This document shows, one piece after another, positions 1-64,000 of a stretch of DNA of 64,000 bases (the first letter of the stretch is position 1; each line of letters begins with the position of its first letter). The notes under the pieces were generated by a model. That model saw nothing but the letters and a program-made list of their open reading frames with translations, had not been told where the DNA came from and ran no database searches. Source of the DNA: Antedon mediterranea (taxonomy: Eukaryota; Animalia; Echinodermata); contig NC_092673.1 of NCBI RefSeq assembly GCF_964355755.1, positions 19,341,648 to 19,405,647 of the forward strand, given 5' to 3'. The translations under genes were made by a program, and so were the position numbers.

Positions 1-254
1 GTTAATCAGTACATGCAGGTTATCCCCATCATCAGTGTGTATTTATATTATTATTTTTAGCCTAATGTTGTTAATCAGTGCATGCAGGTCATACCAACAT
101 CATTAGTGTGATATTGCAAAATAATTGTAATTCATTATATAAAAAAATGTTATAATAACTAATAAAGAAAATTACAATCTCTATAATTTTAAACTTTAAT
201 TAAATTTCTTCTTTGATAATATTATAAAAATAATGTACATCTTGTTTTAAATAC

Positions 255-604
255 CTTATTGATAGATTTCACAAGATCTGGTTGCGTCTTACAGATTTGT
301 TTAATTGTTTGCAAATCACTCCCGTACCACAAAGCTTCTTCTAATTTGTTCCTGTTAAAATGTAAGAAATAATGAATTATTACACTATTTTATGAAAATG
401 ATGATTGATGGAAATAATCAATATCATCATTATATTTGATGAGAATGAGCCCTTTAATTGTAATATTTATGATTTCATAATCTTTTAAGAAAGTTTTAAA
501 GTATTGCTAACTATTCAAACATTTTAATTTGTTTTTAACAGTTTACATATTGAAGCTGGTTATTTTTGTTGGATTTGAAATAAAAAACAAACGTACCTTT
601 CCAT
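255..604 (-). CDS. 5' coding exons of a divergently oriented paralogous ANK(-ROCO) gene; continues beyond the left window edge
   Basis: Mirror of 24378-24726. ATG at 604-602, exons 604-597 and 351-255 give MERNKLEEALWYGSDLQTIKQICKTQPDLVKSINK with intact splice sites, followed by the same 71-bp intronic minisatellite at the window start. Confidence 0.75.
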
Positions 605-763
605 TTCAAAAATACAGTGTGTTCATTTAACAATTATTAATACGGATAGCTTCTAGTGTAAAAGTAAGCCTACACATTCTGTTCTGAAAATATGAAAGGT
701 AAAACATAATTTCATCAGACAGAAACCTTTGCATTAAAGGCTACGACAATTCAATTGCACCGG

Positions 764-1272
764 TATGCTGGCATTACTGAATGAAGATGACCTGTATGCT
801 GGCATTACTGAATGAAGATGATCTGTATGCTGGCATTACTGAATGAAGATGATCTGTATGCTGGCATTACTGAATGAAGATGATCTGTATGCTGGCATTA
901 CTGAATGAAGATGACCTGTATGCTGGCATTACTGAATGAAGATGACCTATATGCTGGCATTACTGAATGAAGATGACCTGTATGCTGGTGTTACTGAATG
1001 AAGATGACCTGTATACTGGTGTTACTGCATGAAGATGACCTGTATGTTGGCGTTACTGAATGAAGATGACCTGTATGCTGGTGTTACTGAATGAAGATGA
1101 TCTGTATGCTGGTGTTACTGCATGTAGATGACCTGTATGCTGGTGTTAGTGAATGAAGATGATCTGTATGCTGGTGTTACTGCATGTAGATGACCTGTAT
1201 GCTGGTGTTACTGAATGAAGATGACCTGTATGCTGGTGTTACTGAATAAGATGACTCCTGTGCTAGCATTAC
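764..1272. repeat. 31-bp minisatellite (~16 copies)
   Basis: Unit ctgtatgctggcattactgaatgaagatga(c/t); period 31 (atgaagatga at 781, 812, 843). Confidence 0.95.
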
Positions 1273-2857
1273 AACATATTATACTTTAGATTTTTAAACT
1301 GTTATACTTGTTATTAAACAAATAAAGCATATTGTGTACATTGTGCGATTGTAAAATCTAAGTTTATCACCAAGTTGATATTAAACTGGCCATGGTCTCA
1401 TCTTTAAATATTTAAAAAATTATTTTGTTCATAATAATTGATTGACAGATCAACAACTGGAAACATTGTTTTGTGGATTCATTTTCCCAAACGGCAATTA
1501 TGACTTTTCTTTAATTAATACACAACAAATGGCTGCCATTCAGTTTGGCCCACTTTACTTTAAACCCCAAAAAAAAACAGCAAAAACATCCCTCTAGGCA
1601 ATTGTGAGTATCAGAAAAACATATCAGTTATTTGGTCAAAAATGTTGTTAATCTCTCTCTAGGCTGGGTGCCAGGGGCCGCCAGGGGGTCTAGAGGGCAA
1701 AGCCCCCGGAAGTAACGCGTTCTAGCGTCTTTTGAGGCCATTTTAATCAGATTTAGGGTAGCCACTTTTTCCATTTTTTATAATGCATAAATAAAATACT
1801 GCGTGCAAAAAAACCGATGCGCAATGATGACTGTGGCAATCCATTTCAATTTTAAAAATGAAGTGACCTTTAAAGTTCAAAATATGCCTATATTTATTGA
1901 GTATATTGTAGCATAGAAAATATACACAAATGTAAAACGTACCCACAGGCAGGAACTGAGCTAAGACATTTTTGAAAATTAGAGCTGATTATAGGTCCTG
2001 GAAAATGCACTTATTGTGCTTCGAAATATGAAATGAAATTTATAAGTACCTAAGAAAATTTTGAAAACTAGACCTGCAGGTCTTCAAAAATTGCATCTTA
2101 TAATTTGAAAACATCGGGCCTAGAGGCTTAAAAAAGTGGTTAATTGGGGTGGGTGGGTGGTGTGTGTCCGCAAGCGTAGACCATTTTCAGTCGTGAAAAT
2201 CAGTATACCTCGCAAGTGTATGTATGCTTACCATCTGGACTTTGAGTATGGTGAGACGTTCATGACATACAGGACATTGAAAACTTAATAACTAAACTAT
2301 AATAAGATGTTGTTGGCTAAGCGAAAATAGCATGTTTTTTGTTTAGTAATGTATGAAATATTTATTTTAGGTGCCCCACGGTACAGAGGGTTAATTGTAA
2401 ATTAAAAAATTGGTGAACATACGAATAATTAACATAACTTGTTTTTGCTGTAGCGTACGTCGATACACAGTACACAAAGTAACGGGAACGATTCGTACAA
2501 AGGCCAGACAAGTGCATTCTTTTGTTTAGTAGTTAGATCGCTGGCAAAATGAATGCATAGTGCATAATAATAGCCCTCTGACGTACTCACGGTCAATTGA
2601 ACGTCGTGGTTTTCTAGGTGCTGAAGCTACGAAGTGAACGTGAACAATGTGTATATTATTCCCCGACAAAACTTTGGTGGGAAAGCTAGTCTCCCGTAGC
2701 TCGTACTAGGACTTTTTGAAGTCGAAGTTCGAACTACGACTAAAGTCTGGTTTAAAGAATACGGGCGTATCACTGTACTATCAGACTAATATACCTTTTT
2801 TTATTTTCACGTCAGACATGTTTTGTTCAAAGATATTCAGCAGCCTAACTTCTGTGA

Positions 2858-5800
2858 TAGTCCATGGGCCAGGTCCAGTTTTTTGCGAAAGCAGTATCAA
2901 ATTGGTGGCAAATGCTACCATACATTTTTGGAAAGCTTAATATGTCTACTTTTCAGAAATCCATGATAGCAATGCCAATTGTACAGCTTAATAGTCATTT
3001 TTGAGGATTATATAACACCGCCTACGGAAAATATGCACCACAAAATTTTGGGGTAGGGGGTAACACTTTTGCTAATAACTTGGGATTTAATGAACAGATT
3101 TGCATTTTCTTGGTATCAATATGTAGTGTATAGACTGCTTAAGTGTAATATATTTTTCTAAGTAAATCCAACAATTATTGACGCCATTAGAGATCAGAAG
3201 GTCATTGAACTTTAGTAAAAAATGATTTTTTGTCTAATATTAACTTATAACTTTCAGTTTTTAACAAAAAAAATACAATAGATGTTATGCAAACTGATGT
3301 TTTCATGAACATATAGACCCAATAAACAAGAAAATTGAAGTTAAAGATTAACAAAATATGAATATGCTGTGTATTATGAAGAAATTTGTTGTTTTTAGTA
3401 ATTTGTAATCGTTTACAATTATGGGGTAGGGGGTAACATTTTTGCGAATAACTTACAATTTAGTTAACAGATTTTCATTTTCTTGCTATCAGTATGTAGT
3501 GTATAGATTGCCTAATTGTAATATACTTTTTAAAAATGAATCCCGCATTTATTGACATCTTTAGAGGTCAAAAGGTCACTGACCTTTAATAAAAAATGCA
3601 ATTTCTTCTAAATTAGCTTATAAATTTCAATTTTAAACACAAAAATACAGGAAATCTTATGCAAACTAATGTTTTCTTAAACCTATAGACACAATAAATA
3701 AGAAAATTGAATTTAACATTTTTTATAAATTGAATATGCTGTGCATTATAAAGAAACTTGTTCGTCATTAGTTATCTTTGACAATAATGGGGTAGGGGGT
3801 AACGTTTTTGCAAATAACTTAAGATTTAGTGAACAGATTTACATTTTCTTGTTATCAGTATGTAGTGTATGGATTTCTTTATTGTAATATGCTTTTAAAA
3901 AATGAATCGAACATCTATTGATGTCTTTTAGAGGTCAAAGGTCAATAACCTTTAATCAAAAATGCAATTTCTTCTAAATTAGCTTATAAATTTCAATTTT
4001 AAACACAAAAAATACAAGATATCTTATGCAAACTAATGTTTTCTTAAACCTATAGACACAATAAATAAGAAAATTGAATTTAACAAACAAATATTCTGTG
4101 AATTTATGAGGACATTCTGTCTGTTAATTATTATTAACAATTATAGGGTAAGGGGTTACATTTTTCCTAATAACTTTGTATTTAGTGATCACATTTGCAT
4201 ATTTTTGGTATTAATATGTACTGCGTAGTTTACCTAATTGTTATATTCATTGTGAAAAAATAAAACGTAACATATATTGACATCATTGTAGGTCAAATGG
4301 TCATTGAACATTTAAAGAAATGCAATTTCGTCCAAATTTAACATTAATAAAGTTTCAATATTTAACGCAAAAATACACCAAATCTAACTTTTTTTTTAAA
4401 CCTATAAAGACAATGGACAAGAAATTGAAGTTAAAGATTAAAAACAAATAAACATGTGTAATAATATTAGGAATTGTGACCGTAATAGTAATTTGTAATT
4501 ATTAAAAATTATGGGGTAAGGGGTAACATTTTTGGTAATAACTTTGAATTTAGTCAACATATTTTGCATTTCTAGGAACAAATAAGTAGTATATAAACTG
4601 TTTAATTGCTATATATTAAAAAATTATCAAAATGTTATTACCAATAGATTTATGTGGTTTTTAACTTATTAAACCTATAGAAAAAAATTCACCGTTTAGT
4701 ATTGTTATGGGGTACGAAATAACAAAATGCATGACTTTTTGGAAGCTATACATTATTTGATTTATTATTAATTAAAATAAATGAAATTTAAATACGAGGA
4801 TAATAAATAAACATATCCAGCTTCTGTGTTGTAAATTGTTTTTTATAATTTACATTCTAAACATTCAATTGTCTATAGTAATCATAGAAATTGTTTAGAT
4901 TACCAATTATATCTTTTATTTGTAACTGATAAGATATTCTAAGGTTATAATTGTTCATCTGGTTTGCAAATGCAAATGAGATAGTTTTCTAAACAAAACT
5001 GTTATGGTATTGTAATATTACAGGACAATTACATTTTACTTCATCTTGATTTAAAGAAAACAGTTAGTTTATTCAAACTCATTAATATGTCAATTTTTTA
5101 GATTTTCATATTAGCTGCAGTTCCACATCTTCCACATATGTTTGAAAGAACTGGGTATCTCTAAGTTTTCATATCGCAGTTTAAAGTATGTTCCATGTAT
5201 CTTGGCATGGTCGAAGGTGGTTGTAAGTTTTCCCCATTTTGATCAAGGTTACCATTAATATCTATTAACCAATGTTTTAACCAAGATCACTGGTGCAGCA
5301 TGTTACGGTCTTCAGTCTCTTTGTATTTTCTGGACTCCTGGAAAGGACCCAAAATATTGTGTCGAGAGAGACATTGACATGGAAATTAACAATTATATTG
5401 GAGGATAACTCTGACACAACCACCTAAAGTTAGGTGAGAAGGTCCAGTCAATACAATTTACACAGGAAGGAAAAATCTTATCTGGTACATCTTCAGAAGA
5501 GAGTCATGCATACTTTACATTTTCCTCATTGCTCACAGACGCCACTGAGCCAAATAGTGTTTCTATCCATTGTTGGATGCCCTTCACATCTCTAGAGAAT
5601 ACAGACTGAAGACTATAACGTGCTGTACCAGTGTACTTGGTTCTAGTATTTTCGTCAGCTTTTTCATAACATTTTTAAAGATATTAACGGTAACGTTGAT
5701 CAAAATCGGGAAACTTGCAAAGTATCACATTCCAAAATGTCAAGGAACATTGCACAAGATCATACTTCAGTTTGCGATAACAAAATCATGTCTTTTAAAG

Positions 5801-8359
5801 ATTTCTATATATACCCAGTTGTTTTAAATGATGTAGGCTTTACTGGAATTTGACGATGTAATAATAGAATTCATTTTTGAGAAAGTGTGAATTGCTAAAC
5901 TGCAGCTGATATGCAGATCTGAAACATTTACATATTGTTACGGAGTTCATTTTTGTAAACCAAGATACAGGAAAATGTCAGATGAACATTTATAGAAAAA
6001 GAATATCTTTTAAATACAAATTTAATTGGTAGGCCCTAGTGTCATTTTTAAAATTACTATATAAGTCGATTAATTGATTTAAAGTACAATCTGTAAAATA
6101 ATAACAATTTATACAGTATACAGTAGCCTAAAAACAGTAGCCGTAGGATGTATTTAAAAAATAACCAAATACCCTATCTAAAGTAGTGGAGCTGTAGCTT
6201 GGTGGTTAACATGCTTGCCTTCCAATCCCAAGTTCCCGGGTTCAATCCTGACCTAGTGCCAGGCTTGTAACTCACGACTCTTTCAACTCCACTCCTTAAG
6301 CCTTAAGTGAGACTTAGTTTATAATCACGATAAATTATAAAATAGTTTATCCACACTGTAATTTCACGATGAAATATATGTTTTTATAAAGCTCCTATCC
6401 TCATATTAAAACAAAATCATTAATTTTTTTTTCAATAATTTATACCCTCCAACAAGTCATGCATAATGTGTGCATTGTGTACCCCACAACAACACTAAAT
6501 ACTAAAATTTTGTCTACAGGCTTTAAATAAAACTACACAACCACTATTATTTGAGATCAAAATGTTGCATAATTTTTGGATATAACAATTTTTGATTAAA
6601 CAGTTTATACAGTACCCTACTTATTGTTACCAAGAAATGCAAAATATGTTCAATAAATTCAAAGTTATTAGCGAAAATGTTACCCCTTACCCCATAATTT
6701 TTAAGGATTACAAATTACTAATACGGTCAAAATTCTTCATATTGTTAGGGCCTATACATGTTTATTTGTGTTTAATCTTTAACTTTAATTTGTACTTGTA
6801 CATTGTCTTTATAGGTTTAAAAAAAAACACCAGTTTGTAATAGATTTGTTGTATTTTTGTGTTTAAAATTGAAACTTTATTAATGTTAAATTTGGACGAA
6901 ATTGTATTTTTTGTTAATGTTCAATGATCCTTTGACCTACAATGATGTCAATATGTTACGTTTTATTTTTTCAACATGAATAACAATTAGGCAACCTACA
7001 CAGTACATTATTAATACAAAAAAATGCAAATTTGATCACTAAATACAAAGTTATTAGAAAAAATGTTGCCCCTTACCCTATAATTGTTAATAACAAATTA
7101 TTAGTAACGGACAAAATTTCTTCATAAATTCATAGAATATTTGTTTGTTTAATTTCAATTTTCTTATTCATTGTGTCTATATGTTTAGGAAAACATCAAC
7201 ATAAGATCTTTTGTAAGTTTGTGTTTAAAATTGAAATATATAAGTTAATTTAGAAGAAATTGCATTTTTGATTGAAGGTCATTGACCTTTTGACCTCTAA
7301 AGACGTCAATAGATGCTGGATTCATTTTAAAAAAGTATATTACAATAATGAAATCCATACACTACATAATGATAACATAAAAATGTAAATCTGTTCACTA
7401 AATCTTAAGTTATTTGCAAAAACGTTACCCCCTACCCCATAATTGTCACAAATTACTAATGACTAACAAGTTTCTTTATAATGCACAGCATATTCAATTT
7501 AGAAAAAATGTTAAATTCAATTTTCTTATTTATTGTGTCTATAGGTTTAAGAAAACATTAGTTTGCATAAGATTTCCTGTTTTTTGTGTTTAAAATTGAA
7601 ATTTTTAAAACTAATTTAGAAGAAATTGCATTTTTTATTAAAGGTCAGTGACCTTTTGACCTCTAAAGATGTCAACAAATGCGGGATTCATTTTTAAAAA
7701 GTATATTACAATTAGGCAATCTATACACTACATATTGATAGCAAGAAAATGCAAATCTGTTAACTAAATTGTAAGTTATTTGCAAAAATGTTACCCCCTA
7801 CCCCATAATTGTAAACGATTACAAATTACAAAAACAAAAAAATGTCTTCATAATACACAGCATATTCATATTTTGTTAATCTTTAACTTCAATTTTCTTG
7901 TTTATTGGGTCTATATGTTCATGAAAACATCAGTTTGCATAACATCTATTGTATTTTTTTTGTTAAAAACTGAAAGTTATACGTTAATATTAGACAAAAA
8001 ATCATTTTTTATTAAAGTTCAATGACCTTCTGACCTCTAATGGCGTCAATAATTGTTGGATTTACTTAGAAAAATATATTACACTTAAGCTGTCTATACA
8101 CTACATATTGATACCAAGAAAATGCAAATCTGTTCATTAAATCCCGAGTTATTAGCAAACGTGTTACCCCCTACCCCAAAATTTTGTGGTGCATATTTTC
8201 CGTAGGCGGTGTTATATAATCCTCAAAAATGACTATTAAGCTGTACAATTGGCATTGCTATCATGGATTTCTAAAAAGTAGACATATTAAGCTTTCCAAA
8301 AATGTATGGTAGCATTTGCCACCAATTTGATACCGAAAAAATGTCTGGCCCATGGACTA
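2858..8359. mobile_element. Non-autonomous foldback DNA transposon with ~2.2-kb TIRs, Academ-like (TAG..CTA termini, 3-bp TSD)
   Basis: Termini tagtccatgggccag / ctggcccatggacta. TSD TGA (2855-2857, 8360-8362) is confirmed by the empty site in the right arm (~21748). Arms are built of ~365-bp subrepeats (ggggtagggggtaac at ~3050, 3421, 3788, 4142, 4511). The superfamily call rests only on termini and TSD. Confidence 0.85.
6188..6340 (+). mobile_element. tRNA-derived SINE / pseudo-tRNA head (Gly-TCC-like) inside the foldback
   Basis: ggagctgtagcttggtggttaacatgcttgccttccaatcccaagttcccgggttcaatcc with A box (tagcttggtgg) and B box (ggttcaatcc). The acceptor stem is not intact, so this is not a functional tRNA. 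Confidence 0.6.
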
Positions 8360-9765
8360 TGACCTTTGTAACAGACATTAGTAGGTTTGAAATTACCTTT
8401 TAACTCAAGTTTATTGAACAATTCATGTGCTATTAAACGAGAGGCCTGAAAGGTAAGTGATAACATAGGCAGAATTTGAGCAAAAGATAGTATCACCCTT
8501 GTAGTGTGTGCACCAAGATTAGCTTTTAAGCCTCTGAATTTTGAATTAAAATCTGTAATTTTATTGTATTGCAATTTTTGCTGTACAGTAAAATTAAAAT
8601 AGTCAGAAAACACTTGTTTCAATGGATGCAACTGGGTTGCCATGAACCAACATTTCCAAACAAAGTATTGCTATTCCTGTAATTGTCATAAAACAAAGCA
8701 CAATTATGTAAGTCAAATTAAATATTCTGTAAAAATAATATAAAAACTCACATTACAACTGAATCTGAACAACACAATTGTTGGTACCCTACCCTGGAAA
8801 CAATCCTCCATCCACTGGTAAATCAGTTCGACTGAAAAGCTCTACATAAACACGCTACTTGACTATAAGGTGTTTATAATTGTCACTGCTTCTGTGCGTC
8901 ACATGACTTCCCAATCAGTCTTGCATGCTAGCCTATAATAGAAAATATAAGTCTTGTTTACCTATCTATCGTTTGCAAACTTAATATAAACAAAGATATC
9001 GTTAGGAAGATATCATAATTCATATTCAACCAATGTAAACAAACGAATTATGGGCGGAGCCAGAGCCATATATAAAGAGTTACAACATTGGGTTAAACTT
9101 CAAAGTCATGTGATATACAGAGCAAACTTTTTCAAAATTATCTCCATTAATGCATGTAAAGTATAGATTAGGAGCAACAAATACTTTAAACATTTTCTTA
9201 TATTTTTAAAAATGTAATTGCATATTTGATGGTGAATTATTGATGTGCAAAGTGTACAGAAGTACTTGCTTGCGCTAGTACATTATAAGATTTATTGATT
9301 TTGGAACAAAACATCACATAACTATGTATATTTTTAATTCATAATAGATGCTTTGCTGATTAAATAAAATTAATAAAGTGTCGTGGATATACTGTATTTG
9401 TTAATAATATTTTGTGCTTTAGGATAATAATGTGTATTTTGATTACCAGGAATTGTTTAGGTATAAAAAACAATTTATATTAAAGTGCTAGTGCCACACT
9501 TTCGACAAATACGACATTTACTATTATCAGTATCAAGAATAATATATGTAGATACTGTGTTAAATTGAGTTTCAATAATAAATTGTTATATATATGAAAA
9601 AAAAAGCAATATGTGTGTCGTTATTTGGTCACGAAATGTTACCTTTCGACATTTGTATGTGACGTCACAGCCAGAACACCGACGATCGCGAGGAGGAACT
9701 AACCTGCATCTTGCGCCTTATAACACACCCCGCGGCGATCACAACAAGCTTACTGAATATTTGTT

Positions 9766-10813
9766 ATGGATTCCGAAAGCGATTTAGAAAGTGTTTCATC
9801 AGATAGACCTAGTAGTAGTAGTTCATCATCAAGTGATGAGGAAAATGGTACTGGCCTTATAATACCATATAATTTCGAACCACGTTTTGAGGAACATGAA
9901 TTACAAGACATTGATGAAGAAGCCCAAGGTGAAGATGTTGACATGATGGCTGCACGCCTGGATAATTTAGAATGGTAGGTGTTCCCCTTGTGGTTGTTGT
10001 AGTGAAGCGTCTGCTTGATTGGGCTAGGCCTAATTAATCAATCGAAGCTAGAGCTACCTCAGTGTTTCTAAATTCTAAATATACAATCGGTTTTTTTTTT
10101 TCAAATTTTGTGAGATGCCATACGTTAATATAAAGTCCCCATCGTAATTTGTTTGATGATTATTAGATGGGTCGGATTTGGGACGGTGGTTTAATAATAG
10201 GCTACTCCTTGGGCTTGGGTTTGGTTATAATAATAGATGGACTAGGCCTAAAGTATTAATATTAATATTCTGGTCATAGTTCAAATGGGCATTTGAATTT
10301 CACTTGCTTGAGTGACTGCTGATATGATCAACTAATTATAATCATAATAATTAGTTTTATAATGACTAAATACATGTTTTCATCTTGTTCAGGTGTTCCT
10401 GTGAACATTGCCAAATCATGGGCTCAGGGGAAGAGTGCATCTGCTGCAAGGAGTGCGAAAACACAAGTGCTAAACTTGAAGACAATGTCAATCTGTTCAA
10501 CAATGATGCTCCATTCTCCTGCATCACAAATCATCCAGGTTTCAAGTCTGTTGCTCTTGACCCTTGGGTGCTGGAAGTAGCATGGCTTTCGTATAAGCAA
10601 CACTATGATAAGAAAGTTATCTATAACGGACCAAAAAACAAAAAGTACCGTCACATATCGTACAGACAGTATGCCCGATGGATACATGGATATGTCGGAA
10701 AAAATATCCGTATAGTGCTTCCGTCTTGTGTTGTCTCTTGCATAAGAGCACATTTCCCACCACCTGGAGATGACCCGGTGTTTACAGGATTTAAATTACC
10801 TGACCTAAATTAA
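9766..10813 (+). CDS. KolX-type accessory protein (P2X7 cytoplasmic ballast-like Cys-rich domain), 209 aa, two exons
   Basis: Exons 9766-9974 (GAA TG|gtaggt) and 10393-10813 (ttgttcag|G TGT) total 630 nt in frame. Motifs WCSCEHC, ECICCKEC, CITNHPGF, YRHISYRQYARWIHGYVGKNIRIVLPSCVVSCIRAHFP. Confidence 0.88.
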
Positions 10814-11088
10814 AACAGCCATAGCAGCATTTTAATTTTCTTATACTATTTAGTATTAGTTTAGTAATTTTTGGAAATTAAATAAAGTAATAATTTATAC
10901 AATTTGTAACTCATTTTGATTTTATTGCTTCTCTCATTCATATACATCTCCAATACATTGTTATTGGGGAAAAAATGAAATAGTCTGAAAATACAGTACA
11001 TTGTGAATATTTCAACAATTTTATTATGTCTACAATAATATGCTGTGTTCAATTCATTTATATGATTAATAAACATGGTGTCAAGTTA

Positions 11089-14000
11089 TTACTGGTTTTT
11101 AAACCGGCTTGTATGTTGGGCAACTGCAGCACTTTTTTCAGGTCTTTCAAATGCTGCGCACAATGATGGTGGTATGGTCTCTGTAAATGCATCTAGATTT
11201 GGTTCCATAACAATCTCAAGAAGACTCTTGAATAACTCATCAACATAATTATATGTACATTCTGTTAAAAGTTTTTTAACAATGTAACCCCCTTTCTTGT
11301 ACTTAGGAAATGATATTACGTATTGCTTTTCTCCAGCCTTATTTACCATTTGTTCTCTGGTACTGTTCTCATTATAGTGAAGAGCAGCTATGAAAAGTCG
11401 ACTCTTCATTCCACTATATGAAAAGTGGAACATTTTAGGAGCGAAATGATTAATAATAGACCAGTCGGATCTGGAGGCAGGTGTCACTTTTCTGCAGAAT
11501 TTTCCAAACCAACTTTTTCTAGTGCATTTTTTGACGTAGATTACGAATCTGGTTGTTGATCGGACTAACGTGGGGGCTTTTTAAAGATATAAACGTTTAA
11601 AATCTTGATTTTTGAGAGCCGAAATTAATCAAAATAAAACAAATTTAGACAATAGAGGGCGCACTTTCTACATAATTATGAGTAAATTGGATTAAAAAAG
11701 ACTTCGTTGCTGTTAATTTTATTCACGTAAATGTGAAAATAATTTATAAATCTGATCGGTTTTATATGCTGAAATTGTTTTAGTAATACACTGTGTAGTA
11801 TAAAGTTAGTTAGAACTTTTCATTTTCGCGTTTTCAGTGATCAAAAATGATATTGTCTAGGCCCGAATATGAATGCTTCCAGCGTACGACGTATGTAAAC
11901 AAAGGACGTTTAAACCGCGATGACCGCATATAAAGTTCGCTCAAGTGAATAGTGGGTAGGCTTTTACTAGCCTAGCGTATTGTGACCGTATGCATGAAAC
12001 ATCTTTCTCTAGCTTATTTTGCATGCAGCGCTAGCTTTACATAAACATGTGTACTACTGTTTTTAAATTTTTTCCCCCGATTTTTAGGTGGTGTAAGGGC
12101 CTAGAACTTATATTATTATTACTGACAGGCTTCTAGAGTAGGCTACTACTATACTACTAGGCCTAGTACTGGTGTAGTAACTAGCTGGCATAATAATAGC
12201 GTAGGTGTAGATGTATTATGGTGTCGTGTGTGTAGTCTTACAGCTAAAACATTTATTTTTGTATACATAAATCTAATAAATGCTGTGTACTACTACCCGT
12301 ATATTCAGCTGATTATAATATAACAATACATTCAGCAACCCTATCAACCAACGATTTCTCACAGGTGACATCATTGTTCATAATTAGAGGTGCTATTTAT
12401 CATGAATGTTATGTGCGAGAGTATACCATTTCCAGCCATCTAGAGGTGTCATTTAACCAAATTTGCTTCGCCCCTCCAGATTTAGGATGGCTTTTAGGTA
12501 AGGGTGGAATTAAACGACATTAAACTCATTACAAACGTATCAGATTAACATAATTCGTTTTTGCTGTAGCATACGTCGATACACAGTACATAACGTAACC
12601 GTCAGTAAACTTCGCCTGGAAAGTAATACTACGACACATTTTGGTCCCTGGATGGAATATGATATCACGCGTTTGGACACAACGTTGAACGATTCGTACA
12701 AAGGGATACCGCCAGACAAGTGCGTACCTATTGTTTAATAGTTGGATAGCTGGCAATAATGAATGCATAATAGCCCTCCGACGTACTCGCGGTCAATGGA
12801 ACGTCGCGGTTTTCTAGGCGCTGAGGCTACGAAGTGAACGCCAACGATTTTTACAGTATTCCCCGACTCGACAAAAAGTACCTGTGTTCCCAGATATGGG
12901 ATAGGCTCCCCGACGAGGGGATAGAGCCCATGCGGATACACAGTTGATGATCTTAACCTGGATGTTTTACTATTTTCATGAGATTTAAAACATATTTTTT
13001 CTTAGAATATGCCAATTGCGCATTCTTTTGACATCATACTTTACTAACTTATGACGTCATAGGTACGTTATATGGTAATTTAAATATTAATTGGAAAGTT
13101 TAATACCACATTTATATAGCGGCTATTCTGAATTTATGCTAATTAACCTTTTTGATGTCTGACCGTATCATGTTCATTTCAACAGGAAAATGTTAGAAAA
13201 TTGTTTTCCTGCGGTTTCTACATTTTTTTTAGCATAGGATAATGTCATTTAAGCAGTTATAACATAATATATGACGTCACAACTACCTTATGACGTCATA
13301 GTTACGTCATATGCTAATTTAAATATGCTAGTTTGAAAGTTTAATGTCACATTTATATTTACTCGTAATGCACTTAGGTGGTCTAAAACCAACCGTTGAG
13401 GAGATATGGGAACTTCAAATGGTAAATGGCGGCCATTTTGAATTTATGCCAATTAACCCACTTTCCGGTGTCCGATTTCGATAAATTTTGGATATGATGT
13501 TTATTTGGACTATATCAACTAGACAACACATTTCTGTTGCATTTAACATATCTAAACGATTTCCTCTTCATAAAATGACTTATTTGACCTAATTTGACCT
13601 TTGACCCTTCATATCTCAAAAACGCCCCCTCCCCGTCGCGATCAACATTCATATTCGTATTCTACAGCCAAAATTACCTCAGAAAAAGTACATGAAGTAA
13701 ATTCTGCAAAAAGTGACACCTACACCTCAAATACGACTGGTCTATAAGGCTATGGTACCCTTCCACTGATGACGTTTGCCCATGAGGTGAAGAATTGCGA
13801 ATGTCCTTCACCAACATTTTGGTTTCAACAAATTTTTGTAAGGCATCACAAGCTTCAGTATCAGCAGTCAACCACTTTGTTAACCGTTGGTCTGAAGGAG
13901 ACATTACCGGATGGGCACATTCCGTATATGGTTCAGGATGTCCAGTATGAAGATTTTGTACATGTCTTACCACAGACTTCCACTTTGCTTCAATGATATC

Positions 14001-16179
14001 TTTTTCATCAATGTTGGTGGACATTACACACCAGTAATAATGGTTAGAAATAGATTTTTGCCAATTACCTAAAAGGTTACACGATTTTTTTGTTGATATG
14101 GCCTTGATCTTTTTCTTAATACTTTTTGCAATGTGCCAGCAGTCAAAATAATGCTTAATGTCTGGAAAATTATCCCTTAAATATTTTTGTAGCTGTCTAT
14201 GTCTATCGGAAACAATTGTACTTATATTTACTTTGAAATCTTTAAAGACATCCAATGTTTTTTGTAGACCCTTAAGTTCCATATGATAAGATGATTTAAC
14301 ATCACTACTCTGAACTAATTCAACATTCAAAATCTTATTTTCGGTCAAGTCAACTGATGTGTATGAACCATATTTTGCACTGTGGCCCATACTGTCACAG
14401 CGTCCATCTACTCCAATAGCAGCGTCCATCTACTCCAATAGAAATATCCTTGCCCTGTAATTCAGCAAAGTGCTTATCCCTTTTAGAAAACCAATTATTC
14501 CTTACAACTCTGTGTAAGAAATTTTGTTGGTGACGGAAAAAAGTACGTTTACTAATGGCGCTCACATTTATACTTTTTAGCGCTCTTAAAAATTGTGTGG
14601 GTGTTGAGCCAGAAAAAAGAATAGCCCCACTTAGTAGAATGTTACCCATTGGGGTACCTCTAGCTTCTGGCTGACTTTTCCACTCGCGGTTAGTGTGGCA
14701 ACATAAGCATCTTATGTTTGCAATAAGCATGCTTCCCTTGTTACGACAACATACTTGAACTTTACTGGAAAAACAGGAAAGGCATATAGAAAGTAGCATC
14801 AGTAGGTGATTGTGAAAAACAATGTATTTTGGCTGTCTATGTGCATCCCCATTAAATCCTTTCATCTCATCATCTTCCATCTCTGTATCCTCACCATCTG
14901 AAACCGATACATCCTCTTCCGGTCGATAATCTGAATCGCTATCATCTTCTGTCGACTCATCAAAATCTTCATCATCTTCATCAGACGATTGTTCTTTGTA
15001 TGTTGGTTTGGCTTTTTTGGGTGCCACGACTTTAGCTTTGCTCATTTTTCTTCGCCGAACACGTTTTCTTTGCTTTCGTGTCTGTGTGCCTCTGGACACC
15101 ATAAGAGGCTTATCGCATACACTTGCGAGCTCCTGTTCATCCTCTTCCTCATCCTCTGTTCCAGTAATAAGCTCCCTGATCACTCCCGCCTTTTCTCTTT
15201 TAACAAATGCTGACCTGTTGGAATGAATATTAATACTATTAATAATAAATATCAGACAAACCTAAACATTTTTTCTTTTATTTATTGAATCTATTACACT
15301 AACCTCTGTGCTGTACACTCTTTGGCCACCTGACCACCATCGTCGGATGTCTCCCTCACAACATGTATTGTTGGTACCGCTGTTTTGGCATTCAGTAAAA
15401 AAGCCTAAAAGTAGTGAGGAAACCGTTGTCTAATTAATATTAAGGGCAAAATAACGTAAGCAATATAATTATAATATAGTTGTTAGTTCCCACTTACACC
15501 GACAGGACATTCTCCTACTGAGCATAACAGTGTAGGCATTGACTAACCTCCATCATGTTTGTACAGCATTCAGTAGTACTAATTAGGCCTGGCTAGGCTA
15601 GCCCTTATCCCATTATTATTAATGTAATAAGCCAAATACATAACAACTAGGTTAGGCCTAGTTGAGTTATCTGTGTGGTGTAGGCAAAACTGTTATTACT
15701 ATTACTTATTAATTATGTTAAGTTTATTTAAAGATAAACCAACATAAAGTAAATACTATACATATATATCAGGCGGAGCAACTGTACTGTATGTATGTAC
15801 AGTAGTTTTAATGTTACTGCAAATTATGTGCCGGCCCGCCTAGAAGCTAGGCTTGGCCCAGCGGGCCCAGCAGGCCTAACAATAGCGACGGCGAACGTAT
15901 TTTATTCAGTTTTTGTTGAAGGTAAAATATTAAAAGTAAATTCATCTAATTAACAAATACTTACTTTGTAGCTAGACCAGCTTTGAATTGACCCATGTTT
16001 GTAAATGAATCGTCTGAAAAATGCTTAAAACAGAGCACTGATCGAGCTGTGGGTTTCCACTTATCGCGTTTTGTACGTACAAATCTTGTCCATTGCCTGG
16101 CGATGAAACTGTCCTTTGGCCACCGAAACAATAAGTTATTTTCATGATCACAATTCGCAGCAACACAGCGAGAAGGCAT
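11089..16179 (-). pseudogene. Kolobok THAP-DDE transposase, disrupted
   Basis: Exons 16179-15965 (THAP: MPSRCVAANC...LFRWPKD...W...LCFKHF), 15404-15304 (AVPTIH) and 15214-11089. Core motifs DGRCDSMGHSAKYGSY, VSDRH, FDCWHIAK, TSSVEGYHSLINHFAPK, AALHYNEN. Lesions: a 2288-bp insertion (11457-13744), a 22-bp tandem duplication (14398-14441) and an apparent 1-nt loss in exon 2. Confidence 0.9.
11457..13744. mobile_element. Non-autonomous TIR element (Academ-like, TAG..CTA, 3-bp TSD) inserted in the Kolobok transposase
   Basis: Imperfect ~45-bp TIR tagaccagtcg...ggtgtcacttttctgcagaattt / aaattctgcaaaaagtgacacc...cgactggtcta. TSD TAA at 11454-11456 and 13745-13747. Removing the element restores YHSLINHFAPK. 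Confidence 0.9.
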
Positions 16180-16524
16180 ATTGATTTATTATAATAGATA
16201 AATAAAAAAGTAGCTGACAATAATAATAGTTGAAAATAACAATTAGTACCAGTAGAAAGCAGTATACAGTATATATTATTAGTAGTAAACCAGCGTCTCA
16301 TGCATGCACGTGTGTTGTTTTAAAAGGCGGAAGTAGAATGTCTTCTGCCTGTGACGTCACGCTTATAAAGTACGAGGGCATATTAACGTTCCTAATTAAG
16401 AGGTGATTACGGCCATACCGTTAAAAGTAGGTCAATGCAAATTTCGGTCAAGATTTATAGACATTAAGTCTACCCAAAAAATCATTAACATCTTAATTTA
16501 AAGTCTGTGGCACTAGCACTTTAA

Positions 16525-16756
16525 AGATATATCGTCACCTGGAAAATATATATATATTTTTCTTGAATATGCAATTTTAATGTCATAATAGTTATTCACT
16601 TTGACCAAAAATTGGAGCGAAAATAAAATTGTTTACCTGAAAATAATGCAAAAAATAGTCAAATTATCAGACAATGGGTTGAAACTGCAGAATTCCCTAT
16701 TCAAAGTTTGATTTTATTAATCTTCATTTTTCATGTTTTTGGGGGACAATATATCC
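16525..16756. mobile_element. Short TTAA-type MITE abutting the Kolobok end
   Basis: Degenerate TIR agatatatcgtcacc / ggggacaatatatcc. It shares the left TTAA with the Kolobok; the right TTAA is absent. Confidence 0.5.
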
Positions 16757-18327
16757 AGTACCCTGTGGACCCCTGTTGAATAAATTTGAACCTGGTGAAC
16801 TTAAGAACAACAATAATTAATGTTTAAATTTAAGCAACAACAAAATAAAGCTTATTGACTGATGATTGACAGTTTGGATTTATTTGTCATTGTCATGATA
16901 ATAAAACAATTTATAATAAAAAAGTAAACAAAATGTTTTTATTGTTCATGTGGATTGTTATTTTTTGTTTAATTTTGCATAAAGCATGCACACTACTCAC
17001 AGATAGTGTATCTTAGTTTCATTATGCAAATTACGATTTTGTAGGTTAGATATTCATAATTAGGTGATACATTTGATATAAGGGCACTCTCCATACTAAT
17101 GGGGAATTTAGGTGTAAGTTTCATTTTGATTGGTTCAGAAATGGTAATGGTAACATGCATAGTGAACAGGCTTGTTGTGGTTTTTGTTTATTATATATAA
17201 TTTAAATTTATATAAATTAATTAATAATTAAGTTAATATAAATATCAGGATAAGGATAAAACTGGTCAACAATTGTGGACAAATATTTCACTGTAACCTA
17301 TCACCATCCTCAGTATTCTATTTCCTATGGTGACATCCAGAAGAAGATTAGTTGAAATCGGAATTAGAATGCTGTGAGGGTATCACTGAAATATTCATTA
17401 AAAAAATATCATGTTGTTTACAACTAACACATAAGAATAATCATTTGTGAATTTAAATACTTGGTAATATCATGAAGGAAATTACAGGAAAAAGATTACA
17501 TTATTTTTTCCTCCATGATAGTACACAGTGTGTCTTGCTTTTGTGACGTGTGTACACTCTTTTATTGACTTAACCAACTTGACTGTTAACATGTTCTTTA
17601 CAAAAGGTTCTTTGTTAATATAAGTATGCAAGACCATGGATTAAAGAATAGAAGGATATGCATCGACGTGAGATCAAGGGTTCCTTGACTCTCGCCGACA
17701 GACTGCGGACCGCCCACAATGTTACAGTTTAATTAACCGCATGGTAACAACGAAACGGTCGCGTGCCTAATACTGTGTATTGTTTACTGCACATGTGCAA
17801 CGACATTTAACCTTGTTGTTGACTGCGCTTCTTTCGCACGTTCTCTGTTGCCCTGTATGTATTCATACATATTTGAACAGTATAATCAGTGCCGTAACGG
17901 CTATGTGCGCTCACTGGCTAAATCGAAGCTTGGGGCCCATGAGCAGTGCCCAGAGGAACAGGCATAAAATATGTCGAAAATGCTAAAAACGTCCGAGGCC
18001 TCAATCTTTGAAACTTGGAGGGCCACTTAGGTTTCCTAAACAAGTGGCTTCAGGCCTCTGCCTCATGCCACTGAGTATAATGTTTATTGAAAACAGTTAT
18101 TAAATTACATTGTATGTTATTGTGAAGACCCTAGTGTAGGCCTACTTCATCAATATACCAGATAAAAACAATACTATATTGTTATTGGCTTAGAATTGTA
18201 GATGCTATAATTGTATTAGTATAGGTTTCTGCCGCGATTGATCTACGCTAATGTTTTTATGACATTAAAGTAGCATTTTATGACCTGTAGTAGCCCTACA
18301 TCTGAGACAATAACTATTTATTTGTTG

Positions 18328-19842
18328 GTATTGTACTACCTTACTTTATGATCCATTTATTAATAGACTAAAACGCACTGCTTCCCCAGGGCTGTTAGTC
18401 AGGGTATTTGTGTGGGGTATTGTACTACCTTACTTTATGATCCATTTATTAATAGACTAAAATGCACTGCTTCCCCAGGGCTGTTAGTCAGGGTATTTGT
18501 GTGGGGTATTGTACTACCTTACTTTATGATCCATTTATTAATAGCCTAAATGCACTGCTTCCCCAGGGCTGTTAGTCAGGGTATTTGTGTGGGGTATTGT
18601 ACTACCTTACTTTATGATCCATTTATTAATAGACTAAAATGTACTGCTTCCCCAGGGCTGTTAGTCAGGGTATTTGTGTGTGGTATTGTACTACCTTACT
18701 TTATGATCCATTTATTAATAGACTAAAATGTACTGCTTCCCCAGGGCTGTTAGTTAGGGTATTTGTGTGGGGTATTGTTAACCTTACTTTATGATCCATT
18801 TATTAATAGACTAAAATGCACTGCTTCCCCAGGGCTGTTAGTCAGGGTATTTGTGTGGGGTATTGTACTACCTTACTTTATGATCCATTTATTAATAGAC
18901 TAAAATGCACTGCTTCCCCAGGGCTGTTAGTCAGGGTATTTGTGTGGGGTATTGTACTACCTTACTTTATGATCCATTTATTAATAGACTAAAATGCACT
19001 GCTTCCCCAGGGCTGTTAGTCAGGGTATTTGTGTGGGGTATTGTACTACCTTACTTTATGATCCATTTATTAATAGACTAAAATGCACTGCTTCCCCAGG
19101 GCTGTTAGTCAGGGTATTTGTGTGGGGTATTGTACTACCTTACTTTATGATCCATTTATTAATAGACTAAAATGCACTGCTTCCCCAGGGCTGTTAGTCA
19201 GGGTATTTGTGTGGGGTATTGTAATACCTTACTTTATGATCCATTTATTAATAGACTAAAATGCACTGCTTCCCCAGGGCTGTTAGTCAGGGTATTTGTG
19301 TGGGGTATTGTAATACCTTACTTTATGATCCATTTATTAATAGACTAAAATGCACTGCTTCCCCAGGGCTGTTAGTCAGGGTATTTGTGTGGGGTATTGT
19401 ACTACCTTACTTTATGATCCATTTATTAATAGACTAAAATGCACTGCTTCCCAGGGCTGTTAGTCAGGGTATTTGTGTGGGGTATTGTACTACCTTACTT
19501 TATGATCCATTTATTAATAGACTAAAATGCACTGCTTCCCCAGGGCTGTTAGTCAGGGTATTTGTGTGGGGTATTGTAATACCTTACTTTATGATCCATT
19601 TATTAATAGACTAAAACGCACTGCTTCCCCAGGGCTGTTAGTTAGGGTATTTGTGTGGGGTATTGTACTACCTTACTTTATGATCCATTTATTAATAGAC
19701 TAAAATGCACTGCTTCCCCATGGCTGTTAGTCATGGGTATTTGTGTGGGGTATTGTAATACCTTACTTTATGATCCATTTATTAATAGACTAAAATGCAC
19801 TGCTTCCCCAGGGCTGTTAGTCAGGGTACTTGTGTGGGGTAT
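18328..19842. repeat. 89-bp minisatellite (~17 near-identical copies) in the spacer of the inverted duplication
   Basis: Unit gtattgtactaccttactttatgatccatttattaatagactaaaatgcactgcttccccagggctgttagtcagggtatttgtgtggg; period 89. Confidence 0.95.
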
Positions 19843-21039
19843 GCAGATAGTTTAGTTTAGTTCTGTAGTTATAATGCTTTATATTTCACATGACAGAAGA
19901 TTGTAAAAATCTGTTGAATCAGTAAGTTTGTCTAACCTGCATAACATAATGCCACACTCATTTTGGTAGAAATACACCAGGAGTAGATCCAGGATTTAGA
20001 GGGGACGGCTAATAATAGACTGGGGAAAGAAGCCTAGGCCCCTTGGTTCTAATCAAAATTTTAAAATGTCCTCTTTCGCCATGCTTTTATAAAGTCTCCC
20101 ACCATTTAATTTTTATGATTTCGGACCTCCACATACTAAAATGGCAGTGCGAAATAACACTTTTGGTTTTTAATAGTAAATTAACAATAAATGATATCAT
20201 TATTGAATAAAGAATTGTTTATCTCATAATAAATATATTTAATTCAAAATAACGTTCTGTTCTTATTATCCATTTTTTTATCCATAATTGTTATTTTAAA
20301 ATATTTTGTATAAAACTGGTAGATTGCTCACAATAAAATACAAACAGTAGTTTTTGTTTCATTATGCAAAGTATGATTTTTTTTTAATTAATAATTTATA
20401 ATTAGGTGATACATTTTAATATAGCTTCTAAGTGCATTCTCCATACCAATTTATGATAAAAAAATAAATAAAATTAATGTGATGTGAAGTAGGATTGGCC
20501 TTCCCATGGATATCTTTTTCCCTTCTTGATATACCTTACCAATAATTAACCAGTATATAGGCCAATAAATAATATTATAAATACTATTATCACAACATAA
20601 AATGGCATAGTAGGCCTCTATTAACCAAACAGAGTCTCCTAATTACCCTTAGTATAAATTGTTTTTTATAACAATTCCTGGTAATCAAAATACACATACT
20701 ATTCTGAAGCACAAAATATTATTAAGAAATATATCCACAACACTTTATTATTTTATTTAATCAGCAAAGCATCCATTATGAATTAAAAAAATACATAGTT
20801 AAGTGATGTTTTGTTCCAAAATCAATAAATCTTATAATGTACTAGCCCAAGCAAGTACATCTGTACAATTTGCACCTCAATAATTCACCGTCAAATATGC
20901 AATTACATTTTTAAAAACATAAGAAAACGTTTAAAGTATTTGTTGCTCCTAATCTATACTATGTGTTAATGGAGATAATTTTGACACAATTTGATCTATA
21001 TACAGTATCATGCGACTTTAACCCAATGTTGTAACTCTT

Positions 21040-21330
21040 TACATATGGCTCTGGCTCCGCCCATAATTCGTTCGTTTACATTGGTTGAATAGGAATTATG
21101 ATATCTTTCTAATATACTATCTTTGTTTATATGAAGTTTGCAAACTGTAGATAGGTAAACAAGACTTATATTTTCTATTATAGGCTAGCACGCAAGACTG
21201 ATTTAAGGAAGTCATGTGATGCACAGAAGCAGTAACAATTATAAACCCCTTATAGTCAAGTAGCGTGTTTATGTAGAAATTTTCAGTCGAACTGATTTAC
21301 CAGTGGATTGAGGATTGTTTCCAGGGTAGG
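21040..21330 (+). promoter_or_regulatory. Candidate promoter and first non-coding exon of the ANK-ROCO gene (mirror at ~8785-9075)
   Basis: GC box ctccgccc (~21054), inverted CCAAT attgg (~21080) and a possible donor ccagg|gtaggg (~21325), retained in both arms. The exon 24299-24385 has an acceptor, so an upstream UTR exon is required. The location is inference. Confidence 0.3.
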
Positions 21331-23365
21331 GTACCAACAATTCTGTTTTTCAGATTCAGTTGTAGTGTGAGTTTTTATATTATTTTAACAGAATATTTAA
21401 TTTTGACTTACAGAATTGTGCTTTATTTTATGACAATTACAGGATTAGCAATACTTTGTTTGGAAACGTTGGTTTATGGCAACCAGTTGCATCCATTGAA
21501 GTGTTTCTCAACTATTTTATTTTTACAGCAAAAATTGCAATACAATAAAATAACAGATTTTAATTCGAAATTCAGAGGCTTTAAAAGATAATCTTGGTGC
21601 ACACACTACAAGGGTGATAACTATCTTTTGCTCAAATTCTGCCTATGTTATCACTTACCTTTCAGGCCTTTCGTTTAATAGCACATGAATTGTTCAATAA
21701 ACTTGAGTTAAAAGGTAATTTCAAACCTACTAAGGTCTGTTACAAAGGTCACAGAAGTTAGGCTGCTGAATATCTTTGAACAAAACATGTCTGACGTGAA
21801 AATAAAAAAAAGTATATTAGTCTGATAGTACAGTGATACGCCCGTATTCTTTAAACCAGACTTTAGTCGTAGTTCGAACTTCGACTTCAAAAAGTGCTAG
21901 TTCGAGCTACGGGCTCAAGCCCCCCTTGCCAGAGAGACTAGCTTTCCCACCAAATTTTTGTCGGGGAATATAATATACTGCACATTGTTCACGTACACTT
22001 CGTAGCTTCAGCACCTAGAAAACCGCGACGTTCAATTGACCGTGAGTACGTCAGAGGGCTATTGTGCACTTTATGCATTCATTATCGCCAGCGATCTAAC
22101 TACTAAACAAAAGAATGCACTTGTCTGGCCTTTGTACAAATCGTTCGCGTTACTTTGTGTACTGTGTATCGACATACGCTACAGCAAAAACAAGTTATGT
22201 TAATTATTCGTATGTTCACCAATTTTTTAATTTACAATTAATCCTCTGTACCGTGGGGCACCTAAAATAAATATTTCATACATTACTAAACAAAAAACAT
22301 GCTATTTTCGCTTAGCCAACAACATCTTATTATAGTTTAGTTATTAAGTTTTCAATGTCCTGTATGTCATGAACTTCTCACCATACTCAAAGTCCAGATG
22401 GTAAGCTTACATACACTTGCGAGGTATACTACTGAAAATGGTCTACGCTTGCGGACACACACCACCCACCCACCCCAATTAACCACTTTTTTAAGCCTCT
22501 AGGCCCGATGTTTTCAAATTATAAGATGCAATTTTTGAAGACCTGCAGGTCTAGTTTTCAAAATTTTCTTAGGTACTTATAAATTTCATTTCATATTTAA
22601 TTTCATTTCATATTTCGAAGCACAATAAGTGCATTTTCCAGGACCTATAATCAGCTCTAATTTTCAAAAATGTCTTAGCTCAGTTCCTGCCTGTGGGTAC
22701 GTTTTACGTTTGTGTATATTTTCTATGCTACAATATACTCGATAAATATAGGCATATTTTGAACTTTAAAGGTCACTTCATTTTTAAAATTGAAATGGAT
22801 TGCCACAGTCATCATTGCGCATCGGTTTTTTGCACGCAGTATTTTATTTATGCATTATGAAAAATGGAAAAAGTGGCTACCCTAAATCTGATTAAAATTG
22901 CCTCAAATGACGCTAGAACGCGTTACTTCCGGGGGCTTTGCCCTCTAGACCCCCTGGCGGCCCCCTTGCACCCAGCCTAGAGAGAGATTAACAACATTTT
23001 TGACCAAATAACTGATATGTTTTTCTGATACTCACAATTGCCTAGAGGGATGTTTTTGCTGTTTTTTGGGGGTTTAAAGTAAAGTGGGCCAAACTGAATG
23101 GCAGCCATTTGTTGTGTATTAATTAAAGAAAAGTCATAATTGCCGTTTGGGAAAATGAATCCACAAAACAATGTTTCCAGTTGTTGATCTGTCAATCAAT
23201 TATTATGAACAAAATAATTTTTTAAATATTTAAAGATGAGACCATGGCCAGTTTAATATCAACTTGGTGATAAACTTAGATTTTACAATCGCACAATGTA
23301 CACAATATGCTTTATTTGTTTAATAACAAGTATAACAGTTTAAAAATCTAAAGTATAATATGTTG

Positions 23366-24221
23366 TAATGCTAGCACAGGAGTCATCTTCATTCAGTAAC
23401 ACCAGCATACAGGTCATCTACATGCAGTAACACCAGCATACAGATCATCTTCATTCAGTAACACCAGCATACAGGTCATCTACATGCAGTAACACCAGCA
23501 TACAGATCATCTTCATTCAGTAACACCAGCATACAGGTCATCTTCATTCAGTAACGCCAACATACAGGTCATCTTCATTCAGTAACACCAGCATACAGGT
23601 CATCTTCATTCATTAACACCAGCATACAGGTCATCTACATTCAGTAACACCAGCATACAGGTCATCTTCATTCAGTAACACCAGCATACAGGTCATCTTC
23701 ATTCAGTAACACCAGCATACAGGTCATCTTCATTCATTAACACCGGCATACAGGTCATCTTCATTCAGTAACACCGGCATACAGGTCATCTTCATTCAGT
23801 AACACCAGCATACAGATCATCTTCATTCAGTAATGCCAGCATACAGGTCATCTTCATTCAGTAATGCCAGCATACAGATCATCTTCATTCAGTAACGCCA
23901 GCATACAGGTCATCTTCATTCATTAACACCGGCATACAGGTCATCTTCATTCAGTAACACCGGCATACAGGTCATCTTCATTCAGTAACACCAGCATACA
24001 GATCATCTTCATTCAGTAAACACCAGCATACAGATCATCTTCATTCAGTAATGCCAGCATACAGGTTATCTTCATTCAGTAACACCAGCATACAGGTCAT
24101 CTTCATTCAGTAACACCAGCATACAGATCATCTTCATTCAGTAACACCAGCATACAGGTCATCTTCATTCAGTAACACCAGCATACAGATCATCTTCATT
24201 CAGTAATGCCAGCATACAGGT
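23366..24221. repeat. 31-bp minisatellite (~27 copies), inverted paralogue of 764-1272
   Basis: Unit ggtcatcttcattcagtaacaccagcataca. Confidence 0.95.
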
Positions 24222-24377
24222 GCAATTGAATTGTCATAGCTTTTTTAATGCAAAGGTTTCTGTCTGATGAAATTATGTTTTACCTTTCATATTTTCAGAA
24301 CAGAATGTGTAGGCTTACTTTTACACTAGAAGCTATCAGTATTAATAATTGTTAAATGAAGACACTGTATTTTTGAA

Positions 24378-24726
24378 ATGGAAAGGTACGTTTGTTTTTT
24401 ATTTCAAATCCAACAAAAATAACCAGCTCCAATATGTAAATGTTAAAAACAAATTAAAATGTTTGAATAGTTAGCAATACTTTAAAACTTTCTTAAAAGA
24501 TTATGAAATTATAAATATTACAAATAAAGGGCTCATTCTCATCAAATATAATGATGATATTGATTATTTCCATCAATCATCATTTTCATAAAATAGTGTA
24601 ATAAATCATTATTTCTTACATTTTAACAGGAACAAATTAGAAAAAGCTTTGTTGTACAGGGGTGATTTGCAAACAATTAAACAAATTTGTAAGACGCAAC
24701 CAGATCTTGTGAAATCTATCAATGAG
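24378..24726 (+). CDS. Start exon and N-terminal capping ankyrin exon of the ANK-ROCO gene
   Basis: ATGGAAAG|gtacgt (24378-24385) joins ttttaacag|G AAC...AAT GAG|gtataa (24630-24726), giving MERNKLEKALLYRGDLQTIKQICKTQPDLVKSINE. It ends in phase 0 and so joins any downstream GxTPLH exon. Confidence 0.75.
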
Positions 24727-27700
24727 GTATAATATTATCAAAGAAGAAATTTAATTAAAGTTTAAAATTATAGAGATTGTAATTTTCTTTATTATTTATT
24801 ATAACATTTTTTTATATAATGAATTACAATTATTTTTCAATATCACACTAATGATGTTGGTAAGACCTGCATGCACTGATTAACCACATTAGGCTAAAAA
24901 TAATAATATAAATACACACTGATGATGGGGATAACCTGCATGTACTGATTAACCACATTAGGCTAAAAATAATAATATAAATACACACTGATGATGGAGG
25001 TATAACCTGCATGTACTGATTAACCACATTAGGCTAAAAATAATAATATAAATACACACTGATGATGTTGGTATAACCTGCATGTACTGATTAACCACAT
25101 TAGGCTATAAATAATAATATAAATACACACTGATGATAGGGGTATAACCTGCATGCACTGATTAACCACATTAGGCTAAAAATAATAATATAAATACACA
25201 CTGATGATGGAGGTATAACCTGCATGTACTGATTAACCACTTTAGGCTAAAAATAATAATATAAATACACACTGATGATGGGGGTATAACCTGCATGTAC
25301 TGATTAACAACATTAGGCTAAAAATAATAATATAGATACACACTGATGATGGGGGTATAACCTGCATGTACTGATTAACAACATTAGGCTAAAAATAATA
25401 ATATAAACACACACTGATGATGGGGGTATAACCTGCATGTACTGATTAACAACATTAGGCTAAAAATAATAATATAAATACACACTGATGATGGAGGTAT
25501 AACCTGCATATACTGATTAACCACATTAGGCTAAAAATAATAATATAAATACACACTGATGATGGAGGTATAACCTGCATGCACTGATTAACAACATTAG
25601 GCTAAAAATAATAATATAAATACACACTGATGATGGGGGTATAACCTGCATGCACTGATTAACCACATTAGGCAAAAATAATAATATAAATACACACTGA
25701 TGGGTATGGCAAGCCTCAGCTGTCTGGAGTATTCAAAATATTATATTATTATATCAGAGGTCCCAAATTGGGAAAGTCCATTCGCAGGAGATTTTGTCGT
25801 GAACCACATTCAATTCGTCGGGGCGTCGAAAGTCAACGCGCAGGGAATCGAAAATCAACACGCGTGTCGTTTACGTCTCTTAATTAATTAACTAAATATG
25901 TTACATATACAGTATATACAATATTTACACATAAGTTTGCTTAATTTTTACATAGGTTTATCCATCAGTATTTTTACATTCTTATTTTTTTTATGGACAC
26001 ATCCTCAGTACAAAGAATTAAAAAAATATATACTGTATTTTAACTAAAATTCAGTATATAAAATAATTTAACTTAATTACATAGGCACAGGCCTAGCCTA
26101 GGGCTTCTACTAGGCCCTAGCTAGCTACCATTTTAACCCCCCCCCCCCCAAAAAAAAAATAATAATAAGAAATAACTATTCCGAATCCGTCTTATGCTAC
26201 ATTACGCGAGTTAACATATTATTTCAGATGAAAAACATTGAGTTTTATATTGTTTTATCCATACGTAATTACACTGGCATTAAAGATATAACATTAAAAT
26301 GTAGGCCGTTTATGAGCTATTTCGCCGATTTCTTATCGCTGGGAAATTCCCCACCATCGACATCGATCGAGGAGTAGGCCTAGGCTAGAATAGAGGCCTA
26401 GCGTGCATGCCGGAACGGGTGGATTATTGCTATATAAATAACAAGTTTGAACAAAAGAGCTTACAACAATCTTAGGTAAATTTTTATTAAACGTAGGCCT
26501 ACTTGCTTGGCGAATCCATATGCTCGTATTATCGGATCGTACAGTAAAACCAAATAAAACACCGCCTCAACAACCTCGTGCGATGTGCGATCTGTTGTTC
26601 TTTGCAGCGGATCAACATTGGTAGAGTCCATTAATTATGAGGGTGTTTAAAAATGTAATAACTATTAAAAACGTGTCTCAATCACTGTGTAATCAAAGCG
26701 TTTATTTAGTTAAAACTTGGATCCTCCCAAAATTGATAATCGCGTATTCCGGTGACCACGTGATTGATTCACGGTTGGTTGCACGCTCTTTTTTTTCTAC
26801 GTCCGGCGTGTAGTAACCGTGCATGTTTATATTATTGTTACGGTTTAACAAAGGCAGTGCATACAAATAAAAATACAATAATAGACCACAGAGACTGCAT
26901 GAATAGACATTGTTTCAACATCCTGCCTCACTTTTGTCTAGTTATTTATTGATTATTGTTGACCTGGGCTGAGCCTGGGTGTAACCGTAAATCAATTTGG
27001 CCAAAAATATGGGGAAATTTGAAAATGCGGTAAAAAAAATCAAAATGCGGTAGAAAACGTTGAGATAGCGGTAGCGCGGTAGATGGGTTCTAAAAGCGGT
27101 AGACTACCGCGAGTAGCGGTAGACTTGGGACCCCTGTTTTCACGCTACATCACAAGAGAGGACTCAATCAGATATAAAGCAAGCAGCAATTTTAGGACTA
27201 TAGTTTATAGGTCCCAGCTGCTGGACCCAAAAAACATCTGGGAAAAGTGTCTATGAGGGTTCACGGTTGAACGATTTTGGATTCTTGCCCTTTGATTGGT
27301 TGACTTCAATGCAAATGGTTTAACCTAAATTTGTTATCGTATCTAGTTTAACTTAATTATGATATTAGTTTCATTGGGTGTTAAAAATCAGTACCAAAAG
27401 TATGTACCAACTTTCTCTACCATTGAGTAAATATTCTAGAAGTTGCACTTAATTTACTGAAATTTCTCATTACGCAAATTTATATATAAATTCATTAAAC
27501 TGCTTATTGGCCTCATATTTTTAATATCTGAACATTTGTTTGTACAATTTTATGAAAGTATTTTTTCTCATTACGCAAATTTATATATTAATTAAGTAAT
27601 AGGCTAACAAATCTCTAGATCTGATCCATGGTAAGATAATCTATTAAACCCAATTTCACATAATGTCTGTTGTCGGTATTATACACCAGCAAATTTGCAA

Positions 27701-30700
27701 AAGAAGGTAATGTACAGGGATTTGCTAGTGTAATAGGCTAACATTATATAGATATGCTGTGGTAAACCATTCTATTTTGTTCTACTCATTTATTAATAAT
27801 GATAATTATGATTATTTATCACAATATTTAGTAGCAATTGTTGTTGTTTGTATTGAAAAAAAAAACAAACAATTTTACATAATGTCTGTTGTCAGTATTT
27901 ATAAACTTTATTATGATTCCTTTCCAGAATGGTGACACTCCATTACATTCATATCTGGGGAGCGGATATAGATCTACCTTAGAAATAGTGACTTGTCTCA
28001 TTCAGCATGGGACACCAGTAGCATTGCAAAATAAGGTAATGTACAGGGATTTGCTAGTGTAATAGGCTAACATTATATAGATATGCTGTGGTAAACCATT
28101 CTATTTTGTTCTACTCATTTATTAATAATGATAATTATGATTATTTACCACAATATTTAGCAGCAATTGTTGTTGTTTGTATTGACAAAAAACAAACAAT
28201 TTCACATAATGTCTGTTGTCAGTATTTATAAACTTTATTATGATTCCTTTCCAGGATGGTGACACTCCATTACATTCATATCTGTGGAGTAGTATGTATC
28301 CACCTACCTTAGAAATAGTGACGTGTCTCATTCAGCATGGGGCACCAGCAACATTGCAAAATAAGGTAATGTACAGGGATTTGCTAGTGTAATAGGCTAA
28401 CATTATATAGATATGCTGTGGTAAACCATTCTATTTTGTTCTACTCATTTATTAATAATGATAATTATGATTATTTACCACAATATTTAGCAGCAATTGT
28501 TGTTGTTTGTATTGAAAAAAAAAACAAACAATTTCACATAATGTCTGTTGTCAGTATTTATAAACTTCATTGTGATTCCTTTCCAGTCTGGTGACACTCC
28601 ATTACATTCATATCTGAGGAGTGGATGTACTGCACCTACCTTAGAAATAGTGACGTGTCTCATTCAGCATGGGGCACCAGTAGCATTGCAAAATGAGGTA
28701 ATGTACAGGGATTTGCTAGTGTAGTAGGCTAACATTCTATAGCAGGCCTCGAATTTTACCGCGGCCAGTGCCGTCGGTGCCCTCCCAGTTGGCCTCAATG
28801 CCCTCGAAAATTAATAGCACCCACGGCCACTACTGGCCTGCCCTTTTTTTGCGTTGGCCGTGAGTGCCCTTCCCGAGTTTTACCACAATAAAAACCACTA
28901 AAGTAGATAGAAAATAATGTCAAGAATATCGGACGAGGCGCAAAACTATCGCCTGTCTTCGTTGCAAGGGGATTTCCCTAAACGCATTTAGAGAAAACAT
29001 CGAACATATTTATATAACCAAAACAATATCGTCCCGGCCGCCGTGCGTGGTAAATAATGGTATAGATAGTACATTAAAATACAGGGGTGTACACTTTTAA
29101 TAATAAAGCTAAAAACGTTCCTCGATCGGAGGTCACTGAAAGTATTAAAGTCGCACCACCCCCGCCTCAATAATCGAGCTAGCCGCCTTCGTTGAAAAAA
29201 AAATTACACGCACTCCTTGTCCTAGCCAGCCTATCCTCCCGCCGCCGATCCGATCAACAAACACACGCGATTCAATACATTGGGAAAACAATTCCATTTG
29301 ACGCACACGCACCCTCTGATAAGAAATTTCACACGACGTCGTCGTACGTGTGAGAGTACGAAGGATCGGTCGTTGGAAAAACAATTCCTTTTGACGTACA
29401 CGCACCCGCTGATATGAAAATACCATGTGCGTTCCTGCATGGTGTAGTCCATTCCATTATACGTGTAAAATTAGGGGTGTCAACTTTTAGTACTAAAGTT
29501 AAACCGGTACCTCAACCCGAAGATCGTTGGAAGTATATTGTATTTATATTTTATCGCACCCACCTCAATAATCCAGCCGACAGATCATCGAAAAATCTTG
29601 TTTAACGACGTCGTACACTAAATTAACAAACGCGTTTTTACCGAACTCAAGGAAATGGTATAGTCCACAATACACGTGCAGAAGGCTAAACGAGAGAGAG
29701 GGGTTGGCGTCCGTCCGTCCGTGTTTTGAATTCTTATGAATATGGATTATACTAACAAAAAAGCTTCAGAAATCGAAACTCGGAAAATAACAATAATTTA
29801 TATTCTACAACATAATGTCATTGGCTTGATTTTTACCGTGGTTAACACTCTGTGTATGAATAGTTGTAGTTAAGGCCTACAAACAAATTGTTTTTGTAAC
29901 CTGTGTTCTCCGTCCGCTACGCCTTTAGTGCTGCTAAGTGCTTGCTGTTGTTAGGGTCTTTACCCGTTGGGCCTGGCTTCACATGCCTTTTTTTGATCGC
30001 ATTGTTTGAAACTAAACGAAACAACTGTGAACGCTAAACATCGTACCTTAATAATTATTATTTATATGGATCGTAAATACACGTAATATTTATATGAAAT
30101 ACAAAAAGATGTAGACAGTCCTCTCCTACTACTACTACGCAATCTGATGAATAGGGGAAATACCCCCAAAAATGTTTGCGGGTAGAATTTTTTTTTTTGA
30201 AAAAAATTCCACCCGGGCGCTCAACCGGAAACAAGCTATTTTTAAATTTTGGCCTATTTATTAAAATATTTTTTAATTTTGGCCTTGGTGCCCCTTCGAT
30301 TTAAAACAAATGGCCTTGGTGCCCTCCCATTTGGCCTTGGTGCCCCTCAAATCAATGAAAACCGGAGGCCAAATGGCCTTGCCCCTAAAATCCCCAAATT
30401 CGAGGCCTGCTATAGATATGCTGTGGTAAACCATTCTATTTTGTTCTACTCATTTATTAATAATGATAATTATGATTATTTACCACAATATTTAGCAGCA
30501 ATTGTTGTTGTTTGTATTGACAAAAAACAAACAATTTCACATAATGTCTGTTGTCAGTATTTATAAACTTTATTGTGATTCCTTTCCAGAATGGTAACAC
30601 TCCATTACATTCATATCTGGAGAGAAAATATCCACATACCTTAGCAATAGTGACTTGTCTCATTCAGCATGGGGCACCAGCAACATTGCAAAATAAGGTA

Positions 30701-33700
30701 ATGTACAGGGATTTGCTAGTGTAATAGGCTAACATTCTATAGATATGATGTGGTAAACCATTCTATTTTGTTCTACTCATTTATTAATAATGATAATTAT
30801 GATTATTTACCACAATATTTAGTAGCAATTGTTGTTGTTTGTATTGACAAAAAACAAACAATTTCACATAATGTCTGTTGTCAGTATTTATAAACTTCAT
30901 TATGATTCCTTTCCAGTATGGTGAAACTCTATTACATATATATCTGTGGGCTGGATATACTGCACCTACCTTAGAAATAGTGACGTGTCTCATTCAGCAT
31001 GGGACACCATTAGCATTGCAAAAGAAGGTAATGTACAGGGATTTGCTAGTGTAATAGGCAACATTCTATAGATATGCTGTGGTAAACCATTCTATTTTGT
31101 TCTACTCATTTATTAATAATGATAATTATGATTATTTACCACAATATTTAGTAGCAATTGTTGTTGTTTGTATTGTAAAAAAACAAACAATTTCACATAA
31201 TGTCTGTTGTCAGTATTTATAAACTTCATTATGATTCCTTTCCAGTCTGGTGACACTCTATTACATTTATATCTGGGGAGTGGATATAGACCTACCTTAG
31301 AAATAGTGACTTGTCTCATTCAGCATGGGACACCATTAGCATTGCAAAATAAGGTAATGTACAGGGATTTGCTACTGTAATAGGCAACATTCTATAGATA
31401 TGCTGTGGTAAACCATTCTATTTTGTTCTACTCATTTATTAATAATGATAATTATGATTATTTACCACAATATTTAGTAGCAATTGTTGTTGTTTGTATT
31501 GACAAAAAACAAACAATTTCACATAATGTCTGTTGTCAGTATTTATAAACTTTATTATGATTCCTTTCCAGGATGGTAACACTCTATTACATTCATATCT
31601 GGGGAGTGGATATAGACCTACCTTAGAAATAGTGACTTGTCTCATTCAGCATGGGACACCATTAGCATTGCAAAATAAGGTATTGTACAGGGATTTGCTA
31701 GTGTAATAGGCTAACATTGTATAGATATGCCGTGGTAAACCATTCTATTTTGTTCTACTCATTTATTAATAATGATAATTATGATTATTTACCACAATAT
31801 TTAGCAGCAATTGTTGTTGTTTGTATTGACAAAAAAACAAACAATTTCACATAATGTCTGTTGTCAGTATTTATAAACTTCATTATGATTCCTTTCCAGG
31901 ATGGTGACACTCCATTACATTCATATCTGAGTAGTGTATATGCACCTACCTTAGAAATAGTGACGTGTCTCATTCAGCATGAGGCACCATTAGCATTGCA
32001 AAATAAGGTAATGTACAGGGATTTGCTAGTGTAATAGGCTAACATTGTATAGATATGATGTGGTAAACCATTCTATTTTGTTCTACTCATTTATTAATAA
32101 TGATAATTATGATTATTTACCACAATATTTAGCAGCAATTGTTGTTGTTTGTATTGACAAAAAACAAACAATTTTACATAATGTCTGTTGTCAGTATTTA
32201 TAAACTCCATTTTGATTCCTTTCCAGAATGGTGACACTCTATTACATTCATATCTGAGGAGTGGATACCCTACCTTAGAAATAGTGACGTGTCTCATTCA
32301 GCATGGGACACCAGTAGCATTGCAAAGTAAGGTAATGTACAGGGATTTGCTAGTGTAATAGGCTAACATTCTATTCTATTTTGTTCTGGTTTACCACATT
32401 ATTTAGCAGTAATTTTTACTGTATTGTCTCATATTATGGCATATCTGCAGCATTGCAAAATAGGGTAATGTAGGCTTACAAAGAATTGTCAGGACAATTT
32501 CACATTTTATTGTTATCAGTATTTATAAACTTCAACTTCAGTATCAATTAGCCTCCATATTAATCAATAGTATTACTACCTCAAAGAGTAGTATTATTTA
32601 ATCAGACTTACAGATATAGAATTCTCAAGTGTTTGATTTTTTTCACATTTTTCTCTTTTTACACATAGCACATTCTAACAAGTTTGTTTTGATTTAGATA
32701 TTCATTTATAAGTCAACTATAATTGTAATGTGTTGTTGTTGTTTTAATATTTCATTTGTATCTGGATAGTATCCAAATATTATTTTCTTTGAAAGTTTAT
32801 AGTAAAACTATTTGTTGTTTTATATTATGGCTCAAACATTTTAACACATCTACCTACTGTTCCAAAGTAAACTTTTATTCAATTTATCTCTCTCTCTCTC
32901 TCTCTCCTCCATCTTTCAATGTTGAAGGCGGTAGACTATAAACAGCAGCACTCAAGTTTTGGTTTGGATACAGGAGTTATAGGTGGCGCACTGTACAAGT
33001 TGATGTCATTTATTAGCAAATAGTAATTTCTATTCACGTCCTAATTTACAACCAATGTTAAAAAATAGTAAATCTATGTGTTATCACATGATGCTCTTTC
33101 ATCCAATCTCTAGATGGTAAATGTTTGAGCCATGACATAATACTGTATGTATGTGATGCATAATTAAAGTGTGTTATATTGTATATCAATAATTTCTCAA
33201 AACTACTAATAACTAAACCCATTTTTTTAATAGGATGGAAATACACCTGTCTCTCTTTTAGAAAGTAACAGGTGGATAAAGGAGCATAGTAAAACTGAAA
33301 TTTTAAACTTCTTAGAAGGTAAGTGAAGTTTTAATTATTGAAATTTTAGGATCAACTAGTTTCATTGCAAACGATAACAATTTGACTTCTTGTTCCAAGT
33401 GAAGAAGAATGTCCAGATAAAGAAAATTAACATTTATGATATATCATTCACAGGTTTATTATAGATTAAATAATTCAGTGGGATAGTAGTATACATGGAA
33501 GTTGTGATATGTTGCAAGATGTAAATTATTTTGCTATTAATACGATAAAAATAACACAAAAACGCAAACTTTAAAATTCCTTTGAAATAAAAATATTAAA
33601 TAAATCATTTTTCAAATCAAATCAATCTCTTTATTCAATACATCAAAACAGTACACATAACAAAAATAAAGAGATTTTAATGATGATGATGATGATTTTA

Positions 33701-36700
33701 AGATGAAAGGGACCTTCAATAAACCTCAAGGGGCTTTTGATAGGAGGCTTTACTTTAAACTAGTTACAATAATCGGATGGGGGATATGCATTGTTAAGGA
33801 ATATTTGAACTTTATTAATTGCACATAAATGTAAAATGTAGATTTTTTTTTTTTAATGTAATCTATTTTATATATAATGTACAATTGGTATTCGCATTCA
33901 AGGCAAACAATTTACGATAGGAGGAGATAAATATTGAATATAAAAATCTAATTTTCTTGTTAAATCCCAGTTTTTGTTTCCACAATGGATGAATTTCCTT
34001 CACACATTTTAAATAATAATTCGTCTTCTTCGAGGAGCTGAATCACCGGATTTTCAGCGCGCCGTGCGTACCAGGTTACTACCGTAAATGATGGCGCTTA
34101 ATTAAAAGTTCTTAGTAGATATAGCTCTATATCTATTAGCCTTAAAAGTTATCCCCTTAATAGATTTAGCTCTATTACCTATTAAGCACCTACTAATAAG
34201 TAGATTTTAGGTAGAATTTAGATAGTTCCTAATAGGTTTTACCTCATTAGCATAATTCAAAACCCCCACTAATAGTGTTAGATAGTTTTTTCACTATTTT
34301 CAATCTGTGAGTAACACAGTTGTATGCATCTATCTATTGTCTACTATAATAGCTATACCATGGGCTACCAGCAACCTATTAATAGACATAAACAAACTGA
34401 TAATAGCCAGTAACTGTTAATAAGCTATCTATTTTATACAATAGATAGATATGGACTACCAGATAGCTATTAGAAATCTATGAGTATCATATCTATCTAT
34501 CTACTGTCTACTTATTATAGCTATACAAGACTACCAATGACCTATCAATAGACTATAAAGAAACTGATAATAGCCAGTTAAATATTAATCAACTATCTAT
34601 TTTATAGCTGGGAAGTAGTCGTTCCATCATTGACTCATTGAGTTAAAATCCTTAGTAGGCGAGATAAAAAGGTCTACTAAAAAACTACTAAAAATAGAGC
34701 TATTTCTCCTTAAGTCTACTTAAATCTACTAATTTTTTTACTATGGGTAAAACCAATAGACAAATTCAAACTCTTCCTTCCCACATTCGCATTCGAGGCA
34801 AACAATTTACGATAGGAGGAGATAAATATTGAATATAAAAATAAAACATTTTCTTGTTAATCCCATTTTTTGTTTCCACAATGAATGAATTTTCTTCACA
34901 CATTTTTAAGCCAGCTTAAGAATACTATTTTTCTGTATGTAAAATTAAGCATCATACATGTGTTATTCTAAACACCAAGTCCCACAAAGCATAACCAAGC
35001 TCTACCAAGTGTATAAAGAACAGTGCCCTTATTGTAGGCCTTTAAAAATGCAATTCCAGGTCTATATTGGCAAAATTCAGCCCAAACCATGGTGGGCTCA
35101 AGTTCAAGTTATCTTTATTGTGTTTTCACACAGGTATAAAAACAAAATTGGTTACTGGTCATAAAACAGAATATAAATTAAAACATTTAAAAAGTTCAAG
35201 GCATATTAAAAACTTACGATAGGTGGTCAATAATTCCTACTGCCAAATTGTGAATCATACCAGTTATTCATTTCAGGATTACTTTATTTTCACTTTACAC
35301 AGTGAAACCATCCTAATCAACCGTATGTTGCTAGAAACGATTTAGATTCAGGATCTCTGTCAAAAAATGTTGCATAACGCCTATATGTTTGGATGAGTTT
35401 GAGTTCCACACATTTTTTAGGACATTAATAACTGTAGTTGTTAACTGTATACATTTTAGTTTAAAAAAATACATTATTATTATAGTATCCAGAATGAATG
35501 AGATTTACCATTTTCATGTACAGTCGATTGCTTGTACACAGTCACCCACAAGCTTTTATATAACCTTATACCATTGAAAAAGTTTAAAGATACCATATGA
35601 CAATTCAAGAGTTTTGCCAAGCTGTGACTTTTAATATAGTGTTTTTTATGAAAATATGTAATATGTAATATTTTTGTTTTGGTATTTTTTTAGATTTACC
35701 AAGTACTGTTGATGAGCAATTTCAAACACAATTTCAGAAACCGACAAGTGACAAACAGAAAACAAAACTTCGTAAGCCAGAGAGTGGTGAGTTTAATAAG
35801 AATCACAAGAGCTGCTGTATGTTGTATGATTGTATCTATATATAAATTTACGTAAGGGCAAAAACGGTAAATCGTGCGTTATTTCTAGAATGTTTACTCG
35901 ATGGTATATAAAGTTGGTTCGTACTTTCGGTACTGATTTTAACCGCCTGATGTAACCCTGTTTACTAATTAAATTGAGTTCGATTATTAGTTATTGACGA
36001 TTAAAACGAATTTAGGTTCAACGATTTGCCCCAAATAGGGGTGTTTTCCGATCGTGGTATACACTGTCTAATGGATGTCAATTTGAAAAATACCCGCACA
36101 CAATAATACGAGGACACTTCGCATTTTCCTATCTCCTCCTACGATAATTGTTTTTAATAGCTGAAAACCGGTTGACCAGTTCGAGTACAGTATCATGATG
36201 TTGAAGACAGGCCGATTTTCTTTAAAAAATGCTATTTTGATACATGTAATATACGTTTTTACAAATGTATTGATTTGTGATGAATGGAACATTCCAAATT
36301 ATTTTGTTTAACCATAGAGGTATAGATTTAGATTTATGGGCCCCCTTGGAGAATAAACATAAATAGTATTGCAATGCTGTACAATACTGTTAAGGTATTA
36401 ACCACTTTTGATCGCAATTTGAATCGCAAATTTCTTACTGTGAGTGTTGGTACTGTTAGATATAATATAAACAAATATACAAATAAACTTTATTACTGTG
36501 AGTGTGGGTAGGCCCTACTGTTAGATTATAAACATATAATATACAAATAAATAAACGTTATTACTGACAGTTGCTTCTCAACGTTTGTATTAATTAATAA
36601 TTTAAAAATATATAAACGTACGTAGTGGTGTATCGTTACATGTACTTTACTATTTCAATCGACTATGACAGTGAGAGTTTTAACAAAGTATTAAATCGTA

Positions 36701-39700
36701 AATGTTTTACTGTATTTAGTGGTATATTATTTATAGGCCTATAAAACATTAAAAACAATATTTCGTTACTGAGTGGATAAGAATATATTTTAAAATGTTT
36801 CCTCTTTGTACCTATCTTCTTCCCCCATACCTCAACCCTTAATGTTACATACAAAACACAAATTGGGTTTGTTTAAATGAGTCCAAATAAAAAAATTTGA
36901 CTCATTTTGTTTCTCTCTCGGAAGTAATTCCCAGGGTGCTAATTTTAGCTGACTACATAAATCATCGTGTATATTTATTCGTTTCTGTAAACGACAATGT
37001 ATTATAGTCCTGCAGTACGTACATTTGAAATCTCCATTTTTTTCTCGCTGGAAAATACTGTGTATTTGAGAACCATCTGTAGGCACGGTCGACCTAGATA
37101 GTACGCGAGCGAAGCGAGCGTGCCATCTAGTCTATATATAATTTAACACAATTGTGATTAAAATGGGATTTCAGTAAGGAGAGAATTAGACGCTAATGTT
37201 ATTTAAAAAAAGCATTATTTCTGTGCAGTACTGTAAAAAAGGTAAAGTCGAAACCTAAGCTAATGCTAACGGCCGTGGTGCCCATCTCCATTTCCTTAGC
37301 GTTTGGGCCAGACTCCACTAAGTGTGTATGTTCGTGGGGGGTACGCCACTCCTCCCGCACAAACGAGTCTGATTTACCTTCCCAGTACTTTTTACATACC
37401 GGTACCCATTTCTATCACCTGGGTGGGGAGGAACAATGTGGATAAAGAATCTTGCTCAAGGACTCAACACTGCAGTGACCGAGCCGGGGCTTGAACCGAC
37501 AACCTCTTGATTGCAAGTCCAATGCTCTAACCACTGCGCCACAGTGCTCCAATAGTACTGTAAAAAGGCGAAAAAGTGTGCAACTAATAACAAATGGAGA
37601 GATTTTATTTATCATAAATAAAACAAACAGTTGATTGTTTCCATCCAAAATACTGTAATAATGGAATGGAGCTAGTTTGCAGATTTATGTGGCATGCTTG
37701 ATTGATGATTTTTTTTTTTAACTTTATTTACTCCAGATGTTTTAAAAATCTATTAAAATCTTGATTCAATTTTCAGATATTCCATCTGATATTGCTGCTC
37801 GTGAATTAGAGTATCAGGAAGCTTACAAGGAAGCTTTGAAAGGAGGATCTGTCGCAGTCAATCTTGGAATGCTTAAGGTGATTGGACAGGAAGGAGTGGG
37901 TAAAACATGCCTCATAAATGCCTGTCTTGGAAAGATGTAAGTAGTTGGACAGTAAAATTGAAATTACAAAATACATGTAGGTACTGCCTAATTATAACAA
38001 TAATAGATAATAGAATTAAATTTTAACATTGTTTTGTAATTTTAAATGAAAGATCATTTTAATTGTTGACTAAATAACTGATTTAAAATGTGTATTTTAT
38101 AAATAAAGACTATTGAAATAGTAACTACTGGTATCTATAATTAAAAAGAGAAAATTTAATTTTACAGCACTAAAAATGAATGACATTCATTGTTGGTTTC
38201 AAATTATTATATTATTATTATATGTATCTCAGATTTGAGGAAGAACATAAAGTTACAGATGGCATAGCAGTGATAAGGACTGTAAGCACAACATGGACAG
38301 AGGCTAAAGCTGATAGTGGTAAACATGAATACAAATTAGCATATTACTCTTCCCATCATCATAGTCAATGTAACAATATTTATCTTTGATCTCATTATCA
38401 TAGACACAAACAGGCCCACATGGAGACATAGAATGGAATTCAATAAATGCATACAACTGTAGTATGGTGTCAACAGTCATATTTTCACATACATTACAAT
38501 TGTTACTTTATGATCCCTTAACATGCAATCTATTGTTTGTTGATGTACTGTAATTGTAATTTTACATTAAATAATCAATCAGTTAAAGTATTGTCACCTA
38601 TTAATGTATCTGCTGAAATAATACATACAAATGTCTTTTTTCTGTACAGGTAATCCTTCAAAACAGTATACAAAAATCGTCACTGACAAACTGAGAGAAA
38701 AGAAAACCAAAGACGTATGTCAGTGTAATGAAAACATAAAATGAATAAAGTAGCACCTACAGGACTATTGCAAACCAGACACTTACGCACGTATTCTTAA
38801 ACCGGACTGTAGTCGTAGTTCTAGCTAAAACTAAAAAAATGACGTCATTTTAATTCATAAACCGAACTTCAACTAAATCACCGACTAAATCAGGCCAACC
38901 TCGACTAAATCGAGACGGATTTTGATCGATTTTTTTAGTCCTGGAGGGGGCAGGCTAAATGGTCGACTAAATGGTTTTTAAACGATGTTTATAAAAAACG
39001 TAACAGTCATTGAGTTGTTATATTGGCCAGATATTGAAGAATGAAATATCTATATTTATATTAGCTTAATTAAATATACATTGGTATAAGTTATAATAAT
39101 GAAAATCATCTTTATTTACAACTGTATACAAATTACATTATTTTCTTCGCGCAAGTCCGACTTGAACTACGTCACGCCATAGCGACAATGGGAGATGCGG
39201 CAATTCACCACGCGATGGAATGTTTAGGGGGCCTAGCGCTTTCTTGTCACGCTAGGAAGTGCGTGGTTCGTCGCGATCATACTTTGTTGGAGGCCTAGAA
39301 AATATGAAAGTTACCGTACCGCCATGGTTCCTAAATATATTTTAAAGATTTTGTTTGTTGTTAATCAAAAGTACTTCACTGTTAAATTAATACTGATCTT
39401 GTTCTAATAATTAACGATTAAAATTATTTTTCATGTATAGTCCTGATGCGTAAAAAGTTTTGTAAGAAAATGGAAAGTGATATCAATGCGCAAAATTTCG
39501 TCTGCTCCTCAAATACTCTCTTGTCATTGGCCAATGTTTAGCCTTTGTTACCCAGACGTGTGCAACTCGACTAAAAGCTCGACTTCATTAAGTCGAACTG
39601 CAAACTTCGACTACTTCGTTTTTTAATCGAATTTTAAGTAATAGCTCGAACTACGACTTTTTCAAGTCGAACTTCGAACTACGACTAAAGTCCGGTTTAA

Positions 39701-42700
39701 GAATACGGGCGTAAGGGTTTCTTTCTAAATGAATCAATGAGGCATTATGATTCTTTTTCAATCATTTTATAATCCAATTTACTTAAAAAATTAAGTTGAT
39801 TTTGCTTTTGAGAGTAAATAATATTAGTTTTCTCTTATATTAAATTGTAAACAATACTGTATTTAACTTTGAATAAACATTTGTTTCTTTTTTATATCCA
39901 TTTATTTTTTTTTTATGTGTCAGATTGACATGAAACCACCTATAGATGATGAGGATGGTATTGTTGTTGATGACAACAATGGTGATTACAAAAATGATGG
40001 TATGTAACTTTCCATTAAATTCTAATTATTATTATTATATATTACATAGCCTATGTAAATACGCGAACGTGATTGGTTGAAACTGCATCACATGACTACC
40101 GCTGCGAGGATAGTAAATCGTATATATCCTCGAGAACGATGATATTGACTGAGTAATTTTCCCGTAATTATCGTGTCCCCTGTCATTAATCATATAAATT
40201 ATCGAGTACGATGATATTGACTGTGTAATTTTTGTGTGCAACATTCGCGTTTGCCGATAAATAAACAAAACTATTTAAACTATGCATACATAGCGCCCTC
40301 ATTTATTTTTAGTCCTCCCAAGAGGTGATGAAACACCGTTTGTGATTGGTTAATACTCACAGTAGTATCGGGTACGCGCGCGACGCACTGAACATCTGGT
40401 GATGATTCGACTCGAAAGAAGACGAATTATTATTTATTCGGCCTACCTGATAATATTATTATTATTAATGTAGGCTTATTGATGGAAATTCTTCTGTTAT
40501 TATTTAAACGACCTAGGCTAGTGAATATGTTATTGTCAAGGAATCATTAATTAGTAATTATCTGTATATTATTCTTCGAAAGGTAAGGTGTCTGGGCAGC
40601 TTGTTTACATACAATACAAAAAGGAGGCCTACCTAGCCTAGCTACCCGACCCAGCAGATATTCTACTTATTGTAATATATATATTATATCGGTAAAATAT
40701 AAGATTAGACATCCCCTCGGGAATGATATTAAGTTCTTGGGAATTATATATTTCCCTCAGCTGGCGCTTCGGGAAATATATATTCCCTCGAACATAATAA
40801 TATTCCCTCAGGGATGTCTAATCTTATATTTAGCCTCTAAGCAGTCAATATCTGTATAATATTACATTTTTTGTAGTCAAAACACTAATTTGCAATTATC
40901 TGTTTGCAATTTCTGTCATATTAAGTTTGTGCTGTAGTTATTTGAAACAGATTATTAATTAGATTTTCCAATTTAAAGTAACTTTTAATTTTTCTATAAA
41001 ATTATTAAATTTATGTGATCAGAGTTGGAGGTAAAGCAACCTATCAAGTGTAACAATTATGGTGACATACTTTTCTACCTCTACTCTGACTATAATGATG
41101 ACAACAATGATGACGACTCGGTGTAACAATGATTATGAAGACTGCAATGATGATAATGACAACAATGATGATGACTCGGTGTAACAATGATTATGAAGAC
41201 TGCAATGATGACAACAATGATGACGACTCGGTGTAACAATGATTATGAAGACTGCAATGATGACAACAATGATGACGACTCGGTGTAACAATGATAATGA
41301 TAATGAAGACTGCAATGATGATAATGACAACAATGATGACGACTCGGTGTAACAATGATTATGAAGACTGCAATGATGATAATGACAACAATGATGACGA
41401 CAATGATGACGACTCGGTGTAACAATGATTATGAAGACTGCAATGATGATAATGACAACAATGATGATGACTCGGTGTAACAATGATTATGAAGACTGCA
41501 ATGATGATAATGACAACAATGATGATGACTCGGTGTAACAATGATTATGAAGACTGCAATGATGATAATGACAATTACAACAATGATGATAATCAGAACA
41601 ACTATAACAATATGTTAATGACTTTTACAATGATTAAAATAATGATGCTTGTTTACATGTGTTGAGAGTGACCAAATTGTGTTTCCACTACAGATACTGA
41701 TAGAGCTACTGAAGCTATTCCATTTGATACAGATCAGCAGTTAGATAAAGATGTAATCAAGAAACTTGAGGAAAAAAAGGAGGTCCCATTGGAAGAAACA
41801 TTTAACATCTGGGATCATGGAGGTCAATTAATATACCATGGTATACATCGCGTAAGTTATAATATATGTATTTGCCTTGAAGTTAATATTATATTGAAAT
41901 TGTTTAAATACTTTGTACAGAGCCAGTTAAAAGAAAATGTCTCTGTATATACTAACATAATGGTATGACCAAGGTTTAATTTGTTCATTCAGTAATCGCA
42001 AAATTCTTTCCATGGTACTGCTTTATATAAATTGGTATTACAAATTTTGCCTACGTCAACAAAAAAAGTATTTTCAGTAACTGTTTTCAATCACTGATTT
42101 TAACAGTGTTATATGAATTTGTACTAGAAAAATGCTTTAATAAAAAGAGTATCAATAGTAAATGTATAAACACAGTTTATAAAAAGACAAATAAAATGAT
42201 ACTTATTTATTAAGCCTTAAAGCATATTAATCAAATATTTGAATAAAAACAAATTGTGTTTTTGCAGATGTTCATGACATTACAAGCACTTTATATTGTA
42301 GTGTTCGACCTAAGTGTAGACCTCAATGATCCTGCTGTTTATATTGATTCCAATGGAGTAAGTATTTTGCTATATATTTTATGCATTACAAAGAGTTTTA
42401 TTTCATACCTTCCAAATGAGCTGCATACATTTACATATTTGAAACCTAACCGTTTTGATTTTAATTGTGGTTAGAAATCATTTACTTCTTCATTTCATTT
42501 TTAATTGAACAAAGATAAATGTTTTTTAAACTAATCTTTTTTTTTTGACAGGAAATGTATCAACATCATTGGACCAATCTCCAGTTCATATTATCTTACA
42601 TCCTGTCAGTTTATTCTCATAGTCGTATTGTGGAAGAAGATGAAGAGAATGAAGTTCACAAACCAACTATCCTTATTGTGGGTACACATAAGGGTAAGCT

Positions 42701-45700
42701 TGGTGAGACTGAAAAAGAACAAAATTATGAGGTTAATACTTACATTATTAAAATTAGCAATCAATCAAGTATACATTTCTGTTCTAAAAGCTAATGTAAA
42801 AAAACTAGCTACTAAGGTACTGTATCGAATACATTCATATCAAAAGTTTTTATATGAATGTATTCTATACAGTACTCTAATAGGACTTGAAGTATTTAGA
42901 TATTATTTATAAAAAAAAAACAGTTTTTACCCCATGTTTTCATTTATTTAAATTGTTTACAACCAGGCACAGAAGGCCTTTAAAAAGATTCGAGATGCAC
43001 TTAAACAGAAAGAGTTTATAAAACATGTGTTCCACGTATATTTTGCCGTTGAAAACAGCCAAGAAACTACAGATAAGAGCTTTAGTGATCTCAAACAAGT
43101 TATTGATGCACTTATGACTGCTTTAGAGAAAGAAGTTCCTTTAAAGTGGATGCGTTTTCGATGTGATCTACAAGATCTAAGGAGAAAAAAACATTTTTCT
43201 TTGTGTCCAGTTAAAGAGGTAAATTTAATTGGCATCATTCCTCAGTGTTTTGGTTTCAGAATAGAAATTTTTATTTTTTATTTATTTATTCAATTTTCTG
43301 CCATATACAATACAAAGAAAACAAAACAATTATAAAAGGAGGAAAGGAAAGACCAAACAGGTGCTAAACACCTATGCTAGTTGGTCAACCCAGAACATAC
43401 AGAGCACAGAAAGAAAGAGATAAATAAAAAAAATAATATTACGTCCTACAATTAAAGCATCTATAAAATATTTTGGAAATAGTAGTATTTAAAAAAGTAT
43501 AAACAAAAGACTCTACCCACTATTATATATAACTACAGTACTATATAATAATATTGATTATATTTTTTATTCACTGCTCTAAATCTGAATGGTAAAATAA
43601 TGTTAATGTAATATAATATAAAATATATAATCCTATCCATGCTGTTATGGTTTCCTATCTGAAAAAATCATGAGTATTTTTTATGGAATATTTGCATTGC
43701 AACACTAACAATGCATTCTGTGAGAAAAATTGCAGTTACGTTTCCCCCATCCTGAGAGTGACGTTTTCCTTCAGATCCAAAATTATACAGTACATGTTTT
43801 CAAGTAAATTTCAAAACATTTCAGGCGGTAAAGGACAAAACTAATGTTGGAAATGTATACCTACCTTTGGTTTAATATTTTTGATATTTTATTTGTATCT
43901 GAATTGTAAACAATTTTGTCTTTAGCTCAAAATGATGGCAAGTAAGAATGGTATTGCAGATGAAAAACAACAATCCTTTCTTCTTAACTTTTTGTACGAT
44001 CTTGGTGAAATTGTTTACAGGCCTGACAACAAATTATTGAAAGATAAAGCGGTGTTGGATCCGATGCAGCTGGTTGAAATTGTTACTACATTTGTGACGG
44101 TCGTTCCTCCCGAATTTCCAGTAAGTATTCTCATGAAAATGTTAATGCAGTGTTCTGTGAGGAAATAATAGAGGTACATGTGAATTCCTATAGGTGCTAT
44201 AGTATCAAAAGCAATATCTGATAGTTTCATTAGTTTAACATTGAGGGGTATATTGTATATTAAATGTAAACCATGTTATTGCATCTACAAGTCTTTATAA
44301 AGGTAAAGGTAAAGGTATTCATATTTGTCCTCAAGCTTAACTGGAAACTGAGGAAATTCGGATTAGGCCCTCCACGGACCCACGGCAGCCAGCAGTGCAG
44401 CGCCTACCAGATTAGCACACCGGGAGACGATCCCCTACTCTTTTCGAATAGTGTACCAAGTTCTTTAACGTGCACCAAGTTCTTTAATGTGCATCCTTTC
44501 AGATTCTAAATTGTTTGATAACTTAATAAACACAACATTCTAAGTATGGCTAATTGGTGGTGTTTTTTAGCCGGCCATGTATATCGATGCATTTGATAAA
44601 CTTGACAAAGGCATACTGGAAGAAAAGTTGTTGCGAAAATTATGGAAAAAGCGTGAAGTTGATGACGGAAAGAATTTTGAGTTTCTTGTAGCACTGATGA
44701 TTCAATTAGGTTTTATTTGTGAAAGGAAGACAACCAGCAGCCAAGATGTGGCAAGTACATCTACAGTAGGTTTTGTTCAGTTATCTTTTCTAACATGTTT
44801 TGCATGCAAGATTGTGTAAACAAAAATTGTTTTGGTATGATACATAATTGTTGAAATTTTACAAAAATTTCAAAATATTTGTAAGGTTATGACATATTTT
44901 GGTTAAACATCCTGCTGAAAGATGTTTTTATCATATACAGGAAATGATCTTTACTTATTAAAAGAAATCTAAATGGGATTTTATAAATCAACAATTTCAG
45001 GAATCTGTTGGAAAGCGATCATTCTTTGTGCCACTACGCCTTGCTTTCAAGACATCAAGTGAAGTGAAACCAGTGTCTGATGATTCACAATCTATCAGTA
45101 TCTATTACGACTTTAAGGGATATCTGCCAGATGTATTGTTTCCATATATGATTATTGATTTCCTCAACAAATTTCAAAAGAAAGGTGTTGACCCAATACT
45201 CTTGTATAACCATGCTGAACTTTACTTCGATCAAGATCATAATGTGACCTTATCTCTTGTGAAATTTGTGACTATGGAGGATGAAAGAAAGTTCTTGTTA
45301 AAGGTACTGTATCATATAATTTGTTGTGAATAAATCATAATTTAATCTAAGCATAAACTCAAATTAAAATATCAAAGCATCACTTTTCTTCTTTTTTCCA
45401 GGTGACTATTAAAAGAACTCCTGCTTGTAATGAAACAAGTAATGATGAACCCTCTTCTGAAGCATGTCAAGAGGTTTGTTATCATTTCATATATGCAAGG
45501 GCGGATCTAAATTTTCAAGGTGCCCTTTTTCAGAGGTTCAATATTTTAATCGTGTGACATATGTGGCAAATTCCATTTACCATGTCTCCGACCTTTAAGA
45601 GGGAGTGTGGCCTAAAATGGTTCAAATACTTAGGCTCGGAAGTGCCCTTTTCTTCTGGGAGGTAAACATTTGAGGCATGTAACATTTTGATAGTGATAAT

Positions 45701-48700
45701 TCAGATTTGTATTTTAGATAGTTATTCTATTTCTTATTGGTTTAATTATCTCTTTTATTGTATTGTACATTTTAAGAATTTTGTGCTGCTTATTCAAAAG
45801 TTGCTACATTGTGTGTTTTTATTGTCATATTGTATTTGTAGGTTTTGTTAACAATCCAGAAGTCATTTGAACCTTCTAAAGATGGTGGTAGAAGAGGCAT
45901 TCAATATGAGAGATGCATACTTTGTGGTGTATGTAGTGATAATACATCAGAAAAGAAGCACATTCAAAATCTTGATGACTTCCAATACGAGAAGTTGACA
46001 TGCACCAAAACTGACAAGTCTGTTACGATGGATGTTAGACGTTACCAGCGGCTATTTGGAGGTAAGAGTAATATAGATACAAGTTTATTTTCATTTATTT
46101 ATTTGACCAAAAAAACAATAAACTGAATGACCAATATGATTATTATGTAATGTAATTACTATCAGAATCATTATTGATAATCTATACATTGTTACAACAT
46201 GCTGCTATTAGCTGTGATATCTTCATTCCTCTTACCAGTAGTAGTACTATTAGAATCATTATTGATAATCTATACATTGTTACAACATGCTGCTATTAGC
46301 TGTGATATCTTCATTCCTCTTACCAGTAGTAGTACTATCAGAATCATTATTGATAATCTATACATTGTTACAACATGCTGCTATTAGCTGTGATATCTTC
46401 ATTCCTCTTACCAGTAGTAGTACTATCAGAATCATTATTGATAATCTATACATTGTTACAACATGCTGCTATTAGCTGTGATATCTTCATTCCTCTTACC
46501 AGTAGTAGTACTAGTAGAATCATTATTGATAATCTCTACTTACAGTAGTTAAAATATTAAAATACTGTATTAACAATCTATTTGTTAATGTCAAGATATT
46601 TAAAATTCAAAAATGTGAATGTTGGAGGTTCAATATTATAAAAATATTTATTTTTTTTATTTGACAAGAGTTTAATATGTTGGCTGTTAATGAATCTCAT
46701 TAGGATGCAATACAAGAATGTAGGCACAACAAGTAATTTGACCAATGGCAAGTGAATAAGCTCAGATGAGCTGTGCATTGCATCTTGGTGTGCATCCATG
46801 AGATACTTTGCTGGACCCAATGGTGTCCACTTACAGGAGGTTCAACTAATATTTTTTATTTTATTTGCAGATGAAACAGAAAGAAAAAGGAGAAATTCAG
46901 ATGAAGGTCAATTGATTGAAATAAGTAGATAAATTTTGCAAAATGTTGTACTTTTATGGACTCAATGATATTTAATTATAATAAAGTATTTGCCTTTGTT
47001 AATGCTGTGCTGCCCTCAATGACGATTGTTTGGATCTCTAGGATGCAACACAAGAACGTAGGCACAACAATAGTAATTTGACCAATGACAAGTATTAAGG
47101 ATTGGATAAGCTCAGATGAGCTGTCGCTTGTTGTAGATTACCCGCATAGCAATTTGATCTTTGTGTCTCAAGTGATTATAGTTAAACATGGTATGCAGTG
47201 CTCCTCCCCTCCCTTAACAAACACTCAATTGATACTATCAGCTGAATCTGTCATAAGTAGGCACTTTTATAAGCAGATACTTTTCTGGACCCAATGGTGT
47301 CCACTTACAGAAGGTTCAACTAGTGTAATATTTTTCATTTTATTTGCAGATGAAATTGGAAAGGGAAGAAAAAGAAGAAAAAGAGACCAAGGTGATTGAA
47401 ATATTACATATCAGATAAATAGATTATTTAAAAAAAAATTTAAATTGTAACTATGTTTTACTTTTATGAATGATAATTAACTAGTATTATAACATGGGTT
47501 CAAAGATGTATAGTAGCCAATCAGATGCGCTGAAATGAATCACATGGCGCTCTTTATTTTTTCACTATCATGCGATCACTGAAGTGGAAAAAGTTCCCAG
47601 CAAAAAAGCATAATACCACTGCGTGTAAACAAAGAATATATATCACAAGAATGAGTAATCCGCGATTTTCCCTGAACAGTAATATTGTCCATGTGGTAGG
47701 GCGCCGCCATAAGTGTGGATGTATCTGGGATGTATACAACTTTTTGTGAAGGTTTCACCATGGAGGTATACCTCCATGGTTTCACTAAATGCTGGACCAC
47801 CGGAGTATTTTCCGATGATAAAAATGTTATCAACTACATGCCAACATCATGTTAAATACTATTTGAATATTTAATTGTTCGTTTTATGCAATTTATTTAG
47901 TAAAAACTGCCGTATAAACAGTTTGATTTATCAACCGGGCGCTACGATAGCGTGACCGGGCGTGTTGGTGTTTACACGTTTTCACGAAGGATAGTTTAAT
48001 AATATTCCTATACTTAACTTGTTTCTGGTAAAACAAATAAATGTTAATGACATTTAACATTTTCTCCTATTAATAACATGTGTTTTATACTAATTTATAT
48101 CATAAAAACAATACTTAATTTACCGGGCGTACAGTAGTACACGGCAATTGTAAAGAATAGGCCGTGCTGAGTAATATTCGTTGATTTTTGGTGTTGCTGT
48201 GTTAGGCCTTTTTTGTGAACTAACTTAGCATGTTAGTAAATAATTGTCTGTAAAAGTGAATAAACACTAGTTTGTTAATAAATATGTATTATAAAATAGT
48301 TTACAATTGCAAAAACTATCATCATAATTCTATTTAATGTGACATGTATCATGTCTATTAAATCAAGTCTTATTTAGTATGTATACATCCGCCCTTATGA
48401 GGGCGGGCATCACTCACTGGAGCTCTCTGTTACAAATTTCTCATGCAAAAATCGCGGAATACTCATTCTTGTGATATATATTCTTTGGTGTAAATCATAT
48501 GGCAGAGATTACCGATCGTGCTAGGCATTGTACCATTTTCTAGGCTAGGCGGTGATTTGGTCGGCAAGCAAAGTGGTGATTGCTGCTCCTTAGGCCTTGT
48601 CGGTGATTTGGTCGCCGAGCAGAGTGGTGATAATAATTCATAGACCCATGTTGTAAAACAAATAACAATTCTAAGTTTGTGCATTACTGGAGATGCAACG

Positions 48701-50890
48701 CACTCTCTGGTATTAAAAATGTTGTGCAACATACACCATTGTAAATACCCTCAAGTTTGCCGCATCTCCTCTAACGCACAAATTTAGACTTGTGCGTTAT
48801 TTGTATAATAAATTATTTGTCTTTGTTAATATCAATGAATGGGTACCATGATTTATCCAGTGCATACATGTTCTAGAAATGGATATGTGTATATGGCACG
48901 TCATTGTGAGAGTCTAACAAATACGCAGAGTATTTATATTATAATATCATGGACTATAAAGCTCTGTATGTTGTGAAACCTCTGTAAGCGCTGATCATAC
49001 AGTAGAAAATTGAGGAAAAAAACTAAACCCAAACCTAAGTATGTGATATGCCCTTGCAATGTGTGACTTGGCCCGTCATCCCCGACTCGGTGCTTCCTAC
49101 CCTAGTAAAGACAATATAACTATAACAAGATATCAAATTTATATTCATGAAAGTGTTTTGGTATTGCGACTCGTAAACAAGCTTAAATTTGGTAAATCAC
49201 CAGGTCAAGATGGTATAACTTCTACTATGCTCAAGATAACTGCTACATTTATTGCTGAGCCGCTTTAAAAATTGTTTAATTTATCCCTCTCAACCGGTAA
49301 CATTCCCAATGACTGGTTGAAGGCCAACGTGATTCCTATTCATAAATGAAATTGGTATAGACAATTTTAAGTAGCAAATTTATGTTAGTGGCGGTTTTCA
49401 TCGCTGTTGGTTTTGATCGAATAAAAAATAAAATGATGAAGGAAACAACAGAATGTGATGATGATCTAAAACACTTCAATAGTTTATAAAATACATTGCT
49501 GCTTTTATTATAACAATTGAACATATGATATTGTGCTGTAGTGCTGGCAATATAGAATTTGAATGGCATCCATTGAATTCATTTCATTTCATTTCATTCA
49601 TTTTTTTCATCAAAAAAAAATAATTATAAAACATGTAAAGATAAAATGCATAAAAGATGAAAAGGATCAACAACAAAAAGCTAAAAGCTTATACAGGGTT
49701 GAAGACCTAAAATAACAACTATAAAACAGCTAATAATATAATAGGAAATATACAATATTAAAATATATATATAAAGTAACATTATTTCATTATTGTATGT
49801 TTTATTTTTGTGGATTTTTACTTTTATGTTAAACCAAGACAACGAAAAGGAATAAAATTACCTTCGTGACGTTTCGCCGACAATCTGTCAGCTGCTTCAA
49901 ACTAATGCCTGGGTTGGAATGGTCTGGTTTTTTGTAAGTGACGCTGAACAGCGCCACCAGCCGTCTGGTTGGTATTGACGGTAGAGCGTCTCCGCTGGCC
50001 CCCTCCTGCTTCAACTTTTTCCAGCAAACTATCATATGTATGTGGGAGGTCATACCCACCAATGTCTCTGTTGATATTCTATACTGATGATTAAGTAAAA
50101 ATTTATTTTGATTTTTGAGTGGGTACAATAATGATCACTGTCAAATGAATGTCCTGTCATTTTATTTGCAGACAACAAGACAATTGCAGGATCGAAAACT
50201 TGCGACAATTTCCAAGACCTAAAAGCTGGTCTCAGTGGTTGCTTTGATGGCGAAAGATATCGTTGGCTAAGGTTCCTACTATTTGATAAGTTGGATGTCG
50301 GTGAAATTACAAATCAAGATTTCAATGGACATGACTTACTCAATGTACTTGAAGCTAAAGGTTTAATCTTATCAACCAATGTTAATTTGCTGTTGGAGAT
50401 TACAAAGTTATCAGATATCAAATATGCCAAAGATCTTGTATCAAAGTATATGAGAGACAACGTTCAGTTTAGAAATACTGATAAAACCAAGTTGTCGTTT
50501 TACAGAAAGCGGCTGTTTAAAGCCCTGAAACAAGTTGACCCACGTGCATTACGTAATGTTATATCTTTCTACAAGTTAAGAAGATATAGCTTCTCCAATG
50601 TTTGGGATGCAGTTCTCTATCTGGAGATTCAGCAATTATTAGCAGATGATCCAGACAAAATAAATCGGTTTGCAGATCGTCTTGGCACAATAGCAAGTAA
50701 CATTCTACTTGGTATGCATTTCTACTTTATATTATATTAAGTTTTTTGTATTGTTATTGAATCATTCATTTTTTAAACAGTTTACGTAATTGTAATTTGA
50801 TTCAAATTAATAATATCTGGTTTACTTTATTTATTAAAGTTGATTATTTACATTAAATGATTATTTTTAGGCGATAGTGGGAAGAAATGA
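24378..50890 (+). CDS. Spliced ankyrin-repeat / Roc GTPase / COR / tandem DED-like protein (kinase-less ROCO family), ~1316 aa
   Basis: Hand-built GT-AG model with consistent phases. Coding exons: 24378-24385, 24630-24726, 27928-28035, 28255-28365, 28587-28697, 30590-30697, 30917-31027, 31246-31353, 31572-31679, 31900-32007, 32227-32331, 33234-33318, 35694-35786, 37777-37936, 38233-38318, 38650-38714, 39924-39999, 41694-41851, 42268-42357, 42552-42731, 42967-43218, 43926-44120, 44571-44765, 45001-45303, 45402-45473, 45842-46061, 46871-46906, 47350-47391, 50172-50711, 50871-50890 (sum 3951 nt, no internal stop). Motifs: GxTPLH ankyrins, P-loop GQEGVGKT, switch I HKVTDGI, G3 WDHGGQ, G4 VGTHKG, COR-like VPLKW and LYDLGEIVY...VLDP. 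Confidence 0.85.
24843..25703. repeat. ~71-bp intronic minisatellite (~12 copies); mirrored at 1-110
   Basis: Unit taataatataaatacacactgatgatgggggtataacctgcatgtactgattaaccacattaggctaaaaa. Confidence 0.95.
25755..27136. mobile_element. Old hAT-like non-autonomous element in intron 2
   Basis: Termini cagaggtcccaa / ttgggacccctg with subterminal gcggtag repeats at 27027-27122. No TSD recovered. Confidence 0.5.
27655..32380 (+). repeat. Tandem array of ~327-bp intron+exon units, each exon encoding one ankyrin repeat (9 intact units, one collapsed unit, interrupted by a hAT-like element)
   Basis: Each unit has acceptor gattcctttccag and donor gtaatg/gtattg. Exons are 105, 108 or 111 nt. Translations: NGDTPLHSYLGSGYRSTLEIVTCLIQHGTPVALQNK; DGDTPLHSYLWSSMYPPTLEIVTCLIQHGAPATLQNK; SGDTPLHSYLRSGCTAPTLEIVTCLIQHGAPVALQNE; NGNTPLHSYLERKYPHTLAIVTCLIQHGAPATLQNK; YGETLLHIYLWAGYTAPTLEIVTCLIQHGTPLALQKK; SGDTLLHLYLGSGYRPTLEIVTCLIQHGTPLALQNK; DGNTLLHSYLGSGYRPTLEIVTCLIQHGTPLALQNK; DGDTPLHSYLSSVYAPTLEIVTCLIQHEAPLALQNK; NGDTLLHSYLRSGYPTLEIVTCLIQHGTPVALQSK. 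Confidence 0.93.
28743..30409. mobile_element. Non-autonomous hAT-like element with a 6-bp TSD, inserted in an intron of the ankyrin array
   Basis: 14-bp TIR caggcctcgaattt / aaattcgaggcctg. TSD ctatag (28737-28742, 30410-30415) is confirmed by empty sites in sister units (aacattctatagatatg). Subterminal ggccttggtgccc repeats. Confidence 0.88.
33234..33318 (+). CDS. C-terminal capping ankyrin exon
   Basis: taatag|GAT GGA AAT ACA CCT...TTA GAA G|gtaagt = DGNTPVSLLESNRWIKEHSKTEILNFLE. It enters in phase 0, exits in phase 1, and is unique (non-array) sequence. Confidence 0.8.
33890..34910. repeat. ~120-bp direct repeats (33890-34012, 34786-34908) flanking a tagatag/ctatcta-rich, probably transposon-derived segment
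   Basis: ttcgcattc(a/g)aggcaaacaatttacgataggaggagataaatattgaatataaaaat...cacacatttt occurs twice. Confidence 0.7.
35835..37130 (+). mobile_element. Non-autonomous Helitron
   Basis: A|TCTATATATAAA 5' end; subterminal hairpin gtacgcgagcgaagcgagcgtgc; 3' CTAG|T; no TSD. A diverged inverted fragment of the same family lies at ~27300-27445. Confidence 0.65.
37241..37550 (-). mobile_element. tRNA-derived SINE (Cys-GCA-like head, CORE-like body)
   Basis: Minus strand ggagcactgtggcgcagtggttagagcattggacttgcaatcaagaggttgtcggttcaagccc, then tccttgagcaag...cccaggtgatagaaatgggtaccgg. Flanking direct repeat agtactgtaaaaa. Confidence 0.85.
37777..43218 (+). CDS. Roc (Ras-of-complex) GTPase domain exons of the ANK-ROCO gene
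   Basis: LKVIGQEGVGKTCLINACLG (P-loop), FEEEHKVTDGI (switch I), FNIWDHGGQLIYHGIHR-MFMTLQALYIVVFDLS (switch II and beta4), PTILIVGTHKG (G4), YFAVEN (G5 region). This is the canonical ROCO motif order. Confidence 0.88.
38786..39711. mobile_element. MITE with ~35-bp TIRs, flanked by TA
   Basis: cgcacgtattcttaaaccggactgtagtcgtagttc / gaactacgactaaagtccggtttaagaatacgggcg. The same end occurs at ~2695-2770 and ~21836-21910. Confidence 0.8.
40035..40862. mobile_element. Unclassified dispersed repeat with a ~135-bp subterminal palindrome
   Basis: aaatataagattagacatccc...gggatgtctaatcttatattt hairpin at ~40696-40831. Outer boundaries are approximate. Confidence 0.5.
41095..41590. repeat. Compound (ATG/AAC-rich) minisatellite, ~56-65-bp unit
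   Basis: Unit gatgacgactcggtgtaacaatgattatgaagactgcaatgatgataatgacaacaat; intronic. Confidence 0.9.
43130..46061 (+). CDS. COR domain exons of the ANK-ROCO gene
   Basis: EVPLKWMRF, LNFLYDLGEIVY, AVLDPMQLVEIVTTFV, GILEEKLLRKLW, LVALMIQLGFIC, FFVPLRL and GYLPDVLFPYMI match COR-A/COR-B patterns that follow Roc. Confidence 0.8.
44299..44490 (-). mobile_element. 5'-truncated SINE fragment
   Basis: (aaggta)n tail and the cccctactcttttcgaatagtg...ttctttaacgtgc motif common in invertebrate SINE bodies. Confidence 0.55.
46157..46538. repeat. 88-bp tandem repeat (~4.3 copies)
   Basis: Unit tactatcagaatcattattgataatctatacattgttacaacatgctgctattagctgtgatatcttcattcctcttaccagtagtag. Confidence 0.95.
47638..48482. 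mobile_element. Dispersed repeat with ~33-bp inverted repeats; related copies at ~53930-54230, ~54495-56190 and ~62971-63600
   Basis: tatatcacaagaatgagtaatccgcgatttt / aaaatcgcggaatactcattcttgtgatatata. Internal sequence matches the reverse complement of 55100-55250 and 55920-56180. Confidence 0.6.
49130..49345 (+). pseudogene. CR1/L2-type LINE reverse transcriptase fragment
   Basis: LVNKLKFGKSPGQDGITSTMLKITATFIAEPL*KLFNLSLSTGNIPNDWLKANVIPIHK, the conserved pre-RT region of non-LTR elements, with an in-frame stop. Confidence 0.85.
49830..50095 (-). mobile_element. Penelope-like element 3' fragment with a degenerate minimal hammerhead motif
   Basis: Minus-strand frame INRDIGGYDLPHTYDSLL (GIY-YIG C-terminal LNRD motif), followed by ttgaagca-gctgacagattgtcggc-gaaacgtc. 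Confidence 0.75.
50172..50711 (+). CDS. Tandem death-effector-domain-like (death-fold) exon
   Basis: FQDLKAGLS...WLRFLLFD...DLLNVLEAKGLILSTNVNLLLEI...KDLVSKY, then LSFYRKRLFKALKQVD...VWDAVLYLE. This resembles the DED1-DED2 arrangement of caspase-8/FLIP prodomains. Phase 1-1, 540 nt. Confidence 0.65.
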
Positions 50891-51792
50891 GACACCAATG
50901 TGAACAAAGTGAAGGTAAATTATTCATAAATATTATACAAGAATGGGAGAAAAACATAAAAAAGTTTTAAAAAGAAAGATTATATGAATATAATGACATA
51001 GAAGTTGGTGATATTGAGGATGATATTACTCTAAAATTTAGGATTTATAATACACCGAATATAATAATGTAGATTATTATTATAGGAATAAAATAATAGT
51101 GAGTAGTTTTTTTGTAGTTGTTTCTAAAAGCTGATTATAGATATAGAAAATTGTTGAATTGAATTAATATTATAATCATATTCAAACAATGATGATGATT
51201 TAAACAATACTTATAACAATGCTGAATTTATTACTTAAAATTGAAAATGGTTTTGTGGACTTTCTTGAATTTTTATTCATAAATCTTAAAACAGTAATTA
51301 TGATAAGAATGCTATCTACTGAATTTATTACAAGAAATTAGAAATGATTTTGTGGTGTTCCATGAATTATACTGCAAACTTATTCAAATAATGATTATGA
51401 TTTCAACAATGATTATGATGCTAATCTACTGAATTTATTACATTGGAAAATATTGTGGTGTTTTATGAATTTATATTCATTATTCAAAATCTTAAAAAAC
51501 AATTACAATTTCCACAATAATCATGATAACTGTTATACTAAATTGATTGATACTGTTTTTCATTCGTATAGATCTCTCAGAGGATGATGATGAAGACTTA
51601 AGTCACAGACTTAGCCCAATGCAATAAACATGGACATCTATTCATACAAATGTTAGATGACGTTAAAGTGTTGAAAACTGGTACCAGTACAATCTATCTG
51701 TTAACTCTTTTATCTGTGAATTGAGTAGCGATTTGGTTGCGATGTAATGTTAGCGTGTCGTACTAAATTTCCCCTTGTTTTATGAGAAAGTA

Positions 51793-52307
51793 TCCCCTGA
51801 ATAGGGGTGTCCTAAAGAAGGGATTTACTCGAGTAGTAAAGAGGAGGGATGTGTCCCCTGAATAGGGTTCTCCTAAAGAAGGGGTTTGCTCCAGTAGTAA
51901 AGAGTAGGGGTGTGTCCCCTGAATAAGGTTGTCTTAAAAAAGGGATTTACTCCAGTAGTAAAGAGGAGGGGTGTGTCACCTGAATCTGGATGTGTCCCCT
52001 GAATAGGGGTGTCCTAAAGAAGGGGTATACTCCAGTAGTAAAGAGGAGGGGTGTGTCCCTTGAATAGGGATGTGTCCCCTGAATAGGGGTGTCCTAAAGA
52101 AGGGGTTTACTCCAGTAGTAAAGAGGAGGGGTGTGTCCCCTGAATAGGGGTGTCCTAAAGAAGGGGTTTACTCCAGTAGTAAAGAGGATGGGTGTGTTCC
52201 GTGAATAGGGATGTGTCCCCTGAATAGGGGTGTCCTAAAGAAGGGGTTTACTCCAGTAGTAAAGAGGAGGGGTGTGTTCCCTGAATAGGGATGTGTCCCC
52301 TGAATAA
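51793..52307. repeat. GC-rich minisatellite (59/78-bp units) downstream of the gene
   Basis: Unit gtgtcccctgaataggggtgtcctaaagaaggggtttactccagtagtaaagaggaggg. Confidence 0.9.
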
Positions 52308-55250
52308 GATTTCAGTGTACTAAACAGTACATGAATGTTGGTAACAAAGAAAAGACGACAAAACAAAATAACAATACTGGAACATTTACAAAAAATAACA
52401 GTAGGCCTACAAGCATGTGGGTATAAAACATTGCTACTGTTCCTTTTGCAGACATTACATATTGCTATATTTAGAGATAAGACCATTTTAACTGTTTTTA
52501 TATTTTGTTGTGCATTTATATTAGAGTCTCTATGTTGAAATTACAGCCAAAAATCAAATGACAAACATACATTTTTTGAATAAGAATTGATTTAAGTAAG
52601 AAGAATATGTGCTACCTCAGACCTCAATGCTATAAACGAATAATATATTAATAAATTAATTTTAGATTATAATTAGAATGTCTTGAGGAACAAAATATCT
52701 CAACTTAAATAATATGCCTATTTTCTTACATTTTGAAATAAACTATGAATATTATTTTTCCATTCTATCCAATTAAGAGATCCAATTTTGTTTAAAATGT
52801 TCCTTCTGTTTTGAAAAATAATTTAAAAAAAATAAAAATAATCCACTCTTGATTCCCGTTTTTATAAAAAAAAATATTTTCCCCTGAAGGAATTCAACCT
52901 TGCTTGTCAAATGAAACGACAACATTATAGTACAGTACAGTAAATGAACTGAGATTAAATATTAATTAATTATCCAATTTTTTTTTTAACTTGAGAGAAT
53001 ATCCAGTTAATTATATAGTTTTATATGCAGAATTACAAAACCAAAAATATATGCAAATGAGACCAGGTAAACGGAAGAACAGAATCAGAGCCATATATAT
53101 AAAGTCGTAACTATATATATATGGCTCTGAACAGAATTAAATCTAAATTAATGTTTGATGAATTGTTTATACCAGGGAGTTACAACTCCCTGTTTATACA
53201 GTAGTGTTCAATTTTTTTGTACAGTACTCAATTATATATTTGTTATGAATGAATTTTATAATGTCTATTTGTTGAATGAATATATTTTGATGTTTTTTCA
53301 CTTTTAATTCAATTTTAATTAAACTCAATTCAGTATGCTGCTATGTTTTAATGTTATTCATATTTTTTAATAAATACTAAATTATGAATGAAAAACTTAT
53401 TTGTTTATTTGTAAGGATAGTGTTTTTTGAAGGGGAGATTTTAACATCGAGGATATAAAATTATACGTTCTAGCTATTGTTAAAAATGTATTGTATATTA
53501 TAGGAATAATAATATCCATTTCAACAACCCGCTGGAGGTCGAGTAATAAAGTTCTTCGATAATATTGCCGCGATAAAAATATGTAGACAAATTGTGATTG
53601 CGCCCTCTATAAAAAATAAAGTTTTATAAACATCACACACATTAAACAGAAAGAATGTCCGAAACAAGAAGTAAGTTTTGTTTCATTATTATCATACCAT
53701 ATCATATACGGAATTCTTTATACTGTGTTGTTTTAATAGCAGGTCTTTTTTTGGATCTTATATTCGTATCCTAGGGCTAGGCTATAGGCCCTACCTAGCT
53801 AGCTAACAAACTAGGCCAGGTCTAGGCCCTAGAATAGTAGGCTAGGTAGCCTAGAGGGCCTAGCTAGGCCTCTACTACTACTACTAGCTAGGCCGAACCA
53901 TCTACGTACTACACTACTAGGCCTAGGGGCGCTAGTTCCGTTTCGCACCTGTCTTTTATTCCGACTCCAAATGTGTTAAGGAACTTTATCCTGAATACCA
54001 CACTTTAGAATTAGACCTCATAAGTACTTTTACGATGGAGAATCACAGAAAAAGTAACAAATATATCCTTTAAATCGATGAAATTATAGACATGTTTCTT
54101 GCACGTGGTTTGTGAATTTCGCACACTCCATGTTCTATATATTGACATTTCTATGGAGCGCCAAAAGAGCAACTATAATAGAGGGCTAAAAAGGCAGTGG
54201 AATGCGCATATTTAATGCATCTATTGGTGAAAATTACGTTCAATTTAAATATATTTTATCAATGTTAATACAACTAAACTGTTGATACTGTACATGGTTT
54301 TCGACAAATCGACAAATTCATCATCATAAGATGTACTGTAGGTTATTATTATTATTATTATTATTATTTATTGCCAAAAACCAGTTACAAACAAACAAAA
54401 CACAGAAACTAAGGGAGTAGGCAGGAACCTAAAAGTGAACCTAATCACTATAACAAGAGTTCAGGTTCCGTACTCCCAAAGTAACAACCTATTATATACC
54501 TCAATGATCTAAATAATATCCGTTTTAGTCCTGGGCATAGACCAATTAGATGCTGATTTAGGATCGTTTAATAATGTTCTTTGAAAACAGCACATTATCG
54601 CCAGTAACATGTAACAATTGACAAAAAATTGTGAATTAAAACGTGTATTTCATAAATAGATGCATTAAAAGTAGACGCATTCCACTGAATTTTTAACCCT
54701 CTATTATAGTTGCTCTTTTGGCGCTCCATAGAGACGAAAAAAATGAACTTCGTGTATGTGAAATTTGCGAACGGTGTGCAAGAAACACGTCTGTAAAATC
54801 ATCAATTTAAAGGATTTACTTGTTACTTTTTATGTGATTCTTCTTCATACAAGTACTTATGAGGCCCCAATTCTAAGGTGTGGTATTCAAAATAAGTTTG
54901 GAGTCCAAATAAAACAGCTAGGGCCAGGCATGGCCCAGGCGAACAGGGAGCCCAATAATGTTGTAAGACGATTGGGACAAGAGACGATCGGGCACCAAAT
55001 AAAAATGTAGGGTCTCACAACTAAATGACAACTCAAACAAATGTTTGTGCTCCCGAAGCCATCTTGCAGAGATGACCAGCTGAGAGTAAAAACGGAGAAT
55101 ATATTACAAGAATGAGTAATCTGCAATTGTTGCATTAGAAATTTGTAACAGAGCATGGATGCCCGCCCTCGTGAGAGCGGATGTATACAAACTAAAGAAG
55201 ACTTGATTTGACAGATATTATGTCATATTATTAATAGAATTATGATAATA

Positions 55251-55766
55251 CAGTAGAACCTTCATTTTACGTACGGTACGCGTGAGACAAAAAGACATAC
55301 GTAAAACATGGGATTCGTAAAATCCAGGTTGACCTTAAATTGACCCCAAATACGTAGATTATAGCTAAAAAGGCTGCCATGTTTTCCTACAGTACTTTAC
55401 TGCACAGCATGCAGGTTGTCACTAGCTAGGCCTTGCCTAGACTAACCTAGGGCCAGGCCAGGCTAGCAGGCCTAGCAAGATGTGAGGCCTAACTAGAAAA
55501 GTGCAGTAATACAGGCTGTGCGATGTTTAAATAAAGTGTTTTAAATAAAATATCAATGTTCTTGTATTTTCCATAATAAAAACAGTCGCTGCTGTAGGTG
55601 GAATGCACATGTGTACTGTAGCTTGTCTCTCACACAGCAGAGTTCCTCACACAGCCATGGCTTTGTGCTTGTTGTTAAATTGCGCCCTCAATGTAAAAAA
55701 TGATGATGTCATCAGTCATTTTAAGCGTACGTAAAATCCAGGGAACGTAAAACAGAGGTTCTACTG
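55251..55766. mobile_element. Tc1/mariner(pogo)-type MITE
   Basis: TA|cagtagaaccttcattttacgt ... acgtaaaacagaggttctactg|TA. Confidence 0.85.
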
Positions 55767-56649
55767 TATATTTAAATTTGATTTCTTTAATTTAATTTAT
55801 ATTGTTACATGTTTATGTCTCGTCATATTGTATTTTTGTGAGGGTCCCTAATGGTCAGCTTCGGCTGGATGGACCACCCTCATAAAATATTGTTGAAATA
55901 AAAATAAATAAATAATACATTTTATAAAACATATTTAATAACAAACTATGGGTACATTCACTTCTACAGAAAATTATTAAATTAGTTCACAAAGAAAGAC
56001 CGAACCACAACAACAAACATCTACCCAGCGTTACTCAGCATGGTCTATTCTTTGCTGCGTAATAGTCTATGCCCGGTAAATTAAGTAATTTAGTTATGAT
56101 ATAAATGTTACATTTGATTAATATTTATTTTTTCTACTAGAAACAAGCTAAATAGATATTATTAAACTATCCTTCGTGAAAACAAGTCAACAAAAATCTA
56201 TCTGCTATGCCAGGGCTAGGTAGTGCCATTGTTAACCCACTCACTAGTTCATCCTCATTATCACTTTGGTAATAGTAGTGTACAATGATTGAGTACAGAG
56301 TATTGACATATTTCATTTTATTATCACTCTGTGTAAATATAACCAAAATGGTAATAGTACAGAGAGTTATAAACTGCTGTGTGTTCTATTTATTATCTTT
56401 GTTTAACATTAGAATACAATGTTAATATTAAATCTATGGTAAAGATAATCTGATAACAAATTGTATAACAGGAACTCCATAATCAAAACAAACAAATCAT
56501 TAATAACAATTTCTACCCTGGTTTTCTGTATAAGTGTTATAATGAACTTGTTATCAATATCATATAAACTGTCTGACCAGAGCAATATGTACAAAAATAT
56601 ATTTAGATTATAAAGATAATAAATGTTTGCTAAAGTATTCTGACTGTAC

Positions 56650-56849
56650 TGTATATAGACCCTGAACCAGACTAGATCAAATGTGGGATCAAATGTGAGA
56701 ACAAATTACCTACAGTCTTTAATATGACTGTATATAGACCCTGAACCAGACCAGATCAAATGTGAGATAACAAATTACCTACAGTCTTTAATATGACTGT
56801 ATATAGACCCTGAACCAGACCAGATCAAATGTGAGATAACAAATTACCT
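56650..56849. repeat. ~72-bp tandem repeat (~3 copies)
   Basis: gactgtatatagaccctgaaccagaccagatcaaatgtgagataacaaattacct is repeated. Confidence 0.85.
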
Positions 56850-56901
56850 ATCAGAGGTCCATGTAGCCCATTCAAATAAGACCAATTTTGACAAATATAG
56901 T

Positions 56902-57050
56902 CAGGGCCGTACACAGGATTTTATTTGAGTGGATGCGGATTAATATATTTTGGACCGTTTTCATAATATTGAGTGAAGACGATAAGACCCTATAAAATGT
57001 TGACCTTTTGCAATTTGGGGGGACCGCACCCCCACCTGTGTACGACCCTA
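56902..57050. mobile_element. Short element with 15-bp inverted repeats and a GC hairpin
   Basis: agggccgtacacagg / cctgtgtacgaccct, with gggggaccgcaccccc just inside the right end. Confidence 0.5.
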
Positions 57051-58288
57051 ATGATATTATCATTATCAACTGTATGTTGTATAATGATATAATATTTGAG
57101 ATTGAGTGCATGTTTTAAACGCTTTATGTAACGTCCACCAACCACATGAACTTGCTCTATTACTACATCATTGACATTGTCGCCCGTTATGAAATGTCTG
57201 GATTCAACATTACTAGGTCTAGCCCCGGGGCTGAGTCACATAATCAGCGCACACATCCACGCAGCCTGGCTCCGCCGATAGGCATTCTCTACAGACTCGA
57301 TATTTAAAAAAAATCCAAAGTCCTTATACAATGACGTCACACACGTACCAGTACCCCATTGGCTGATTATGACGTAATGCAATTTTACAGTACCTTTAGC
57401 AAAGAGAAGTTAGGATACGGTACCATAATCTTTAGCCACGGCGTAGGTTTATACACCTCAATGATCTAAATAATATCCCTCCTAGTCATAGTCCCGGGCA
57501 TGGACTAATTAGATGCTGATTTAGGGTCGGTTAATGTTCTTTGAAAACCGCACATTATCAGCGGTAACATGTAACAACTTTTTTATTGACAAAAAAAAAT
57601 TGGAAATTAAATGTTTATTTCATAATAGATGCATTAAAAGTAGTAGTCTGGGCTCCAGACGGAGTTTTTTCTTAATATTAGTAAAACTATAAATATTTTT
57701 GCACATATGGCGTTTCATACGTGTATTACTTGAGTTTGGATACTCCGTCTGGGGAAACACGCAAAAGTCACGTGGTTTGACACCAAGAATTCTTGGTGCA
57801 TAGATTATCCGGTTGACTAGTTTCAGCTGCATGCGATTGGCTACTCACTCATACACTGTTTTAATATTCATGTTTCAGAATTTCAAAGACTCAACAACTA
57901 AGAAGGTACGCATGTGCTATGTTACGTTTAGACAATGTGTACTTGGGTACATTAATGAAAGTTTCTGAAGGCTAGAAATGATTTTATACCGTATGCCTAG
58001 TAGTAGTCTGGTAAACATTTGATGGGATTTTTCCCAAGAAAACTCGTCTTGCTTCTCCGCAAATCAAACATTGAATGGATCATTATTACGCGGAGATAAT
58101 TTGATTTAATTCCCACCCAGACCCTGTCCTGTTCTGTGTAGTGGTGTACAACTCCCTGGACTGGTGTAGCCCTGTCTGTTGTGTGTGAATCCTGTTGTGT
58201 GCCGGTGGTGGTATGTAGGCCTACCTTATTGGTATTTTATTTGGCAGGTCATACGTGCGAGTTGAGTAGGACCTACGAAGGAGGCCTA

Positions 58289-61200
58289 TGTTGAATCCAT
58301 TGTAACCTGGAATCGGGAATATATAGAAATAATAATACAGAAACTACGGAAACTAAGAGCAAAGTGTGTTTTATTTATCATCTCACGAGGTTTCACCACA
58401 AAAAGAGACCCGCGAATAATGACAGTATGGCACGTCAAAGGTGCATTATATATGGGGGGATAACTTAACACCCCCACATCACCTCATAATCTTAAACCAC
58501 TACAAAAATAACACACACAATTCAATACAACAATGTAACATTTTTAACATCAACTATTCTCCAAATAGAAATATTTTGAATTTCTCTAGTTTAACCTTGG
58601 TGGCTGGTTTGGTTAAAATATCTGCCACCCTGTCTTCTGTTGGACAATACTGGATATCTATTTGTCCATCTTTTAAGACATCCCTTATGAAATGATACCG
58701 TATATCTATATGCTTAGACCTTTGTCTTTGCACTGGGTTTCTGCTTAATGCTATAGCACCTTGGTTATCACATGAAATATGAGCACGTTTAAACTCATTG
58801 GGACAGATATCATTTAACAACTGCAGTAGGTAAAGGGCCTCCTGTGTTGCAGCCCCAAGACCCATATATTCAGACTCACAGGTGGACAGTGCCACAGTAG
58901 GCTGTCTTCTGGTTTTCCAAGATATTGGAGCACTACATTCATTCAAACTAAAGATATACCCAGTGGTACTCTTCCTATCATCCAAACTAGCCCAATCAGA
59001 ATCACAATACGAGGTTAATTTCATTGAATCAGATTTTCTATAAACTAATTTATGATTTACAGTGCCTTTTAGGTATCTTAATACATGTTTTGCTGTGGTT
59101 AAATCCTCTAACTTGGGGTCAGCTAAACTTCTGGAGAGTTTACTGACAACCCATGTGATATCTGGTCTTGTACATGTAGCTAGATAAATTAAACTTCCAA
59201 CTATTTCCCTGTATCTGTCTAATTGTACTTTCTCATTATTTGGACCGGTGCCAGTCTGTACTTCACAGGGGGTTGACCTTGTCTTACAGTTAGACATATT
59301 AAATTTTTCAAGTACTTTCAGTGTATATCGTGTTTGGTTCATAGTTATCTTATCGGCTTCTTGTTTGAAATCAATTCCAAGGAAATAGCTGATTTCCCCA
59401 AGGTCTTTCATTTTAAACTCATTTTTCATATTTGTCTTAAAATCACTAAGTACATTCTCATTTGTGGCTGCAATTAAAATATCGTCAACCCATATTACAA
59501 CAATTACTAAGTCATCTTTGTTGCGTTTTGTATATACACAGTAGTCTGCTGGGTTTCTTTTAAAATCATTACTCTTCAAGTGGTTGTGCAGAAGCTGATT
59601 CCAATTTCGACCTGACTGTTTGAGCCCGTATAATGACTTGTTCAATTTTAATACTAATTTTTTCCCCATTTTCAGACTTAATTTCGTAACCTTCAGGTTG
59701 GCTTAAGTATATTTCGGTATCAATATCTGCATTTAAGTATGCAGATTTCACATCCATCTGGTGGACTATAAGGTTATGTTGTACAGATATTTGCATTAAT
59801 GTTCTAATTGAGGTCAAATTGGCTGTGGGCGAGAATGTCTCATGATAGTCTATGCCTTTTATTTGGTTAAAACCCTTGGCAACGTATCTTGCCTTGTACG
59901 TGTGATTACCCTCGGCCGATTCCTTTATAGCAAATGCCCATTTTCCGCCAATGAGGTGTTTGTCATTGGGTAATGCGACTATCTTAAAGGTGTTATTATC
60001 TTTCAATGATTGTAATTCTTCATCCATTGCCCTTTTCCAACTTTCTGAATATTGGGAATTTGTAGCTTCTGTATATGTTAAGGGAACATTTTGACATGAC
60101 ATATGATAGATCGAATCATCACTGTCAAATTCAGTCTCATACTCCTGTAGGTAATTGGGATACTTTCTCTCCCTTTGAGGGTACCTTCTGTGGGCATCAT
60201 CAATATCTACCCCATTGTTGTCATTTTCCTCTAAGTTATCATAATTATTAACATTTGGGGTATTTTCATGTTCAATAATTTGGGATTCATTTGTGTTCTC
60301 ATTATCCTCCAAGTTTACATTTGTTTCGTCACTTTCATCTGTCTGTGTTTGTTGGTTGGTGTTAGATGTTTGGTCAGATATAATTTTTATCAATCTGAAT
60401 TTCTGAACTTTGCCAGTGTTTGGGTCATAGATTAAATATGCTGGACTAGATGAATCATATCCCAGAAATATACCACGCTTACTCTTAGGTTCTAGTTTCT
60501 TTGAGTTATGTATGTATGCGTAGCAAGGTTTTCCAAAAATGTGCATTTTTCCCAAATTTGGTTTATAGCCAGTCATGGTCTCAAAAGGAGTCTTATTTAG
60601 GCGTTGGTTGAAACAACGGTTTCTTATATAGGTCGCTGCTCTTACTGCATAAGTCCATAAGGACTTTGGCAGTGAAGATTCCAGCAAAAGACATCTACCC
60701 ATTTCAAAAAGAGTGCGCCAATTACGTTCCGCGGTTCCATTTTGATGGGGTGAATTTGGAGATGAAAACTCATGTTTAATACCTCTATCTGTCATTAGGC
60801 TTTTGAAGTCTGAACTGACATATTCACCACCGTTATCAGTTCGCAAGCACTTAACTTTGCCTATTGGGGCACAGTCAGAAAGAAATTGTTTGGTAGCTGC
60901 TGCAGCATCACTTTTCATTCTGAGGAAGTAAACAAAAACAAAACCAGAATGGTCATCAGTAAATGATATGGCGTATTTGAATTCGTCTTTAGCCAATGGT
61001 GATATTGGCCCTGCCATATCAGAATGTACTAAGGCTAATGGACAATTTGCCCTTTTGTCTGGTTCTCTATTTCTTACATTAACAAATTTACCTTCAGTGC
61101 ATATGTTACATGTTTCCTTAACTTTACTACCTTTGATTTCCATGCCGTCCACTACCTTTTCTAATTTTAGTACATCGTCAAAGTTACAATGTCCTAGGAC

Positions 61201-62636
61201 TCTATGCCAATATTGTAAATCTTTAACAAGGCTTAATTTATCTACTTCTCTAGGTGCACTTGTGGTTGGTAAGTAGTATAGGTTGTCAATAATACTCATT
61301 TTGAATGTTCTTCCAGCATTAGTGATTGTGTTTTCTTCTTTACTAAGGGTTACTCTTGCTCCTGTTGTCGTTGCAGCTCTTACGCTCATTATGTTGTGTG
61401 GGTACGTTGGTATGTACAGGGCATTTTTTAAGACAGTTTCTACTTTCTCGTTGTTTTCATCTATCAGGTTTATGTGTGCATGTCCTCTCTTTACTGCAAC
61501 ACCTTTTGCTACGCTACCATCCGCAAGTTCAATAGTATGATTAAGGCTTTTAAAGGTTGCATCGAAACTGGAGAATTTCTCTCGGTCATTTACTACATGT
61601 GAGGTGCAGCCAGTGTCTACTAAAATACCATCTTGACATGTTATGTTTTCTGACGCTTGAAAGAAAACGGAATGTTCAAATCCATCCTCCGCTTTCTTTA
61701 TTTGGTCCTTTGGTTTATTTCTGAAACAGTCCATGTCAAGGTGATTGGCATTCTTGTGGTATTTACAGGTTTTTGTAGGGCAATCTTTTATCAAGTGGTT
61801 AGGTGATCCGCACTCGTAGCATTTTCTGGAGTTTTGTGGGTTTTTAACTTTCATCACTCTGTCGTTATTAGATTCTGGTGTATTTAGTTTCTCTGATTCT
61901 GCGAACTTTCTTAAGGATGTTTTAAATTCTACAAAAGATATGTCTTTTTCTTGTGTATTTATGTATATTTTAAATGGAGCGTATGCTTCAGGCAAACCTT
62001 TTAATACCATTGCTGTTAGAAGTGCGTCACTAAGTGTTTCTTTTGCTCTTTGTAATGATGTGATAATCTTTTCCACTCTGATAATAAACGACGTGCAGTC
62101 CTCCTCACCCATTTCGAGTGTTGTTAGTTTGGTGTAAAGTTGCACCACTTTTGGTTTAGATTTGCTAGAATATTCGGTTCTTAAAATAGACAGAGCTTTT
62201 CTCCCGTCATCAGTTGCATCGTTAATGATCAACGATAATGACTTGTCGTCCAGGAATTGTATCAGCTCCGAATACGCCTTTTCATTTTTATGGTTGTCAT
62301 CGTCGGTGGCTGGCTCCGGCTGTGTAGACGTAATCGTGCTTTTTAACGCTGGTTTTAGTGTGTTTAGGTACCCTAGAAATTTTACTTCCCAAAGTTCATA
62401 TTTTTCTTCATCTCCGTTAAAAAGCAATCTTTGAAAACGGCTGGGCCCATAACCTGTTGAATCCATTGTAACCTGGAATCGGGAATATATAGAAATAATA
62501 ATACAGAAACTACGGAAACTAAGAGCAAAGTGTGTTTTATTTATCATCTCACGAGGTTTCACCACAAAAAGAGACCCGCGAATAATGACAGTATGGCACG
62601 TCAAAGGTGCATTATATATGGGGGGATAACTTAACA
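58289..62636 (-). mobile_element. Full-length Ty1/Copia LTR retrotransposon, very recent
   Basis: 182-bp LTRs at 58289-58470 and 62455-62636 read as identical (TG..CA); 5-bp TSD gccta; PBS GGTTATGGGCCCAG; purine tract before the 3' LTR; domain order gag-PR-IN-RT-RH. Confidence 0.98.
58554..62466 (-). CDS. Copia gag-pol polyprotein with one +1 frameshift at ~59660
   Basis: MDSTGYGPSR start; zinc knuckle CYECGSPNHLIKDC; protease LVDTGCT; integrase WHRVLGH, VHSD, LRTDNGGEY, QNGTAER; RT QMDVKSAYL, SLYGLKQS, WVDD; RNase H YCDSDWA, ADILTK. Confidence 0.95.
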
Positions 62637-64000
62637 GCCTAGAGGACTAAACAATTAATAAACAAAACAACTTGGCAACACGATTTCATATTTCAACAGT
62701 CTCGATCGTACATTCAGCACTGTACGTACTCGATCTTTTTCATTTTGAAACAAAATGATCATTGGTTGATTCGAAATCCATATTTACATACCGCCCGCCC
62801 CATAAAGCCAAATACGGTATGATAACCTACGTCATTCTTATTGGATGTTTGCGGTCTGCAAATCGATTTCTATACGTGTTTCACAAGTCTGTATTTTCAG
62901 ACAAAAATCGCGGTCGAAATAAAAACAAATAAATAAAAATAAAAAACAATACAGACTTGGGGCAAGTCTATAAAAGTAGATGCATTCCACTGAATTTTTA
63001 ACCCTCTATTATAGTTGCTCTTTTGGCGCTCCATAGAAATGAAAATATTGAACTTCGTGTATGCGAAATTCGTGAACGGTGTGCGAGAAACAAGTCTGTA
63101 AAAATCATTAAAAAAAACAAAGAAAAAAAAAGATTTATTTGTTACTTTTTATGTGATTCTTCTTCATAAAAGTACTTATGAGGCCCAATTCTAAGGTGTG
63201 GTATTCACAATAAGTTACTTAATACATTTTGAGTCGAAAGCAAGTCGAAATAAAACAGGTGCGAAACGGAACTAGCGCCTAACCTTCTATCTAGGCCTAC
63301 TAATCTAGACTAACTAATCTAGACTAGACTAGTTAGGGGTGCAATAGACGGTTGATCAGGACCACAGACGATCATGCCCAGGGGAGCCCAATAATGTTGT
63401 AAGACGATTGATTGGGACAAGAGACAATCGGGCACAAAATAAAAATATATGGTCTAAATGACTCTCACAACTCAAATCAATAAACAATATTTGTGCTACC
63501 GAAGCCATCTTGCAGAGATGACAAACAGTCGTGACCAGCTGAACGTAAAAACGGAGAATATATATATCACAAGAATGAGTAATCTGCGATTTTTGGAGCG
63601 GGGTTGGTGAAATCTGTCCATAATAGGTTACTTTTCTGTCCATAATAGGTTACTTTCTGTCCATAATAGGGACTAGAGGGCGCTGTTGTTTGTCCATAAT
63701 AGGTGACTTTCATAATTGGCTGTCCAAAATAGGTGACTTTTTGTCCACAATAGGCGAGTTTATTGGAGTAGTGCGCCATCCATTGTGTTGTCCATAATAG
63801 GTGATTTTTTTGGCGTACTCGTATACGTAGTTTATTTCGCGAGTAGAAGTAATACTAATTTGCTTTCTGTTCAGACTTCGAGGCTGCCTAGGAGGCCTAA
63901 TTAGTATATAAATATTTAAGGCTTTCTAGCCTAGGCCTAGCTAGGCTAGTCCTGTTAGTTAGGCTACCTCTATAGGCCTACTAGTACTACTAGCCTAGGC

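Follow-up and report, generated by a model that had tools for sequence, protein, structure and literature searches.

The 5′ end of an ANK-Roc-COR-DED gene is present twice, head-to-head, in the 64-kb window (the whole stretch of Antedon mediterranea DNA that was analyzed). The inverted repeat that carries the two copies is real and contains two starts of a feather-star ankyrin-ROCO gene, pointing apart. The explanation toward which we lean, with moderate confidence, is that the copies are clustered members of a crinoid ROCO family and that the outer part of the arms was likely rematched once.

Self-BLAST and global alignment pair positions 1 to 2857 plus 8360 to 9483 with the reverse complement of 20649 to 24953 (E = 0.0 for the main blocks), which bears out, with adjusted ends, the inverted repeat that an earlier note had placed at 1 to 9483 (minus a 5.5-kb insertion) and 20650 to 24960. 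There are no N gaps within the window. The right arm (20649 to 24953, + strand) comprises a predicted promoter and UTR exons, the ATG exon, and the N-cap exon. On the left (− strand), the inner part of the arm (8360 to 9483, mirroring 20649 to 21750) comprises the predicted promoter and UTR exons, and the outer part (1 to 2857, mirroring 21748 to 24953) is cut by the window edge inside a 71-bp array, so that ~4 kb is the visible arm length only. The homologous 5′ exons lie on opposite strands and face outward. The ATG exon is found at 24299 to 24385 (+) and at 683 to 597 (−; left ATG at 604, splice sites intact), the N-cap exon at 24630 to 24726 (+) and 351 to 255 (−), with an open frame and intact AG/GT, and a candidate UTR exon common to both arms at 21666 to 21714 and 8445 to 8397. 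The two minisatellite families are also shared, but the arrays differ, contrary to the earlier claim that they are the same: the 31-bp minisatellite has 16.1 units on the left (759 to 1255) and 27.1 on the right (23382 to 24221), in a different variant order. The 71-bp minisatellite has 12.2 units 3′ of the right N-cap exon (24839 to 25702) and is edge-cut on the left (1 to 115). A shared bidirectional promoter was rejected because each copy has its own predicted promoter in its arm, 11 kb apart.

The right arm opens a 1,328-amino-acid open-frame model with the N-cap, nine one-exon ankyrin repeats, Roc-COR, and a DED-like exon, all on the + strand. The nine phase-0 ankyrin exons (105 to 111 nt; 27928 to 32331) lie in ~330-bp tandem units and are followed by a C-cap exon (33234 to 33318). 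One of the nine was scanned and scored 22.6 bits against Pfam Ank, above the cutoff; the other eight are 69 to 89% identical to it. The introns of these cassettes are near-identical (2.1% apart), and the exons are variable (10.1%). The Roc and COR exons (37777 to 46061) carry a P-loop (GQEGVGKT) and G3- and G4-like motifs (WDHGGQ and THKG). The single P-loop exon matches Pfam Roc only at E = 0.079, and an 81%-identical paralog, P0004, carries PF08477. COR directly follows Roc, with exon 43926 to 44120 matching COR-A at E = 1.2e−7, just under the curated cutoff, and paralogs carry PF16095. The DED-like exon (50172 to 50711) matches Pfam DED at E = 0.0023, below the curated cutoff, and its predicted fold is all-helical at low confidence (pLDDT 52.9); PF01335 is present in paralogs P0007, P0011, and P0022. 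A comparison of this exon with PDB sequences gave two matches at E = 0.41, both irrelevant. The last exon has two candidates, one at 50871 and the other at 51572.

About 20 Antedon mediterranea Roc/COR models are relatives of this gene. The left N-cap is closest to the annotated protein P0014, in which a near-identical N-cap runs into ankyrin repeats, and this supports the earlier claim of head-to-head 5′ ends of two family copies. The accession of P0014 directly follows that of the Roc-COR model P0017, a hint of physical adjacency and no more. No tested window exon is identical to any annotated protein, and P0014 may therefore be a different paralog. The exons of the right gene form a patchwork: the DED exon is 98% identical to P0001/P0002, exon 41694 is 98% identical to P0004, and exon 43926 is 87% identical to P0016. 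With ~20 members and such patchwork exons, the family offers other possible donors of sequence besides the opposite arm.

The left copy could be an orphan 5′ fragment that reaches from the promoter to the N-cap and lacks the rest of the gene, a reading that we consider unlikely and that is compatible with the explanation we prefer. It comes into view only from position 1 on, with 5′ exons alone; its predicted UTR intron holds a 5.5-kb element, and fragmentary family models exist (P0014, 142 amino acids; P0015, 111 amino acids). However, the splice sites and reading frame of the left exons are intact, and 6 of 97 nt in the N-cap exon differ between the arms, five of the six altering an amino acid, a density above that of the noncoding arm (33/2,252; P = 0.005). 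These features are consistent with a copy that is under selection or that receives sequence from another paralog.

Divergence between the arms changes as a step. The change lies at about 21588 on the right and 8522 on the left (support range, 21523 to 21646) and was reached by 0 of 300 permutations, minisatellite columns being excluded from this and every other step and clustering test. Inside it, 58 of 927 positions are substituted (6.3%; identity, 93.7%), and outside it the counts are 2/161 and 21/1,584, with a divergence of 1.3 to 2.6% and an identity of 97.4 to 99.1%, indels extra. The spot counts that had suggested more diverged inner arms hold (nine substitutions and one indel at 8641 to 8780; one of each at 1320 to 1620), but a smooth gradient is rejected in favor of the step, and divergence rises again in the outermost stretch, 24222 to 24838 (16/615; 2.6%). 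The low-divergence zone runs 160 bp inward beyond the site of the 5.5-kb insertion (P = 0.002 under the inner rate), which suggests that the insertion is younger than the homogenization tract. In the same 160 bp, two contigs among the matches listed have 8 and 16 substitutions relative to the right arm, so the stretch is not constrained family-wide; we accordingly rejected the idea that the step reflects constraint on the UTR exon.

Comparison with third-party contigs used the 23 of 32 contig pieces lying wholly within the arm, the 32 having been chosen for length from >4,000, with collapsed contigs mixing copies. Among these listed matches, the seven inner-zone pieces differ from the right arm by 6.6%, compared to 6.7% for left versus right, and the 16 outer-zone pieces by 3.7%, compared to 1.1%. 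The contigs thus equal the left arm in closeness inside the step and are farther away outside it, which suggests one past homogenization of at least 3.3 kb. Five of the 16 outer pieces equal or beat the left arm in closeness to the right arm; these may be the two copies themselves or further sisters. Two contigs of run X7 span the point in the right arm that corresponds to the junction of left arm and Kolobok transposon (described below).

An identity step would also arise with no exchange between arms, if the copy that a duplication placed beside the right gene came from a third paralog or a recombined allele; the step would then mark a haplotype boundary that already existed. The patchwork of the family, in which right-gene exons best match different paralogs, is consistent with this, as is the coverage of 19900 to 24830 throughout by many variant contigs. 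However, the recombination breakpoint must then fall by chance inside the visible 4 kb, and the arms agree with each other against other copies at 18 of the 29 sites tabulated, both inside and outside the step, as expected of long-standing neighbors. (Of 40 listed variant rows, 29 were tabulated; rows outside the arm or in high-copy repeats and one with a duplicate position were left out.) We regard this origin as improbable.

The earlier note had proposed ongoing arm-to-arm conversion that could exchange ankyrin cassettes. Some homogenization is supported by the step and the third-party contigs, but its being ongoing fares poorly, as does the term palindrome in the sense used for Y chromosomes. 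A maintained palindrome with continuing conversion, which would also swap cassettes between both genes, would account for outer arms that are 97 to 99% alike, a longest perfect run of 313 nt (P = 0.033, or P = 0.016 for the 327 nt obtained by joining across the satellite), and mildly clustered differences (P = 0.032), although these P values are marginal and post hoc. It would also fit the intronic stretches that are common to both arms and skipped in other copies (joints 21924 to 22720 and 23218 to 23540). Yet 54 difference events are left in 2,374 outer columns, and the arms do not share the 5.5-kb insertion, the number of minisatellite units (16 versus 27), or the five N-cap amino acids. 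Neither zone as a whole has the >99% arm identity of a conversion-maintained palindrome of the Y/X type. In the available part of the work on mammalian sex-chromosome palindromes such as human Y P6 (PMC3723533), conversion keeps the arms >99.9% alike over tens of kilobases, conversion tracts have a mean minimum of 2,068 bp and reach 9 kb, and crossover inverts the spacer but is rarer than conversion. The Antedon repeat resembles these systems in having inverted arms around a spacer and a multikilobase tract scale; its visible arms, at ~4 kb and 94 to 99% identity, are shorter and less alike, carry unshared insertions, and sit inside a multicopy cluster. A maintained palindrome is, in our estimation, a rather poor prospect. 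Avian IGH inverted duplications, in the portion of that report available (bioRxiv 10.64898/2026.09.05.749481), likewise place inverted copies in an immune (here immune-like) locus with a link to gene conversion, but conversion there is somatic, of the AID type, and from pseudogene donors, and no somatic sign is seen here.

Between the arms lie a transposon and a spacer. A Kolobok element of the Kol0 type (9484 to 16520) has TTAA on both sides (9480 to 9483 and 16521 to 16524; TTAA|AG...CT|TTAA), a 15-bp TIR, and 5′-RR...YY-3′ ends. It encodes a KolX/P2RX7_C gene on the + strand (P2RX7_C, E = 4.9e−11) and a DDE transposase on the − strand (MULE-type match, E = 2.1e−5; DCWH as the C/DxxH motif). 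The TTAA target duplication, 5′-RR ends, and transposase with KolX/P2X7-ballast gene are those of Kol0 transposons as far as described in the accessible text of PMC9587614. Two changes break the transposase, a nested 2.3-kb TAG...CTA element (11457 to 13744) and a 22-bp tandem duplication (14398 to 14441). The remaining spacer (16525 to 20648) contains an 89-bp satellite (18327 to 19842) and an old direct-orientation match (16806 to 17247 versus 20153 to 20592) and has no inverted match to the upstream flank of the right gene. The left arm carries a foldback-like DNA element of its own (2858 to 8359; 5,502 bp) in the predicted 5′ UTR intron, within the high-identity zone. It has ~1.9-kb inverted arms with 366-bp subrepeats, TAG...CTA ends, and a 3-bp TGA target duplication, ends and duplication that make it at most a candidate Academ-like element; its core holds no intact transposase frame.

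On its inner side, the left arm stops exactly at the left end of the Kolobok. A plain insertion of the Kolobok into a longer arm was rejected, as removing it does not lengthen the inverted match (score, 59 versus a shuffled maximum of 49; no clean alignment). TTAA flanks both ends of the element, as is also expected of a plain insertion. The Kolobok end may have given rise to the inversion; it is at the same time the most probable site of a misjoin. The block-wise divergence of the arms, 1 to 6%, lies within what polymorphic marine invertebrates can have between alleles. An assembly artifact, in which the second allele of the right gene was reverse-joined via a repeated Kolobok copy and appears as the left arm, would fit this allelic range, the arm stopping exactly at the transposon end, and the failure of homology to resume in the far flank. 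Several observations make it very unlikely: the window has no gap to mark a join, the nested element and 22-bp duplication should make this Kolobok copy distinguishable, and the left N-cap type is closer to an annotated protein than the right type is. A fold-back read chimera was rejected because the arms are not identical.

In the explanation that we prefer, two family copies would first have diverged to the ~6% usual in the family. Next, a break would have occurred in the upstream flank of the left copy at the Kolobok end, probably through an inversion or deletion that the transposon drove, and this would have given the head-to-head layout. A single long conversion or re-duplication tract, from ~21588 outward over at least 3.3 kb, would have made the outer arms sisters, and later drift would have added the 5.5-kb element in the left copy, reshuffled minisatellites, and the five N-cap amino acid differences. 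Rearrangement breakpoints touching a transposon end recall maize alternative transposition, so far as the partial account available describes it; the transposase of this copy is broken, and we infer the Kolobok-driven inversion from the coincidence of boundaries only. In keeping with a break at this point, the far flank of the Kolobok lacks the expected upstream sequence. The tract may have run in either direction, may have been one of several, and may have had another copy as its donor.

The repeat itself is fairly ordinary, since clustered gene families often contain inverted paralog pairs with past conversion; of greater interest is the family of ankyrin-cassette genes. In the available text on brown-algal LRR-ROCO genes (PMC3341825; PMC11378527), each sensor repeat of these clustered Roc-COR genes has its own exon, the repeats undergo exon shuffling and are under diversifying selection, and the genes are candidate immune receptors. 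The Antedon genes are likewise clustered Roc-COR genes with one-exon sensor repeats, as in the part of PMC3341825 available; they differ in having ankyrin repeats (35 to 37 amino acids), a DED-like C terminus, and an echinoderm host. That part of PMC3341825 gives no match to "inverted," and no inverted gene pair was found in it. Our literature search found no paper on a crinoid ROCO cluster with one exon per ankyrin repeat. By analogy with the brown-algal LRR-ROCOs, the variable ankyrin arrays are predicted to be ligand sensors coupled to the Roc GTPase and DED-like signaling.

The repeat gives access to this expanded cluster, with its one exon per ankyrin repeat, and arm-specific markers in the inverted pair could make cassette exchange and inversion countable in long reads from a few animals. 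A far more speculative thought, to which we give little credence, is that the head-to-head layout is an invertible cassette, in which crossover between ankyrin arrays flips the segment and conversion copies single cassettes. If this is true, two ROCO genes would trade their promoters, N-caps, and proximal ankyrin repeats with no loss of DNA, and a deuterostome would have a germline, perhaps somatic, recombination system that diversifies ankyrin-based sensors.

Self-BLAST recovered three inverted blocks that form one arm pair (1-2857 plus 8357-9483 versus 24953-20649), and in a global alignment homology is unbroken from 9483/20649 up to the window edge once a left-arm insertion is taken out. 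The mirrored arms described in the earlier note are therefore real features of the window, and both of its spot counts of differences were correct on recount. The 5.5-kb insertion (2858 to 8359) starts with TAG, finishes with CTA, has a duplicated TGA, and carries inverted repeats of ~1.9 kb at its ends, with 366-bp subrepeats.

The same note had seen more divergence in the inner than in the outer parts of the arms. With minisatellites left out, this change is a single step and no gradient; it lies at position 21588 of the right arm (range 21523-21646), with 7.7% difference events on the spacer side versus 2.3% outside, a change-point matched by 0 of 300 permutations. Substitutions number 58/927 inside the step, 2/161 from there to the insertion site, 21/1,584 from the insertion site to the minisatellite, and 16/615 beyond it. 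Contigs from four public runs fully cover the right arm and its upstream flank, in many variants. Among the 23 pieces lying wholly within the arm (from a tool-chosen 32 of >4,000, the contigs being collapsed), divergence from the right arm is 6.6% inside the step, where the two arms differ by 6.7%, and 3.7% outside, where they differ by only 1.1%; five outer pieces match the right arm as closely as the left arm does. Contigs thus diverge as much as the arms do inside but more than the arms do outside, suggesting that in the promoter zone the arms are no more than typical members of the family, and that they are sisters only beyond it. This pattern is what a tract of conversion or re-duplication usually leaves.

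The note's interpretation, a palindromic gene pair with ongoing arm-to-arm conversion, is partly supported as a whole. The step and the contig comparison favor past homogenization of the outer arms, and a perfect run of 313 nt with mildly clustered differences (p about 0.02-0.03) allows for later short conversion. However, 54 difference events persist in 2,374 outer columns, the 5.5-kb element within the tract is present in the left arm alone, 31-bp arrays are unlike in length and order between arms, and the N-cap has diverged, all of which argue against conversion being ongoing. In human Y palindromes kept by conversion, arms are >99.9% alike, tracts span 2-9 kb, and inversions seldom occur (PMC3723533); tract size here fits that description but arm identity does not, and the visible part of the inverted repeat is not a Y-type palindrome. 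In avian IGH inversions, a different immune setting, inverted copies are tied to conversion (bioRxiv 10.64898/2026.09.05.749481).

As claimed for both arms, the left one carries an ATG exon and an N-cap exon, along with a candidate UTR exon, as on the right; its splice sites are intact and its reading frame is open. The two N-caps differ at 6/97 nt (five non-synonymous), a density above that of the non-coding outer arm (33/2,252; p = 0.005) and of the local flanks (10/518; p = 0.028). The left N-cap matched three proteins, all with an N-cap followed by ankyrin repeats. The annotated A. mediterranea protein P0014 is one substitution and one deletion away, and its accession comes directly after that of the Roc-COR model P0017, which gives indirect support to a full left gene whose body would lie outside the window.

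The left arm's inner end is the TTAA of a 7,037-bp Kolobok element (9484-16520). This element has TIRs of 15 bp and carries a P2RX7_C gene as well as a transposase that is broken, features that agree with Kol0 as described in PMC9587614. Taking the element out, as for a plain insertion in a longer arm, does not lengthen the inverted match, and two contigs from run X7 cross the point on the right that matches the left arm's inner end; the left copy therefore appears to be the broken one. TTAA is an obligate target, so its presence on both sides is no proof of formerly adjacent flanks. Transposon-end rearrangement is therefore a plausible origin of the inversion, and alternative transposition in maize offers a precedent. 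An assembly mis-join would fall at the same coincidence of left-arm and Kolobok ends but appears less likely, as this Kolobok copy has private lesions and the window has no gap (0 Ns). Nested in the transposase gene is another TAG...CTA element (11457-13744; 3-bp target duplication), which shares its end type with the left-arm insertion. Elsewhere in the spacer, 16806-17247 and 20153-20592 show an old direct-orientation similarity (score 133 versus a shuffled maximum of 49), which may be left over from the upstream flank of another copy.

We lean modestly toward a history in which two paralog starts came into a head-to-head position close to a Kolobok end, and the arms were homogenized once in the past and then drifted. 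The inverted repeat and paralog starts of the head-to-head ANK pair proposed earlier hold, whereas the unshared differences speak against its ongoing maintenance.

The right gene model starts at an ATG at 24378 and has 30 exons, 1,328 aa, and no internal stops; an alternative last exon at 50871 would end it slightly earlier. Its ankyrin part, nine phase-0 exons in ~330-bp units, lies between an N-cap exon and a C-cap; Roc, COR, and a candidate DED-like C-terminal exon follow. By the features tested, the model is a ROCO. The DED-like exon had 12 matches, every one of them an A. mediterranea protein, and a search with the related protein P0006 gave 26 (23 A. mediterranea, 2 Anneissia japonica, and 1 Amphiura). 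About 20 Roc- or COR-bearing models belong to the A. mediterranea family; they have one longest-contig value in common (36,192,472), and their accession numbers are often close, which suggests one cluster. In an exon-by-exon table, the gene is identical to none of the annotated proteins tested and its exons best match different paralogs; thus, the window probably represents a different haplotype, a different individual, or a closely related species, and the family is already an exon patchwork. This patchwork spans the cluster: the DED-like exon (50172-50711) is 98% identical to the annotated proteins P0001 and P0002, and upstream exons are closest to other paralogs. An intronic GAT/AAC-rich repeat (41088-41630) adjoins the Roc domain's acidic insert, and a similar D/N/H-rich repeat occurs in the annotated protein of the paralog P0016. 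Variant layouts occur in the models P0016 (ANK and two Roc-COR units), P0022 (DED-like domains at both ends), and P0028 (kinase and death domain). We also found a young copia-type LTR retrotransposon (58289-62639, minus strand), whose 185-bp LTRs match at 184/185 positions and whose pol region is divided between two frames at about 59570-59700.

The one-exon-per-repeat ankyrin array (27928-32331) is probably the window's most interesting feature. Across 36 pairs of its nine units, which are not independent, ankyrin exons are 10.1% apart and the 150 nt preceding each exon 2.1%; pN is 8.6% and pS 2.6%. Twelve of 30 alignable codons vary, 11 of them altering the amino acid, and the inter-helix loop also varies in length. 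These data show turnover and likely diversifying selection; they are confined to the right array and do not demonstrate the cassette exchange with the left gene raised in the earlier note. A truncated unit ahead of the array (27684-27708; exon tail and donor only) and a decayed one past it (~32380-32466) are signs of unit birth and loss. One array intron holds a ~1.67-kb insertion (28743-30409) with short inverted ends and CTATAG flanking both sides.

Searched by title and abstract opening, with most subscription journals outside scope, the literature yielded no crinoid or echinoderm ANK-ROCO expansion. PMC3341825 and PMC11378527 describe brown-algal LRR-ROCO clusters with one exon per repeat, shuffling, and positive selection, which the crinoid family resembles, with ankyrin replacing LRR. 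By analogy, we infer that the ankyrin-ROCO family may have an immune role, and this cassette-built ROCO family merits separate study.

Follow-up and report, generated by a model that had tools for sequence, protein, structure and literature searches.

Along one gene of the feather star Antedon mediterranea, nine ankyrin repeats are encoded by nine separate exons, all of which begin and end in phase 0. An earlier note on this DNA had suggested that exons of this kind could be skipped in any combination, giving a Dscam-like diversity of isoforms. Does the diversity of the array arise by splicing, or does it lie mainly in the DNA itself? We addressed this question in a window of 64,000 nucleotides (the whole stretch of DNA analysed, contig NC_092673.1); positions are those of the window, and all exons described lie on its plus strand.

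Architecture of the gene

The gene is intact, with the order ankyrin-Roc-COR-DED-like (death-effector-like) and an open frame of 1316 codons containing one stop, the terminal one. Its start exon (coding end 24378..24385, Met-Glu-Arg, phase 2 out) yields the same N-terminus as in the paralogs P0015, P0019 and P0020. The N-cap exon (24630..24726, phase 2 in, 0 out), formerly taken for the first coding exon, is thus preceded by an exon carrying the start codon at 24378. Likewise, 33318 does not mark the end of the gene, as the C-cap exon (33234..33318, phase 0 in) is left in phase 1 and the gene continues to 50891. A linker exon (35694..35786) is followed by the Roc GTPase exons (37777..43218, from the P-loop exon 37777-37936 on), the COR exons (43926..46061), an exon with one or more DED-like domains (50172..50711) and the final coding exon including the stop (50871..50891).

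Two defining features of the ROCO family, a Roc domain and a COR domain directly after it, were found. Taken alone, single Roc exons of the window give weak Pfam scores (E 0.04-0.08); the P-loop exon matches P0016 with 52/52 identity, and P0016, whose cassettes are different, scores 3e-14 for Pfam Roc. COR-A was detected on one exon (43926-44120) with 1.2e-7, slightly below the cut-off, and both Roc and COR-A pass the Pfam cut-offs in a close relative, P0006 (75% over 753 aa). The DED-like exon, with a Pfam DED score of 0.0023 that is also below the cut-off, shows 98-99% identity to P0001 and P0002. The encoded protein is likely a cytoplasmic sensor with a candidate immune role, and the nine cassettes form its fast-changing, likely ligand-binding end.

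The cassettes A1 (27928..28035), A2 (28255..28365), A3 (28587..28697), A4 (30590..30697), A5 (30917..31027), A6 (31246..31353), A7 (31572..31679), A8 (31900..32007) and A9 (32227..32331) comprise 108, 111, 111, 108, 111, 108, 108, 108 and 105 nt, each length being divisible by 3. Each is open in frame 0 with phase 0/0 and matches Pfam Ank across nearly the full model (E 2e-5 to 6e-3), three of the nine passing the curated cut-off. The earlier description of their borders is confirmed: the N-cap ends at 24726 and the C-cap starts at 33234 in phase 0, an identical 13-nt acceptor motif precedes all nine cassettes, and the donor is GTAATG in eight of them and GTATTG in A7. The statement that any subset stays in frame also holds, each of the 512 subsets giving a stop-free translation and a protein of its own.

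Duplication and divergence of the cassettes

The symmetric exons had been treated as nine separate observations. They are copies of one exon+intron block of about 327 bp (arrays of period 327-330, 94% matches) and therefore do not constitute independent evidence; the symmetry of the cassettes is one event, not nine. It needs no splicing account, because tandem duplication of a single symmetric unit yields the same pattern. Taken alone, phase symmetry is ordinary; of the 19 remaining internal exons in the gene model, 11 are symmetric as well, 7 of them 0/0.

The array is flanked by broken cassettes, a truncated remnant at 27684..27706 (3' end and donor, without acceptor) and a degenerate 3'-end remnant of 26 nt (92%) at 32447..32472. 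The cassette introns comprise 218-221 nt. Between A3 and A4 the intron is interrupted by 1667 bp of inserted sequence (28743..30409), which has terminal inverted repeats and duplicated 6 bp of its target site and is likely a DNA transposon of the non-autonomous kind; minus this insertion the intron measures 219 nt, matching its sister introns.

Introns and exons of these units differ in their divergence, the mean being 0.024 for the introns (full-intron alignment) compared to 0.113 for the exons. Variable columns make up 28 of 102 ungapped exon positions versus 13 of 219 intron positions (Fisher P 3e-7). Changes between cassettes concentrate at amino-acid-changing sites, with pN 0.133 and pS 0.048 (pN/pS about 2.8, codon bootstrap P 0.014), values obtained by pooling non-independent pairs with few synonymous changes. 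Indels are whole codons, and each copy is unlike all others. The most variable codons are 1, 3 and 11-17; codons 3 and 11-13 correspond to positions differing among aligned DARPin repeats. A mosaic pattern was observed as well: of 91 informative site pairs, 37 show all four gametes, a result that recurrent change can imitate.

From these patterns we infer that the cassettes are under diversifying selection and that shuffling at the DNA level is the best-supported source of their diversity. We consider it probable that the cassettes are recent tandem copies, that their shared frame is a by-product and that diversity resides mainly in the DNA, with exon skipping contributing partly if at all. 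With introns this similar, unequal crossing-over and gene conversion would be favoured, adding, deleting and mixing whole repeats with the frame kept, and selection probably acts to vary the residues on the face predicted to bind. In most transcripts the cassettes would be spliced serially, serial inclusion as the main product being our prior, and occasional skips of single cassettes would give shorter arrays in frame. Binding of a ligand to the ankyrin array may then switch Roc-COR, and the death-effector-like end may signal.

A neutral, minisatellite-like expansion, or in part an assembly artefact, would leave the array without any role in diversity. The window is indeed rich in tandem arrays, several of them within introns of this gene. 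However, this reading is improbable given nine open exons, whole-codon indels, the enrichment of changes at amino-acid-changing sites, the distinctness of every copy and the unique insertion in one intron; moreover, cassette sequence is present in four public runs from two samples.

Splicing of the cassettes

Contigs of run X1 join cassettes to each other at the predicted borders (3 contigs, from this gene or its paralogs), including cassette-type borders as in A9, and splice the C-cap to the next exon (33318 -> 35694, GT..AG). They identify neither which cassettes are joined nor whether cassettes are skipped or used serially. No joint between a cassette and the C-cap is among the five X1 joints listed, contigs showing presence rather than absence. 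The DNA control for these joints is incomplete, comprising the 15 of 220 joints listed in the four-run comparison. Three further joints (32113 -> 32390, 32069 -> 32373 and 32372 -> 32169) lie within introns and could stem from paralogs or from the ends of arrays. Among the runs listed as matching, none is registered as RNA, and we draw no conclusion from this. Contig depth was higher in cassette bins than in the flanks, and cassette joints reached 31 compared to 110 for the C-cap joint; these depths were left out of the argument because they represent neither copy number nor expression.

Two accounts give splicing the leading part. If skipping were frequent and combinatorial, one allele would give many arrays differing in length and order, and splicing would be among the chief sources of diversity. 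Every one of the 512 subsets is open and unlike the rest, and the near-identical splice sites provide no built-in preference. Among nine clusters of ankyrin-bearing paralogs, one has two RefSeq isoforms (XP_071957837.1 and XP_071957838.1) differing by exactly one repeat of 36 aa, and Ectocarpus ROCO genes of the same build have up to nine transcripts with differing sets of LRR exons, according to PMC11378527. Both observations also speak against our preferred explanation; the isoform pair means that members of the family may indeed skip repeats. On the other hand, the remaining eight clusters have a single model each, the annotated skip could be an artefact of read mapping, the cassette splice sites score within the range seen for the rest of the gene's exons and no weaker, and the intron unit is no more stably folded than its shuffles (z 0.28). 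We regard frequent combinatorial skipping as rather unlikely.

Exclusive choice as in Dscam, with one cassette per transcript picked via docking-site/selector pairing, is far less credible and, if the cassette-to-cassette joints stem from this locus, largely refuted. A 27-nt stretch immediately downstream of the N-cap donor shows 74% complementarity to sequence preceding several acceptors, a position matching the geometry of Dscam exon 6. However, this pairing is AU-rich and of low stability (-8.8 kcal/mol), and the best duplex was equalled by 14 of 50 shuffles next to the N-cap and by 12 of 50 next to the C-cap (112 and 120 nt beside the caps against 80 nt of one intron, doublet-block shuffle). 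An intron-to-intron AU-rich quasi-palindrome has a raw energy of -15.1 kcal/mol. Since cassettes join each other, paralogs carry them in series and this limited pairing test stays at background, the comparison with Dscam fails on exclusive choice. The proposal of diversity through skipping is partly supported: the annotated skip of one repeat in a paralog makes some skipping of cassettes plausible in the family, and for this gene it is a possibility.

Relatives and comparable systems

The closest relatives of the gene are proteins of the feather star Antedon. Relatives in A. mediterranea and Anneissia japonica (e.g. XP_071964198.1, XP_071964214.1, XP_071948802.1), all unnamed models, share the ankyrin-Roc-COR(-DED) domain order and a repeat of 35-38 aa ending in QNK. 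In contrast, the array of nine cassettes of this gene occurs in none of the Antedon and Anneissia protein models returned, and the Anneissia models examined contain one clear cassette-type repeat ahead of the cap; any others, further upstream, are more divergent. Paralog models differ in repeat number, from 2 serial cassette-type repeats (three models) through 3, 4 and 8 to at least 11; these paralogs were seen at the protein level, with predicted exon borders. The single-sequence structure prediction of P0036 was of low confidence (pLDDT 37.8).

The closest known system is that of the brown-algal ROCO genes with one LRR per exon, as described in Zambounis 2012 (PMC3341825) and Teng 2024 (PMC11378527). 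These genes, too, combine a Roc-COR core with a sensor built from symmetric one-repeat exons, vary in repeat number and content between close paralogs, show an excess of amino-acid change at likely binding positions and have a candidate immune role. They differ in using LRR exons of 72 nt in phase 2 instead of ankyrin exons of 105-111 nt in phase 0, whereas the feather-star gene belongs to an animal and has a C-terminal DED-like domain. Splice variants are reported from the algae; in our gene the reading frame would allow them. Ectocarpus has reverse-strand cassettes at 19 loci, whereas no minus-strand cassette was detected within the window, only the two truncated same-strand remnants.

Arthropod Dscam1 likewise contains tandemly duplicated, frame-compatible exons coding for variable binding surfaces, of which exactly one per cluster is selected by docking-selector pairing, giving 38,016 isoforms (PMC8791459). 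In contrast, the feather-star cassettes join each other, the number of domains would vary, with a ceiling of 512 combinations, and the stretches tested gave no pairing signal. Fungal NLRs whose internal repeats are highly conserved also have sensor domains that are homogenized by recombination and yet diversified, and ankyrin NLRs of Tuber share the ankyrin sensor and have alternatively spliced mini-exons (PMC13449251). These differ from the feather-star gene in their NLR ATPase core instead of Roc-COR, and the Tuber mini-exons are codon-sized rather than whole repeats.

A far-reaching possibility, which we regard as doubtful, is a natural DARPin library in which the binding arrays of a family of ankyrin-Roc-COR-DED immune sensors undergo genomic shuffling and are then sorted afresh in each cell by stochastic skipping. 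If so, each coelomocyte would have its own specificities, wired to a death-effector output. As no two of the nine cassettes are alike, long reads can tell whether receptor diversity comes from DNA shuffling or from splicing. Our literature search found no description of such a candidate receptor family in crinoids. The recombination mechanism, the selection, the mainly serial inclusion and the immune role are what we infer for the array; in its anatomy, the locus clearly parallels, in an animal, the ROCO design of brown algae with one repeat per exon, ankyrin replacing LRR. It combines conserved introns with diversified exons and indicates a candidate immune-receptor family in crinoids.

Cassette exons and their shared phase

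Nine ankyrin exons of one repeat each (cassettes) span 27928-32331. Each is 105-111 nt long, a multiple of three, and open in frame 0. As the earlier note had described, they share an acceptor and, nearly, a donor: a 13-nt acceptor motif is identical at 9/9 cassettes, and the donor has the same sequence at 8/9. The adjoining exons, N-cap (24630-24726) and C-cap (33234-33318), are in phase 0 at the end of the former and the start of the latter, and every cassette subset stays in frame, as had been claimed: 512/512 subsets were stop-free on translation, all giving distinct proteins. Pfam Ank was matched by each cassette over almost one whole repeat, three of the nine passing the curated cut-off. 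The symmetric cassette feature is real.

All nine cassettes stem from the copying of a single unit, about 327 bp long and consisting of a cassette and its adjoining intron. With a 1667-bp insertion set aside, the eight array introns measure 218-221 nt and show a mean divergence of 2.4%. Since tandem duplication within an open frame demands a symmetric unit, the shared phase and splice sites would follow from this origin. Taken as a count of nine, the symmetric exons do not exceed chance; among the 19 other internal exons of the model 11 are symmetric, 7 of them 0/0. Introns at repeat borders are common in ankyrin genes.

Splicing of the cassettes

None of the public sequencing runs listed as containing the sequence was recorded as RNA. 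Run X1 is presumed to be RNA, although introns are covered, too (29 of 30 bins). One of its contigs joins 33318 to 35694 with GT..AG ends, and three contigs, derived from this gene or paralogs, join a cassette end to a cassette start. These joints indicate that the predicted borders are used, here or in paralogs at least 80% alike. Thus, cassettes are joined to each other in this gene or its paralogs; the search used one cassette as sole reference, and such a joint fits serial use and skipping alike. A cassette-to-C-cap joint was not among the five joints listed for X1. The X1 splice joints were absent from the DNA runs among 15 of 220 joints listed, which is an incomplete control. Of the 9 ankyrin-bearing Antedon clusters that were consulted, eight have one model and the remaining one has two isoforms, X1 (295 aa) and X2 (259 aa), whose sole difference is one whole 36-aa repeat; this pair of predicted proteins would fit a single-cassette skip in a paralog.

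Dscam1 is defined by the use of one exon per cluster and by docking-selector pairing (PMC8791459). A comparable choice of one cassette is highly improbable here. A 27-nt complement past the N-cap donor has the fitting geometry, but its pairing is weak and, in a test of the cap-adjacent stretches only, was as good in 14/50 shuffles (12/50 at the C-cap). Exclusive choice is unlikely because of the cassette-to-cassette joints. Splicing may still diversify the arrays, as the earlier note suggested, but probably not in a Dscam-like way. Folding of the intron unit was the same as that of its shuffles (z 0.28). On a crude matrix built from the gene itself, cassette donors scored 4.5-7.2 (median of 20 other donors 6.9) and cassette acceptors 3.1-9.6 (7.0 for 19 other acceptors). 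As these scores are comparable to those of the gene's other sites, the cassette splice sites are not unusually weak.

Diversity at the DNA level

Cassette exons differ by 11.3%, and variable columns amount to 28/102 ungapped in the exon versus 13/219 in the intron (P 3e-7). Between cassettes pN was 0.133 and pS 0.048 (bootstrap P 0.014, the pairs being non-independent). Codons 1, 3 and 11-17 vary most, and include positions 3 and 11-13, variable among aligned DARPin repeats, where they form the binding face. Across eight units, 37 of 91 informative site pairs conflict with a single tree, and truncated cassette remnants lie on both flanks of the array. Paralog models carry from 2 to at least 11 cassette-type repeats in series. 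In the paralog model P0016 the P-loop exon is identical to that of the studied gene, while the cassettes are different.

We consider it probable that the near-alike introns drive unequal exchange of entire repeats, that selection diversifies the binding face, and that transcripts are mainly serial in cassettes with occasional skips. Neutral expansion or an artefact is improbable. Frequent combinatorial skipping of cassettes, as described for brown-algal ROCO genes (PMC11378527), is a more serious alternative, albeit an unlikely one. The DNA-diversity picture reported for the Ectocarpus ROCO paralogs (PMC3341825) is the same as in the family studied here. Brown algae already show the design of one repeat per exon, in their case with exons for LRR and TPR, whereas here the repeat is ankyrin; the literature searched, whose coverage mostly excludes subscription papers, yielded no crinoid ROCO of the ankyrin type.

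The whole gene, its relatives and its surroundings

The cassette array forms the leading part of a larger gene, whose start codon lies at 24378. The model comprises 30 exons, is open for 1316 codons and ends at 50891, the domain order being N-cap, nine ankyrin repeats, C-cap, linker, Roc, COR and a death-effector-like end. Within a Roc intron lies a 58-bp GAT/AAC-rich tandem array (41098-41630). Paralogs have Asp/Asn-rich inserts of variable length at the matching point of Roc, so the array may hide more small exons. Two short phase-1/1 exons (46871-46906 and 47350-47391) encode basic, NLS-like peptides in a region where paralogs vary; the pair, about 480 bp apart, looks like a local duplication.

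One array intron harbours the 1667-bp element (28743-30409). Its terminal inverted repeats are 14 bp long, the 6-bp target duplication is palindromic, and the insertion is younger than the unit duplication. The minus strand also carries an LTR retrotransposon-like element (58289-62639), which has 185-bp direct repeats, 99% identical, and appears copia-like by eye. Inverted 366-bp satellite arrays (2894-4009 and 7218-8333), 95% complementary and separated by 3.2 kb, might represent the two termini of an element of the foldback type.

At 194-691 on the minus strand, the start exon and N-cap have an inverted paralog, 92% alike over 498 nt, which shares the 31-bp and 71-bp intron arrays of the studied gene. 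It extends past the window start, so that a second family member lies head to head with this gene, about 24 kb off. Many long ankyrin and Roc proteins (unnamed ENA proteins, metagenome assemblies) match through the repeats alone. In P0020 (XP_071947615.1), another paralog model, two tandem Roc-COR modules follow two ankyrin repeats, reflecting either an annotation that fuses neighbours or a real double ROCO.

For the last large exon, 12/12 matches were Antedon mediterranea models with a top identity of 98-99%, none being exact, which assigns the window to a feather star of this genus or to a very near relative. The ankyrin-Roc-COR family is expanded in Antedon, and members occur in Anneissia, too. 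Domain order, family expansion and selection point to a putative role of the ankyrin-Roc-COR protein as an immune sensor.

Follow-up and report, generated by a model that had tools for sequence, protein, structure and literature searches.

A probably diversifying nine-exon ankyrin array at the head of a Roco-type gene with a predicted tandem death effector domain in the feather star Antedon mediterranea

In the 64,000-nucleotide stretch of Antedon mediterranea DNA analyzed here (the window), nine exons at positions 27928–32331 make up the ankyrin array of one intact ankyrin-ROC-COR gene, which is also predicted to encode a tandem death effector domain (DED). Diversifying selection probably acts on these exons, which would bind the ligand of a likely intracellular sensor. 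The gene model has 30 coding exons, encodes 1316 amino acids without a single internal stop and carries the array at its head. All internal junctions of 29 of its exons have canonical splice sites; the first coding exon was read by hand. Since the reading frame is intact, a pseudogene is ruled out, and codon-structured variation together with the splice joints rules out a plain satellite.

All coding exons are on the forward strand. The predicted first coding exon (24378–24385) supplies an ATG and a Met-Glu-Arg start split with the next exon, an N-terminus identical to that of the paralogues P0001, P0035 and P0040, and is followed by an N-capping repeat exon (24630–24726); residues 1–108 of the model are 80% identical to P0035. 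The ankyrin exons lie at 27928–28035, 28255–28365, 28587–28697, 30590–30697, 30917–31027, 31246–31353, 31572–31679, 31900–32007 and 32227–32331, with lengths of 108, 111, 111, 108, 111, 108, 108, 108 and 105 nt, respectively. The location, lengths and loop peptides given in a first-pass annotation made from this DNA alone are correct for all nine. Every exon is flanked by an AG acceptor and a GT donor, is in phase 0 at both ends (9/9) and encodes one ankyrin repeat of 35–37 residues. Pfam PF00023 (Ank) matches all four exons scanned (exon 1, E = 1.2e-4, and exons 2, 3 and 5), two of them above the curated cut-off. As proteins the repeats show a mean column identity of 82% (65–83% to unit 2), and as DNA whole units are 93–96% identical. 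Because a unit consists of a phase-0 exon and an intron of ~219 nt, the array can grow, shrink or exchange units with the frame unbroken.

The array introns measure 218–221 nt, except for the one after unit 3, which reaches 1892 nt because a 1667-bp element has inserted into it. This element (28743–30409, no strand assigned) is a non-autonomous DNA transposon with terminal inverted repeats, a 6-bp target duplication and no long open reading frame; it went unmentioned in the first-pass annotation. Two repeat remnants, both on the strand of the array, lie at its ends within the window: at 27651–27706 the 3' part of an intron is joined directly to the final bases of an exon, with the donor retained and the acceptor deleted, and at 32332–32532 a decayed intron copy with deletions follows the last unit. 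No inverted exon copies occur in the window.

Why are these exons more variable than the introns that separate them? Among the nine introns preceding the exons, with the 1667-bp element removed, 14 of 212 columns are variable (16 extra alleles) and the mean pairwise difference is 2.5% (3–8 bases). Over the 35 exon codons that align unambiguously, a mean of 10.4 of 105 nt differ, and for the 30 non-loop codons taken by themselves the difference is 7.2%; the selection tests all use 35 of 38 columns, omitting three loop columns of ambiguous alignment. Exon lengths change by whole codons in all nine units, while introns carry length changes of 1–2 nt, and only three clear silent variants exist in the exons (ACT/ACG, AGC/AGT and TAT/TAC). 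The earlier description of few-base intron differences, whole-codon length changes and scarce synonymous variants thus survives recounting. Replacement changes reach 0.39 per site versus 0.075 in the introns, a roughly five-fold excess (P = 3e-8), rather than the even spread over exon and intron that the annotation had set against its own reading. The silent exon rate, 0.15, is not significantly different from that of the introns (P = 0.17; for the flanks, P = 0.81), which indicates that the whole unit is being homogenized or was recently copied and that replacements are in excess. Concerted evolution of the introns, as first proposed, is therefore correct as to homogenization but not as a property of introns in particular. 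A diversity-generating mutator is ruled out, silent sites not being significantly raised. The units have a mosaic makeup with respect to each other, with 46 of 105 informative site pairs incompatible and no correlation between intron and exon distances (rho = -0.02).

Diversifying selection on the ankyrin exons, already suggested in the first pass, has moderate support. Minimal changes at the 35 codons number 31.5 amino-acid-changing to 3.5 silent, and 17 to 1 outside the loop, with pN/pS of 2.7 for the 35 codons and 3.5 for the 30 non-loop codons. A binomial count test gives P = 0.043 to 0.006 for kappa of 1–4 (0.038 to 0.009 for the flanks), and neutral simulations under four nulls, with rate variation or recombination, were as extreme in 6, 2, 3 and 2 of 300 runs; a bootstrap restricted to the non-loop codons gives a borderline P of 0.053. 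Omega under M0 ranges from 2.1 to 5.9 across eight tree and alignment combinations, with P < 0.05 in seven. All of these tests use nine short sequences. Site models of the kind that the annotation recommended, here M2a and M8, return P ~1e-5 (four trees, two alignments), but a 2dL of at least 20.5 also turns up in 4 of 38 neutral simulations that include rate variation and recombination, and for this reason we do not treat them as primary evidence.

Where do the replacements fall? They are concentrated in three places: the beta-turn, the end of helix 1 and the loop that separates helices 1 and 2. To place them we used a model of the paralogue P0033 (pLDDT 88.7; best fold matches to DARPins, TM ~0.75–0.8) and DARPin numbering. 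The six positions that we take to be randomized in DARPins (2, 3, 5, 13, 14 and 33) hold 13 of the 31.5 replacements (P = 0.007), versus one in the 11 codons of helix 2. The proposal that variation sits on the DARPin surface is upheld by this enrichment but not in every part: position 33 is invariant, position 2 changed once, positions 7, 10 and 30 vary, and the strongest hotspot, a 2–4 residue insertion in the length-variable helix-1/helix-2 loop, is absent from DARPins. The variable residues originally listed are as stated, but exon residue 5 and the linker after helix 2 also vary; neither is a binding-face position, and the linker accounts for 5 of the 31.5 replacements. Units 6 and 7 carry one and the same loop.

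Could the array simply have expanded in tandem recently under relaxed constraint, its loop being prone to mutation or slippage and its replacement excess a product of chance and recombination, without diversification for binding? Off-surface, framework or destabilizing-looking changes (TPLH with Leu for Pro in four of nine units, Glu for Gly in unit 8 and the five linker changes) also fit weak purifying selection, the window holds many tandem repeats elsewhere, and recombining neutral runs match the site-model statistic. We nevertheless consider this explanation unlikely. A silent share as low as that observed arose in just 2–3 of 300 neutral runs with strong rate heterogeneity and recombination, helix 2 is nearly free of replacements beside the six surface positions, and the exons keep their frame through every length change while the introns do not keep to triplets. 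Moreover, paralogues vary at the same positions, and a frame of 1316 codons has stayed intact. Our preferred reading remains that selection likely favors new binding surfaces, hence the excess of replacements in the ankyrin exons.

The nine-exon array opens a gene of the Roco type. It is followed by a C-capping repeat exon (33234–33318) that matches P0034 and a linker exon (35694–35786) whose peptide is identical in P0005, P0018 and P0034. The seven exons of the ROC GTPase domain (37777–42731) lie at 37777–37936, which carries the P-loop, 38233–38318, 38650–38714, 39924–39999, 41694–41851, 42268–42357 and 42552–42731, and the six COR exons (42967–46061) at 42967–43218, 43926–44120, 44571–44765, 45001–45303, 45402–45473 and 45842–46061. 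Pfam Roc matches weakly on one exon (E = 0.015) and COR-A matches one exon at E = 1.2e-7; the P-loop and switch motifs are present in the ROC part, and the paralogue P0011, with 80% identity across 863 aa, clears the cut-offs for both families. With COR directly after ROC, its sequence classes the gene as a Roco with predicted GTPase activity. Two short linker exons (46871–46906 and 47350–47391), which lie in partly duplicated blocks and whose peptides recur in P0018, lead to the predicted tandem DED exon (50172–50711) and a last coding exon that carries the stop (50871–50890). The AlphaFold model of the DED exon product has a pLDDT of 89.9, and all 21 rows listed by Foldseek are DED structures of caspase-8, cFLIP or vFLIP (best TM 0.69–0.72 over ~180 columns, probability 1.00, E = 1e-3 to 2e-3); the Pfam DED profile scores E = 0.002, under its curated cut-off. 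The model predicts two packed six-helix death-effector bundles, like the prodomain of caspase-8 and cFLIP. This Roco context was missed in the first-pass annotation.

How might such a gene work? Unequal crossing-over or gene conversion would homogenize introns, silent sites and framework together, keeping units near-identical, while selection would retain new surface residues and in-frame loop changes. The ROC-COR GTPase would change state once a ligand binds the ankyrin array, and a caspase-8- or FADD-like partner would then be drawn in by the tandem DED, leading to cell death or immune signaling; by analogy, repeat, switch and effector would divide the labor as in NLRs. Large clustered families with death-fold effectors are the usual pattern of pathogen-driven receptor families, which argues, though not decisively, against the view that the surface selection is real and the ligand the animal's own, namely an allorecognition molecule, a fast-evolving host partner or a guarded protein. 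Fungal NLRs of the same pattern act in allorecognition (PMC13449251), and brown-algal Roco genes respond to non-immune stress as well (PMC11378527). We give a self-ligand a small chance, slightly below that of relaxed constraint.

More remote still is the idea that the introns are conserved for a function of their own, in controlling splicing for exon skipping or as a recombination signal, so that they are no neutral yardstick and diversity arises mainly by alternative splicing or programmed rearrangement. Every exon is in phase 0 and could be skipped, alternative splicing of brown-algal Roco LRR exons is described in PMC11378527, and related intron sequence occurs in sequencing runs labeled organisms B and C. 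However, whole-unit homogenization accounts for the similarity of silent exon sites and introns, one intron has tolerated a 1667-bp insertion, no Rfam family matches within 24000–34000, and the comparison of replacement with silent changes is independent of the introns.

Which known systems does this gene resemble? Brown-algal (Ectocarpus) LRR-Roco proteins (PMC3341825, PMC11378527) have an N-terminal array of 24-residue LRRs with one repeat per exon. Here too a Roco GTPase carries an N-terminal array of single-repeat exons in the same phase at both ends, positive selection on a predicted binding face (here by count tests and enrichment, the site models not being robust) and an expanded clustered family. 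The algal genes have spare or inverted repeat exons in introns; the broken copies adjoining the present array are the two same-strand remnants at its ends. Unlike in the algae, the repeat is an ankyrin of 35–37 residues, the host is an animal, the hotspot takes in a length-variable loop, the C-terminus is a predicted tandem DED, array introns are ~97.5% identical and the window is free of inverted exon copies. Alternative splicing and exon exchange between genes are algal features; the contig joints seen here run head to tail. A second parallel is with fungal NLRs of the Podospora Pa_3_8560 type, whose ankyrin repeats are highly conserved; these show concerted evolution and selected concave-face and hairpin sites (PMC4986451, PMC13449251), a pattern that the present gene resembles. 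In both, the ankyrin repeats are near-identical and a single polypeptide unites a repeat sensor with an NTPase switch and a death effector, predicted as such in the present gene; here, in contrast, the switch is ROC-COR rather than NACHT or NB-ARC, the sensor is N-terminal and each repeat occupies an exon of its own, accompanied by an intron. The mean column identity of 82% found here lies just below the fungal definition of at least 85% identity over 100 residues. The fungal type is polymorphic in repeat number among individuals; the present analysis covers one haplotype.

DARPins are the best sequence matches in the PDB and share an invariant framework with variation at 3, 5, 13 and 14. Their module is 33 residues rather than 35–37, with a 3-residue gap at the loop, whereas here most variation lies in the inter-helix insertion, 33 and 2 are conserved, and 7, 10 and 30 vary. 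The phrase "natural DARPin-like repertoire" used in the first pass does not hold for this array, which is not a set of separate binders but one domain of a natural signaling protein. Among animal Roco proteins, DAPK1 and LRRK1/2 combine ankyrin repeats with ROC-COR, and DAPK1 also has a C-terminal death fold. The gene described here likewise joins ankyrin repeats, ROC-COR and a predicted C-terminal death fold, but whereas those are single-copy conserved kinases with divergent repeats, it lacks a kinase, is part of an expansion specific to its lineage, and its repeats are near-identical and probably diversifying.

A bolder reading, which we put forward tentatively and with more doubt than belief, is that feather stars possess an NLR-like repertoire built from Roco GTPases: dozens of genes with one-exon ankyrin cassettes reshuffled through near-identical introns, a CDR-like length-variable loop and a caspase-8-type tandem DED, so that individuals, and perhaps even transcripts or cells, would vary in repeat number, order and loop. 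Our literature search, with most subscription journals outside it, found no animal ankyrin-Roco genes reported to work in the brown-algal or fungal manner. If our reading of the array is right, an echinoderm lineage would have independently reached the brown-algal Roco and fungal NLR design of interchangeable repeats, concerted evolution and a selected binding face, though with another type of repeat, with a death effector of the animal kind and with a loop that varies. It would offer a candidate, open to testing, for a new type of crinoid intracellular immune sensor, support an immune role of Roco GTPases (the LRRK2 family) and show natural diversification of the ankyrin scaffold at a loop kept fixed in designed libraries.

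Sequence similarity places the gene in an expanded family with Antedon proteins as its closest hits: a COR-exon search returned 31 hits, 30 of them Antedon proteins, 24 on one 36-Mb contig. Paralogue models have 2–8 repeats each, counted by sequence pattern, and 30 repeats from 10 A. mediterranea proteins vary at the same positions and in the same loop. These 30 and the nine described here display 33 distinct loops of 4–10 residues, none common to both sets. Three contigs of sequencing run X5 join ankyrin exon end to exon start, head to tail, including at exon 9; such joints, at 82% likeness, may be those of paralogues, and that X5 is RNA is a guess. They are absent from the three other runs examined, and none of the 15 of 16 joints listed links exon 9 to the C-capping exon. 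In run X1, intron letters common among copies (e.g., T at 32125, 11 contigs) are missing from all nine introns, which implies that other arrays or alleles have their own intron type; the summed X1 contig depth over the unit, 45–100 times that over the single-type intron that follows, is not a copy number. An ankyrin search with P0032, in which three proteins were inspected by eye and the others by sequence pattern, listed mostly generic ankyrin proteins at 25–40% identity, and among the 120 matches listed the only further loop-extended repeat noticed was in P0139, also from Antedon, with a loop of up to ~20 residues.

The nine ankyrin exons that the first-pass annotation had placed at 27928-32331 were borne out, together with the loop peptides listed for them. 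Each is in phase 0, preceded by an AG acceptor and followed by a GT donor, has a length of 105, 108 or 111 nt and encodes a repeat of 35-37 residues; all four exons scanned match Pfam Ank, two of them above the cut-off. The introns are 218-221 nt long, and that following unit 3 is interrupted by a 1667-bp element (28743-30409) that ends in terminal inverted repeats and has duplicated a 6-bp target. This element is non-autonomous, has CAGG ends and occurs once in the window. Unit remnants adjoin the array at both ends. The ankyrin-exon array is real and well defined.

To what kind of gene does the array belong? Exons chosen by hand from splice signals and paralogue matches yield a predicted model of 30 coding exons and an uninterrupted frame of 1316 residues, running from the start through an N-cap, nine repeats, C-cap, linker, ROC GTPase, COR and two short linkers to a last domain. 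The predicted fold of the last large exon (pLDDT 89.9) has 21 listed matches, all of them caspase-8, cFLIP or vFLIP DED structures (best TM 0.69-0.72, E about 1e-3), and the last domain is predicted to be a tandem DED. Of 89 candidate proteins, 31 were matched by one COR exon used as query. Antedon mediterranea supplied 30 of them, at 65-97% identity, with 24 encoded on a single 36-Mb contig; the remaining one is from Anneissia japonica (50% identical). These matches make a feather star of or near Antedon the likely source of the window, and place the gene in a large, clustered family of Roco genes. An ankyrin profile search recovered 10 Antedon proteins among 85 matches, several with ankyrin, Roc and COR annotation and two with DEDs too. 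Blocks 46800-46923 and 47275-47403, 79% alike and each holding one short linker exon, are a second, older exon duplication within the Roco gene. In the annotation of the Antedon protein P0001, a tandem pair of ROC-COR modules comes after two ankyrin repeats; the protein is a double Roco unless its gene model is a fusion. Judged by eye, P0001 and three other family members (P0003, P0012, P0013) have hydrophobic, membrane-anchor-like C-terminal ends, with or without DEDs, as do some brown-algal Roco proteins.

Contigs from X5, a run guessed to be RNA and made from a different sample under the same organism label, show that exons of the ankyrin family are joined head to tail by splicing. Three connect 32329 back to 32225, which, give or take two letters, brings the end of an exon against the start of one, and four continue from an exon end into another ankyrin exon; the 32329-32225 joint was not found in the other three runs compared. 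Since these contigs were matched at 82% likeness, the splicing is shown for exons of the family, not for the window gene.

As had been noticed from the sequence, the exons are more variable than their introns. Exons differ at a mean of 10.4/105 bases over 35 unambiguous codons, compared with 3-8 bases (2.5%) between pairs of the nine introns preceding them, in which, with the element removed, 14 of 212 columns vary. The replacement rate is five-fold that of introns (0.39 vs 0.075 changes per site, P 3e-8), silent exon sites show no significant difference from introns (0.15 vs 0.075, P 0.17), and the silent rate in the flanks is 0.045 per site. Since silent sites are not significantly above introns, homogenisation or recent copying of whole units is the simplest reading, rather than the homogenisation of introns in particular that was first proposed. 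The four-gamete test fails for 46 of 105 informative site pairs, and between-unit distances in introns and exons are uncorrelated (rho -0.02). The units are mosaics of the kind expected from gene conversion or unequal crossing-over; recurrent mutation may also play a part. Intron letters that many copies share in sequencing run X1 occur in none of the nine introns here, which means that other arrays or alleles have an intron type of their own.

Are the exon changes selected? With three ambiguous loop columns left out and nine short repeats as the whole sample, Nei-Gojobori pN/pS is 0.118/0.044 over 35 codons (bootstrap P 0.021) and 0.087/0.025 over the 30 non-loop codons (P 0.053). Counting distinct alleles per codon, which requires no tree, gives 31.5 replacement changes and 3.5 silent ones, where silent changes would be expected to make up 25-31% (P 0.043 to 0.006), and 17:1 in the flanks alone (P 0.038 to 0.009). 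Among neutral simulations conditioned on 30-40 changes (300 runs per null), 6/300 were as extreme without rate variation or recombination, 2/300 with gamma rate variation, and 3/300 and 2/300 with recombination added. Codon models M0, M1a and M2a, in our own implementation, put omega under M0 at 2.1-5.9; comparing M2a with M1a gave statistics of 14-30, and each of the four trees marked exon residues 1, 3, 11 and 13 as selected. Under a null with rate variation and recombination, 4/38 neutral runs reached the observed 20.5, so the codon models do not count as proof in their own right. Positive selection is supported with moderate strength, and the diversifying selection first proposed stands at that level on the count tests, pN/pS and simulations, but not on codon models.

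Where on the repeat do the changes fall? DARPins are the best PDB sequence matches of the repeats and the best fold matches of a model of the paralogue P0033 (pLDDT 88.7), in which helix 1 stops at 13-14 in repeats 1 and 3. Exon residues 1, 3, 8, 11 and 12 are ankyrin consensus positions 3, 5, 10, 13 and 14. We take positions 2, 3, 5, 13, 14 and 33 to be the randomised set of first-generation DARPins; these six codons carry 13 of the 31.5 replacements, equalled or exceeded by 11302 of 1623160 six-codon sets (P 0.007). The suggested DARPin-type surface is supported by this enrichment, but position 33 is invariant, position 2 changes once, and the main hotspot is a stretch of 2-4 extra residues, lying between helices 1 and 2, which DARPins do not have. 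Positions 5, 13 and 14 vary in the matched DARPin sequences, and the randomised positions are placed on the concave face (PMC8229355). Helix 2 has one replacement across 11 codons and the linker five; the TPLH proline is leucine in four of nine units. Positions 10, 13 and 14 also rank with the most variable in 30 repeats taken from 10 Antedon proteins, and 33 different loops of 4-10 residues were counted among 39 repeats. Antedon protein P0139 has repeats of 35-51 residues, with aromatic-rich stretches of up to about 20 residues in the same loop. P0058 of Haliotis rufescens, with further Pfam matches PF20720 and PF00656, has a long array of near-identical 33-residue ankyrin repeats, variable after helix 1, which suggests a parallel design in abalone.

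We consider it probable that this is the diversifying ankyrin array of a Roco sensor, with recombining units, selected surfaces, a ROC-COR switch and a predicted DED effector. Recombination among near-identical units would both reshuffle and homogenise the array, and selection would keep new surfaces. The array would bind a fast-changing ligand, the ROC-COR module would act as the switch, and the predicted DEDs would recruit caspase-8- or FADD-like partners. How else might cassette structure, mosaicism, and an excess of replacements clustered at surface positions and in the loop, all within an intact Roco frame, be read? Relaxed constraint on the array is unlikely; that a self ligand drives the surface selection is about as unlikely; and to functional introns, with diversity arising from splicing, we give very little credence.

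The evolutionary design, even the selected ankyrin surfaces, has precedents, and the statistics here come from nine short repeats. In brown-algal Roco genes each LRR has an exon to itself, exons are shuffled, and selected residues lie on the concave side (PMC3341825, PMC11378527); ANK-Roco proteins are listed for Gonium and oomycetes (PMC11378527). In Podospora NLRs the ankyrin repeats are near-identical and polymorphic in number, and selection is seen at five positions, almost all of which belong to the concave face and the hairpin (PMC4986451, PMC13449251). Sea-anemone Roc-COR genes with TIR or death domains have been proposed as immune genes (PMC5094078). The window gene works like the brown-algal and Podospora systems, but belongs with neither because its repeat is ankyrin, not LRR, and its switch ROC-COR, not NACHT or NB-ARC. 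A literature search that took in few subscription journals turned up no account, for crinoids or any other animals, of a Roco family with diversifying ankyrin exons.

Other elements lie in the window. On the minus strand, 58554-62646 was judged by eye to hold a Ty1/copia-like LTR retrotransposon: two long overlapping ORFs, of 1025 and 382 aa, are separated by a break in the frame and carry gag, integrase and reverse-transcriptase-like motifs. At 10370-15261, MULE-like transposase pieces (minus strand) face a P2RX7_C-domain ORF (plus strand), likely one decayed DNA transposon. A 31-nt satellite forms two arrays on opposite strands (759-1255 and 23382-24221), about 92-93% alike. Five further tandem arrays, three of them in Roco gene introns, occupy 18327-19842 (89 nt), 24839-25702 (71 nt), 41098-41574 (58 nt), 46157-46539 (88 nt) and 51793-52306 (61-80 nt).

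Follow-up and report, generated by a model that had tools for sequence, protein, structure and literature searches.

Organization of the locus

The window, that is the whole stretch of 64,000 nucleotides from Antedon mediterranea analysed here, holds a gene model of 30 GT-AG exons on the plus strand with an intact reading frame of 1316 amino acids, in which an ankyrin array is followed by Roc-COR and then by a tandem death effector domain (DED). Coordinates are those of the window and refer to the plus strand unless otherwise indicated. The predicted start-codon exon (24378-24385) contributes 8 coding nucleotides and gives the same N-terminus as in the A. mediterranea proteins P0001, P0029 and P0030, while the N-terminal capping ankyrin exon (24630-24726), bounded by AG/GT and ending in phase 0, matches residues 3-34 of P0001 by tblastn (79%). 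Downstream of the array, the model continues with the C-terminal capping ankyrin exon (33234-33318), whose junctions are the same in A. mediterranea P0172, and with a linker exon (35694-35786) that is 90% identical to P0005 and is also found in P0172. Exons 14-20 of the model (37777-42731) encode a Roc GTPase-like domain with the P-loop GQEGVGKT, which we take to be a GTP-site motif, GTP binding and hydrolysis being predicted properties; the homolog P0011 passes the Pfam Roc cut-off. The COR region and the segment after it are encoded by exons 21-26 (42967-46061), and Pfam COR-A scores above its cut-off in the homologs P0011 and P0017. Two short charged linker exons (46871-46906 and 47350-47391), placed from AG/GT bounds and frame only, are the least certain part of the model, which ends with the exon of the tandem DED (50172-50711) and the last coding exon with the stop codon (50871-50890).

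The Pfam scan of single-exon open reading frames in the window gave no Roc or COR match. Residues 452-1310 of the model are 80% identical to P0011, which passes the Pfam cut-offs for both Roc and COR-A, and through this homolog the host gene is classed, indirectly, as a crinoid Roco gene with Roc followed by COR; its nearest proteins come from A. mediterranea. For the C-terminal exon, the AlphaFold2 model has a pLDDT of 89.7 and its best Foldseek matches are the tandem DEDs of caspase-8 and cFLIP (E 5e-4, TM 0.71-0.73, about 180 residues); the Pfam DED score (E 0.0027) is below the cut-off. This exon is thus predicted to form two death-fold helical bundles in tandem, of the caspase-8/cFLIP type. 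Membership in the DAPK1/LRRK subfamily was rejected, since the 1316-residue model has no kinase segment and the kinase-bearing N-terminus of P0025 is unmatched in the window.

The connection between array and GTPase is also found in the RefSeq model P0172 (86% identical), where ankyrins, C-terminal cap, linker and Roc are joined at the same junctions. In the sequencing runs, an exon-end to exon-start joint occurs in three contigs of run X5, which is another sample, RNA only by guess, and whose joint may stem from a paralog; none occurs in X1, X6 or X7. Among the joints listed for 33150-38760, no ankyrin-to-Roc splice joint was present. Read contigs across this interval are swamped by a high-copy element, and contig depth over an array unit is far above that of the flank, in depths that give no copy number.

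At the start of the window, on the minus strand (1-2857), lies the 5' end of a head-to-head paralog arranged as an inverted duplication (93-94% identical), with its N-terminal cap exon at about 255-351 and the rest beyond the window.

Anatomy of the ankyrin array

The array spans 4.4 kb (27928-32331) in units of about 330 bp, and its nine exons all measure 105-111 nt, are multiples of three, have phase 0-0 and encode one ankyrin repeat each. They are exon 1 (27928-28035, 36 aa), exon 2 (28255-28365, 37 aa), exon 3 (28587-28697, 37 aa), exon 4 (30590-30697, 36 aa), exon 5 (30917-31027, 37 aa), exon 6 (31246-31353, 36 aa), exon 7 (31572-31679, 36 aa), exon 8 (31900-32007, 36 aa) and exon 9 (32227-32331, 35 aa); AG/GT bounds delimit all nine, and exon 4 is the most divergent. 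All three units scanned matched Pfam Ank (E 2e-5 to 6e-3), two of them above the curated cut-off.

Each exon is preceded by one of nine homogenised introns (27707-32226) of 218-221 nt. Their mean p-distance is 2.5%, against 10.5% for the exons, with the intron between units 3 and 4 aligned after removal of a 1667-bp insertion (28743-30409, no strand assigned). This insertion has 14-bp terminal inverted repeats and a duplicated CTATAG at its flanks, is seen in none of the other units, and is likely a non-autonomous DNA transposon. Each array intron also carries a short near-palindrome. A blastn search of one unit against the window detected a degenerate remnant unit before the array (27651-27706), in which the 3' part of an intron is joined to the tail of an exon, the donor is kept (at 27707) and an acceptor motif match is absent, as well as scrambled pieces of a further unit past exon 9 (32390-32532). 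These remnants are all on the same strand and degenerate, and no inverted or spare non-coding repeat exons were found in the window.

Mosaic variation and probable recombination among units

The initial annotation had described a patchwork of variants shared between units, and all seven patterns were recovered exactly: TLLH in units 5, 6, 7 and 9; GSGYR in 1, 6 and 7; TAPT in 3 and 5; the GAPATLQ tail in 2 and 4, which differ by ACG versus ACT at codon 23; the PLAL tail in 5-8; the S start in 3 and 6; and the D start in 2, 7 and 8. Its statement that no single duplication tree explains this sharing also held, the best of all 135,135 trees requiring 20 extra steps (CI 0.57), or 5 for introns and 14 for exons as separate partitions. 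In clonal simulations with uniform rates, the observed homoplasy was reached in none of 150 runs in each of five settings for introns, and in 0/150, 0/150, 0/150 and 0/125 runs for exons. Under an extreme hot-spot null, the intron value was attained in 0, 2, 4 and 20 of 200 runs and the exon value in 0/188, 0/200, 1/200 and 5/200.

Incompatibility affects 138 of the 253 pairs of informative sites, including 11/15 intron-intron pairs, and even two-nucleotide shared variants are in conflict (units 3 and 6 at codon 1 versus units 3 and 5 at codon 15). Within exons, compatibility is a short-range property: no pair out of 11 is incompatible at 5 bp or less (p 0.001), 5/23 are at 10 bp or less (p 0.002) and 9/29 at 15 bp or less (p 0.015), with p values of 0.006, 0.018 and 0.072, respectively, when only pairs in different codons are taken. 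Site compatibility therefore decays within about 10-15 bp. The PHI test that the initial annotation had suggested was not significant in six settings (p 0.13-0.49), nor was the overall trend of incompatibility with distance (r 0.08, p 0.2); PHI probably has low power here because there are 22-23 informative sites and compatibility is lost within about 15 bp. The patterns in the sequence, with PHI not significant, point to recombination among the repeat exons.

Purely clonal tandem duplication, in which strong selection or hot spots recreate the same changes and mimic recombination, would agree with the PHI result, with the intron homoplasy attained in up to 20/200 hot-spot runs and with a P/L toggle at codon 5 that is found in P0120 as well. 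Parallel mutation may in fact lie behind some of the homoplasy, given the recurrence of this toggle. As a full account it is nevertheless quite improbable: incompatibility extends to intron sites and to a synonymous site, there is conflict among two-nucleotide variants, only 0-5 of about 200 hot-spot runs attain the exon homoplasy, and independent recurrent mutation would not produce short-range compatibility.

The annotation had further proposed that near-identical introns drive the shuffling of units by unequal crossover or conversion, and had predicted arrays that differ in copy number and order between haplotypes or even somatically. The reticulate exchange is supported, but swapping of whole cassettes through introns only was rejected, since every exon would remain tree-like if crossovers occurred nowhere but in introns, while 61/120 within-exon pairs are incompatible and at least four breakpoints fall inside the 111-bp exon alignment. 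What the decay of compatibility suggests instead is exchange in short conversion tracts, or else numerous crossovers within exons. Intron likeness tracks array neighbourhood (Mantel r 0.38, p 0.010), an effect that exons do not show. Moreover, once the variable codons are left out, synonymous sites show about the same conservation as introns (pS 0.029 versus 0.022), so that homogenisation is possibly behind intron identity, which may be as much a product as a cause of exchange.

A different reading of the introns is that they are conserved for function, such as combinatorial or mutually exclusive splicing of cassettes, with diversity arising mainly at the RNA level. This is compatible with a germline origin of the mosaics, and nine phase 0-0 exons would permit any subset in frame; moreover, conservation of the acceptor end of the intron is seen in A. 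mediterranea, where P0172 begins by reading it, every array intron has its near-palindrome, and repeat exons of algal ROCO genes are described as alternatively spliced in the accessible text of PMC11378527. Little probability can be given to it, as the intron variants are themselves shuffled and follow the position in the array, which is what homogenisation predicts, one of the introns has accepted the 1.7-kb insertion, and the within-exon mosaics are left unexplained. Species-fixed intron differences in X6 and X7 were considered and set aside, the candidate sites being variable in X1 too.

Somatic rearrangement of the array in immune cells, giving an individual repertoire, is suggested by the architecture alone and was posed as a hypothesis for Ectocarpus ROCOs (PMC3341825, in the part available). 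It is highly improbable here: one assembled haplotype is a record of germline history, the window contains no recombination-signal motif or inverted reservoir of spare exons, and the substitutions have no single-base bias toward a targeted mutator. An adenine- or cytosine-specific mutator was in fact rejected on inspection by eye of 38 derived exon alleles, which show no clear bias. Finally, no listed contig piece spans the array, whose order and phase are taken as assembled, and this would fit a collapsed repeat turned chimeric by assembly or polishing. Such an explanation is hardly credible, given that the differences preserve the frame and concentrate in the codons that also vary in separately annotated paralogs, and that a number of the alleles are found again in other samples and in a second organism (X5, X6, X7).

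Probable selection on the predicted binding face

Array diversity is 0.136 at nonsynonymous sites (pN), 0.045 at synonymous sites (pS) and 0.022 in introns. Counting derived alleles, which are not independent events, 33 are nonsynonymous in about 80 sites versus 14 in 209 intron sites (p 2e-9). Within exons the nonsynonymous versus synonymous comparison gives p 0.053, and the synonymous rate itself exceeds that of introns by a factor of 2.7 (p 0.06). Indels in the loop always comprise whole codons. Amino-acid change is concentrated at codons 1, 3, 5, 8 and 11-17, and helix 2 is near-invariant; on a model of the homolog P0030, codons 11-17 are predicted to fall where helix 1 ends and in the loop between the helices. 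A designed ankyrin library randomises positions 2, 3, 5, 10, 13 and 33 (PMC4308713, available text), and such positions in DARPins are described as the concave face in the portions available of PMC8229355 and PMC8683736. These six positions vary more than the other 27 in the array (p 0.007). The exon changes are mostly nonsynonymous and fall at predicted ankyrin binding-face positions and in a length-variable loop. Neither this targeting nor the host gene with its Roc-COR and tandem DED figured in the initial annotation.

Recombination could also be real and evolutionarily neutral, a redundant array drifting under relaxed constraint at fold-tolerated positions with no immune role. In favour of this, the comparison with synonymous sites gives p 0.053, any ankyrin tolerates change at surface positions, the remnant units, transposons and fragmentary paralog models denote a turnover zone, and a sensor or immune function is predicted only. 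This reading is considered unlikely, as relaxation cannot push exon above intron divergence and the density of nonsynonymous alleles is about 6 times that of intron alleles; furthermore, the frame is intact across 30 exons and P0120 varies at the same sites.

The paralog family

The Roco family is apparently large and clustered in this genome, 24/28 matches lying on one 36-Mb A. mediterranea contig. Automated paralog models from A. mediterranea and Anneissia contain 1-11 ankyrin repeats, and ankyrin matches are present in only 10/150 Roc-COR/DED relatives. A. mediterranea P0120 has eight ankyrins, Roc, COR and a weak DED, and its repeats share with the window array the 5 variable positions among the first 11 (rho 0.997). 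Repeat identity is higher within than between genes for the window array (0.87 versus 0.71-0.82) and for P0120 (0.86 versus 0.58-0.75), whereas P0030 repeats show no within-gene excess (0.81 among themselves versus 0.82 to window repeats).

Comparison with known systems

Ankyrin repeats and Roc-COR are combined in one animal protein in the Roco layouts of DAPK1 and LRRK2, with a death-fold C-terminus in DAPK1; these genes are conserved and single-copy and have no homogenised hypervariable cassettes and, unlike them, the window model lacks a kinase. As described in the accessible parts of PMC3341825 and PMC11378527, the brown-algal LRR-ROCO genes of Ectocarpus and kelps likewise place a repeat sensor ahead of Roc-COR, give each exon one repeat in a uniform phase and recombine these exons, and they too form a clustered, expanded family with a proposed immune role. 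Their binding face is under diversifying selection, which is probable here from the nonsynonymous versus intron (p 2e-9) and nonsynonymous versus synonymous (p 0.053) comparisons. The present gene differs from those accounts in being animal, with ankyrin rather than LRR, phase 0 rather than phase 2, exons of 35-37 aa with a loop of variable length, introns homogenised over their whole length (2.5%), a predicted tandem DED at the C-terminus and no inverted spare exons within the window.

Fungal NLRs with ANK, WD or TPR repeats of high internal conservation (Podospora; PMC4986451, PMC13449251, available text) share highly similar ankyrin repeats that evolve in concert, sites of variation on the face formed by inner helix and hairpin, and an NTPase linked to a death-type effector; repeat-number polymorphism is shown there. 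Here the NTPase is Roc-COR and not NACHT/NB-ARC, the order is sensor-GTPase-effector and introns split the repeats. The NLR-like trait of conserved repeats with a variable face is present (framework identity 0.87, library-position enrichment p 0.007), but membership in NLR/STAND was rejected, Pfam scans of window reading frames and close homologs giving no NACHT or NB-ARC.

Among echinoderms, the sea-urchin SpTransformer (Sp185/333) family, according to the part available of PMC5491942, is a mosaic, clustered immune family with proposed gene conversion and intra-exon recombination without clear hot spots. It consists of unrelated two-exon genes that exchange between genes, whereas here exchange would occur among the one-exon folded repeats of an intracellular GTPase. 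Aplysia TIR proteins carry Roc-COR, ankyrin arrays not being reported in the accessible text (PMC9334734). No published report of an animal ankyrin-Roco cassette array was found among the titles and opening abstract lines searched, mostly outside subscription journals, or in the portions available of the algal and fungal papers.

A proposed sensor-GTPase-death circuit

Considering the evidence as a whole, it is probable that germline unequal crossover and short conversion shuffle the units, that selection changes the predicted binding face and that the product is an intracellular sensor signalling death via its DEDs. Units of about 330 bp would misalign, so that crossovers gain or lose whole repeats in frame, and short tracts would reassort surface residues, homogenising introns and framework meanwhile. 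Ligand binding on the ankyrin face would then switch the Roc-COR module and seed an assembly of the DEDs with a partner resembling caspase-8 or FADD. The host protein is likely a fast-diversifying immune sensor of the sort put forward for brown algae and fungi. No input is known for most Roco proteins; the input domain of this one has a receptor-like signature, reassorted and surface-targeted variation, and together with the predicted caspase-8-like tandem DED output it offers a testable sensor-GTPase-death circuit. If true, the repeat-shuffling strategy of brown algae and fungi would extend to a near-chordate animal, with another repeat and another effector.

A bolder extension, possible though doubtful, is a feather-star receptor family acting as a "natural DARPin library", in which reassorted one-exon repeats would give surfaces differing between individuals, and possibly between immune cells through splicing or somatic recombination, wired to a caspase-8-type death platform. 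Such a family, if real, would amount to a variable receptor system built on repeats in a deuterostome, independent of NLRs, immunoglobulins and VLRs. The array measures 4.4 kb and, therefore, the question of germline, splicing or somatic diversity posed for algal ROCOs can be addressed here by single long reads.

Organization of the ankyrin array

The ankyrin array is a real and non-trivial feature, made of nine AG/GT-bounded exons of 105-111 nt, all multiples of three in length and each encoding one ankyrin repeat. The introns (218-221 nt) differ from one another by 2.5% on average, versus 10.5% among the exons, and degenerate remnants of the unit border the array at both ends. A 1667-bp insertion (28743-30409) lies inside one array intron and the other units carry no copy of it; it has 14-bp terminal inverted repeats, lacks any ORF reaching 120 aa and is flanked by a duplicated CTATAG, apparently a 6-bp palindromic target duplication, a 2- or 4-bp reading fitting as well. 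This insertion provides a marker for dating later duplications. An AT-rich near-palindrome of about 22 bp, which may be due to chance, is found in every unit intron (e.g., 28121-28145).

Exchange among the units

The patterns in which variants are shared between units are exactly those reported in the initial annotation (7/7), and the recombination it proposed among units is borne out by incompatible site pairs and by homoplasy beyond that of uniform-rate clonal simulations. Incompatibility affects 138 of 253 informative site pairs and, with the poly-A tract masked, 11/15 intron-intron, 61/120 exon-exon and 50/96 mixed pairs. Across all 135,135 possible trees, the shortest requires 5 extra steps for the introns and 14 for the exons, values reached in 0/150 or 0/125 uniform-rate clonal simulations, the strictest of which limited the mutable sites to 20 (intron) or 30 (exon). 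Under a generous null, with mutation only at the observed sites and at their observed rates, the intron value was reached in 0, 2, 4 and 20 out of 200 runs, and that of the exons in 0/188, 0/200, 1/200 and 5/200. Within exons, none of the pairs at most 5 bp apart is incompatible (0/11, p 0.001; different codons only, 0/7, p 0.006), a compatibility that weakens by 15 bp (p 0.015 for all pairs, 0.072 for different codons only), three distance thresholds and two filters having been tried. In contrast, the PHI test, suggested at the outset as a check, was non-significant in 6/6 settings (p 0.13-0.49). Taken together, these results point to genuine reticulation acting over very short distances, probably alongside some parallel mutation.

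At least four breakpoints fall within the 111-bp exon alignment. Since exchange confined to introns would keep the exons tree-like, cassette swapping is not the sole process; the initial annotation is right about recombination, incomplete as to its scale and site, and so far unsupported in its suggestion of somatic change. Intron similarity is higher between adjacent units than between distant ones (r 0.38, p 0.010), and no such trend is present in the exons (r -0.20). Local duplication and conversion may homogenise the unit while something maintains the diversity of the exon patches, which would fit the contrast between introns and exons.

Distribution of the variation and possible selection

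Among the units, pN is 0.136, pS 0.045 and the intron distance 0.022. Derived alleles, whose counts are not independent events, comprise 33 nonsynonymous in about 80 sites versus 14 in the introns, spread over 209 sites (p 2e-9); the comparison of the 33 with the 5 synonymous ones, subject to the same limit, gives only p 0.053, and 4/5 of the synonymous alleles lie within the multi-hit codons 11-15. The variable codons are 1, 3, 5, 8 and 11-17, plus some in the tail, and helix 2 has a single substitution among 99 residues. When the array is aligned with the designed-library ankyrin consensus, the six positions randomised in that library (PMC4308713) exceed the other 27 in variability (p 0.007). 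In the predicted model of P0030, an A. mediterranea homolog, codons 11-17 cover the last part of helix 1 plus an inserted loop of 2-4 residues. The A. mediterranea paralog P0120 (eight ankyrins, Roc, COR and a weak DED) varies at the same 5 of the first 11 positions as the array (rho 0.997), on a gene-specific framework.

The host gene and its domains

The exons downstream of the array encode a Roc, a COR and a death-fold region, and the gene model (24378-50890) has 30 exons, canonical splice sites throughout and a single open frame of 1316 aa. The homolog P0011 is 80% identical over residues 452-1310, with Pfam Roc and COR-A both passed. In the RefSeq model P0172 (86% identical), ankyrins, C-cap, linker and Roc are joined at the same junctions, and its two repeats are novel combinations of residues found in separate window units. 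The last large exon has a predicted fold (pLDDT 89.7) whose best structural matches are the tandem DEDs of caspase-8 and cFLIP (E 5e-4, TM 0.71-0.73).

In X5, a run from another sample guessed to be RNA, the exon end is joined back to an exon start in three contigs, and four further contigs run on into an ankyrin start; no such end-to-start joint was found in runs X1, X6 and X7. The X5 joints indicate spliced transcripts of the gene family, not necessarily from this locus; none of the joints listed links ankyrin to Roc at read level. A 58-bp tandem repeat with Asp/Asn-like codons (41098-41630) lies in the intron adjoining the acidic Roc insert, whose repeats are expanded in paralogs (P0003).

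Relatives and comparison with known systems

All 28 proteins matched by a COR-region exon, at 63-97% identity, belong to the crinoid Antedon mediterranea, and 24 map to one 36-Mb contig. The window is thus probably from an Antedon feather star, and the Roco family is large and clustered. The repeat number ranges from 1 to 11 in annotated relatives, where loops lengthen single repeats to as much as 51 aa; these models were built automatically, and many are truncated. Ankyrin matches occur in only 10/150 Roc-COR/DED relatives; others begin with a DED or a kinase. The eleven-repeat array of A. mediterranea P0125, a protein modelled without Roc, has the same inter-helix loop grown to 20 residues in alternating repeats. 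Long ankyrin arrays in the same register, with Roc-like annotation, are also present in the ENA proteins P0130 and P0132-P0138 (12-18 motifs and internal identity up to 78% in those examined), possibly a case that arose independently in a different lineage.

The gene is a Roco because Roc-COR is present; it is not an NLR, and the absence of a kinase rules out DAPK or LRRK. It comes closest to two known systems: the LRR-ROCO genes of brown algae (PMC3341825, PMC11378527) and those fungal NLRs whose ankyrin repeats are internally conserved (PMC4986451, PMC13449251). The gene falls outside the algal LRR class, yet appears to work like the algal LRR-ROCOs. SpTransformer (PMC5491942) offers a precedent among echinoderms for immune genes of mosaic make-up, but is unrelated to the present gene. 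No animal ankyrin-Roco cassette array was found in the literature searched, and the array represents a new version of an established way of diversifying, which here occurs in an animal and with a new sensor-effector pairing.

The exons of the array are symmetric and hold one repeat apiece, its units are homogenised, its variants are mosaic and its amino-acid changes target the surface; the ankyrin-Roc-COR-tandem-DED frame is intact. We propose that germline recombination occurs between misaligned units, that crossovers would alter the repeat number in frame, that short tracts would reassort surface residues and that diversifying selection may retain the new surfaces. Judging from the architecture, the array could act in the cytosol by binding ligands that are non-self or altered self; ligand binding would then switch Roc-COR, and the switched module might nucleate a DED death platform.

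Other features of the region

A head-to-head paralog starts at the window's left edge, where 1-2857 (minus strand) is an inverted duplication of 21749-24953 (93-94%) and includes the 5' end of this other ankyrin gene. In its N-cap exon, 5/6 differences change amino acids, four of them inside 7 codons, versus about 5 differences over 243 bp of the intron upstream. Between the head-to-head genes, 10370-15261 holds ORFs matching a MULE/ISL3-like transposase and P2RX7_C. The intron preceding Roc contains a high-copy element (35835-37130) that is polymorphic or missing from paralogs, since empty-site contigs are found in X1 and in X5. Finally, ORFs of a Copia-type LTR retrotransposon (gag, integrase, RT) occupy two overlapping frames at 58289-62646 (minus strand), together with a 185-bp direct repeat (99%) at 58289 and 62455.
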